From the NCBI RefSeq assembly GCF_964204865.1, contig NC_135250.1, forward strand, positions 4,340,001 to 4,404,000: a stretch of 64,000 nucleotides of DNA, given 5' to 3'. Position numbers and translations under genes: made by a program. The number at the start of each line of letters is the position of its first letter. Position 1 is the first letter of the stretch. Under the pieces are notes generated by a model. It saw only the letters and a list, made by a program, of their open reading frames with translations. It was not told where the DNA came from and made no database searches. This stretch comes from Styela clava. Taxonomy: Eukaryota. This document shows positions 1 to 64,000 of this stretch, piece by piece.

Positions 1-19
1 ATGCAAAAGTAATACTTAC

Positions 20-1177
20 CCCCTTCGCAAACGCAAACTTCAAAGTTGAGAGATCCGTTAGTGACTGTATTGCAGCCAGTCGTTAAATTGTGGTCGCCAC
101 ATGTTCGCACAACATACCCTGTAATTAAGGTTTCAAACTAAACAATCAAAGTATCCAAATGAAATTAAACGCAACAGACATTAAATCAACTTAGAGAGTC
201 ATAGGAACAGAAGCTCTGAAGGTCTATGTAGACCAGGGGTCGGCAAACTTTTGTCGTTCGCGGCCCAAAATTAAAGGTTGCAAGTCATTGGCGGGCCGCA
301 CATATTCGAAGGAATGGCCAATAAATCACATTTTTCAATCAGATTTCAGTTATATTTTAAGCAGTGCGCGAAGAATGATTCTTTTGAACTTTTTCTGCGC
401 TATTAAACCATTTGCACTCAGCATCAACTTTTTTACGTTCTGTTGCCTTTTGTCTAATTATAATCAATTTATAGGCTCATTTAACGAGTGATTTTGAATT
501 ATATACTTGTTAGGTTATTTAGTGTTTCAAAACAAATTCTGTTACGTATAGAATATAATTGTCAATACAGTTGTTTTGTTATTATAATCCAGTGAAGCGT
601 GGCGGGCCGGATTATATTGTTCCGTAGTTTGCCGAGCCCTGATCTAGACAGAAGCCGGTGGAAAATCCAAATGCGGTATGTTATGTATGCCGTTTAGATT
701 GACAATTAAACTGGGTTCTGAGTTTTATTATTGGACATATTGAATTAGACATATGTATCGTTTTCCTATCGTTGTTTTGTGAAAAAAGACATTCGTGCTT
801 GTGTTTTGTTACCATAATTTTAATTTGATTTTAGGAAACTGTCGGTTAATCTGTTGAGACTTTCAAACGGAATGTGTATGATGTGTACTTACCACGTGTA
901 GTATTCGTCTGACAAGTTGAGTTAGAGCATTGAATGAGTTGAGAAGCATTGAGCTTTTTGTTATCGCCGCAGTTCTGACACTGGTAGCACATAACCGCGT
1001 ACCCTGGATTACAAAAAATAAAATGAATAAAAAGCAGTGAACGATTTGTTTGCAGAACACTTGGTTTATTTTAACATGAAAACTTAATTACAGAATTATT
1101 CATGACCAAACAAGATAATTTTACGAACCTGTCGCGAAGAACATGTAGCACAAGCATGCAATCAAGAATAATTTCAT
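20..1177 (-). CDS. Ly6/uPAR (three-finger, LU/Quiver-like) domain protein, 3' end outside window
   Basis: Exons 1177-1129, 1003-893 and 118-20, all phase 1, GT-AG. Product MKLFLIACLCYMFFATGYA-VMCYQCQNCGDNKKLNASQLIQCSNSTCQTNTTRGYVVRTCGDHNLTTGCNTVTNGSLNFEVCVCEG: signal peptide, CYxC start and CxC near the end, typical of LU domains. Confidence 0.85.
234..641. mobile_element. hAT (Charlie-like) MITE
   Basis: TIRs CAGGGGTCGGCAAAC / GTTTGCCGAGCCCTG; 8-bp TSD ATGTAGAC/ATCTAGAC; related partial copy at ~29270-29489. Confidence 0.8.
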
Positions 1178-1970
1178 TTTGAGTAATTTCAAAACAGAAC
1201 AGTAAGTAATATTACTAAAAATATAACAGAATAGAATAAATCATTAATTACTTTGTATTATAAATCAAATGGTAGATGCGTTGCAGAGTTGCTAGCGAAG
1301 AAGAATGCCATGCAGGCTTGTCGACTCAAATTTTACTGACACCGCCCAAAGCCTGAATCTAAATCATTCAATATTTTTGTCGTCGCTTCATACATTAGCG
1401 ATTGCTTTGAACTTTTCCATCCGTTCGCGTTTAAGTCAATGAGTTTAAGTGTCTTCTGTGATTTTCGAAAATGTTGAAATTATTCATATTATTTAGCTGG
1501 ATATGGCATTCTTTCTCACGATTTTAGATTCTTTCATTTTTCTATGCAAATAGGATTCAATGACAATATGTTATTATTGTTTTTTGAATAATTGCAAACA
1601 TCATTTTTAGTTGAAGTGTCTCGAAAACAGAGCCGTACTTCTAAATTTCCCTAAGTCAAAATATCTTACTTATAAAAACGAAGAAGTTGATTTTTTTAAA
1701 TGAACCTAAAATAAAATTCAAACGAGTTGTGAGTCCTCGATTCATTTTTTTGAGACTGATTGTTTATGAAATTTACTAAACTTGACTTCGGATTTGGAAT
1801 TTTAAAATTTTCTGAAACTCGGAACATACTCAAGACTTATTTTTAATGAAATCTCCTTATGATTATGACTCGATTTGACTTAGAGCTCACAATCAGTGAC
1901 TGGACTTGACCTGTGACTTCCTTTTCCTAAACTCGTAATTGACCCGAGACTGACTGTTCATGAAATTCAT

Positions 1971-2160
1971 GGTACTCCCGAAGTATGTGAACCAAGATGA
2001 CGGACACCGGAACGTAGTATGTGTACCAGGTTAGGGTTAGGCCATGATGTTATTCCAATTTTCCTCATTCCAGGTATATTACTAGTTCGGTACTAACCAA
2101 GTGACTCTCGTATAATTTGTACCTGAAATTATGGCCCAACCCTAACCTGGTACACATACG
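1971..2160. mobile_element. Merlin-like MITE (truncated copy)
   Basis: GGTACTCCCGAAGTATGTG terminus and GTACCAGGTTAGGGTTAGG core shared with about 15 other copies. Confidence 0.7.
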
Positions 2161-2904
2161 TCTTTTCGGCATCGATCAAGTCGATTCTCTTAGTTGTGAT
2201 TCCATCAGACAAAACTGGCCTCTTTATAGGCCGTATATTGTATTCGCTTCAGCTGCTTTGGTCTATAAAGATATTGAGTAAAAATTCCGAAAGCTGTAAT
2301 AATATAACAGAGCATCACGATGTCGCAATGATGGTGCAAAACAAAAATACCCGTTCCCTTTGAGAGACAATTCTAACTATGTGCATGTATGGGATTTTTG
2401 CATAGAATTTTTTTTTGCAATTTTTATTTATTTCATTGACAATGATGATATATTTCCGATTTCCAGTCGAAAGATTTGGAAAAAACGATAAACTTTGAAA
2501 AACATTTTTTTCTGTACATAAGGATAAGAACAATTTTTCACCAACGATAAGAGAGGCTGTGGTTAGTGAGAACCGTCTTATCGGCTCTCCTCTCCCCCTG
2601 GATGAATATATATATAAAAAATTATAAAGACTAGATGATCTAACTGCCGCGGAGTTTTTGCCTTTCACATTTTCAAACGTGACTTTGCATCTATGAATTT
2701 CACATCCGGCTAACTGAACAGAAATTTCCCGGCGTTAATGTTGCAAAATAAATTTTTATTGCGCATTTAGAATCCCCAATTGTTACATCTGAGCTAACTC
2801 TATAGTTTTCCGATTAATACTTCCTGAATGCAATGATACAGCATAATGTGGACTTTCCATGACTGACAGTAATTGTATTTCATTTCTGTGATGGTCACGA
2901 TCAG

Positions 2905-3190
2905 GGGTAGGAAAGGTTTTTGAACCAAAAGCCAATAATTGTGCCCAACTAGACTGGCGGGCCATGTAAGTGTGACGTAACACTTTTGGAACAATATTTG
3001 CAGTGTTACAAAAGCAAAAGTTGAAAACAATAAGCCTCGTACCAAAACTAAATTTAATCGCAATCTCAACAAATTCCTTGAACATTGTTTAGCTAAAACC
3101 TCAAAATTCGGTTTTAGTATGATTGTGTTAGCTGCGGGCGGGCCAGATTGAATTACCCAACGGATTTGCGGGCACGGGCACGACGTTATT
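2905..3190. mobile_element. hAT-like MITE family D copy
   Basis: Homologous to ~3800-4103, ~6725-7010, ~9450-9715, 60609-60906 and ~63509-63690 (GGCCCGCC, TTGAGATTGCGA and CACTTACATGGCCCGCC blocks). Confidence 0.7.
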
Positions 3191-4195
3191 GTGATAACTC
3201 TATTGGCAAGCTTCAAAGTCTCATTAAAAGCCAAACCATTCAAAAATACCGCAAAACCCTTGAAGTTTACAAAAAACACAGTTATTGCAATAAAAGTTTT
3301 TATTTGGTCAAAATAACAATGCGAATGCAATAAATAGAAAAAGCAAAATTGCACAAAAATAATTTACAGAAAATTCTACCAAAGTGCATTGTTGTGCAGG
3401 AAATTTGGGAATATTGACTCACTCACACACCCAGGATCTCCATAAAATTAAGATATTTATTATGTCGTGCGAGAAACGCGCACAATTAAACAGAGTTAAA
3501 TATTAAAATATTTTATACAATGCTGATTCATGCCTTTCGTTCCGAATCAGGCCCTGTACAAGCTTTCACTGAATATGAGGTTACGTAAAAAGCTATTACT
3601 TTTGAAGTGCCTGGGCATTGCCTACTTATTTTTTTACCGTGTTTACCCTAACCCCCCCCCCCCCCTAAAAAAAAATAAGACCGAGTGTTATTTCCGGCAG
3701 GAAGATTGAAATAAGACCTTGACCTTGTCTTATTCTCTGAAACAGGTATCTGGACGAGGTGGCGGGCATCGAATTTGGACACGAGATGTGTACCTGCTAT
3801 ACCAGTTTTTTTTGAAAAAGACTATAAAAATTTTGCCCACTTAAGACTTGCGGGCCATGTAAGTGTGACGTAAAAAGTTACATTTTATAAATAATATTCA
3901 CCGTGTTACGGAAGAAAAAGTGGGAAGCAATAAACTCGAGGCAAAACTCAATTCAATCGCAATCTCAACAAATTCCTTGAGCTATTTTTCATCTAAAACA
4001 TCAAAATTTGATTTTAGTTTGGTTGTGGCAGCATCAGGCGGGCCAGATTGAATTACCCAACGGGCCGGATTTGGCACGCGGGCCGAAGTTTGCCCATGTC
4101 AGTGCTATACCATCATAGTCAAACCTGAGGCATACGCTTCAGAAAATTTAACTTCGTCACTATTCAAATTTCTCTATCATATAAGCATATAAATA

Positions 4196-7100
4196 TCACG
4201 TCCTGGTTACTGCCATATTTTCTTGCACATCTTCGACGTTATCATCATTTTTAACTTTATTTTTTCTTTGAAGATGCCGTTCGCTCAATTTAGCTTCTAC
4301 TGCTGTTATGTGAGGTGGAGGGCCGACAAGGCCCAGAATACAAGGCAGGAATATTAGTCCGTTCCAGAGACCATATCCAACGACACACACGAATACCTGA
4401 ATCATAGAAAAATTGCCTTTGCTATTATAATATTAATAGTAAACGTTTTAAGCGAGTTGATTGCTGAATAGTAAATGTTTTAACAAAAAGTTTAGAAGCA
4501 AGCTATATACCAGGGTTGTGGATTCGGATTTTGAAATGTTGAAATTCTGAACTGAACTTGAAATTTCATGAACCTGAAACGGTCCCAGAAACAACCAATT
4601 TTCAATTTTGCAAAAATTTAACTTACAGTGAAAAATACTTTGTAGGAATAAGTATTCGATCCGCTCAGTAACACAAGAGCTAGGAAAGTGCTGAATCCTC
4701 CATTGAATACAGCTGGTCCTATCTGACCCAGAGTGACGCGAACTCTCATTCTTTTAGTCCCACGTAGAGTGAGAAACTTATGGGCAACGTGAGCAGCGTA
4801 ATCGACAGCAAGACCAACTGAGAGCAGGAGTGTGATAATTGTACTGGTTTCAATTGTGAGACCTGTAAATAGTGAATGTGAGCATGTATAAATACAGAAA
4901 CTTCACCGAGCATCGACTTCCTTGTTAGTTTCCGCAACAACGTCTAATCAGCAGGAATTAACGGTGACGTAAAATATGAAACTTTAGTAATCGATCAGAC
5001 GCATTTCCAAGCATGTTTGTAATAATTGTAGCTTTTCGTATAGTTTTGACTGTTATTTGCCAGTTTTTATTTTTGTTTCCAAATTTTGGGAATAAATTCA
5101 GTTCTTAGAGGAACTTTGTCGAGGTGTTATCTGGATACTCCCGTAGTATGTGTACCAGGTTAGGATTAGGCCATAATTTTATTTCGATTCTCCCTATAAA
5201 GTTCTAGTACTCTTCTATTGAGCTCAGGGGCTGTCTGTGTTAGCCAAGTGAATATACACCCTGTCCATAGGTTTCCGTCCCTTTATACAACTTGATGTAA
5301 AATAGGCAAAGAAAATTGGTACACATATTTCTGAAGCGCCGTTGTTTGGTTGCAGCAATGTAAAACGACAAGGAAAAGCGATTAAAAAGCGATTTATCAT
5401 TACGTCAATATATCCCGCCCACCATCAACAACAAAACCATTCTGCAAAACGATCCATTTGTCAACTTTGCATTCAATAACTAACCCACCTGTGAAGTACA
5501 TGCTTCCGGCAACATCAATAATGGTGAACACAACACATATGACAACCCAGAAACTCATTTGTAGACTCGCTATCATTGGCAATACCATCACAAATACACA
5601 TAGTAATGTGATACCAAGGTTTCTGTAAACTTCTGATCTGATTATCTTCATGATACTGAATTGGAAGTAGGATCTGCAAATGAAAACGATAGTTGTTACC
5701 TTGTTAATTGAACAACAGATGTTATAATAAAACAGAGAATACGCGATCAAATACTATTGTTAATAAACGAGAACGCGACGCTCACATATAAGGACACGAA
5801 AGTCCAATAACAACTTACCGCAGTGCCTGTATGTAGCCATAAGCAGGCTTAAGCAGAAATGTGACCGAGCGCTAAACTTGTAAATCAAAACCGAAGACAA
5901 CCGTGACGTAGCCAGTTAGGCGGGAATAAAAACAAAAAAAAAACATCGATGTAATTGGTGAAATATCGAATCTCACGGGACTAAGAGGAGACTTGATAAA
6001 TTTCCTAATATCGAGTTGTGACACCATACTTCGGTTCTTGACGTGAATAAAATTGTTTTGAATATCCAGAAAGTTGCTTATATGCCGGCGCAATCAGAAA
6101 AATATATAACACATTTTTATTAGTTTCAAATAATTTTATTCTATAAACAAAATGTCTACCACCCCCTGAATTTGAAGACACCCCGCGGCCCCCCTTAAAT
6201 AGAAAAGATTGGTAACATACTGATGAAAAGGTAGTTAGTCGGTACTTCTGTAGTATGTGAGCCAAGATGGCGGACACCGGAACGTAGTATGTGTACCAGG
6301 TTAGAGTTAAGCCATAATTTCAGGTACAAATAATACGGGAGTCACTGAATTAGTCGTCGAACTCTTAATAGAACTAAAATAAGGAAAATTGGAATAAAAT
6401 TATGGCCTAACTCTAACCTGGTACACATACTACGTTCCGATGTCCGGTATTTTGGTTCACATACTACGGGAGCGCCAGTTAGTCTCGCGTAGCCCCAACT
6501 GATAGAAAATGTTAATCACCTATGAAATGGAAATGCAGAGTCGCTGAATCCCACTGAATCACAAACTTCATGCAAACTATCCATGATATCCACATTTTGA
6601 ACATTTTCTTCAACTGCTATGTGTTGAACGCGGAACCGCGATCCAACAATCTTCCCAAATCGCACTGCAACTTCCTACAAAATATAGGTCATTATTGATA
6701 AAGCTGAGTTGGGGTCAAAAGTTAACATGGGCAAACTACGGCCCGCGGGCCAAATCCGGACGGTTGCGTAATTCAATATGGCCCGCCTGATGCTGCCACA
6801 ATCAAACTAAAACCAAATTTTGAGGTTTTAGATGAAAAATAGTGCAAGGAATTTGTTGAGATTGCGATTAGCTTTAGTTTTGGCACGAGGCTTATTGTCT
6901 TCCACTTTCTCTTTCGTGACACTCTAAATATTGTTCATGAAAGGTATTCTTACGTCACACTTACATAGCCCGCCAGTCTAGATGGGAAAATTTTTGGCCG
7001 CTGGTCCAAACGAATAACTAGTTAGCTATTCCCATAACGGACATAGTAAGGGAACGAGAGGCCGTAGTTTGACATAAGATTGCTTTTCGTCCCGCGGAAT

Positions 7101-10017
7101 AAATATGAAAATCACATCTTATATGTCATATTCTATCATCACAAGGTGCTGAATATTCCACAAAGTTACAAAGGTTATTTAGAACATGAACTTACACTTG
7201 CATAAACTCTTCCTTTTCCAGTTAAATATTCCATGACAGACCCAAAGAACTGCTGGGAGTTAACATAAGCATCGTCTTTGTATATATCGGTTACATTCTT
7301 CTCTGTTGACATCCAGTACACGTAGTTCTCAAACCAACTGTATGAAACATTTCGATTTAGTTAAAAAAAAAATAACGTATCTGGCCTAAGGGGTATATAA
7401 CAGTGATATGATTTAAAATTAAAAAAAAAGGTTTCGACTTTTTTATCGAACTCACTAATAACAGGCCTCTCATTACAGAAAAAAAAAAACATAAGATCAC
7501 ATGCCAATAACAACACGCTTCCTATAGTCGTCATCTGCGTTCCACGTTACCCATTTGTTTCGGTTATCTAACGTCTCAAATTAGGAACTAGAACAGATTC
7601 GCTGATTATCAAGATCGTACATGCGAGTTTATGCGAACATGTGGATTCCTACCACTGGTGCATATAAAAAGCTTATTTCATTAGATCTTTGCAGAGGCGG
7701 GAACAGAACTTCTCAAAGGGGATGTCCTGAAATTTCTATTTGCCAAGTTTGATTGAAACAGCTAGCGGGTCCAGCTAAGGGGTCGTTGTCTTTCGAGGCG
7801 TCCCGATTTGAAGTCACAAAAATATGGTAACCCTGGTTAAGTCCAACTACTTGACCGGCATGCCAAAGCTCCAGCGCCGTAGCCAGGGTTGGTATTGGGG
7901 GTAGGAACCCACACCCCACCCATGAGCCTTGAGGGTCTAAAAAGCGTATATTTTTAAAATGTGGTGGGGTGTGGGTTCCTACCCCCAATACCAACCCTGG
8001 CTACGGCGCTGGAGCTTTGGCATGCCGGTCAAGTAGTTGGACTTAACCAGGGTTACCATATTTTTGTGACTTCACATCGGGACGCCTCGAAAGACAACGA
8101 CCCCTTAGCTGTGATTTTGTAACTTCACATTTTCCGATTTTACTACATAGGCCTACATTCCTCCTACATTTAAAGCTGTCTCGGCTAGTCGGCTGTCTTT
8201 ATTGACCATATTGTTATCGAAATTACATGCGCATATTCTCTGTCCAAATATCGGGTTCAGTTCGAAAAATAGGAAGGAATTTACGTTAACGATACCGGTA
8301 CAAATAATTCGAACTTAGACTAATTAGTATTGGTTTTACATGCGATACGCTCGCCCTCAATGGGAATCAGCGGGGAACGAACGCATTCACCTTCAGTAAG
8401 TAGGCTAGCGCTGCGCTACACAGAAACAACAGTAACGACAACATGTTTGTGTATTATGCTGGAAAAGCAGGACTTTTGGCTAACTTATCGGGACGGCGGG
8501 ACAAACGCTGAAAAGCGGGACTGTCCCGCCTGAAGCGGGACGTATGGTAAGCCTAGACTTAACCATATTGGGATTGCAGGTTGCATCTAGCGGCTTCAAA
8601 TCATATTCCCACAATCCCACCTTTTAATTAAGGGTGCAGTAAATTGGATAGAGAACGCCGAACCGTTAAGATTTCGGTCTGTCAAAATATTGTGGCATAA
8701 ATGACTAGTAGTCGGATGAAAGACATAAGCAACGTGCGGGGTTTGAAATATTATAGATAATGAAATCAGTGGCGATATAATACTCTTAACGTATAGCGCA
8801 ATTGGGCGTCGTGTTGACAGGAAGTTTGATTTTTAAGTGAAAGAAGAAGTGGGCCAGTCGCTGGAACGGAAGCTCTTAACAGCTTACTATTCCAGGTTAC
8901 TGCCGTCAAAATTGTTAACAATTGTGGTTTAATCAAATATGTTTAATCAAACATGTGCTGAATAATAAATACCTTGTTAAAGTTGTCGGGTCTATGTTAG
9001 TGTTTTTCTTCAATTTTTCGTACAAAATATGAAGTTTTTCTCTTTCTTCATAAAAATCTGCGTCGATGACAAAAATGGCGGCATCTTGCCCCGGAGCAAA
9101 GTACTTGTCGTATTCTTTGCCGAATGGAATCAGGTAACTGAAATGAAATTGACTTGAAATTAGGCTGTGAAATCAAGGAGTTAACCAGCATTTGGCAGCA
9201 TACTAGATAAACATCAATGAAATATCAAAAAACAATGCTCGAATATATATATATATATATATGGAAACGAAGGTTGCGCACCGGGATGGTGTGGTCTTAA
9301 ATGAGCAGTGGGTTTGATTAAACAATCAACCGACGTGCTGACGTGGTGTCAAAATAAACGAAAACAATCGAAACTTGGATTAAATATTGAGACCAATAGG
9401 ACTCGGATTATAGTTGAAACAAGAATAAAAAGAATAACCTTCTAGGTCAGATATGACAAACTACGGCCAGCGGTACAAATCAGACCCGTTGGGGAATTCA
9501 ATCTGGCCCAATTAAAATAAAACCAAAATTTGAATTCAAGAAATTTGTTGAGATTGCGAATAAATTTTGTTTTGGCGCGAGGCTCATTGTTTTCCCCTAA
9601 TCCTTTGTAACGCTTAAAGGTTGTTTATGGAATGTAAAAAACTTTTTACGTCAAATTTACATGGCCAGACAGCCTAGGTGGGCATTTTTTTTCACCCCCG
9701 GTCAAAAATCTAGCTACTTCTTCCATATGTAAATATCGAAAATTAGTCTCCCGTAGCAACGCTCAGAAATCAGTCTCGTCAACTTATGAGCGGTTCCCCG
9801 CGACCTTGCTTTGAGAAAATGTTCTTAAACAAGAAAATAGAAATTTCATTTACCTTTCTTGTGGAAGATACCAATCGGGATCGAAGCTGACTTTTAAGAG
9901 AGTGAAACCCCATCCCATGAGTGCAGTCAGTCCCAGGGTTGCCAGAATTACTGCGATCTGTACCGGAAACATCTGAACAACTTTTCCGATGACGTCTTCA
10001 AAGAACGTTGCAAAGAA
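4196..10017 (-). CDS. Fusion gene exons 13-19 (second RND repeat to stop)
   Basis: FDPDWYLPQESYL, SWFENY, GLAVDYAAHVAH, IGPAVFNGGFSTFLA, GLIFLPCILGLVGP; TGA at 4196-4198. Confidence 0.92.
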
Positions 10018-13000
10018 CTGAAATTTGATGTAAAAAATATTTAGTATTAAAAAAAAATCTAATTTCTCAAATAACATAATAAAAAAACAAAAACCATAAA
10101 CAAGTTTATTTTCAAAACTTCATAAAGAATTATCAACTTTTATATAAATATAAAAAAGAGAGGTCAAGAGTATTCCAGGAAAATGATTAGATTCTTTTTC
10201 ATGATACATGGTCCTCGTTCGGAGAACTTCCAATATTCCCTCTGCTCTTATATAAATAAACATACATTTGTTTTTAGTGGTTCCATTACATTTGAACCCA
10301 CGTACATTTGAACCCGTAATTTGAACCCACGACAATTGCATCTGCATACTATTGTACCTATGGAATTTATTTACGGATATTTGAACCCATACTAACCCTA
10401 ACCCATGGATTTTAGCACCCTCATATACATTGAACCCGCGGATATACGGGTGCAAATGTATTGGTTCAAAGGTACGGTCACCGTTTTTAGCGCATTTCCA
10501 TCAGTAATGTTATACGCATGCTTAAATACCAAAAAAAGAAAATAAATAAATGTATTATAGGCAACCAATTAATAAATAAATTACAGTCAATTTACTTTGA
10601 ATTGAATGTAGTCATGGAGAACGGTACCTAGCGAAGGCTTAGTTAGTGGCACTTACGAGGGCCGGGGCTCAGATTCGTTTAATTTCTGACTAGAAAAAAA
10701 TAAAAGGAAAAATATTGGCGATTGCGGTCTGACACGGAGTGTTGAGAGTCTTTGAAAGGGGCTGACGGAACTTGAAAGTTTGAGAAGCACTGCCAAGTAG
10801 ATTCACTTTGTCAGGCTGTGAAATAACGACATTAACTTACTTCTCGTTGGGAACATTCACTTTGCTTGTAATTTTCATCATGTTTGTAGCAACAGGCGAG
10901 GCATGCGTCATAATTTTCTTCTCTCCTTCGTTGATCAAGAACGGTGCATGCCAGGAATAATGTGCACTGAATAGTGTGAATACGTTTGTTTAGTTCGTAC
11001 AAAAATATACAGAAATAAGTTAATTCAAACATATATATGAAAATGTGTGGTGTTTTGCTAAATTTTCTTGTTGTTGTTAGCCTTTATTGTTGTTGTTGTG
11101 GCAGCTTTTTCGGTGGGAATAAAAATCCCTCCTTTCGGTAACTAATGGACCAATCAATTTCAAATTTTTAGTATCTAAGGATGGAAATAGTCGCCAGACG
11201 GCTATTTCATGTTTATCATATTTATTAATGTACAAAGAGTTGATAATCGCGATCATAATCATTGAAATAATAATCTGACGTATTGAGTGATGGCATAGTG
11301 GTTTTAGCGGTATTTTGCCATTTCAGATTACACGTCTCATCTTAAAATCCCATGCCGCCATTTTACCTAGAGTGTAATAAATTAGGCAGTCAAAGTTAAA
11401 GCGGAAAAATCCCGGTCTTCCAAAACAAATTGCTCTTAAGATATTGTTAGATGTTAAAAATGCTTGTAGCGGTAGTTATTCTGAGCGAATGTCGCGAATG
11501 AGCGTTTCATGAACAGAAAAACAAATGTCTTACTTGTAAAAAGAATAGCAATATAATGCAGACAGCAACATAAATACTGAAGGAAGCAAAGGAACCGAGT
11601 TCGCTTGATGACCCAACCGCAAATGCAACAAGATCAGTCACCGATGTCACAGTTATAGAGACTCCTGCAGACTAAAATTAAAACAGATTGATAAATGCAA
11701 GAATCGGAGTTTCATCTCGTATAATTCTGAGTGAGCGAGCGTAAGTAACGTACCGAATGTCCTTAGACTTGAAACTGTGAATGCTACATAACTGTATTTA
11801 AAAAAAACTTTGGGCATGATGATAGAGTGAATGGATGAGAGCTCACAATCAACCTAGTTTGGTAGAAAGTGATGTTACCGTGGTGATTTCAACAGCATGC
11901 TAACTGAAAATTTTAGAAAAGTCATCGTATTTCAAGAAAATCTCCAGTGGAAGCGCAATAATTAACTATTTATTATAAGTGTTACCTTCATATTTAGTAT
12001 TAAATAAATTGTCTTCGTTTTCGCTAAATATTTAAAAAATGTACGTAGTCTGATTTTGGGGGGAAATTGGAATTTGTATTTATTTGTACAGAGCAGATTT
12101 AAATAAAATGCTAACCTTCAATGCATGCCCAGATTTCTTCGCTAACGGCAGTTTTCTAAGATGTGGATCATCGTCAATAGTATTCCAAGATTGAATTAAA
12201 ATAAACATGTCATCCACTCCTATTCCAATAATGAGAAACGGGGCAACAAGGTGAATAACAGACCATTCGAATCCAAAGGAGGCGGATAAACCAATGCCAG
12301 CTCCCATTGACAAACCAGCGGTGACGATTCCCATCATGGCGATGTATGTTCTGAAATACGAAACTATGTATAATTTTTGTTTCGATTTATATTTTATAAG
12401 TCTGTCTGTCCAAAGTCGAACCTTACATATTTCGTTCTTTTGAAAATATTAGCTTCTTATATATCATTAGATATCAATGAATGCTTGCACAGGGCATTGT
12501 TCGAAGGCGTGAATAATCATCGTATAAAATAACTCACCTGTGTTCTAAGAGCGAAAATTTTCCAGTCATGAGTATGATGTAAACAAAAATGAGGGCAAAT
12601 CCAGCAAATAATAGAGGCAAATCTTTCCGGTAACCGGTCCCTGCTTCGAGTGACCGACTTCCGCGTGATTCTACGTAGACTGAAAAACCTTCGTATTCGG
12701 CGTTTCCCACTTCAATGAAAGCTTTTTCCCAGTCGTCGTCTTTACGTCTGGAATAAGTTGGAATTTATTGCAAAATTTTTTCATTGACATACATTTTACT
12801 TACATGTATTTCGTATGGCTTAGTGGTTATATTACGTTGCTTCCAAAAAGTCGTGTCCAACTGTCCCCACATTTTATAGCCCTTCAATCTTTATAGAACA
12901 CATACACCACTTGTCCCACTTTGCTACACTTGTCTCAAAGTTCCGAGTTAGGGTACATATATATTGGGGCAAATGGTTAAATGTAAGTGAATGGTGTGTG

Positions 13001-16000
13001 TATGAATTTCGTACAGGTTTATATTACTGCTGATGTTACGGTATCTTTAAAATATTGCCCCACACTTTTCCACACATTAACACACTTGTCCTACCAGTCC
13101 CGTACTTGTCCACACATGTAGCACTTGTACCATTGTTCTAAGTTAGGTTAAATAATTATTGTGTTAAAGTAAACATATGAAGTGGAATTCATGCTATTTC
13201 TGATTTAGAAGAGATATAACCTTTAGAAACTGATGAAAATCACTATTCAGCTATTTTCGCAATAAATATCATAAACAACAATAAACTAAGCGATTTGTTT
13301 TACTTACGACACGACGTAATACATTCTGTGGGCCTTTGCTCCTATGATATCTCCTTTGCCATCTCTTGTAATTCCTCCTGTAAAAGCCACAAGTATCATC
13401 AGTGAACTTTTGAATAAATAAAACAAATGTCAAACGGTGTATATTTACGGCATTTTATGTAATATTACTGGTATATTAAAATTTTAACTTTGATAATGGA
13501 CTTTTCCGTCTTATTGAACTTAAGTATATAAATTTCTGAACTGAACTATAAACAAATAAATAATACAATAGATCCATTTGATATGATAGAAAGTCAGTCA
13601 GGTTTTGAAAGTATCAGTTGGTCTCAATAGTTGCACATCAACTTGCGCTCTTAACAAAATGGCGATTCCCTTTTATACTTATTTTTGGAAACGACGCGTC
13701 GATGGGAATCTTCTAAACCAGGGGTGTGAAACCTTTAAGACAAAACCTTCTGTTCAAATCCGTGGGTTTCTATTAGAAAATAACTATTTTTTCTGCATCA
13801 CGAGGTTACCAAATCTAATGTATGGTTTTTTCAGCACCTGAGTCTCACAATTTTAGCGTTCAAAGTGATAAGATGGGGAAGGCATTAAATTTTTTTTCAA
13901 GGCTGGAAATAATTCACTGGAAATGGAAGCTGAAAATATAGCACTGGCGAAACGAAATACACAATTTCTTATGTTCTGGAATATTCGTTCTCATATTAGT
14001 CAACTTAGAAGATGAGACGAAAACGCTTGATTGAAAATTAAGATGAGATTTATGCCGGTAACTTCATTTTCGCTATGGCACTCGACATTTCGGTGTAGTC
14101 TGCCTGCTCTTATCAATCAAAATGGGAAAGCAATTTATCAGTAACCAATCAATAGAAAACGCATCAACATTTAAATAATCAAGCAAACAATTAATCTTTA
14201 GTCTCGGGCAGTATGTCAATTAACAGAATCTCAACACAAAAACAGGTATCTGGACCAGAACTTAACTTCAACTCTTTCAGTTTAAAGCCCGAGTTAACGC
14301 TCGTGTATTTTTATTTTCCAAGCTTCAACGCCCGAATTCAACAATTCGCCAATATATACTTTTCTTTCTCAAGAATCAACGCTCAAACTCTTCGAATTTG
14401 TGTCTTATTATCAATGTATATATTAAAATTAAACGTTTTGTGTGCCAAACAGATCAGATGATACATGGTTTATATACATTAACTGTGAATCTTAATGATG
14501 AATTCGGGGGGAGCTGACTTTGATGACCATATGGTCGTATCGCTCTCTCCAGTCTATACCGAATTAACTCGCTTATTTTGTATATATATATTTTGTTGTA
14601 CCATTGGTTGACGAAATAATAAATCTCTCTCTCTAATACAGAAGGGCCAAATACAAATAACTGGGTGAAACCTCACGCCGCATCTTTATTTAATAATATA
14701 AGCTACCTAGTAGTTGCAAGCACAAAAATTTTGGATAGAGATCTTATGACATGCGTTGGTAAAATTAAACTTTCCTAATTTTCGCGAACAGTATGTGAAT
14801 GACAATTTTTATTTTATTGTCAACAATAACATTACGATTTTTCCACTCACCTATCATCGTAGTTATATCGACTTCATCTCGGAATACTGGACTCACAAGA
14901 TCGCCGTTGATTTTTTCTTTTATTTCGTCGGTTGTCACCATAGCCAGAGCAGTCTCGTTGAAACTCCAAAACTCAAACAATGAACGTTCCTTACATTGTC
15001 CTGCTGACTTTGTGCAAATCTGAGAAAACGTTCTTCCTTTTGTACCGTTGAGGCTTCTGATTCTGAATTTAGATTAAGATCACATTTTTTTTGTTTCCAT
15101 TTCAAACCTCATTGTCAAAATATGGTTTCGATTAACAAGTTGCGAAGTTCACCTCGACTTTTGACAGGAAAAAGAAGGCGGCGATTCCAAATTTGCGTCT
15201 GAACCGATTTGAATAAGTTAATTTTCGATTCGAAATGCCCAGCTCTGGGCGGGAGTCGAATACGATTGTTAGTTTTCACAACACCGAATCAGGATGCTCA
15301 TCGTCATGTCTTTTATGGACAACAAATGGATACTCCCAAAGTGTGTGAACTAACATGGCGGAAACCGGAACTTAGTATGTGTACCAGGTTAGGGTTAGAC
15401 CATAATTTCAGGTGCAAATAATACGGGAGTCACTTGGCTAGTCCCCAAACTCGTAATAAAACTAAAATATACGTTCTACTACGTTCCGGTGTCCACCATC
15501 TTGGTTCACATACTTCGGGAGTACCAACAAATCACTATGAGCCATTGTTAGGAGGCTCGACTTATTTGCTTAACTGGACTTAAACCCGAGTCACCATTTA
15601 TTAAAGACTTGAAGTGACTCGAATCATCTAAATAGAATGACTAGGATTCGTCAACTAACTGCCGAACGCGACTCAGTGATTGATTGACTCGACTATTATC
15701 CGTGACTCAACCTGACTCGGAATACTTTAACCCGACACTGCTATAAACCACACCAGAACTTACTTTGCGTCAATTTTTGCCATTGCCCTGAACTTATCTT
15801 CAGTAAGCAAATTGTCTTCAGCGACAATTAATATTGTTTGATCTCTATCTACAACGGGGAATGTCTGTCTGTATGCAACATATTCCTTTATTATTTGCGC
15901 GTCTTCTGGCAAAAATCCACTGCTACCCGTGGGTTGTTCTCGGCGTTGTAAGAGGCCAATGAAAAGAGTTCCTGAGAACATAAAATAAAAGTGTTATAGT

Positions 16001-19000
16001 TTAGGGCAGGGGTGTGCAACCTTTTTTATTGGCGGGCCAAATACAAGTAACTGGGTGAAGCCGCGGGCCGCACCTTTTTTTAGTTTAGGCCTTCTGGTAG
16101 TTGCAAGCACAAAAATTGCCTATATTTGCTATTGATCTTACGGCATTATTAGAGGTTCTTGCAGAAATAGTAGATTTAAAACGCATAAACTTCTGGAGTA
16201 ACTGCTATTTAAATTTTTTGTCACACCGACTTCAAACGAATGCAGTGAGAAACACGTTTTTGTAATATAAATCGTGTATTTTGCAACAGAATTTTGCTAG
16301 CTTGTTTTGCTAATATGACTGGTATGGACTTTGCGACGTAAAAGAATAAATACTCGTTTTGCGGGTACACCATTCGAAATTGTTATTTCTCCGCGAGCCG
16401 CACAACTTCTTCTTGCGGGCCGCTTTTGGCAGTTTGCACATCCCTGGTTTAGGGCATTGGTTCTCAATCTTTTAAAGCCACGCCTCATTTTTAGAATTTG
16501 TCCAGTTTTGCGCCCCACCTCAAAAATAACTAGCTACAATAAGCTAAAAATATCAGATAGTAAAGCGAAAGTACGTTCAATTCAAAAACACGTTAAAAGA
16601 CGTGGATGGAAAGAAAATAATGGAATAAGTGAAAATTTTTGAAATGTAAACATCGAAAATAAGGAATCCGATCAGAAATAATGGAAATACTCAATTGGAC
16701 TCGAGTATTTGATGAATGGTAACAAGTGCACAAGTGGACCCGTATACGTATAACGCAGGGATGCTGTAGCAAGAATAAAGATGACTACATACGACTACAA
16801 ATTTCTAATACTTAAGATACAGTGAATTTGAAATAATTGAGATACAGCACTCAGTCGAACTGTTTTGAGTCTTGTCTCAATCAGCATTTTGTAGCGTGTA
16901 ATCCGACATCATATATATATCCATATAGTTTCAGTAGATCTTGGCATTTCAGGGGTCGCCCATATTTTTGCTCAGATTTGAGTTTCCTTCACTTTTGAGT
17001 GAGTGCGCGTGGCCTTGCTTTGGGGGATTTTTTAAAAAAAATACTCACCTGTAAGAATCAACGAGAGTAGTATCACCATCTTCGGGTTGCTCCCTACTTG
17101 CACTCCCAACCAGTAAAATCCATTTTCCAGTGTCGAAGAAATCGCGTCAGGTATCTTTGCATACCACTTCTTTTTTGTTTCCTCTTTATCTTTCGTGACG
17201 TCACCAGTTGATGACGCATTATCCACTACTTTTGACATCGTGATGATGGCGGTATCAGGTGATTTGTCTACTCCGTTTTGTTGATTTTCTTGCTCGGACT
17301 CTAGCGCCATCTCGTTTTGGTAAACTTGCGCGTCCTTGATTGAATTCTTTTTCGAGTCATTGTCCCTTTCTTGTCGTTTGAGAATGCCGGCCATAAATAT
17401 TACAAACATAATGAAGTCGATGAACACCAGGACGACAAACGGCAGAACGAATGCAAATAGAAAAACGTGTAACGTTGACTTGTCTTCAAATGTTAAAGTG
17501 TCTCCGTCCGTGGTGTTGACTGTAGGCGTTGGTAATGATTGTGATGTCATTTTGTCATAGCAACCATCTGGCCAATAAATGCGAAGAGTTTCGTTGGCGT
17601 AACAAGATGAATCTTTCAATCGATATTCGTCAGGAGAATCGAAACCACAGCAAGAGTACTAGAATGAAGAGAATAATACGTGTTAAATTTTTATTTTATA
17701 TATAAATAGATGATAATCTTGTCGAATTACCGTTAGCCTGCCAGTATTCAACGTTAGTATGTATTAATTCAGACTTTCATGAGTTTTATTCGCGTTATCA
17801 TTCCTCGTGGATTAGGTGCAGAAATAGATACGGCATAGGATGGGGGTCCATCAAAAATAAGACTCACAAACAGAGGTCCGCCGCCCAAATAGTTTGGGAA
17901 ACTCTGCTTAGACAACTGTGCAGGTTACACAACTCTCAAATCTTATGCCCACCACCTTGGGTATCAGTAATACGGCAGGGAAATAAGGAAATGTTAAACA
18001 AACGGAAAAGATTCCGGTCAAAAATATTAGCCCCTTATATATCGTTAGGTACTAATCTGTCAATCAATCAAATAAATCGATACGCTAACCTCTAAGACTA
18101 AGTAGAAGACTTTTCCAACTTAATGCTTAAAGTTACGATTTTCAAGGCTTAGTTGAAAAGCCTTGCTAGAGGCGAAAAGACACATCGAAGAAATATCCAT
18201 AAATCGCAATATTGTTGCCCAAAAGATTTTTTTGAATCTAGTACAGTCTTACGTGATTTTGTATCAAGTTTTTCGTTCTCATATCAGCTTCTTTCCAGAC
18301 TTCGCCAATATATTCTTTTCTGGCATCAGTGGGAATTAATCCCCAGATAAGCAATGCTAGAGCTAAACCGGTGTTAATGATTAGAAACACAGTGACCTGG
18401 AAAAAGAGAAATGTCATATAAATTAAATATACAAGAGAATACTATAAAGCGAAATGAATTTGTGTCAAGATGTTAAAATTCTGAGCTGAACACAGACATA
18501 TATATATTTTGTAGAGTTTCTTCTAACCAAGGTCAGACTATTACGTTCACGATCAGCTAGTTGAATCAAATTTTTCTGTGATTGATTGATATGTCGACCT
18601 TCTGAATGAATCGGCAATTTTTTGACTTTGTTTATTTATTTAAATTATAGATACATGACGAAATTTGAGGAAAAACAGTAGTTTATCATTATAACAACGT
18701 TGTTACCTCGCTAAGCACTCATTCTTTTTTATTTTTGAGTGAATTCGCGTGACCATAAAAAATATCAGGGATTCAATAAAAATAAGATAAACTTACGAAG
18801 ATATGATAAAGTCGTTTATGTGCAAATGTAGCAATCAACGCAAGTGTGCATGCCAGAAATGTGATTCCGCCCATTCCTATTAGCCAGTGAGAGAGAGGCT
18901 GAAATAAAGGTAAATATTGTTACGACTTAAAATATAGATAATAGGTTATATATATATCTATATAACGGTGCTTCAGAAACCAACACTAACCTGGTACACA

Positions 19001-22000
19001 CACTACGGGAGTACCGCTCAATCAATACCTATATACTATGGCTGCTACTGCAGTGCGAGGTGTACCGTCATATGTCGCTTCATTACCCTTATCAATTGTA
19101 TATGTAGTGGCGTATCCAGGGTATGGCAACCATGGCTCGTGTAGTGGGAGCCGTTTAGATTGGGGGCGCAAAATGGGTAAAAAGTTTCAATCGCAAAATG
19201 TTTCAATAAAATAATTTCAAGTTGGATATAATTTAAACTCGTATTTATTCTTAAATATTAACGTATAAGTTGTTCAATTTTAACCATGGTTGTTAAAAAT
19301 TTTCAGTCAACGTTCAAGAATGCGACTTTTTCAAACTTTGCCATAGGCGCCATTTAAAGAAGATGCCCCACTGTGTATATGTATCACTATCGTCATAATA
19401 TATTTGTTTTATAAAATATAATTGACACAATGTACAAGTGATGTTGAAACAACTCCGAACTCAAAAAGGTTATACAAGCAGCCTGACAAGTGTATACCGT
19501 AGTTGTTTTAAGATAACGATTACTTTGTAACCGCCATCTTTATTTATCATAACACAATAATATACAAAACGAAATGAAAAATATGATTAGTAATGAGGGC
19601 TACCGCGAGTTCGTACATCGACCAAATGTTACCTCGGACAACTTTGGCCTCCTTCACACAGGGAAATAAGTAGAAGTTGAAAACAGTAGAATTATTGATA
19701 TTTGCTCGCCAAGTGGCGCGTGATCTGGTGTATATATATTTAAAAAAAAACGAAAATTTAATCGACGCCAGACACGGCTAACCCGCCAAGCAAGTCACAA
19801 ATATATACAAAAATTAACACATCGTTGATCGTTGCGGAGTGCTGGTCTACGCGGCGATGTGACCTAAATCTGGTCTTCCCGAACTGGGAGTCGCGTCCCC
19901 ACAGAGGCCGCGAAATGAATTTTAACAAGCCATGTTCTAAATAATACACTAACAATATGGTGAGAATGAACAAAATATTACAGATTAAAATTTGTGTAAA
20001 AGTGATGCAATATATCTAAACCACTCAAGAATCTGTTATTCCGGAAATAAGGAGATTTTCAGCTTTCTTGGTAACTAAGAAATCGCGCCCAACTTTCTAC
20101 TAAATCTTAGTATTGTTGGTATTTAGTTTAAAACACAACACTAATTCTATGAATAACACGGTGACTCATTACTACGGTGATAACGTTGCGATGATGTTTA
20201 CTAATTCAGTTACTGAAGACTAATATTGTTGAAGGTTCCAAGAAACGATAATCATGTAATAACATTAAAACAGGACAGGAGCGGATTAGCTTGTAATTAT
20301 ACTGAGTTGTTAGTGGTAAAAATGGGAGAAAGGCCTGGAAGTTTACATTCAAAGTGAGTATAAAATTCCGTAGACGGTTTGAAAGTGGGTTTGGTTTAAA
20401 TAAATTTATTACTAGAACAGAAACGACCTAAAGAACGGTCAAATTGCGTCACCCGAGAAATGATTATGACGCCATCACTTTCGTCATAATAATTTTCTTC
20501 TTTCATGAGCGTTTATTGCGTCGGATTAGAAGAAATGCTTTAACTAATGAGTTTACAACAGATGAAAATTGTTCCTACTTTCATTACAAACAAGTCTCTC
20601 CGTGAGAAACTATTGTAAGAAGTTAATATTTTTTTAGGGAAAGACCGAAATATTTTTCGCAACTAAGCAATTGAAGCAATTCTCATTTTAGAATTTTCTA
20701 ATCATTACCGAAAAACAATTCTAACATAATGAATCCTGCCTCGATTCCAGGAATAATAGAAATTGAGTTTACAAGATTTCGACCAAGCGCGAAGAATGGA
20801 AACATGAAGGAAGACCAACCATGTAAATTGATTAAAACCAATGTTCCGCTTGAGAACAGGTTTCAAATTTTTTTTGCTGTGGTTATTTTAATGCTGACCA
20901 CGCTTCACGCTTTCAATTTTAAAAACGTACGCTTGATAATTGCACTTTAAGGCAGAGGTGTGAAACCTTTATTACGTGAGGGCCAGATACAAATAACTGG
21001 ATGAAACCGCGCGCCGCACCTTTACTTAAACATAGGCTCCCCCTGGTCTACTGATAAGATCGTTTGACAAAACAATGAAGGCGTTGCAGATTAAATGTAC
21101 CGGATTTCTCATTGTCACCATCTCATTCGTGTACCGTATTTCACAGATCAAAAGGCAGACCGGGTAATCAATAATGTGATTAGATTGGGTTTTTGTTCAT
21201 ACACAAGGCGTACCGGACTATAGAACGCAACGGATTTTCATGTATAAAACAATAGTAACGGTACTGGTTTTGAGTGTGAGCAATATAGCATGAATCATTG
21301 TCTGAACCGTACATTAGCCGCACCTGACTATAACACGCAAGCGGTAATGGTGCTAGTTTCGAGTGCGAGCAATAAAGCATAAAGCACCATACATTAGGCG
21401 CATCGGCTTAAAAGACGCTCGATCGATTTTTGATAGGAAAATAAGATTTAAAGTGCGCTTCATTATCTGTAAAATTCAATAATAAATCAGGTAAGCAATG
21501 GCGAAGCAAACGGTATGATCGCGATACACCATTTTGAAATATTATACATAGGAATTCGCGTGCAAACAGCTGAAATAGTAACCTCGTTATTAAATTTCAT
21601 CAAGTTTAAATTACACAAAAGTATCATATAGGTATCAAATAGGTATTGTGCTCAAATATGCCAAAAATATGCTGTACTCCTGTAGTATTTGTACCAGGTT
21701 AGGGTTAGGTCATAATTTTATTCCGATTTTCCTTATTTTTGTTCTATTACGTTTTCGGGAACTGTCCCAAACTGTTTGAGCAGACATATTGAAATAAAAT
21801 TCTGTTTTTTTCTCTCTGATTTATATCAGATTTCATAACATAAAAAATCTCTAAATATCTTACGTAGAATGAGTCTCTTTCTATTTATTGAATTTTGAAC
21901 TTTGATTCACCTGATTAAAAAACTTTAGCTAAATACTTTGCGGTGTTATCGATTAGGGTTGCACGTTAATTATCCTGACAGTTCTACCTCACCAGTATTT

Positions 22001-25000
22001 AAAATGTGATTTTCCACGTCATTTTGAGTTTTATCTCACATTCGAAGTTACATTTTATAAATTATATAACACAAAGCAAGGTCATGTACTCTCGTTTGAT
22101 TGAAGGAAAGAATTGTAATCCCACTGGCATTCTAAGAGATTCACAAAGATAGGGTTTATCAAACTGTGCGCTCGGTCCTTCAGGGCATGGCTACGCAACT
22201 GGATACTCATATATGCACCTGACTGTATATGAAAAGGTTTGTAACCCAATATTAAACAATCTTTTATTTTCTGGAAAGACCGGACCCTATTAGTTCTGAA
22301 GTTTTGTATGCAGATCTATTCCTGTCTACGCCTCTGCATCAGAAAATTTGGTTCGAGTAAACACTGAGTTAAGTCTCACATGGCGGATAGTTCGAATCTT
22401 TGATGAATGGTGACTGGATCCAACTCGAATGACCCAAGCCTATGTAACCTAGTAGGGTAAAAATCTCTAAACCCCAAGTCTTGAGTAGAGTCAATCAATG
22501 AATGTACCGGCCATGATTTTAAACAGTGACCACTCTTATTGTTCTGCCTATGTAACTGAACTGGCTACGGTAACTTTAGGAATTAAATCTTGACCATTTT
22601 GGCGTTGTCGTGAGCATCTTGGAGTTAGGGGAGGTAGGGCGCGTAAATTTGTATCTTAATCAATCGGGGGGAGGGGGGCCGCAGGAAATTTCACCGCATG
22701 GAAAAATTTGCCGCATGAATAATCACCGCAAGAGCATTTTGATGTAAAACAAGTATTTGTGATCAGAACATTGAGGTTTATAGAGTTAGGGTATGCTCTT
22801 AAATAACGAATCTTTAAAAAAAAAAGTTACTTCAAAAACCTAACTGTTTTTATCACAAATATACACTTGTTTTACAACAAAATGCTCTTGCGGCAATTTT
22901 TCCTATGCAGCGAAATTTCCTGCGGCGAGACTTCCTGCGGCGAATTTTCTTAGAACCGATGACATTGCTTGATTAGACAAATTTTTATATAATCTCGTTG
23001 TTGCGATCACATTCGTTTATTCAAGACCTACGCAACAAAGGTTACATTTACGAACAAAATGCATGAACTTTTATATCTTATATAGGTGATATAACAAATC
23101 TTAGATCAAAGAAGCTGAGTTGAATATTTACATTTACAGGTCGCCACGTTTTCGACGAGCCGACCCTACCTGCCCGGCTGCGGTATCACTTGCCTATCAA
23201 AATTGCTTCGTTGATGGGACTAGATTTGCAAACTTTGATTCGAGGCTTTTGAGTGATCAGAATAACGTATTTAAATATAAATCACGCAGACTACCGGTAC
23301 TGTGGTTAGTCATTGAAACCTAGTGCAAATACTTGAGCATAAGTGACGAGAGGCCTTGTGATTAAACCGCCCTATCGACTTTCCTCTCCCCGGGATAAAT
23401 ATACAAATTCAATCTCATCCCAACTCAAGTCGCATTGGCTACCGGTACTGCGATTAGTCATTGACTTCAGCATAAGTAGGCTAATTGGACGAGAGACCGT
23501 GGTTGCTATGACGAATAATATTGCAACATTAGTGTCATGTTTATGTTTATCATTTCACAATGCTTATGTTTCCAAAATATCAGCTAATTTAGCGGTGTTT
23601 TTTATATAAATCAACGGCCGTAGGAAGGGATGGGCGTTTTCGAATACTTGATGTTTTTAAAAACGAATCCGGAACAGGTATGTAATTGTATGTGATCGTG
23701 ATCTTTTTATTGTTATGTCCTCCAGACACGTAAATTACTAAAAAAAACATAAAATTCACCACTCCAAACAGTCTCTGAGCGTTCAAACATAATAAGAAAT
23801 ATGTTTCATCAATAACTCACTAGGTAAAAAGAGTCCTATTACAAAAATGCATTTTACAAATATGGCTTAAAAAAAGATGATTCGAAATTTTCGTCTAATT
23901 CCAAACCGATTCAAATAATTCACTATTCGATTTGAAATGCCCAGCTCTAGCCATGAGAAGACAACTCAAATTCAGCAAAGAGTTGTCATAAATCCGATTC
24001 TCACACCGCAAATTTGTTTGTTGCTTGTTTATATGAAACTGTTAAATATATGTAACAGTTGTCTGATTTGCCTTATCCGGATTTGTACGCTTTATCTTAT
24101 CAGTATCACAGCTTTTAAGACGTTGAAAAATATTTCTTAGAAAGGATTTACATATTTTTGAGTTGTATGTACGATTGACCTCCATTATCTATATTCTATA
24201 GGACCGCATATTGGTTTACCGGGATGCAGAATGTATGACTTGAAAGTCTTACAATAATGCGACTTGCGAAAAGTTTATATAGTTTATCTCTAATACTTGG
24301 CAACTTTTGGCGTTATACTTTGAAAAATTTTCAATTCGTTGAAAAAGTTTTCTGTCTAAACTTATTAAATACATTGACCTCAAAACTTTGAAGAAACGAT
24401 TATTGATAAAATAGGATCTACGATAAAAATACATCCAACATGTCAAATCTTATTCCATATTTAACATTTACGCTATATGGATAAGGGAGTAAACCTGAAT
24501 TTCAAGAAAGACTGGCTATTGCACGAAGTTATGATTCGTCAATTTTTTGAAAGTAGCTATTCAATGCGATGTCGCGTTGATATTGTTGTACGCATTGGGT
24601 CACCAATTCGACGCCGAATTCTTTTCAGTAAAGCGGTACATAACAGGTAAGACGATAGCAATATGAGTGTGTTTTAGTATTATTAAAAAATGTGATTTTT
24701 CTTCGGGCTTATTTAAATATTGCTAAAGCCAAGCTCAATTTCTAATATGACATACCCTAATTTCCTTTTGTTTTAATGTTGGGCATATTTGTTCATGTTT
24801 AGATGAGTTACATGAGGTTTGCTTAGTGCCACAACTTTCTATGTTTAACACAGGTAAAGATGACCAAAAACTTCAGTTACCATGACTCATCCTATTCTAG
24901 AATATTATGATCCTTCGTGTAATATATACGCTTTCACCTCGTGTCAGTGCTTTGTGTAATCTTACATCAATCAATATGCCCTTTAAGTATTCTGATGGAG

Positions 25001-28000
25001 CAACTGTGATTTTCAAATATTATCTCAAAGCCACTTTCGACTGGTTTATTTATAAAACAAGTTTCTAATGTGAGATCTAAGTCTGTGATAACAAATTTTC
25101 GACCAGATTCACGTTTAGACTTCGTGTATATTACATGATATATAACATGAAATAACGATAAAATTCATCAAAAATGTTATCAGTCAAATGAAGGTGACTC
25201 ATGTAAGTTTTATAATCAAGTGGTTTTTATTGGGAATCCAGTTTTATCATAACAGCATTTATTAGACACGAAATAGACATATATTGCATGAAATATGACA
25301 TGGTGTGCGGCTAAGGGCAAATGGATGAAATTTTTATTAAAAATGTTATCAGGTGAAATGAAGGTGAATCAACAACCATTTAATTTTTATAATAAAGGGT
25401 TTTTAATGGAAAACCGGTTTCATCATCCTGTCATTTACTGGACACAAAATATGAATCGTTTTGATGTTATTTATCGATCTCGATCGGTAAGTATGTTGAT
25501 AGGTATTTGTCTGTTTGTCTGTTAGACACTTTCGTATGTTACGCGATATCTCACGAAAGCGAGGTTGAATCTGCTCAAAATTTTGCATGTGTATTCATCA
25601 CATCTCGGACCAGAATCGATTTTGGATGAATTATGTCGTATAATTAGCGAGTTAATATTTAATTGGTAATGGGACACTCGGTGTCGCTATTGAGTCAAAG
25701 CGAAACCGCAGATCGCTGTCGGCGGTATTCGATCGATATCTAGTTATGCTGTTGTTGTGAAAAAAAACTCGTTTTTCTCTTTAACTACTGGACCAATTGC
25801 TTTCAAATTTTCAGTGGTTAAAGATTGTTGTTGTCGCTAGAAAGCTAATGCATTTATTTATCTCAAAAATATTTGTGGGTTCTATGAGATTCGTTTTTCA
25901 CTTTGAAGTTTTTTGTGATGACATCATCGAAAGTAAAAATTGTTTGCCGTGGTTTCGTGATCGTCTTAGTGATCTGGTGCTAAGGTACTCTATAAGATTT
26001 GATACTACTTCGTGTCCATATATTTGAGCAAAGCCTTATACAATCTTTACGATATGCAATAGCGACCAAAAGAGATTTTTAGGCGTTGGACTAACAATGC
26101 GGACATCGCAGGTTAAAAATCTCGTACCGCTGCCACCACTGGTACCGCGGGGCTGTACTGTGATGATGTGTAATTTTCCACCAAACACTCCTAATATTAT
26201 TCATGGATTGCGGAAAACGAAAGATAATTTAACCATATTGAAAAAAAGCGTTCAGGCAAAATGTATTTTGAGCTGTGGTCATATTGTTACTTATCGATCT
26301 TAAGATCGGTAAGTATGTTGATAGGTATTTGTCTGTTTGTTTGTTTGTTTGTTTGCCTGTTAGATACACGCAATATCTCACGAAAGCAAGGTTGAATCTG
26401 CTCCAAATTTTGCATGTGCATTCATCATAGTTCGGAACAGAAGCCTATTGATTTTCGATGAATTATGTCGTATAATTAGCGAGTTATTGATTAATTAGTG
26501 ATGGGACACACAGTGTCACTATGGAGTAAGAGCGCTGTTTTGGGGGATCCCCTAACCTCCGATATATAAGTCTTCGGTCTCCGATCGATAAGTCTTCGGT
26601 CTCCAATCGATATTCTCGTTTCAACTTTGATGCGTTACTAAACAGCCCAGCTATGACATAATGATACTAATATTACAATTGTAGCGATGATTGTTGGAAA
26701 ATAAGATTAAAAAGGCGAGGTTCATGTACTTTCATGTTTGGTTTTGACGTCTTTAAGCCCCGAGGTTGTGGCTAATTTTTTTTTTGGAAGAATCCGACAA
26801 TTGTCTCGTCAAATATTTGAACCGTCATTTTTGTAGATGTTATCAATGACTGGGATTTCAAAATCGGTTTGTGTCAGCCAGTGTATGTGTGTGTGCTCGT
26901 ATGTGTGTGTGTGGAGCTGGCTTGAGTTGTTGTCATTTTCTATTTGTGACTGAGAATATTCCCCGACGATTTAAATATATATTTGAACTCGTTGTGTGTG
27001 TGTGCGTGTGAAGTTGTTGACTTGTTTTTACTTTTGCTATGCATGACTAAAAATGTTCATCGGTGATTGTCAAACTCGCTATACGAGTACTTGTATGTAT
27101 GTGTATGTGTGTGTTTATGCGTGTGTGTGTGTGTGTGTGTGTGAAGTTGACTTATTTCGATACTTTTGCTATGCATGACTCAGAATATTCATCGGTGATT
27201 ATTATTTTTCTACCTGGTATGTAAGTGTGTATGTGTGTGTGCGCGTAAATTTGACTTATTTTGTTACTTTTGTTATGTATGACTGAGAATATTAATCAGT
27301 GTTTGTTATTCTTAAACTCGCTATGTGAGTGCGTGTGTGTGTTTGAAGTTGAGTTATTTTGTTACTTTTGATATGCATGACTCAGAATATTCATCAGTGA
27401 TCATTATTTCTTTCCTTGGTATGTGAGTGCTTATGTATGTATGTGTATGTGCGTGTGTGTAAAGTTGACTTATTTTGTTACTTTTGCTACGCATGACTCA
27501 GAATATTCATCAGTGATCATTATTTCCTTCCTTGGTATGTGAGTGTTTTGTATGTGTGTGTGTGAGTGCGTATGTGTATGTGTGTATGCAATAAAGTTGA
27601 CTTATTTTGATAGTTTTGCTATTCCTGACTCAGAATATTCATCAGTGATTATTATTTTCTCACTCGACATGTGTGTATGTGTATGTGTAAGTAAGTGTGA
27701 AGTTGACTTGCATTGTTTATATCTGCTATGCATGACTGAAAATATTAATCAGTGTTTGTTATTTTCAAACTCGCTATGTGAATGCGTATGTGTGTGTGTA
27801 TGTGTGTGTGGAGTTGGCTCGAAATTTTGTTATTCAATATGTGTGACTCAGAATATTCAACAATGATTGTTATTTTCAAGCTCGATATATGAGTCCGTTT
27901 TATGTGTATGACGGGTGAATTACATTCAAATCACAGTGATATGTGTTTATTAAACAATTACAACACTTTAAAGAAAAGCAGAGTTTATTTTTATTTTAAA

Positions 28001-31000
28001 ATCATTAAAATGGAAAAGTATATCTCAAACTCATTCTCAGTCAAACCTAGTCCAATTCACAACTCTTGACGAAACTATTGGTTTTTACCGATATCAATCC
28101 GCATAATCTTGAGAAACCGGTATCGTGGGAAACTCAGTTATGCTTTCAAGTTGGTATAAATTTATGATGATTATTTTGAATCATTGAGAGAATAGGTACA
28201 TGCGGTTTAGCCGATACATTAAAGGAAACATCGAACGAGAGATAAGAAAATTGTCGCACGACCTGGCCCGCTTTGTTAAGTTTACTTCACTTTTATCTCA
28301 CTGGTTTCGCAGAAATACCTTCATCTTTCTGTTTGTGTACAGGTTGTTTCAGCTCATGTAAATAAATAAGCGTTACCGCGATTTTTATCGTAACGTTTCC
28401 AAAAATGCTAACGACACGATACATAAAAATTTCTTGGAAGAACAACGTGGTCCCCACGAGTAAATAAACAATGTTGATTGTCGATATACTTATTACGCGT
28501 TTATATAAAGAAAAATGATACAAACTGACTGGCGAGTTCAACTACAAAAAAATATAAAAAGCTCAAAAATCGAAGGGTAGAGTAAGCCTTCAGACAGTGG
28601 TTTTGGGGGAAAAAACGCAAAAGAACGATAAGCTGCAGAAACTTTTATTTACATGGTGTTAAAAGTAACACAAAATTAACAGAAGTTAAGATGAAATGCT
28701 ACTTCAAACATTTAACTACTGACATCTTTTAACAGTATTGAATTACGGCAAAATGCCATTTAAACATTTCATGACTGACACCTTTTAACAGTATTGAATT
28801 ACGGTGAAATGCCGTTTTAAACATTTCACGACTGACACCTTTTGACAGTATTCAATTACGGTGAAATGCCGTTTTAAACATTTCACGACTGACACCTTTT
28901 AACAGTATTGAATTACGGTGAAATACTGTTTTAAACATTTCACGACTGACACCTTTTAACAGTATTCAATTACGGTGAAATGCAATTTAAAACATTTTAC
29001 GACTGACATCTTTTACCAGTATTAAATTACGAAGAACTTCCATTTAAACATTTCACGACTGACACCTTTTAACAGTTACTTTTTTACCGTTGTCATGACG
29101 AAAAATTGAACCTTAATTTTTAACACCCTGTATTGTTGATATAATTTAATTGATCCTTTAGAATTAGATCATGATGGTCCAAATCCATAACGTTAAGTTC
29201 ATAGAATTTTCAAACCGAACCGAGCATGGCACTGAATGCGTCTGCGATTTGTTGCCATTTGTCGAATTATAATTAAATTATAGGCTCATTAAACGAGTAA
29301 TTGTGAATTATACTTGTTAGAATATAATGTAATTTAGTCTACACGCGTCTCACAATGAATTGTGTAACGTGAAAAATATAATCGTCAAAACAGCTGTTTT
29401 GTTACTATAATTCAGTAAAGCGTCGCGGGCCGGATTACGTTACTCCGCGGGCCAGACCCGGCCCACGGGCCGTAGGTTGCTGACACCTGGCCTAAACGTT
29501 CACAAAACAACGCAATGGTGTCCAACTAAAAGCTAGAATGCATGGTATTTCGGAAATTCGGGTGGAAATACCTAGGGGCTCCACCCACCTCCTCAGAAAC
29601 GAAACTTCTACAAAAATTTTGTGCCATTGCGGTCCCTGAGTAAAGTTACTTTTTTACTCTTGCAGCGTCATATTTGTAAGACAACGAAATAGTTCGAAAT
29701 ATTCTTAACTTCAAAAGCTTATAACTTTCTAACAACTAAGCAAGTAGGGTATTGAGACATTTCAAAGAAAAGCAGATGTGATCGTGAAATCAGAAAATAA
29801 TATCATATTTTGTACATACATTTGATCAAAATATGTCCTAAATACAACTAAGTTTTCCATGGACATAATGTCATCAAATGAAGATGTTTAAAAATTAAGC
29901 AAAAATATGTTATTCAAAACACGCAATAAAACCTTTGCTAACGATTACAAATGATATGACTGTAGTAGAACATCTTAAAATAGAGAGAAACAGCCAGAAT
30001 AGATAGATTATTTGCAAAACTGTAATCTTATTTACCCCATTGCCATCAAACTATATCTCAGACCGATTCAATAAATTCAGTACACCAAACCTGTACACAA
30101 AAAAATTAAATACTTCTTACCCTGAAGGATGCACAGTTTTCCGCAATTTCTTCGACATTTGTTTCACCCATGGTAATGATTGCTAGAGGTATAGTTGCGG
30201 TTATGAGGATTGCACCCATATTCTGAATAAATTGTAATAATTAGATTTTTTTGACTTTTTTTTTTTGTACGGATTTCATATAGCACAATAATTTACGTTA
30301 ACTCTGAAGTATTTCAACGACTTGCGTACTTTTACCATATGACTCTGATCACGAATAAATTGCCTGCCTAGATAAAGCCTTATTGTAAGCAAAACTTGAA
30401 TAAAACATATCTCAAAAGTTTGGTGAAATGCATTTAATGTCGAACTAAGGGGTTGTGGCATAACTTAGAGCTGGGTTTCCCTAACTGGGGGTCACGATCC
30501 CGCAGGTGGGCGCGCAATGGATTTTAGGGTCGCAAAGAGTACACTAATTTCACACAAGTTGTACATTTTTCAGACAATTCAGCAAATGAAACCTATTTTT
30601 GCTTTCACAGTCTCGCAGTAGCGTCTATAGTGCTTATTATCATTATGGCCATATTTTATTAGATTTACTACCATTATTACATTCGTTGTTTAACATTATT
30701 TCAAATATTACATATAGTCATATATACAAAGGTTTAAAAACATACTATTTGAATGTTTTAGAATCAGTGGTTTTTGAGGGGGCGTGAAGCTGATTAAAAT
30801 TAAAATATTTGTTAGATTTGATCTTGCCCGCCTTATATGGATATTTACATTTCAAAACTTTTCATTTACTTTATTAATTACGTTCCATTCACGTATTTTC
30901 AACATGTTTTTTGTTTAAAACACACTTTACTATCTGTTATTTGTAGCTTATTGTTAGCTAGTTATTTTTGAGGTGGGACGCGAGACTTGACAAGTTCTAA

Positions 31001-33218
31001 AAAGGGGCCAAAAACGTTTGAGAACCACTGCATTGGATTGTGAAAAGGAATTTGCTTTTCGCGTTCCCCAGCAATTTTGCATTAAATTGACCAGCATTTA
31101 TGTGCTTGTATTACATGCTATCGTGTTATCTTTGTGTTAGTATTTATATTTCTCATTCAAATCTATATGATACTATAAAAGCTGAAAAATGCCGCTATAT
31201 TAGGGTTTCGTGAGTTAAAGCTTTTAAAAATGCCACAAAATAATGCAGTACCTCATTAAACGTCGTTATATGTTGAAAAATGAATTTTTGAATGATTATA
31301 AGTTTATTATAAGGCGGAAATGTTAGATTACCCATTCTAAATTTTTCAATACAGTAGTCCGAAACCGGTAGAATTGTCATCAAAAGTAAATTAGACGAAT
31401 TGAATATTAACTAAATGTTTTTAATTATGAAAGTAAAATTGATAATTGATAATTGATTTTTGATCTAAGATAATAAACATAATTGTACTAAACATAGCAA
31501 TTGAATTTGTATCGTCTGCGTCAGTCAAAGTGACATAATACCACATTCGCTTAAAATTGGTCTTTGATTAGAACTATGTAAATGTTTTTACTTTTATGTT
31601 TCGATATCAACAAGCGATAAAGTCTAAAACGTTCTTACTCATTTCATGTTCACGCAGAATTAAGTAATGTCAAGCTACGTACTTTTAGAGAAATTGGCCA
31701 GGAGAATTGACTTTCAAACTTGAATCAGGAGTTTATAAACATAAATAAATAATATGATTTAACTTAAAGAAACTCTTAAATCGTGTAGTCTTGTTTATTT
31801 TTGGTACAGTATACTTGCATTATACATTGCTTACGGATCTACAAGCGCAAAGGCATATAGGGAGGATAAGTAGACAGTCTTGCTTGACCACAGCAACTGA
31901 TATTTAATTGAAATATAAATTAATAATTGTTTTTACAATTAATATAATCAATTTCCGTCAAGCTGTGTTTTAATGGATGATTCAAAATCTCACGAAAGAA
32001 GTTTTTGATATTTCCAAATAAAGTTTTTTGCTTGAGTTTAATTGTGGAATACTGTACAGAAAAAGTAATAACATGGACAGTAATAAATAATTTTTAAACA
32101 AAAAGGAATAAGCTAACTTCAAATAGTAACTTCGTTTTACAAAAGACAGTATACTTTCAGCAATGTGTCTATATTTCCTCTTGTTTTATGTTTCATATGC
32201 CACACTTGTTGACATATTTTAGGTAAATTTTGTTTATGGAACAACATGCAGATACGTTGCATGTACTCAAATAAGTCAGTTTCGACCGCCATATAAGCAT
32301 CAAGTTCATAGGTATTTATATCCACAAAAAATTGAATAGACTCTTTTATATCCATATTATATTTATCATAACAAAAACCCGCGTATAGGATGCTTGTGGT
32401 TATGTTTGACATTTAAGGTTTTAAGGTCGATTTTGAAAATGAACTTGATAATTTAATATACAAATACATTTAGATAAACATTCTTTCATAATGGAAAAAG
32501 ATTTGCGCGTTCATTTAGAGTTCAACGTTCTCGTTAAATTGAATTGCGTTGAGCGTTGAACGAGCGCTCTGTATAAAAAAGCGGTCAAATTTAGACACAG
32601 ATTTTTGGTGGGTGTTGATTTGGTTGATATAGCGCAACTAACCACGCCTCATTACAAGAAACGGGAATATAAAGTCATTCCATATTTGTATTCATAGTGT
32701 TGGCCATCTGCTGCTTGATATTAACGTTTCAGTGTAACTGACCATTCGTATAGCAGTTTATATTATATTTAATTTGTAATATAAAAGGATTAAAATTAAT
32801 GATTCGTGGTATTTTATTGTGAATTTTCATGACAGGCGAACGAGCAAAGTACAACATTATTTAATCACTATATTCTCATTTGTTGCTCACAAAATAAGAA
32901 TAGTGATGTAACCCTATAGAATTTGAATATCAAATAAAAAAAAATTGGACGAGACTGCGATTGCATTCGTCACTGCATTCGTCACGGAGCAAAATTCAGA
33001 TGATAAACAGTTTAAAGACAGAATAGGAAAACATTTTTCAGAATGTGCAAAACCATATTAGCAGCAAATTCACTAAAATGGCATATTCAAATGAAGGGAG
33101 GAAAAAATCAATTTAAAAATATCATATTAAATCAAATTACCATGCCAACAAAACTGAAAATAGCTCCCAACTTCCAATCTTGAAAATAGAACTTTCGTTC
33201 CATCGCAGACATCGTCAT
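4196..33218 (-). CDS. Tetraspanin-Patched-domain (PTCHD3/NPC1-like, sterol-sensing RND) fusion protein, 19 exons, ~1160 aa
   Basis: Exons 33218-33141, 30222-30121, 18898-18797, 18396-18253, 17658-17049, 15971-15764, 15062-14851, 13377-13308, 12747-12538, 12350-12116, 11671-11534, 10966-10841, 10017-9854, 9137-8973, 7337-7196, 6674-6520, 5673-5489, 4862-4627, 4396-4196. Total 3483 nt, all phases compatible, all GT-AG. In-frame TAG upstream of the ATG. Motifs: CCG (tetraspanin), GIGVDDMF, AGVSITVTSVTD, GLAVDYAAH, GPAVFNGGFST (Patched family). Confidence 0.88.
5134..5340. mobile_element. Merlin-like MITE (type A)
   Basis: Family termini and internal ACAACTTGATGTAAA block. Confidence 0.7.
6241..6476. 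mobile_element. Merlin-like MITE (type B, long TIRs)
   Basis: GG...CC termini, ~75-bp TIRs, perfect 8-bp TSD AGTTAGTC. Confidence 0.85.
7772..8111. repeat. Near-perfect inverted duplication (149-bp arms, 42-bp spacer)
   Basis: 7772-7920 is the reverse complement of 7963-8111 with one mismatch seen. Confidence 0.95.
8048..8555. mobile_element. hAT-type MITE
   Basis: TIRs CAGGGTTACCATA / TATGGTAAGCCTA; perfect 8-bp TSD GACTTAAC. Confidence 0.82.
10278..10483. mobile_element. MITE with internal ATTTGAACCC repeats
   Basis: Repeated CATTTGAACCC units, central CTAACCCTAACCC, flanking direct repeat TTTTTAG. Confidence 0.6.
10841..12350 (-). CDS. Fusion gene exons 10-12 (sterol-sensing domain)
   Basis: PFLIIGIGVDDMFILIQSW; SAGVSITVTSVTDLVAFAVG; LDQRRREENYDACLACC. 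Confidence 0.93.
12538..15971 (-). CDS. Fusion gene exons 6-9 (Patched first luminal domain to TM2)
   Basis: Exons 15971-15764, 15062-14851, 13377-13308 and 12747-12538, including GGITRDGKGDIIGAKA and WEKAFI motifs. Confidence 0.88.
15329..15525. mobile_element. Merlin-like MITE (type B)
   Basis: TIRs; TSD AACAAATG/AACAAATC. Confidence 0.78.
16007..16446. mobile_element. hAT (Charlie-like) MITE
   Basis: TIRs CAGGGGTGTGCAA / TTGCACATCCCTG; perfect TSD GTTTAGGG. Followed directly by the start of a second MITE related to 48187-48503. Confidence 0.82.
17049..17658 (-). CDS. Fusion gene exon 5 (CCG-EC2, TM4, cytoplasmic linker, start of Patched TM1)
   Basis: YSCCGFDSPDEY...DGCYDK...FIDFIMFVIFMAGILKR...STLENGFYWLGVQVGSNPKMVILLSLILT; one open frame, tag/gtgag. 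Confidence 0.92.
18253..18396 (-). CDS. Fusion gene exon 4 (TM3 and EC2 helices)
   Basis: VTVFLIINTGLALALLIWGLIPTDARKEYIGEVWKEADMRTKNLIQNH; cag/gtaag. Confidence 0.87.
18797..18898 (-). CDS. Fusion gene exon 3 (tetraspanin TM2)
   Basis: PLSHWLIGMGGITFLACTLALIATFAHKRLYHIF; cag/gtaagt. Confidence 0.85.
22680..22958. mobile_element. Foldback-type MITE with CCGCAGGAAATTT subrepeats
   Basis: Inverted arms (GCAGGAAATTTCACCGC...CCGCAAGAGCATTTT versus AAATGCTCTTGCGG...AAATTTCCTGCGG). Confidence 0.6.
23621..23949. mobile_element. hAT-like MITE family E copy
   Basis: Homologous to 51051-51464; ends GAAATGCCCAGCTCTA. Confidence 0.65.
25470..25745. mobile_element. Interspersed repeat with GTTT/GTCT microsatellite (DINE/Helentron-like); second copy at ~26290-26620
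   Basis: Two diverged copies of GATCGGTAAGTATGTTGATAGGTATTTGTCTGTTTG...ATCTCACGAAAGC...AAATTTTGCATGTG. The class assignment is inference. Confidence 0.55.
26860..27910. repeat. Compound minisatellite, ~100-130-bp units with embedded (TG)n tracts
   Basis: About 9 units of AAGTTGACTTATTTTG...GCATGACTCAGAATATTCATCAGTG followed by variable TG repeats. Confidence 0.85.
28652..29130. mobile_element. Tc1/mariner-type MITE containing a 57-bp tandem array
   Basis: TA|CATGGTGTTAAAA ... TTTTAACACCCTG|TA. ACTGACA recurs at 28718, 28774, 28831, 28888, 28945, 29002 and 29058. Confidence 0.75.
30121..30222 (-). CDS. Fusion gene exon 2 (TM1 end and EC1)
   Basis: NMGAILITATIPLAIITMGETNVEEIAENCASFR; cag/gtaag, phase 0-0. 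Confidence 0.72.
33141..33218 (-). CDS. Fusion gene exon 1 (N-tail and start of tetraspanin TM1)
   Basis: MTMSAMERKFYFQDWKLGAIFSFVGM; donor gtaatt; upstream in-frame stop. Confidence 0.7.
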
Positions 33219-33700
33219 CGCTTTTTGACGCCAAAGCTAGCCGTGTAGGTCGACTGAAACTAAACCAGCAGGATGGTATATCCGACAGCCCTAAAGCTTA
33301 ATTACAGGTTCAGGTTTCTAGGATAATGAAGCAATGCTCATATACTGTAATTAAGAGAGAAATGTTAGGTTACGTTTTAACATAATTGCACTTCTATGAA
33401 AACGTTTTTCGAAGTTGTCTGACTCATATTTTAGTAATAAACAGCCTTAAACTAAATTATATTCGGGATATTCAATAATTGATGAGTTCTCAAATTGGTG
33501 CATTGTTTGCTTCAATTTAAAGCCATTTGATACAATCAAATACTTGAATTGTGTTCTATTAAGCCTGTAAATTCAGTCATGTGAACATAATAATATAATA
33601 AGTTTGTATATAACTATTTATAAATAGTCAGCTGTTACTATTATTTCACTGGTACACTACGTAAATTAAAAAATGTTCGGTGTAATGGTATATCTTTGTC

Positions 33701-33900
33701 GGCGCTCCAGAAGTATGTGTACCAATATGGAGGTAACTAATTTTGTTCGCCTACTTTACATCAAGTTATGTAAAGGGACTGAAACCTATGGACAGGGGGT
33801 ATATTCACTTGGCCTACAGCGACAGTCTCCGAACTCGTAATAGAAATAAAATAAGAAAACTAAAATAAAATTATGGCCTAACCCTAACCTGATACACACC
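33701..33900. mobile_element. Merlin-like MITE (type A)
   Basis: Family sequence in reverse orientation, about 480 bp upstream of the fusion-gene ATG. Confidence 0.7.
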
Positions 33901-35469
33901 ATTTGTCTGTCACCTCGCCCAGACCGAAAAGTAAAACACCCCCGAAAACGATTCATAATTTCCAACAACTTGCAAACACCGAGATTACAAAAATTTCTTT
34001 TTCTATTATTTACATTAAAACATATCACAGTTCTACTTCCACGTGGTATATAACAAGGTATCTGCTAAAGTTGACTTAAGTGAAAATTATTATTATATAA
34101 GTTAATTTACTAAAAACGAAATCTATTTAACTATACCTCTTATTAAATGAAGATTTACCACCTCTAGTCTGCTACATTTCCGCAATGATTTGTTCTTTTA
34201 TTGGAAACTATTTTGAATTTTTCGAGAGAATTTTTTGTCGCAAATATGAGAGTTATAAGCACTTTTTTGCGAAATTTTAAAATACCGTTAGAGCTTAAGA
34301 TGAACATAAGAGTTTCGTAAAGTCGTAAACCGCAACATGACGGATTATATTATGCACAAGCTGATGGAATTTGTGTAAAGTCATAATAATTTTGTATTCA
34401 GTTTAGGTCATGGAAAGTCAGTGAATTTTGGATATGAATAAATTACGGTGACATGACAAGAAAGGGTTAGCATATCCTTCATAAGACATACAACGGTACT
34501 GCACCAATAAATTATATATATGAATATATAGCGTGCGTATCAAGAAAAGTATTCTAAAACCCTTCTAAACGGCAGACACAAAAGGGCCGGATCAAACACT
34601 TCGGTAGGCCGGATCAGGCCCGCGGGTCGTGATTTTCCCACCACGAGTTCCAACTAATTAGCTTAATACTAATCGTAGTAAATAGTAAAAATTTTGTGAA
34701 TCGATCTCGCCTTATATTGACTTTATATTAGATAACAATCTTAATCTATATTATCAACGAATTTGACACCTATTTGCAGATCATTACAACAATTTATCAA
34801 CCACAAGTTGCGATATGATCAGTCTTTGCAAAAATCTTTGTGTATTATTACAACAGTAAAAGATCGGTGACTAAACAACCTGCCGATTTGTGTGTTATGC
34901 TATCCATACATATTATATTATGTATTTATTGAACACAAAGAGGATTGTCGCCGTTGGGAAAAAAGGAACAAATGGGACTATCATTTTCAAATACTGAAAA
35001 AAGATGAAGGAGTATGCTGGAAAGCTATTACCACTTTCTTCAGTCATCCTCCAATTCCCACGGGCCTCTATCGGTAACGTTAGCATTATCCTATTTCATT
35101 TCGAACGAACGGTTTACATTTCTGAATTCACTTTCTCAACATTCCTGTTCAACTCTCATTATAAATCGGTCGATGTTTCAATATTACTCCTACATTATTT
35201 TTCCAAAAAATTCTATCGTGGTAGATGTACGCATAATTTAGATATTGCTTGCGTGTAAACTTTGTCATACTTTCACTTCTGTATTTTTTAAATATGCGTT
35301 TCTTTACGTAAATACGTAAAAAGGTATTCGGTGGCGAAGTATAAAAACAGTACGCGAACTACAAAGTTACATGCCCACTGTTTTGCTGCCATATTTCATC
35401 AAAGTTTGAAATACTTATATACTGCGTTGCCTTACAAAAATACGTAAAATCTAATACGTAAAAAATAAT

Positions 35470-35683
35470 ATGCGAACCATCATGGCGGACACCGAAACGT
35501 AGTATGTGTACCACGTAAGAATTAGGCCATAATTTTAATCCCAGTTTCCTTATTTTAGTTATATCACAAGTTCGTGGACTAGCCGAGTGTCTCCCTGTGC
35601 CTGAGATTATGACCTAATCCTAACCTGGTACACATACTACGTTCCGGTGTCCGCCATCTTGGTTCACATATCACAGGAATACC
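35470..35683. mobile_element. Merlin-like MITE (type B)
   Basis: Family TIR sequence. Confidence 0.7.
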
Positions 35684-37744
35684 ATAAAAACAGTACGCAC
35701 ATCATAAACTATAAAGTTACCAGTGTAATGTTACCATCGAAAATACTGACTGAGTTCACACCGACATAACTGCACCATATTGTCTCTAACTGTGTCGTAG
35801 TTCACAAACATACGCGGAAGTGAAGCTATTCTAGCCCACGTATTGTTAATTCGTGATTATACGTCACAACATTATACAAATGACAGGTATACAGGCGTTC
35901 AAAAAGTTATGTAATAAATTGGGCTGAGGAATTTTGATTCGCTTCGTGCAACTGACGGTGGGAATATGAAAGTTTATTAAGTGAAAATGAAAGAACATAT
36001 TCAAATAAAACAAACCTGGTTAAGATATTTTGGGAACTGACTTCATAACAAAATTTTGATTGTAACAGGACTTTATTATCAGTTCGTATATATATACAAT
36101 AGTATACCAATATTTGTAACTTAAATTAACTTTTTCCGAGCTTTCGATATTTCTAAACCAAGCAGTTATTTACTTTAGGATTCATATAGTAAGTACCATG
36201 TCTCAGTCATTCATATAACTTATAATATTCTTTGCGCTGTATTAGCTTATGAATTTACCATGAAAAGCACTTGTGAATACTTTTTTTTTTACAGTATATA
36301 TACTAATGAATGAGTAAAGTCATTTACTAGTCGGTGCTGGAAATGTTACTCCACAAATTTGCATGGACTGTCAATTGTATCATGTCCTATATCACCTTTA
36401 AAAAAGATATTGCACAGTTCCACTGTGACGTGAGTAAGTTCTCACCTACTAAGGTTAGAGTTATAAATAAGTGATAACTAGAAATGAAATTCAAAATTTT
36501 AGGAACGGCTCTCTTTTGCGTCAAATTCGTTAACAACGGGTTCCCTCATTTTAGTAAATGTATGTATGTCACTAAGTAAGCATCATTAATATAATACGCT
36601 TCACATAAATCTAAGACATAAGTTTCGAAACGCAAAATATATAGCTAGTCGTCAGCTGTGATGCACGAAACCCATTTGCTGCGCCCGTCCAACCTCTAAA
36701 ACTAAGAACAACGGGGTCGCTCTTGAGCACAACACCCCAAGAACGGTTCTTGCGAACCCACTGTACCCAATCACTGGCGATGACCCTTAGGGATATAAAA
36801 ATGCACTTTATAGTACCAGCTCAATGCAGATCACACGCTAAAGTGTGTTAGACCCCAAGCTATCATAGTGGATCTCACATTATAGTACTGAACCCATCTC
36901 ACGCTGAAGTACCGGCTTGTGCACGATATAATAGCAACCAATTACACACTGATTCTCGCATACTGTTAACCTGTTTTTTACGTATCTCATCATAATCTAT
37001 AGTTTGCTCCGTTAGACGATTTGTCAGTTGTCTTATAAAACCTTCGAATAGTTCAAATTGGGACGGCATCTTCAGTTATAATAATCAGGTACTATTTCAA
37101 TCAATGCATCAATTAACTGGTATTATATCAATTACGACCATTTGATTTTGAAATCGATCTACACATATTACAAAGTTTAAAATAGAAAATGGAGTTTTCG
37201 CCTGTCACGTATAATGCCAAATCTATACTAGGAGATTTAGAAATACTGCACACTAACACAAATGAAATACATTTTTGTCTTCGCAAGGTTTTGTCTGACC
37301 GAATTCAGATTTCCCTAGACTGGCAGTTCACAACAATGACAACACATGAACAGTCTCGCAGTACATTATTCATATCCATTTTTAGCATAGCTGGAAAATG
37401 CATAGTGGTGCTGTACGAACGTCAGCTATCTTCTGCTTAGTACAATTACCTGTATTGTATCGCTAGAGATGTTGATATTTTATGAGCTGTTTTGCTTCTT
37501 TGCTTTACTGTAGATGTGGACAAATAAGTAGCTATTATTGAAGGACTGCAATTTTTCTGCTTCGGTGGCAGCCTGTTGAATAGCCTAGTCGAATTTGTTG
37601 AGAGAGGGTGATTGATGGTCATGAGGCTTTAACCCAAGAGATCACAAAACTAACACAGTAAGTTATGAATATCACCAAGTAAAATAAATACGTCATTTTT
37701 TTGCAATTTTACAACTTCAATTCCGCAAAGATACATCCATTTTT

Positions 37745-37958
37745 GATACACCCGTAGTATGTGTACCAGGTTAGGGTTAGGTCATAATTTTATTCCGATT
37801 TTTCTTTATTTTAGTTTTATTACGAGTTCGGGGACTTTTGTGTCAGCCAACTTAATATATCCCCTGCCCATAGGTTTCAGTTCATTTACACAACTTGATG
37901 TAAAGTAGGCGAACAAAATTTGTTACCTCCATATTGGTACACATACTTCTGGAGAGCC
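37745..37958. mobile_element. Merlin-like MITE (type A)
   Basis: Family sequence. Confidence 0.72.
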
Positions 37959-39714
37959 CTATTTACACAACTTCAGCTACACAAGAGATTTGTCAATTTT
38001 AACCATAATAGAGATAAAAATACATAGTGGCGCTGTACAAACTTGAAAAAGCTTCTGCTTGCTACAACTACATTTATGCTATCGTTAAACTTTTATTAGC
38101 TAGAGTATGACAACATTAATCCCGGCATTATTTATATCAGTAATACCAATTTAATTATGTTATGGGTGTGAATCATATACACGTAGGCTGTCATAATGCG
38201 TTATGAAGTTGAATGAAATATTTTAAATGGATATCACAATTATTAGAGGCGGGAAGTATACATAACAACTAACATACAAAACCATCTAACCAGTAACGAT
38301 CAACCGTTGAACTAATAATCTAATCACTGTTATAATTGAAAAAAAGATTACCGCACAGTTAAACTTTGATCTACATAATATTGAATGATATCAAATTCGT
38401 TGAATTCAGTTCTGTGTAATTTAAACCCTTTGATCGTCTTATCGCGGCATACTTCTTATGTTTCATTGTGCTTGCAGTATAGTGCTGTACAGACTTAGAG
38501 AAATATATATGAAATGATATAAAAATTTGAAAAATTTAGTTCCATCTAACAAATTTGAGTCTTTGATCATTTTTTCCACTAAATCTTTTAACCTTTTTTG
38601 AGAGTTGATAACGTAAATCAAGCTCCATATTTTTAATAAACGCATTGAAACTTTGACGTTCCAATCGATGATGAAGTATTTATGACCAATACGCCGGACA
38701 ATTTTAATTAATCACGCACGCCACGTCAACTGTGCGTCATTTGATGCCGCTATCGATTTGACAAATTTGCAAAATTACTGAGAAATGCACGTTGCTTTAC
38801 CAAGAATAAAAAGGCAGATTCATTGTTTCTCTTTAGCAAATATTTTTACCTTACATCAGAGTGGTCCAAGGTTGCTAGATTGAAGGGCCGCATTCCGAGG
38901 AGACCTTGCGGGTCGCAGTCGGCATAAACCAAAAGTGATCAAAATACTGCGAGTTTAGTTACTTCAAGTATTTTAATGGACGAGAGTTTACCGCTCTCAT
39001 CAGCGTATTATTGCCTTACGTTGTTAATTGATACAGATGACCTGACGTGGAAACACGACGTAATAAAATTATTACAACTGTATCTCCGAATAAACTGATA
39101 CTACAGAGGGTGACCCTAAACAGAACACATCAATGTCATGATTGCTTCTACAAAAATTAATAAAATTCACTAACACTTGAACTTCTGTTTGTGTATGATT
39201 ATACCCAAAAGCTTCAGTAATCTAGGACGCATTGCAATGAAGTTATGTTATTTCTAGAATATGTCCCGAATGACCGAATTCCTGTTATTTTGAGCTACCT
39301 TGCACTAACTGATATTGTCTGACTTCATTTGCACTGTACGTTTTCGGGAGATGTCTATTTTAAAAAATGTTCAGCAACCTAGGACGATTTGCACAAATGT
39401 TATGTTCTTTCTAGGATATCTCCCAAATGACCTGGCTTCTGCTAAATACCTTGCTTTTTGAAATTTGGCTACAAAAAGGACAACCGTTGTAACCACAAAA
39501 CACCTGTGGCATCGGGTTAATATTTCATTATATCAATTACCAACTCTCCGACGATTTAAAACGCCAATTTCCAACGAAACCTGTTACATCGAATACCAAA
39601 AGCCGTAAACTTATCCTTTCATTAATTTGAAAATTACACGTTGTTCGTCAGCATAGTAACCATAATTTAAACGCTCGACTACGCTTCTATTGAACTTCTC
39701 TATATACAATAAAG

Positions 39715-39950
39715 GGTGCTCCCGAAGTATGCGAACCAAGATGGCGGACATCGGAACGTAACATGGGTAACAGGTTAGGGTTAGGCGATAATTTCTTTCC
39801 AATTTTTCTTATTTTGGTCCTATTATCAGTTCGAAGACTAGCCAAGAGCCTCCCGTAGTATTTATACTTAAAATTATGACCTAACCCTAACCTAGTACAC
39901 ATATTACATTCCGATGTCCGCCATCTTGGTTTGCATACTTCGGGAGCCCC
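39715..39950. mobile_element. Merlin-like MITE (type B)
   Basis: Perfect TSD CAATAAAG, long TIRs. Confidence 0.85.
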
Positions 39951-40761
39951 CAATAAAGACTAACTAATTGAAACCCCTACATATTCTCATACAACATAAA
40001 GGATTCGTGACAGTATACAACCGACTATATATCGATCAAGTATTTATTATTTATTACGTGCCAGGTGATATAATGTGTTAGGCCAACAAGTGGTTACCTA
40101 TCACGTCCTTACATCGCAGTGCGTTTATGCAAAATACTTAAAGCATCTGAAAAGGTATATTATCTTCTGAATGACTTGTTACACGGTATATAACAAGATG
40201 TAAACAAACTTCCCATTCAAAAGTTGCTTATTTTGAAATGATAATTGCGAAGACGTTTATATACACACCTATTTCCAATTTATGCCTAGTCTATTTTCAT
40301 ACCTTTCTATATATAGCATTAGAAATACAAATTGAAACGTTGTACTTAGTTATATAATGTCCCGAAAGGGATATAGTTCATGCACACACCTTCATTGCTA
40401 TAATGTGATAGGCCAATAGGTATTTAAAATGGTGTCTGGCCTATGAATGTTTACCACAAGGTGCATATGAATATGTAAACAAAATTTTCATTTATCAAAA
40501 TTGTTTATTTTAAAATGATAATTGCGAAGATATAAAGAGTTTCAGTTTTGTATACCTATATATGTATTTACCTATTTCTATACTAACTAGTTATATAACT
40601 TTTATATATAGAAATGAAATACAAATTTAAACTCTGTACTTGGTTATATAATGTCCCAAAGTTTAATAGTTAAAGCACACACCTACTTTGTTATATAGAA
40701 AGAACCAGACAAGACCCCTCCCGATGCAAGCATTCTCTAAAATGTAAGAAGCTACTCTGTT

Positions 40762-40974
40762 GGTACTCCTGTAGTGTGTGAACTAGGTTAGGGTTAGGCA
40801 ATAATTTTATTCCGATTTTCCTTATTTTGGTTCTATTACGAATTCGGGACTGTCCGTGTTAGCCATGTGAAAATATCCACTGCCCATAGGTTTCGGTCCC
40901 TTTACACAACTTGATGTAAAGTAGGCGAACAAAATTAGTTTCCTCCATATTGGTGCACACACTTCCGGAGCGCC
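40762..40974. mobile_element. Merlin-like MITE (type A)
   Basis: GGTACTCC...GGAGCGCC termini. Confidence 0.75.
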
Positions 40975-43801
40975 GAAAACATTACCAATCTAAAACCTCG
41001 ACGACCGAAGGTGGCTCAGCTTATTGGTCAGATTACAGGAAGTTGTATCGAAACTTACCGAAACAGCACAAAATTAAAATTATAATCGGTTGCTACCATT
41101 GTATTTTTTTAATTAAACAATACACCTGGCACCTCAATGTGATTTACCTGTACGTAAAACATGAACTGAGGTTATATAATAAGAAAATCTTTTTTCAAAA
41201 TTGACATAAAGCTTTGGTAATACGATTTTATGTTCAGATTCTAGTTTGAAGCAAATGGCAAATGAGTTTTAATTTCGAGGATTTAAGAAAAAGGGGCGAA
41301 TTTAAAAATTCGAAAAATTTCCGCTTAAAAATATTACAAAGATATAAATGAATTTCAAGTTGTTTCTGTCATGAATTGAAGCACTATTCATCTAAGCATT
41401 CCAAAAAAATACTACAGAAGTTTAAAAACACAAAAATATTTTTTATCATTTTCTCAAACGGGCTTTTTAGAGATTCGCTCTTCAGGGATGAAGTCCCCAG
41501 TTTGGTCAAATTCAAGTCAATGATGAATTAGGGAATAAACAATGCAGGCTTACATCGTCATTTCATACTAAGAGACTTAAAATTAAAGCCAAGAATTCTT
41601 TCGTTTTGTTACTAAGATTATAACATATTTCGTTCCTACTCAAAAAATTTAATGTGCTCATTACGGACACTTTTCCTGTGATCAAACAATAGTTAACAAG
41701 TAATTCGTACTCGGATTATTACGCACTTAACATACCATTGTTCCACAAAAAGTCCTGAGGCAATGAATTAACAATGACGTCGTTTTTCGAATGATAGTTT
41801 TTGAATGCAACTTAATTTCGAGAATATTAAAAATTTGGCAAATTTAACTTTATATTAGGGTATTTAATCCAGCTGCTGTATTGTAAAGGTTATCCATAAA
41901 GTCTTGAAATTTTTGAAATTCAAAAGAGGGAATTTTTTATCGATACTATATATTGTTTTGGCTCTCACAGATATAATAAATGAAGTAAAAATACTTGAAT
42001 AATTACTGGTTAAAAAACAACAAACTTGGTTAAAATATATTGAAAACAGACTTCATAACAAAATTGAAATTGTTAAGAGACCTCGTGGTTATTCTGTATA
42101 TTAAAAATAGGTAAATTCGAGTTCATTTTACAGTAATTAGCATATAGTCACCATCAGTTGCAGCATATGTAACAAGAGTTGAAACAAATTGCTTATTGTC
42201 TGGCCTTAGTTTTCAGTGAATGACACCGTCTCGTTGGGCAGTCACATGACTTATGGAGTTTTGCTTAATTTCCTGTTGTGGGTTTCTTTAGGGTTGATGT
42301 AGTTATTGTTAAAAATTGCTGATCTTCACCACTAACGGACCAATTGACTCCAAAGTATGTAAGTATTTTAGTATTTAAAGATGAAGGAAGACACTAGCAA
42401 GTTATTATTTTAGTTTTGTTTGCTAAACAAAACATTTGGAGGCACGATATTCTAAACTAAATTTTGATGTTTTATTTCAATTCCGTGAAAATTGTTTACA
42501 TTTAATTCTTGTGTCCATATACTTGAGTGTTGCTATCTTGTTCCCCCGAACATGGCTACAAACGAGCACAAGAATCCATCGATACATGATGGTTTAATAA
42601 AGAGGATTAATATTCTGTGCAAAATATTTATCTCTGATTACAACATTTTAAACATAATCGCCGTCGTAGAAATGGCACACCGGTTTGGATAAAGTATGAA
42701 TTCCGGAATAAACTAAATATGACCGGATAAAACAAAACGCACATTTTGAAATAAAATTTAAATAAACTCGCTTCAACTCGGTAAATCAAGGATTTTGAAA
42801 CTTGATAGAACGAAAACAAAATGATCGGATGTTAAATGTGGATTATACACAAAATCAGCGAGGATTTAAAAAGGAGGAAAATTCTCAAAACCTTCAGAAT
42901 CGGATTAAATTGATAAGTTGTGTTGCGGCTCCGTTTTACGAAAGATTTAATTCTTTTATTGTTTACATTTCTTGTCATTACATGATTATGAACTTATCGA
43001 AAATATTAGTAAGCAATATTTAAGCTTATTAGTTTACTCGTTAGTCGACATCGCCTCGCCGTGATGGAATTTCAGGTTAGAGAAGTAGTTTCGTGATTCC
43101 CACATCCAGTCAAGAAGTAATAACATGTGGCCGTATGTAGTGGGGTATCTAAAGCATTGAATGAATAACTTCGAAACAAAAAACGGAAAAGCTGGATTTG
43201 CCATGGAATGAAACTGACTGTCAAATTGTGAAAAAACTAATCGACGATTCTTAAAGAAAATGAAACAAAACTAAATATATACCCCCACCCTTTTTTGGGG
43301 GGCAATAAAAAACATTCTCAGTATTATACACAGCATTTTTTCGTACATTGTAACGCTTTTTCGTAGCTTGAAACCCGCTAACTGATAAGATCCAACTCGA
43401 CAATTAGAGATATTAGACTCCAACTGTTTAAAATTATAGGCTACCTAACCCTATTGCGTGAAGCACAACGTTCCGATGTTTCTATTACTCGCAGCTTTCT
43501 ACATACTCCATGCAAAAACACAATCACAAGCAAACAAGTACTACATCTGTCGAACATTTGCTATACTGATAATTGGTAATCGCTATAGAGAACGTTCCCT
43601 GGTCTGGTCGTGACCTGACCTAAACATGAAAAATAAATGAAGTTACATAACCGCTTGTCAGGCGTGTCAAACGTAGTCTAAGAATACCTTCATGAAATGA
43701 ATATTCCCAACGTTTAAATAAGTTAATTTATTCATTAGTTTCGTCCACGACAGCACGTGTTAATCTTCCCAGTTCTTATTTATAGACTGCATTCAAATAA
43801 G

Positions 43802-44011
43802 GGCGCTCCAGGAGTATGTATACCAATATGGAACTAATTTTGTTCGCCTACTTTACATCAAGTTGTGTAAAGGGACTGAAACCTATGGGCGGGAGGTATA
43901 TTCACTTGATTAACATAGACAGTCCCCGAACTCGTAATAAAACCAAAATAAGAAAAATCGGAAAAAATTTATGGCCTAACCCTAACCTGGTACACATACT
44001 ACGGGAGTACT
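43802..44011. mobile_element. Merlin-like MITE (type A)
   Basis: Perfect TSD CAAATAAG. Confidence 0.83.
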
Positions 44012-45796
44012 CAAATAAGCATTAAACAAACGGTATAACTAGTGGCGTATTGGAAGTTTCCACATGAGGTGACCAATATTTAAATATAAGCAACATAGTG
44101 ACGCCATATTATCAAAATGTGACGTCATAACGACAAAACGTGACATCATATTATAGGTTTAAGTGGCGAGGTTTGCATAACCAAAAGAATTTCCAGTACT
44201 AAATATCATAGTGGGTATGCTATGTGTATTCAAAAAAGTAGAGTACTGCAGAAAAACGTTGATCTTCTGCGCAATTCCAAATTTTTCATCATATATATAT
44301 ATATTTAATGGATTCATTCTGATACAAATTACTTTAGAAACTCCCTTTATATATACACCCTCTGGGCCGCTCACACGAAACGAATTTTGTAGCATTTATA
44401 GAAATAGACTATTTGCGGCGTTGCATTATCCCAAGCACAATAAACCTAACAAAAAAATTATTCTTATTTTTACGCAGTGCTGTCTTTTTCTGACTCATTT
44501 TTAATCTCAAATTTGACCTGTCTCCAACTAACGTTACAACCTTCTGTGCCGCAGATGTAAGTTACCGCAATACGCCCTTTTATGCTAGACAGGGTATATT
44601 ATCCTTTCACAAGAATAAGAGTTACATAATGTGCCACAATTTGGGTTATGCATAATTTAAGGACATAAATATACAATTGTGTAACACGAAAGAAATGGGT
44701 GAAAGGTTCCTGCAATGCGATATCGTTAAAGTAAGCGTAATTCTAGTCTCACACGCACGGGTGTTTCGCTTGAACACATTTGCAAATGTATTTATCTGCT
44801 TCATTATGCAATTCATGAATACATTTGTGTTAGTGTGCAGCAGAACTCTTGAATTGCATAATATAGTTTTTTTTTTCTGCTACAGCATCCTTGCATTATA
44901 CGCATACGGATCAACTAGTGACTAGAGCAAAAGCATTGAGGAAGGATTGGGAGTTAGTCTCGCGCAACCTCAACTGATAGTATTTTTCTGCGTCCGCAAT
45001 TTTTTTGGTTGTTTGGGGTTAGTAAGGGGGTCAAAATTAAAAAAAAAAAACGACTAAAATAAATTCGTTTTAATTTTTATTGATGTCATTGAGTCGTGGT
45101 TACTGACTTCTGGCTATAAGATTAGTTTCCGAAACTTCGCAATCGAGATTAAATCTACCGTTACCAAAAATCGTGTCAACTCGATGTCTTTAAATACCAA
45201 AACAACTGCGCTTTTGGCAATCAAAATCTTATCGTTTAGCCTTCGTTGGAGATAATGGATTCTATTTGTACTTTACCACGAAAACGTACTTGGGCAAACA
45301 TTTCTCAGAACGCAAGTTTGACAGAATTCAAGTTTGTAAAAAATCCTACACGGTAAAAATTTGATAAGTATTACTTTACTTTCGAAGTAATGAAACTATA
45401 TCTAATATTAAAAATTACCTCTTGTTTACATGACAATTATGGTTACTTGTCTATGGGTTTATTTAAAGCGAACGGATGAAAAAATCATCAAAACTACTTT
45501 TAAAATACCTTGTCGTATATTCGAAAGCTTGTCGCTTTCGTCGGACTCTTCTTTCACACACAAAATAAAAACAAAAAAAAAAGAATAAAAAAACTTTTAA
45601 ATTTGAGCATGGCATTGAAATACAAACAATTGTTTGCCAGCGGAAAACTTTCATCGCAGATAATCAGAATCCCTAACAATATGCACTTTAGTTCATTAAA
45701 AGAACGGCAAGGTGTTCCACACAAGAAAAAGCATAAATTGTGAACATTTAACTATCTTAAGTGATTCAAGAGTCTTGCTGCACACTAACACAAATA

Positions 45797-45848
45797 TATT
45801 CCTGTAACGTTTCGTCTGACCAAGATCAGATTTCTTCAGACAAGCATA
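45797..45848 (-). ncRNA. Minimal type-I hammerhead ribozyme-like motif (probably decayed)
   Basis: Minus strand TATGCTTGT-CTGAAGA-AA-TCTGATCTTGGTCAGA-C-GAAACGTT-ACAGGAATA: both core boxes, stem I, stem II and palindromic stem III. Confidence 0.55.
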
Positions 45849-46243
45849 GCAATTGCATGCATATTTAAACAATCAGTGTAAACCTATGGGCGTTACGCAT
45901 GTTAAATAATCGAAAAAAAAACGCAATGTAGCGTTAACTATTGATTAAAATAGTTGGGTAACGGGAAACTTTCCACTTTGTAGATGATCAGATTCCCTAA
46001 CAATATTGACTTGACTTGACGTCTATGCAAAATTGAACTCAATGTGTTATTAAATGTAGTTGAATACTTACACGAGCTTAAAAGAAAGAATTCTTTTGTG
46101 TAAGATTTCAGAAAATTTCTCAAAACGTTTTGTTGTCACGATCGTGACGAACCATCAGTCACGTTTATCTGTTTGTAATTATCCGTGATAACACTTTACA
46201 AGCTCTCAAGTGTTTTTGTATAAAAACGAGTTATGTTAGTTGA

Positions 46244-46596
46244 TCATACAAACAAGTAAGTGGTGTTCGGAGTCTCATTTTTGAAAATTCTAAATCCGAT
46301 GAATAAATGTTAAGTGCGGTCCATAGAACTTTAACTTTGGGAATTTTAAATTATGGTACAAAGAACATGAATGTCAAATTGTTACTGGCAGGCTTTGGTA
46401 TAAAATAGAATTCCCACTCATACAAACAAAGCAAGTGGTGTTCGGAATCTATTTAATATAATAATCCTAAATCCGGTGAATAAATTTTTAGTGCGGTTCA
46501 TGCAGTTCTAGCATTAAGAATTTCAAATTGTGGTATAAATTACGAGAATGTCAAATTGTTACTGGCAGACCTTGGTTGAAGATAGAATTTCCACTC
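46244..46596. repeat. Diverged tandem duplication, ~175-bp unit x2
   Basis: CATACAAACAA..GTGGTGTTCGGA...TGTCAAATTGTTACTGGCAG...TAGAATT(C/T)CCACT occurs twice. Confidence 0.75.
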
Positions 46597-48186
46597 TTGC
46601 ACACCAAAATGCTTTCGTCCGACGTGCTATATGAAATCAGTTGATTCAGGGTTATCAGCACAAATATAACGATTACTTTGATGAAAAAATAAAATCGGTG
46701 ATTCGAGTGTATTTCAGTGTTTCTCTATTTGAGGTCTGAGATACCTGAGCAGTAGTTCGAGGGACGCAAGTAAAGATGTACATGAGTGTTTTTCAGTGTT
46801 TCTCAAACTGTAGTTTGATACCCTTTTTGGGTCAATGAATCAGTTATAGGTACCATTCGCGAAACCTACATAAATTCAAAGTATATTTAGCGCGGTTTCT
46901 TCAATCCCTTGACTGTATTTATTTACATTTATTTGTTTTGTTTGAACGTGGTTCTTAAAATAACAGATGAAAGTTCGTTAAAAGGTAAATTGGTTTAAAA
47001 GATTTATTTGTATTGAGGAAACCGACGTCCGACGTGCTTTGATATCAGTTGCACACGGCAATTAACAGTAATATAACGTTACAGTAATACAACATTAATC
47101 CTGTAACATTAAAGTTGGTATTCCTAATCATAGTCATATGCTCTGAAATATAATTAAACGGTATGCAAACGGCCCATATTTGAATATACAGAGTGTCCAT
47201 GAAGTTCCACTTGAAATTTTAATTCTAATTTCGCCATTCATTAATTCATCACTATACAGGGTGTCCATAAAGTCCCTTTACAGTTTCAATTTTGTTATGG
47301 AGTCAGTTCTAAATATGTCTTAAACCAGGATTGTTGTTTTTTAATCAGTATATAATTGTTTTAGTATTTTTACTTCATTTAATACATCTGTGAAGGCCAA
47401 AACAATATATGATAACGATAAATTCCCTTTTTCCTGAATTATAACTGAACGGTATTCTATCGACTTAGAGTTGAATGTATTACTGATTAGTTATAACATT
47501 ATATTTAGATTTATTCGGTTTGAATAATGTTTCTAAAACCTAAGACAGCTCACTAACGAAAATATCTTTTGCAAGTGTTTTGAAACCTAATTACGGAAAT
47601 CAAAACCGTTTTAAAATTTGAATTTAATATACATTTAACTGAATCACTCGATTTACTCAGTTTGAATAAATTTTAAAAACCGTTGTACTCAATTGTATAA
47701 ATTGTATGTTTTATTGAAACGATAAATTTAATGTTTTAAAAAGTGGATTAATGTGAACTGCAATTTCATTTCCAAATACCCCACACACAAATTTGCAAAT
47801 GTGTTCAAGCGAAACGTCCGTGCGTGTTATACTAGAATTACGTTTTAAACGATATTGAAGGCAGTTTAACACATTCTAATAAATGTTTTTCGCTTTCACT
47901 TTTGAGCTGATGTAACTAAAACCAGTTTCAAATTCAATATTCTAAACATTGCACAACATTCACTGTTGTCATTCTGCGTAATAGTTACCATGCAAATTGA
48001 TCTAATGCGCGGATATGACAAATAACAAGCGTAGCGAAATTATCTTCTTTCACGGAAAAATTTTCTATGTTAAAATATATGACAAATAGTCAGTAACAAC
48101 AAGGGCTGACGTAATAATGCGGATACAGATTAACAATCATAACGGCATTATCTGGTCATTATTTTTCTTGTTCCTTTTATACGACA

Positions 48187-48503
48187 CAGTGGTTCTGAAA
48201 CTTTTTAGGCCGCTGCCCATTTTTAGAATTTGTGAAGTCTGGCGCTCCACCTCAAAAAGTAACTAGCTAACAATAAGCTACAAATAACAGATTGTAATGC
48301 GAAAGTATGATTTATTCAAAAAACATGTTGAAAAAACGCGAATGAAACGCAAATATCCAAAATAAAAAGATCCAAATATACAAAATAAGACAGGCAAAAT
48401 CAAATCTAACAAATATTTTTATTTTGAATTAGCTTCACGCACCCCCAAAAAAATTGCCTACACCCAGTCGTGTGGGGCGCGTCCTATCGTTTGAGAACCA
48501 TTG
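48187..48503. mobile_element. hAT-like MITE
   Basis: TIRs CAGTGGTTCTGAAAC / GTTTGAGAACCATTG; homologous to the segment starting at 16455. Confidence 0.65.
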
Positions 48504-51050
48504 CGATAGACCAACGTTACCAAACCGGATAGAAATCCCTTCTCCGGGAGGAGGATTGCCGTTTTCGGGAGGAATTTTGATTTGTGTTTGCTGTAGTATT
48601 ACTAATATCCTTTATATTATATATTATTTAAACTTTACAAAAAAGGGAGACCTATCTGCGCATGGAAAACTAGTCCCCGAACTCGTAATAGAACTAAAAT
48701 AAGGAAATCGGAATAAAATTATGTCCCAACCCTATCCTGGTACACGTACTACGGGAGTCTCTCCAATGATATACTTGAAAAAATAAGAATGTTTTGGGAA
48801 AACCTTCATCTCGGTTTCGACCTGATCTTTCGGAGTATCAGACCGGATGTTGAACGTGTGGTTCCCAAAGGGGGGCTGGGTGTAGGGGAATCGCCGTTAT
48901 CGCACACATTCACAAAATAAACATAATTGACTTCATCTTCTATAAATTTTTATACCATCAGAATAACGTAATTATTCGCCATTATGGTAATAATCGCAAA
49001 GATACCAAGTTCAACTTAGTTTAAATAAAACAAGACAAGCTAGTGTGAATGTTTACATTTCCTAACGTTGATGTCACAGCGTGATAATTGATTTATTTAC
49101 AAAATTCCGTATAAGTTTGTGTCGCTTATACAATAAGTATTTTCATATTTATGACACATAACAATGTTCCTGTTATTCACATAATCAAATGCAATTATTC
49201 TGAGGACGATTTTACTTTCGAAACTTCCGAACTGACAATCAGAATTACGTTTTTAGTAAAATAAGTGATAATCTCAAGAATATATACTGACATGAAAATT
49301 GTTTATTAATAAAAAATAGATTAAATAAACTTCTTATTTTAACACTGAGAGTTTTCACAACCGTTGTCAACGGGTTCTTTAAAAAATTATGGCTCTTTAC
49401 ATATTCCTAGATATGCGTGGTTTCTTGTACATGGCAAGGACGTAGCCAGGATTTTTTAAAGGCGTTGGGCAGGGTGGTCCAAACCCAGGCCCGCGGGCCG
49501 CAAGTGGCCCGCCGCTCCATTATCTGTATCCGCGCCGCATTCGGAGCGCAATCAAAATATCGTATTTTAAATTGCTCATAAAATAAATCAGAAAAATCGT
49601 TTGACATATTGTTGTTATCACTACTGTGACTGAATTAACTAGTATGATGGCTAGCTGAAGCAACCAGCGAAGTTGAAGTTGTGATGGGCAGTCTAAATTG
49701 TTACCTGGATTTCTATCCTTTTGGTTGGGAATATATGCTAACAATATAGGCATGATAGAAAACTAAACATCGGATGCGGATTCCATTAGCCTATAGGGGG
49801 CAATGCCTGAAAGCTATGTGTTAACACAATAAAAGTGCTTGTTTTGTATTGAACTGTTCACCTATTCTTGGTACTATTGTGGCCCGCGAACAATGCCAAA
49901 ATAATTTCGTGGCCCGCGGAGCCCAAAACCTTGGACCAGCCTGGGCTAGGGGGTCTGGCATTTAGCCACTTAGACCGTGCCAGCCAGCGGGTACAATCGG
50001 ATGCCGGAAAATGTGGGTTTTCATGAGTCTTGAAGGATTAAAACGCGTTTCAAGCTACGGAGAACTATTATTTATGATATACAGAAAAATGCTTTTTTAC
50101 ATTTCAAAAAGTGGAGTCCCGCAAACCCCTCCTCCCTGGTAAATGGCCTTGTTTGGAGCGTAAGGCACAAATAAGCATACTTTATACTGTTGCTTGTGTC
50201 GCCCTGATAGACTATTGCATGTCTCTTAGGCCGATCAGTGATTTTTTGTAATTTTCTCTCTCTCTCTCTACTTTACTCGAAAGCGCTAAATCCTGCTTAA
50301 AATAAACTTGCATAAAATGACTGGTGAAATTATTGAAGTTATATTATATCAAGTAAACAACATTTAATTGACACACATGCACATTTCAAATTAAAAAAGT
50401 GCAACACTGACATGCTGACTGAACAAAACCAAATAACCTTAAAAATAATCAAATCATGAAAGATTAAGGAAATTGAAATTAATCAATAAGGATTACTTGA
50501 TTGCAGATAGCCGATTCACTTTTTTCGGTGAAGTTACAATTGCCTGTAAATATTATCAATGATTAAACCATTAACTTGAAGAATAATTTCGCCACTTTAC
50601 ACACGTAAGGCAGTCTGGTTTGCGTTTTTAATGCTTAATTTTATGAGTTCACATTTTCGACCAGAACGAGAATCCGTGCAAGCGGTCACGTATGGAAATA
50701 TCAAATACATCAGTAAAACATGACCCTTTCTGTTTCGACATGTATGGGGACAATTTATTACATTACCTGTGATCAACCTGGGCTCTCCAAGGAAACACAG
50801 AGCAGTTGGTTGGGAAGGAGGCATGCTACTAGGCGAAAAACTGATTTTACTTTTCACATGGCAAGAAAACTTCCCGTTCATTCCTCAATAAGGTTATTTT
50901 ACAGGATGTTTTCACTTTGTTGAGCTTGAAGTGAACATAATGGGATTTGGAATCTGCCAATCAAAATAATATTATGAAAATCACTGGAATGGCAAACAAG
51001 GGGGGCCACGAGGGCTAAAAGCCTCTGGCTAGAGGGCCATTAGTCATAAG

Positions 51051-51464
51051 TAGGGCTGGGCATTTTCGAATACCTGATGATTTCAGAATCGGATCGAATA
51101 TTTTTTTCGAATCGAATCGAATCTCGAATACTTGGGAGATATATAATTGTATGTAACTTTTTTCTTGTATTTGGTCCTCCAGACACATAAATTACTGGAA
51201 ACGTAAAATACATCACTCAGACAGATTGCTTAGCGTCCACACACAATAAAAAACACGTTTTCATCAATAACTCAATACAGAAAAGAGTCTTATGTCAGAA
51301 TTACCTTGAAAAAATATGGCTTCAATAAAAAAAATTAAAAAATTTATCTCGATAATTGGCGGAAAGGAAAAAAACAAGATGGTGGCGATTCGAAATTTCG
51401 TTCTGAACCGATTCGAATAATTTACTATTCGATTCGAATATTCGATTCGAAATGCCCAGCCCTA
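51051..51464. mobile_element. hAT-like MITE family E
   Basis: TIRs TAGGGCTGGGCATTT / AAATGCCCAGCCCTA, subterminal TCGAAT repeats, degenerate TSD GTCATAAG/GTCATAGT. Confidence 0.78.
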
Positions 51465-51755
51465 GTCATAGTTTGGGGAGGGGGGCGACCGTAACACACC
51501 TTGGGTGATTCCTATTCTTAATCTCAAACTCTAACTTAAATAGCTAACCACATTTGATAATTGTAAAAATATTGGTTTATACACTCACCACACGAGTGCT
51601 GGCTCTTCATCACGCCAATTTACAGAAACAACAGAATATGTAATATTTGATTATGTGAAAAAGAGCTAAAATGTCATAACTTCAATTCAATGATTATATA
51701 AAATGTAAGAAACGATTTCAATAAAACATAAATGGTGAATCAATATTAAAAATAA

Positions 51756-51991
51756 GGCACTCAAGTAGTATGTGAACCAAGATGGCGAACGCCGGAACGT
51801 AGTATGTGTACCAGGTTAGGGTTAGGCAATAATTTCACGTACAAATAATACGGGAGTCACTTGGCTAGTTCCCGAACTCGTAATAGAACTAAAATAAGGA
51901 AAATTGGGATAAAATTATGCCATAACCCTAACCTAGTACACATTCCACGTTCTGGTGTCTGCCATCTTGGTTTACATACTACGGGAGCCAC
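51756..51991. mobile_element. Merlin-like MITE (type B)
   Basis: Long TIRs, TSD 7/8 match. Confidence 0.78.
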
Positions 51992-52768
51992 TAAAATAAT
52001 AATAAAGATAACGAACACTCTTGCTAGAAAATTAAAAAATACTGCAAAGTGTGAAGCTATTGCAAAATGATCGAATAAAACAATTTTGATTAAACAATAA
52101 AAGTTTTGTTGCTTGAGTGAATGAAATTATCTTTTCCAAGTACCAGTCGATTCAGGCTGAAGATTGCATGTTGTTCCAATAAAAAATAGTTTCAAAACAT
52201 ATTTTAATATTTATGTTATTATCAAATTTTAAAAAGTGTGTTAAACACTCAGCGTGCAATGGTTATCATAACTCCCAAAATGTGGCAACAGTGAATTATG
52301 GCTTTCAGGTAGTGTACATGTTGATTTAGTATATCGTGCATAGGCCGGGCCCAGTGATTTCCCTACCCCCCCCTCCCCCCTCCTAAAATAAAAAGCTAGG
52401 GAACATTCTAGGCCCGCACCCGATCAAGCAAAAGTCTTCGCCAGGTACCATTTGTAATGAATACATTGATTTAAAGTAAATTGATTGTGATCTGCTTAAT
52501 TCTTTGGCCGTAATGCTCTTATTATTGGACACGAAATGAGCCTTTGGATCTTTTTCTTGTTTGTATTTTTCTTCCTGTTGTTGTGAAAAGAATGTATTTT
52601 TCGCTGGCAGGTTAATACTTTATTCAGAGCGTCTCTGAGTTGTCACGACCTGAGAGGTTCAATCAGTTCCCGTCCTAATGCAGCTTTGCGTATAGTCACC
52701 ACAATAAAGTTCGCTGTCTATGATTTGAATTTATTTTACCAAGATGTGACCACTGTATCATGGAATTG

Positions 52769-63946
<11,178 letters not shown>

Positions 63947-64000
63947 CTAGTTTATTTACTGATAAAATAAAATTCTGCGAAAATGGAATGTCACTATATT

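Follow-up and report, generated by a model that had tools for sequence, protein, structure and literature searches.

The minus strand of a Styela clava contig, NC_135250.1, carries a gene that raises the question of whether a complete tetraspanin and a Patched-family transporter are made there as one polypeptide, and what the tetraspanin would do for the transporter if they are. A sequence-only reading of the window (the whole 64,000-nucleotide stretch of DNA analysed here, positions 4,340,001 to 4,404,000 of the contig) had proposed such a fusion with 16 transmembrane (TM) helices, and knew of no described protein with its architecture. Our analysis leaves little doubt that the gene encodes a real, single fused protein, predicted to have 1160 aa and 16 TM. 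A fused tetraspanin-Patched transporter, with a proposed function of the tetraspanin as a partner in cis, is in our judgement the probable explanation of the locus as a whole.

The gene extends from 33218 to 4196 on the minus strand. A script that examined GT/AG boundaries against the protein P0012 recovered 19 exons, found every intron to be GT-AG, and obtained an unbroken frame of 1160 codons and a stop, so that the coordinates, ATG and exon count read earlier from the letters were exact. P0012 (UPI00193A37CE) is the RefSeq/UniRef prediction of the same Styela clava gene, named “patched domain-containing protein 3-like”; it is collinear with the window product over all 19 exons and identical to it at 1148 of 1160 residues (99%), and the 12 residue differences look like polymorphism. 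P0012 stood in for the joined product in the family, search and fold analyses, while the window itself was scanned exon by exon and its joined frame was used for the frame, identity and codon-change checks. There are no N runs in the window, and the computed mass of the product is 130.4 kDa. The features of the gene are as follows.

4196..33218, minus strand: whole coding gene, 19 exons, 1160 codons and stop, predicted product of ~130 kDa
33141..33218, minus strand: exon 1, aa 1-26; ATG, N-terminal tail and first half of tetraspanin TM1, then a phase-0 intron
30121..30222, minus strand: exon 2, aa 27-60; remainder of TM1 (polar N27) and small extracellular loop, then a phase-0 intron
18797..18898, minus strand: exon 3, aa 61-94; tetraspanin TM2 and short cytosolic loop, in agreement with RNA joint 18795/18394
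18253..18396, minus strand: exon 4, aa 95-142; TM3 and constant part of the large loop, ending in IQNH, with RNA joints on both sides
17049..17658, minus strand: exon 5, aa 143-345; junction exon with CCG loop, TM4, linker, Patched pre-TM1 helix and start of Patched TM1
17644..17652, minus strand: CCG motif (C145, C146, G147); further loop cysteines are C161 and C175
17380..17472, minus strand: tetraspanin TM4, aa 205-235, with polar D223
17170..17376, minus strand: cytosolic linker, aa 237-305; a hydrophilic stretch, not conserved and predicted to be disordered
15764..15971, minus strand: exon 6, aa 346-414; completes Patched TM1 and opens extracellular domain 1, RNA joints 17048/15970 and 15764/15062
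14851..15062, minus strand: exon 7, aa 415-485; extracellular domain 1, with RNA support
13308..13377, minus strand: exon 8, aa 486-508; extracellular domain 1, RNA joint 14850/13376
12538..12747, minus strand: exon 9, aa 509-578; remainder of extracellular domain 1, then Patched TM2
12116..12350, minus strand: exon 10, aa 579-657; TM3-TM4 of the sterol-sensing domain, GIGVDD at 12209-12226, Patched SSD at 60.6 bits from this exon alone
11534..11671, minus strand: exon 11, aa 658-703; TM5 of the sterol-sensing domain, Pfam Patched SSD at 39.1 bits
10966-10841, 10017-9854, 9137-8973, 7337-7196, 6674-6520, 5673-5489 and 4862-4627, minus strand: exons 12-18, from the boundary script
4627..10966, minus strand: content of exons 12-18; TM6-7, extracellular domain 2 and TM8-11, GLAVDY at 4798-4815
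4196..4396, minus strand: exon 19, aa 1095-1160 and stop; TM12 and C-terminal tail

The larger part of the product (aa 306-1160) is a Patched-type transporter. In P0012 it matched PF12349 (121.6 bits) and PF02460 (108.5 bits), and comparison of a profile of the 7 fusions with the PDB returned NPC1 (3e-71) and PTCH1 (2e-58). An AlphaFold2 model of the whole protein (pLDDT 85.8, pTM 0.82) contained 4+12 TM helices, in keeping with the 16 that had been predicted, and the 12 of the Patched part were arranged as two 1+5 repeats, TM1 and TM7 each being followed by a large extracellular domain. When the whole model was submitted to Foldseek, the best 50 matches were all RND proteins; NPC1L1, NPC1 and PTCH1 were recovered at E values of 1e-39 to 1e-29, with target-normalised TM-scores of ~0.75 for NPC1L1 and NPC1 and ~0.7 for PTCH1, the highest being about 0.75-0.8. 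The two motifs by which the earlier reading had recognised a complete 12-TM Patched-domain protein, GIGVDD (12226..12209) and GLAVDY (4815..4798), are both intact, and residues G623, D625, D626, G1032, D1036 and H1040 do not vary among 100 homologues. We take the acidic residues of GxxxDD in TM4 and GxxxD/E in TM10 to be the cation relay, an ion-coupling role carried over from PTCH1 and RND pumps.

PTCH1, NPC1 and NPC1L1 (6w5r, 7n4u, 6rmg and others) share the RND fold, the 12 TM helices and the two extracellular domains, but are only 16-19% identical to the protein. The PTCHD3-like/PTR transporters of amphioxus and invertebrates (for example P0013 of Branchiostoma, P0017 of Ptychodera, P0053 of Pecten) are 35-38% identical across the whole Patched part and share both the sterol-sensing domain and the invariant GxGVDD and GLAVDY-type motifs. 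However, these relatives are without a tetraspanin and start ~300 residues later, so that their sterol-sensing domain begins at ~280 rather than at ~560-600 as in the fusions. The label “PTCHD3” comes from automatic annotation, and the nearest named relatives are invertebrate proteins called “PTCHD3-like”.

The remaining N-terminal module (aa 1-236) has the layout of a tetraspanin, with 4 TM, a small loop 1, a very short inner loop and a large loop 2. Hydropathy of exons 1-5 placed hydrophobic segments at ~aa 17-46, 64-87, 90-117 and 201-238, and AlphaFold2 placed helices at 12-43, 60-86, 89-114 and 207-268, with loop helices at 118-130, 133-143, 151-156 and 175-181; both agree with the four segments and two loops originally described. 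The large loop carries the pattern CCG-x13-C-x12-GC, in which IQNH/YSCCGFDS spans the exon 4/5 junction and is followed by SSCY and DGCY, the same motifs that had been quoted before. Its cysteines C145, C146, C161 and C175 are invariant in 7/7 fusion proteins, and G147 is replaced by S (CCS) in one distant homologue; sequons are present at N164 and N190. Both ends of the module are probably cytosolic, as suggested by the sequons of the large loop and by the basic residues that flank the cytosolic ends, after TM2 and TM4.

The tetraspanin HMM match that the sequence-only reading had called for at aa 1-235 was found in P0012, where PF00335 aligned residues 20-181 with profile positions 7-192 of 225 (46.4 bits, E=5e-12, cut-off 32.1), and all three expected Pfam families (PF00335, PF02460 and PF12349) were matched in this protein. 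PF00335 also exceeded the 32.1-bit cut-off in P0010 (44.9), P0011 (37.5), P0009 (37.1) and P0024 (32.8). It could be argued that the module belongs instead to another family of four-helix membrane proteins (claudin/PMP22, MARVEL, MS4A or L6) and is merely tetraspanin-like, since exon 5 of the window alone reached only E=0.036 against PF00335 (profile positions 142-192) and since two of the three distant homologues, P0023 and P0040, fell below the PF00335 threshold and have no Pfam tetraspanin match. However, five full-length members score above the Pfam gathering threshold with profile positions ~10-200 of 225 covered, and no other four-TM family scored. Concordant with these are the CCG with its two further cysteines, the match of a profile of the 7 fusions to the solved structure of CD53 (6wvg; E=0.0028, profile positions 31-175, profile vs PDB), and the ESM-Atlas neighbours of aa 1-240, of which the nearest 30 clusters were tetraspanin clusters in 30/30 cases (a lead only). 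Membership in another family is thus very improbable. A phmmer search of 1.8 billion representatives with exon 5 did not find a stand-alone tetraspanin; its 8 matches were the full-length fusion P0003, 6 short fragments that match the junction exon or its Patched end, and a weak match, P0008, that is probably unrelated.

With CD81, CD9 and CD53, the module shares the 4 TM helices, the small and large loops, phase-0 introns and, judged by helix depth, mid-membrane polar residues. The four-cysteine pattern CCG--C--(G)C under which CD81 has been listed (PMC2965184) is present in the large loop of the fusion, and all 4 introns within the module are phase 0, as are ancestral tetraspanin introns (PMC2650405), a likeness that we claim for phase only. 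However, stand-alone tetraspanins end in a tail of their own at a length of ~200-350 aa, whereas in the fusion, the sequence of which is very divergent, the C-terminal tail runs into another protein and the frame continues for 920 more residues. The fusion is a variant, not a typical tetraspanin.

The junction between the two parts lies within the single 610-nt exon 17658..17049 (AG acceptor, GTGAGT donor). This exon is read in one frame, which passes without a stop from the tetraspanin through a hydrophilic linker of 69 aa (aa 237-305) into the Patched part, much as had been read originally with a linker of ~75 aa. Gene predictors sometimes fuse neighbours, and intron 2 of this gene is 11 kb and repeat-rich, features that would suit a mis-assembly, a read-through chimera or a wrong gene model that merged two neighbours. 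However, the junction involves no splice, and it is also present in the independent RefSeq model, in RNA contigs of 4 studies, in two paralogs on another contig and in distant homologues; such an artefact is extremely improbable and is already refuted in practice.

Transcription across exons 4-5-6, which the sequence-only reading had named as a check, was observed. In 4 runs from 4 studies, spliced contigs contain the GT..AG joints 3/4, 4/5, 5/6, 6/7 and 7/8, cover exon 5 from end to end, and include (in 4 runs) the joint 18795/18394 (cut +2), which fits the boundary of exon 3. Contig X13-6, of 3775 nt with 0 mismatches, extends from 321 nt upstream of exon 3 past exon 7, and its length is that expected for the full mRNA.

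A transcript of this kind might still yield two polypeptides, either because transcription or translation also begins within exon 5 (M259 and M283 are possible start codons) or by cleavage in the K/R-rich linker, in which case the fusion would do no more than secure co-expression. The linker is long, disordered (pLDDT <50 over 271-304 in AlphaFold2) and unconserved, at 9-22% identity to its homologues vs 29-40% in the tetraspanin part, and it contains in-frame Met codons and basic clusters that this possibility could use. Furthermore, the assembled contigs are uninformative on transcript starts and are compatible with exon-5 starts or linker cleavage. However, the linker frame is open in every copy, even at that low identity, which counts against two proteins because a restart of translation would not need an open frame. 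The spliced contigs join the tetraspanin exons straight to exon 5 and onward, and no cleavage signal was identified, so that we consider two separate products quite unlikely.

The single fused protein is further supported by its conservation. Two more copies of the fusion (paralogs P0009/P0003 and P0010) lie in tandem on another contig of the same genome with the same intron positions, giving three single-exon junctions in the genome with that of the present gene. A search for the same fusion elsewhere, as had been recommended, found it in these two paralogs and in at least four proteins from other organisms (P0011, P0023, P0024, P0040). Because six other proteins carry the same collinear order, the architecture is far beyond chance. 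In a tree built on Patched-only columns, the 7 N-extended proteins formed one clade (SH-aLRT 100); this tree was made by a quick search, and both fusion subclades are on long branches. The single clade, the paralogs and the other proteins that share the architecture point to one old event, in which the 3' end of a tetraspanin gene was joined to exon 1 of a PTCHD gene. The lineage range of the fusion looks narrow. When the N-terminal regions of P0003 and P0024 were used in word-based searches, only 3 proteins were returned for each, with no named distant-clade relatives. As a lead only, an Atlas search with aa 1-720 returned no large cluster in which both domains occur.

Of the folded parts of the protein, the tetraspanin evolves fastest (21-40% identity). 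Among the variants listed, 9 synonymous polymorphisms and 1 non-synonymous one fell in the tetraspanin part, as compared to 1 and 4 in the linker (Fisher p=0.017), showing that the tetraspanin part is under purifying selection within the species. Because architecture, one-exon junction, spliced RNA, conservation and polymorphism pattern agree, we conclude that the fusion is real and under selection. The claim that a full tetraspanin is fused to a Patched-domain protein is likewise upheld by Pfam, the PDB profile, AlphaFold2, RNA contigs, paralogs, homologues and polymorphisms.

The claim of an undescribed architecture stands in part. We found no published description of a tetraspanin-Patched fusion in the literature searched, which included that on PTCHD3, sterol-sensing domains, Styela clava patched proteins and tetraspanin introns; the public name of P0012 mentions the Patched part only, and no text commenting on the tetraspanin was found. 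However, the protein is already a RefSeq prediction for which the precomputed Pfam list of the protein collection pairs PF00335 with PF02460 and PF12349. The fusion is rare, yet it is on record, since PF00335 stands beside PF02460 in automatic annotation.

In regard to function, for which the sequence-only reading had suggested sterol transfer, trafficking of the transporter or its localisation to microdomains, we infer that the protein is a cation-driven lipid or sterol transporter with a built-in tetraspanin organiser. After the examples of PTCH1 and NPC1, the Patched part would export or flip a sterol or other lipid, driven by a cation gradient. The tetraspanin part would be a cis-acting partner that stays attached at a fixed 1:1 stoichiometry. 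It would guide folding and ER exit, bring the protein to cholesterol-rich membrane patches that are enriched in tetraspanins, and perhaps also adjust the pump by way of its own lipid-binding cavity. This role of cis organiser or regulator is put forward tentatively, as a suggestion with somewhat less than an even chance of being right. Tetraspanins escort or organise one partner membrane protein via contacts of the TM helices and the large loop (PMC7105497), and the proposed mode of working resembles that of the trans complexes CD81-CD19, CD9-EWI-2 and TSPAN15-ADAM10, but in the fusion the partner is covalent and has 12 TM. A search of the literature on tetraspanins together with Patched-domain proteins found no report of an RND or Patched-family partner of a tetraspanin. 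We know of no such partner.

The closest functional analogy is offered by NPC1 and NPC1L1, which have an extra N-terminal lipid-handling module before the RND core. In NPC1 this module consists of one TM helix and a soluble domain in the lumen, whereas in the fusion it is a four-helix tetraspanin. In a direct lipid relay, the tetraspanin bundle would dock on the sterol-sensing domain and its intramembrane cavity would pass sterol to or from the transporter, making it a counterpart, within the membrane, of the N-terminal domain of NPC1. Polar residues lie at mid-membrane in TM1 (N/E), TM3 (N/T/H) and TM4 (D/N/S), each in 6/7 fusion proteins, and N27 (TM1), N102 (TM3) and D223 (TM4) were tentatively matched, by helix depth alone, to Asn18, Glu103 and Glu219 of CD9/CD81, in which such residues line a lipid cavity (PMC7105497). 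Also in favour is the model of the whole protein, with a pTM of 0.82 and a mean pLDDT in 10-residue blocks of ~66-87 from TM1 through TM3 into the beginning of the large loop, and of ~79-82 in TM4. However, docking of the tetraspanin (aa 15-233) against the Patched core (aa 336-1116) scored 0.00 with no call, which is neutral either way and gives no support, and a flexible linker of 70-110 aa is unlike what a rigid relay needs. In addition, the Glu219 with which CD81 binds cholesterol is not shared by tetraspanins in general (PMC7105497). A direct hand-off of lipid from tetraspanin to transporter is therefore unlikely. The cis organiser aside, a broader Rosetta-stone reading, in which animal PTCHD/PTR transporters generally use a tetraspanin subunit that loads or gates the sterol-sensing domain through its intramembrane lipid cavity, the two having been welded together in ascidians, is a speculation that we regard as improbable. 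Were it true, it would name a missing class of partner for PTCHD/PTR proteins, a large family that is still little understood, and would tie tetraspanin microdomains mechanistically to sterol transport.

For Patched-domain proteins other than PTCH1, NPC1 and Dispatched, few partners or substrates have been identified. The conserved covalent link leads to the testable hypothesis that tetraspanins escort or regulate Patched-type pumps, in ascidians and, in trans, elsewhere. A selected natural fusion to a 12-TM transporter is an exception to an architecturally closed family, because tetraspanins have been called “free from domain reshuffling” (PMC2965184). Furthermore, as a single chain with 1:1 stoichiometry, the protein could ease the structural study of a tetraspanin-client pair.

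We found the tetraspanin-Patched architecture to be real, expressed, conserved and selected. On the minus strand of the window, a 208-codon open frame delimited by stops (17658..17035) encodes, in order, YSCCGFDS, SSCY, DGCY, a 31-residue hydrophobic helix, a hydrophilic stretch and FYWLGVQVGSNPKMVILLSLILTG. In the DNA an AG acceptor lies immediately ahead of 17658 and a GTGAGT donor past 17049, placing the tetraspanin end, the linker and the Patched start within a single exon, exon 5. This exon of 610 nt contains the last part of a tetraspanin-like large loop, the fourth transmembrane (TM) helix, the linker and the first Patched-domain helix. When GT/AG boundaries were tried by script against the homologue P0012, a RefSeq prediction for Styela clava, the result was 19 exons from 33218 to 4196, every intron GT-AG, and a spliced frame of 1160 codons with no stop; the limits and exon count of the sequence-only reading were reproduced exactly. 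The four introns of the tetraspanin module are all in phase 0, while those of the Patched part (n=14) are of mixed phase. Ancestral tetraspanin introns are reported to be all in phase 0 (PMC2650405).

Patched-part motifs, read directly from the sequence:
12226..12209, minus strand, GIGVDD
4815..4798, minus strand, GLAVDY

Exon 5 is present in 13 public runs. For four runs, each from a different study, contigs were aligned to window positions 13100..19099, and intron-less joints were observed in all four runs, with CT..AC ends that correspond to GT..AG on the minus strand. Spliced contigs in the four runs join exon 4 to 5 and exon 5 to 6.

RNA joints in contigs of the four runs:
18795 to 18394, minus strand
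18253 to 17658, minus strand
17048 to 15970, minus strand
15764 to 15062, minus strand
14850 to 13376, minus strand

These five joints agree with the gene-model boundaries after allowing for cut offsets. Contig X13-6 (3775 nt, 0 mismatches) has 321 nt ahead of exon 3, followed by exons 3-4-5-6-7 and further sequence; its length, equal to 141 nt plus a 3483-nt CDS plus 151 nt, would be that of the full mRNA. Contigs X1-5 and X5-14 cover exons 3-4-5, and X6-16 covers exons 5-6-7. The alternative that the finished chain is cut into its two halves, or that an internal start yields them as two products, appears quite improbable; assembled contigs do not show transcript starts, and so leave room for an additional internal start.

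The tetraspanin profile expected at the N-terminus was recovered in five full-length fusion proteins, with matches spanning profile positions ~10-200 of 225.

PF00335 scores (gathering score, 32.1 bits):
P0012, 46.4 bits, above the gathering score
P0010, 44.9 bits, above the gathering score
P0011, 37.5 bits, above the gathering score
P0009, 37.1 bits, above the gathering score
P0024 (distant), 32.8 bits, above the gathering score

Exon 5 by itself matched PF00335 with E=0.036, in the part of the profile where the CCG motif is expected. When the seven N-extended (fusion) proteins were made into a profile and searched against PDB sequences, it matched the tetraspanin CD53, whose structure is solved (6wvg), with E=0.0028 over profile positions 31-175, and all 30 nearest ESM Atlas clusters for aa 1-240 were tetraspanin, a result used only as a lead. 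The AlphaFold2 model of P0012 (mean pLDDT 85.8, pTM 0.82) places the helices of the module at 12-43, 60-86, 89-114 and 207-268, with four short helices in its 83-residue loop. The large-loop cysteine pattern of the window product, CCG-x13-C-x12-GC, is of the same four-cysteine type listed for CD81 (PMC2965184), and the four cysteines are invariant in the alignment of all seven N-extended proteins.

The Patched part was likewise as anticipated, with PF12349 and PF02460 scoring 121.6 and 108.5 bits on P0012, and with 12 TM helices after the linker in the AlphaFold2 model, giving the predicted 16 (4 + 12) over the whole protein. Profile searches of PDB sequences returned NPC1 (E=3e-71) and PTCH1 (E=2e-58). 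Foldseek with the whole model returned NPC1L1, NPC1, NCR1 and PTCH1 at E 1e-39 to 1e-29, with target-normalised TM-scores near 0.7-0.8, and only RND proteins were among the matches listed. Residues G623, D625, D626, G1032, D1036 and H1040, which we take to be the intramembrane cation-relay positions known in PTCH1 and RND pumps, are invariant in an alignment of 100 homologues, so there is no sign of a dead transporter. Among relatives that lack the tetraspanin, the closest are PTCHD3-like proteins from amphioxus, hemichordate and mollusc (35-38% identity), in which the sterol-sensing domain begins ~300 residues earlier than in the fusion protein.

The linker has basic residues at either end and pLDDT below 50 over 271-304 in the P0012 model, and sequons occur both in the large loop and in the extracellular domains. 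The topology fits: the tetraspanin would end in the cytosol and be followed by a cytosolic linker, with Patched TM1 then running from inside to outside. Tetraspanins are known both to escort and to organise particular partners, which they contact with their TM helices and large loop, and their central cavity, lined with mid-membrane polar residues, holds lipid (PMC7105497); in our alignment N27, N102 and D223 are polar in six of seven homologues. The Patched part would be a cation-driven mover of lipid or sterol. A direct relay of lipid from the tetraspanin to the sterol-sensing domain, for which the NPC1 N-terminal domain would be an analogue, seems unlikely. These known roles of tetraspanins lead us to favour, tentatively, a tetraspanin that acts as a built-in organiser or regulator, setting 1:1 stoichiometry and membrane placement.

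Divergence and polymorphism differed by region, the variants being those in RNA contigs of other individuals, classed by codon.

Identity of P0012 to Styela-type relatives and to the distant clade:
Tetraspanin TM1-3, 29-35% and 21-25%
Large loop, 37-40% and 24-26%
Linker, 12-22% and 9-15%
Sterol-sensing domain, 60-67% and 41-45%
TM8-12, 72-79% and 52-54%

Synonymous and non-synonymous variants, among those listed:
Tetraspanin aa 61-236, 9 and 1
Linker, 1 and 4
Patched pre-TM1 and TM1, 4 and 0

Among the variants listed, the tetraspanin and linker differed in these classes (Fisher p=0.017). The tetraspanin module evolves faster than the pump yet is clearly constrained, and the linker is unconstrained.

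The 377-Mb genome holds three junction exons, each one open frame, of which one is in the window; the other two are 15 kb apart on contig 2, in the genes of two paralogs.

Paralogous genes, in tandem:
contig 2, 22266426-22276000, plus strand, P0010 gene
contig 2, 22280544-22290000, plus strand, P0009 gene

Both share the intron positions of the window gene in the tetraspanin module, and are far more compact (~10 kb each, against 29 kb). P0011 and the fragments P0001, P0002 and P0004 stem from other assemblies. The more distant P0024, P0023 and P0040, from Logan and JGI (unannotated assemblies and metatranscriptome-like data), are 31-32% identical overall to the window protein, with the layout of the Styela fusion, aligning N-termini and shared invariant cysteines; one member of this subclade has CCS in place of CCG. 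A word-based search with the N-terminal region of P0024 gave three proteins, none of them a named relative. In a maximum-likelihood tree of 45 proteins, a quick search with long branches from which the tetraspanin columns were dropped because too few rows were filled, a branch with SH-aLRT 100 separated the seven N-extended proteins from all others, suggesting, as the simplest reading, that the fusion arose once. P0002 and P0004 are different junction-exon fragments (Logan) whose longest contigs are each 34,501 nt; given this identical size, they may lie on one contig, and a tandem fusion-gene pair may exist in another species too.

A phmmer search of exon 5 against 1.84 billion representatives gave only 8 matches. 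One, at residues 315-366 of P0003 (1081 aa), implies an N-terminal extension of 300 residues. Word-based searches showed P0003, P0009, P0010 and P0012 to be Styela clava "patched domain-containing protein 3-like", and all four have PF00335, PF02460 and PF12349 in their precomputed Pfam lists. The window frame is identical to P0012 at 1148 of 1160 residues, which assigns it to Styela clava or a very close relative; the 12 residues that differ look polymorphic. In searches and modelling, P0012 stood in for the joined window protein, alongside single exons of the window. The sequence-only reading had known of no described protein of this kind; this stands for papers but not for databases, in which automatic annotation already includes the fusion. 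The architecture is rare: PF00335 was confined to the fusion clade among 120 Patched-family matches, and an ESM Atlas search with aa 1-720, used only as a lead, gave no large cluster combining tetraspanin and Patched domains. The fusion goes against the usual view that tetraspanins do not take part in domain shuffling (PMC2965184), although it seems to be limited to a narrow range of lineages and we infer its function.

P0003 and P0009 are predicted isoforms X2 and X1 of one paralog; in P0003 extracellular domain 1 is shorter by 95 residues, a segment equivalent to window exons 7-8, which may reflect exon skipping or a model gap.

Several repeats and candidate repeats were also observed within introns. 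At 15300-15700 and 18900-19100 the four RNA-like runs gave very high summed contig depths (up to ~43,000, versus ~10-28 over the gene's exons), and joints connect 15468 with 18987; these intervals look like copies of an abundant interspersed repeat, possibly transcribed. Intron 2 (11 kb) holds a tandem array of ~100-130 bp units with a (TG)n tract in each (27121-27892) and a second of 57-bp units in 6.8 copies (28692-29076), and the two arrays together account for the strong skew in GC and AT of the 26-28 kb region. In intron 14 (7713-8122), both strands carry the same open frame of ~50 residues (VGCGFLPPIPTLATALELWHAGQVV...) at adjoining places, suggesting a mobile-element inverted repeat.

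Follow-up and report, generated by a model that had tools for sequence, protein, structure and literature searches.

Tetraspanins (PF00335; e.g., CD53, CD9 and CD81) are small free organisers with a CCG motif and a large loop that holds four or more cysteines, and a tetraspanin is normally a stand-alone protein with its own stop after the fourth membrane helix (TM4). On the RND side, the closest described systems are the invertebrate 'PTCHD3-like' NPC1-related proteins (Branchiostoma XP_078695306.1, P0004 in this study), with a 12-helix core, a sterol-sensing domain and acidic motifs, and NPC1/NPC1L1, which have an extra membrane-anchored module ahead of that core. One link between the two families comes from human, where TSPAN8 was reported to bind and stabilise PTCH1, a Patched-family RND protein, with the PTCH1 C-terminal tail as the binding site (PMC6599078). 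Patched-related proteins and a tetraspanin both act in cuticle formation in C. elegans (PMC11304992).

The gene described here lies on the minus strand of a 64,000-nt stretch of the Styela clava genome (the window; Table 1) and combines both families in 19 exons. Its product, P0001, is known in RefSeq by the automatic label 'patched domain-containing protein 3-like'. It shares the core, the sterol-sensing domain and the acidic motifs of the PTCHD3-like proteins, at about 40% identity, and like them is without the N-terminal domain of NPC1; in place of a tetraspanin, those proteins have at their N-terminus a cytosolic tail that is short or of low complexity (median 18.5 aa). As in NPC1/NPC1L1 there is an added module ahead of the core, but it brings four extra helices instead of one and is not a luminal N-terminal sterol-binding domain. 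With tetraspanins it has in common four helices, the CCG motif and four loop cysteines, and with the free S. clava tetraspanins also phase-0 introns at three positions; it differs in not standing alone, in having neither the GCCG of TM2 nor the TM4 intron, and in its divergence. The TSPAN8–PTCH1 complex likewise pairs a tetraspanin with an RND protein, although its partners come from two separate genes, meet through a C-terminal tail and involve another RND subfamily. Both domain families are thus known and RefSeq holds models, yet no description of the combination was found: a literature search over titles and the beginnings of abstracts, with subscription journals mostly outside its coverage, returned no paper on a tetraspanin–RND architecture.

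One Exon across the Junction

An earlier note on this DNA had placed the CCG loop and TM4 of a tetraspanin, a low-complexity linker and the helix that precedes TM1 of a Patched-type protein in one uninterrupted 610-nt exon without a stop, and frame and splice limits bear this out. On the minus strand, 17658-17035 form an open frame of 208 codons, in which YSCCG, TM4, a K/E/D/N/S-rich linker and STLENGFYWLGVQVGSNPKMVILL are found. Within it, exon 5 is bounded by ag just before 17658 and gt just after 17049, runs from phase 0 to phase 1, and contains the CCG loop and TM4, a linker of about 70 residues and the beginning of an RND protein of the NPC1/PTCHD3 type. It is the longest exon of the gene, as had been claimed, the other 18 coding exons measuring 70-236 nt. 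Its DNA has one match in the genome, and as a control for chance, of 3614 windows taken from intron 2, each 70 codons long, 5 were free of stops. The tetraspanin has no stop codon of its own, since the frame runs on for 925 residues past TM4.

Table 1. Positions of the fused gene and its parts in the window, with the expanded tetraspanin group found elsewhere
Feature	Position	Strand	Remarks or basis
Whole coding span, tetraspanin–RND fusion	4196..33218	minus	1160 aa, XP_039273601; 16 predicted membrane helices; ATG 33218 to TGA 4196
Exon 1, coding part	33141..33218	minus	ATG at 33218; first half of tetraspanin TM1
Exon 2	30121..30222	minus	TM1 and small loop
Exon 3	18797..18898	minus	TM2
Exon 4	18253..18396	minus	TM3 and large-loop helices
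Exon 5, junction exon	17049..17658	minus	Residues 143-345; frame, splice limits, transcript contigs
Tetraspanin CCG motif, C145-G147	17644..17652	minus	Invariant in 5/5 fused proteins
Tetraspanin TM4, about residues 207-235	17380..17466	minus	Hydropathy and structure models
Cytosolic low-complexity linker, residues 236-303	17176..17379	minus	pLDDT, variant codons, identity to relatives
Linker methionines M259 and M283	17310-17308, 17238-17236	minus	
RND pre-TM1 helix and start of TM1, residues 307-345	17049..17166	minus	
Exons 6-19, NPC1/PTCHD3-like RND body	4196..15971	minus	
Exons 6-10	15971-15764, 15062-14851, 13377-13308, 12747-12538, 12350-12116	minus	
Exons 11-15	11671-11534, 10966-10841, 10017-9854, 9137-8973, 7337-7196	minus	
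Exons 16-19	6674-6520, 5673-5489, 4862-4627, 4396-4196	minus	With TGA
Expanded tetraspanin group	G000 C4:18369067-18380369, C10:14386995-14388038, C6:7580182-7581108, C18:13073088-13074116		

Transcript Contigs and Assemblies

The genes of an operon in Ciona and other ascidians follow each other with no intergenic DNA, and gene predictions often fuse them by mistake (PMC2760879). Because of this known failure mode, the alternative that an operon or two adjacent genes had been mis-predicted as one, or that the assembly itself is chimeric, needed testing. Contigs from X1, X5, X6 and X13 (four of four runs, from four studies) cover 17048-17658 with no gaps. In X13, a single 3775-nt contig carries exon 5 at 569-1179, followed by at least exons 6, 7, 9 and 10, and its length would fit a whole mRNA. 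Exon 5 is joined to exon 4 in the X1 and X5 contigs and is whole in those of X6 and X8, where the loose ends are exon 6 and exon 4 sequence; the X9 contigs hold it in three pieces up to 17515, joined to exon 6, and an X10 contig, which may be the source of the window itself, spans it without a difference. None of the three RNA-type runs showed a loose end inside exon 5, and there were no indels. This evidence consists of assembled contigs and not raw reads, so that minor isoforms would be lost and single molecules are not proved. The RNA nature of the runs is a guess, yet the contig joins fall at GT-AG limits. The two RefSeq record versions of the XP_039273601 protein differ at 12 residues with the frame kept, and a second assembly has the same frame across exon 5.

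The exon itself also lacks the features of an operon boundary. There is no upstream stop and no pyrimidine-rich, acceptor-like site for internal trans-splicing, nor is there an AATAAA or ATTAAA; the two paralogous junction exons each have two acceptor-like sites and one AATAAA, at unmatched places. In five proteins, which come from three or more organisms, the two domains are not separated by a stop, and the junction exons of the S. clava paralogs (610, 679 and 685 nt) differ by 69 and 75 nt, which are whole codons. As the three paralogs and the proteins of two further organisms all retain the frame, the view that the chimera is not a mis-joined gene model stands, and an artefact is exceedingly improbable.

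The Tetraspanin Half

The N-terminal part of the protein is a tetraspanin domain, though not a free tetraspanin. Pfam PF00335 matched P0001 at 20-181 with 46.4 bits against a cut-off of 32.1, and the cut-off was passed by four of the five fused proteins (44.9, 37.1 and 37.5 bits for P0173, P0175 and P0174); P0183 gave no match to this family. Hydropathy and models show four membrane helices, a small first loop and a large second loop, with cysteines at C145, C146, C161 and C175. Across the five fused proteins the CCG, the four loop cysteines and the four helices are all kept. A phase-0 ancestral intron pattern has been described for tetraspanins (PMC2650405), and all four introns of this half are in phase 0; three of the four positions (before xxG in TM1, at the start of TM3 and two codons before CCG) are those of the free S. 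clava tetraspanins on C3. The TM4 intron seen in six free C3 tetraspanin exons is absent from the fused gene, and the TM2 GCCG cysteines of the free S. clava tetraspanins are absent from the fused proteins. Identity among the fused proteins is 23-35% in this half versus 35-57% in the RND half, the tetraspanin half being divergent and the faster evolving of the two.

The N-domain modelled alone reached a pLDDT of 70.5, and Foldseek placed tetraspanins at ranks 1-6 with weak E values of 0.33-0.81; VIA-align gave PRPH2 at Z 10.0 with 157 aligned and an rmsd of 5.0, but generic helical bundles had a similar Z and one unrelated bundle equalled it. The sequence match to CD53 had an E value of 2e-4, and feature clusters for residues 1-240 pointed to tetraspanin at 0.89-0.91, which serves as a lead only.

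Long open frames in other tetraspanins of S. clava raised the possibility of further fusions, which was rejected, as these frames are long C-tails that end in a stop. A derivation of the fused domain from this long-tail group found no support: the intron there lies four codons before CCG instead of two and the best profile E value was 0.64. In the expanded group the last exon extends from CCG over 300-340 codons to the stop, and a shared acidic motif ends the tail in most copies. At G000 C4:17796001-17826000, a unit of about 4.5-5.5 kb with a long-tailed tetraspanin last exon is repeated five times, and the unit holds an opposite-strand exon that looks like one from an MFS transporter. Full tetraspanin frames that look intronless were seen on C17, C19 and C18 (L022, L023 and L024); intronless frames on C10 (L013) resemble thymidylate synthase and primase.

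The RND Half

The remainder of P0001 has a 12-helix core with a sterol-sensing domain, and the sterol-sensing and Patched families of Pfam matched residues 560-731 (PF12349, 121.6 bits; PF02460, 108.5 bits). Acidic motifs lie in TM4 and TM10 of the core (GIGVDD at 621-626 and GLAVDY at 1032-1037), with D625, D626 and D1036 kept in eight of eight fused rows. The NPC1 model TIGR00917 scored 179.5 bits against a cut-off of 1016.5, its match starting at model position 244 and residue 219, and the Patched receptor model TIGR00918 scored 136.9 against 1120.4; the luminal N-terminal domain of NPC1 is absent. The closest solved structures are NPC1L1 and NPC1 (sequence E 3e-65, fold E 3e-39), and the RND half would be expected to move sterol. 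A full-length model built from 94 aligned rows (pLDDT 86.3, pTM 0.83) consists of a four-helix N-domain, a low-confidence linker and an RND body. The topologies of the two halves fit, because TM4 leads into the cytosol, the side on which the RND part starts, and the product would stay one chain of 16 helices.

A Conserved Family of Fused Proteins

Two more fused genes stand in tandem at G000 C2:22266426-22275906 and 22280538-22290236, and the three S. clava paralogs have 19 exons each, with all 18 intron positions and phases alike. A homolog search found 155 matches among 7997 scored proteins. Among the 120 listed of these, 114 are unfused and five carry PF00335, namely four S. clava records and P0174 (Logan). 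The sixth fused row is P0183, a cluster of 15 JGI, Logan and ENA members, which is 32% identical, has four helices and a CCG, and matched a profile of two S. clava N-domains with an E value of 4.7e-26. P0174 is absent from the S. clava genome, where its best exon reaches 78%; it and P0183 are fused proteins from other organisms, 32-46% identical to the S. clava protein. A profile of the five fused N-domains matched 19 of 307 stored proteins, all from the fused set. Protein searches with exon 5 alone or with residues 1-420 returned P0001 only and are insensitive, because the known paralogs were missed too. No row named as another tunicate occurred among the 120 listed of the 155 matches, the search being a weak, word-based one.

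On the RND part alone the five fused proteins form one clade (support 1.0 with 50 rows; SH-aLRT 100 with 26 rows), in trees of chosen rows from the 94 aligned, which include no vertebrate PTCHD sequence. The clade is sister to the unfused amphioxus P0004 at 99 in the IQ-TREE run (26 rows), but with FastTree it lies apart from the animal groups; the branch of P0183 is long (1.09). The best matches of P0004 in the S. clava genome are the three fused genes, and for this reason no unfused copy was seen there. Since P0174 clusters with the two paralogs on C2, the duplication must predate the separation of its species from S. clava. From their place in the tree, P0174 and P0183 are probably of tunicate origin. 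The fusion is an old and conserved family, not a one-off event.

Compared with P0175, the second C2 paralog, P0003 is RefSeq isoform X2, which is without 95 residues of the first luminal domain through an in-frame skip of exons 7-8 (215+70 nt). A lone relic similar to exon 2, 52% identical to the C2 paralog, lies at G000 C2:22262889-22262990 (L001), 3.5 kb upstream of the first of the two fused genes on C2. It has no donor site that could be seen and may be what is left of a third tandem copy.

The Linker

The linker is unconserved. Its pLDDT is under 50 at residues 267-294, its length varies between 64 and 96 aa across the fused proteins, and its identity between relatives is 9-20%, below that of either flanking half. 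Seventeen variant sites in exon 5, from three runs, gave 8 synonymous and 1 non-synonymous variant codons in the domains and 1 and 6 in the linker (Fisher p 0.009; small numbers). The pN/pS values in exon 5 were 0.14, 1.52 and 0, the first being that of the tetraspanin half. These small numbers point to two constrained domains and an unconstrained linker, a contrast that the earlier note had suggested checking. The linker may be a passive tether, in which the frame matters and the sequence does not.

A linker so free to vary, next to a tetraspanin half that evolves faster than its partner, would also suit a fusion that merely co-expresses two proteins, with the linker cut after translation or the tetraspanin carried as a tolerated passenger. 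No conserved motif that could be a cut site was found in the linkers of the fused proteins, however, and the retention of the CCG, loop cysteines and helices in five proteins, together with the pN/pS of 0.14, makes co-expression distinctly improbable.

How the Fusion Arose

The earlier note had further proposed that the gene arose by stop loss or deletion between tandem genes, with UTR or intergenic DNA read through as the linker and the linker methionines as relics of the old PTCHD start or as alternative starts. While its reading of one real frame without a tetraspanin stop or mis-joined genes was supported, this origin story was not. The junction does lie within one exon in all three S. clava paralogs, the TM4 intron of the free tetraspanins is missing, and the abutting genes of ascidian operons would ease such an event (PMC2760879). 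Yet M259 and M283 have no counterpart at a fixed place in the other four linkers, and that of P0183 has no methionine at all, which speaks against relic or alternative starts. The GC content of the linker is 0.42, like that of the other exons (0.415) and above that of the introns (0.35). Moreover, 24 of 176 unfused relatives have at least 50 residues ahead of the pre-TM1 helix, and several free S. clava tetraspanins have one exon that runs from CCG through a long low-complexity C-tail. Such native tails would suffice to explain the linker, with no need of UTR or intergenic DNA. An alignment of the linker with 283 N-tails and with stored ORFs gave no match better than E 0.26, and the linkers are too diverged to trace because of their low identity.

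In the P0183 cluster, five members of 100 aa align with residues 275-365 and have foreign ends that resemble splice sites. Based on these protein ends, the organism of P0183 appears to have an intron in TM1, as in S. clava, and another inside the linker; the introns were deduced in this way because a metagenome scan with P0183 for DNA gave no loci. The exon would then start inside the linker in that organism, which fits a fusion by splicing equally well. The single junction exon thus seems not to be universal, and it does not tell by which route the two genes were joined. Nor can a stop loss be recent, the fusion being ancient and common to five proteins. Altogether, stop loss or deletion with read-through is rather doubtful. 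It concerns the origin of the gene and does not exclude the escort explanation of function given below.

Possible Functions of the Fusion

The account to which we lean, by a modest margin of belief, is that the fusion arose once in a tunicate ancestor and that the tetraspanin is a tethered escort, which would help to fold, sort or cluster the predicted sterol transporter in the membrane. Such a role is proposed because of the known roles of tetraspanins and the one precedent of TSPAN8 and PTCH1. The precedent is from a different RND subfamily, and the fused protein has no long counterpart of the PTCH1 C-terminal tail. This type of transporter works without a fused tetraspanin, as seen from the 114 unfused proteins among the 120 listed homologs.

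A different role would be that of a sterol hand-over or sensing module, in which the tetraspanin occupies the place that the N-terminal domain and the first helix have in NPC1, and hands cholesterol from the membrane on to the RND core. The RND half is indeed closest to NPC1/NPC1L1 among solved structures while being without their N-terminal domain, and the alignment of TIGR00917 from residue 219 puts TM4 where the model has the helix before the core, though this may be a hydrophobic coincidence. In CD81, cholesterol is held between N18 and E219 (PMC7863897), and P0001 has N27 in TM1 and D223 in TM4. These are at most putative counterparts of the CD81 residues; N27 is kept in only three of the five fused proteins, and the TM4 position varies between D, N and Q or is absent. 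Neither module is present in the 114 unfused relatives among the 120 listed. Hand-over is considered unlikely.

There is a bolder reading, rather less likely than not, in which an ancient tunicate family of 16-helix proteins would have the tetraspanin as an obligatory subunit of an NPC1-like sterol transporter, in the slot of the NPC1 N-terminal module. If that were true, the gene would be a natural fusion that points to direct coupling of tetraspanin and RND protein in sterol handling, where other animals have separate proteins. That the fusion was kept through duplications and across organisms 32% alike suggests a working link between a tetraspanin and a sterol-sensing RND protein, which has so far been hinted at by one study of TSPAN8 and PTCH1 (PMC6599078). 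The fused gene makes this link testable in one polypeptide. It also provides a marker with which to date the joining of two domains in tunicates, whose directly adjacent operon genes open a way to fusions. With the nematode cuticle in mind, one may speculate about a role at the epidermis that forms the tunic.

Other Features of the Window

Intron 2 (window 18899-30120) has a length of 11.2 kb and contains many repeats, which are also abundant among the RNA-type contigs; by contrast, the paralogs on C2 are compact genes of about 10 kb in all. A duplicate of the last exon, with flanks and a frameshift, lies about 11 kb beyond the window start at G000 C1:4329174-4329387 (L005), with no other exons near it in the 20 kb examined. 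On the minus strand at window 53480-59128 are exon-like frames of another gene, proline- and serine-rich. Pfam assigned no family to any of the four pieces, one of which resembles an SH2 domain.
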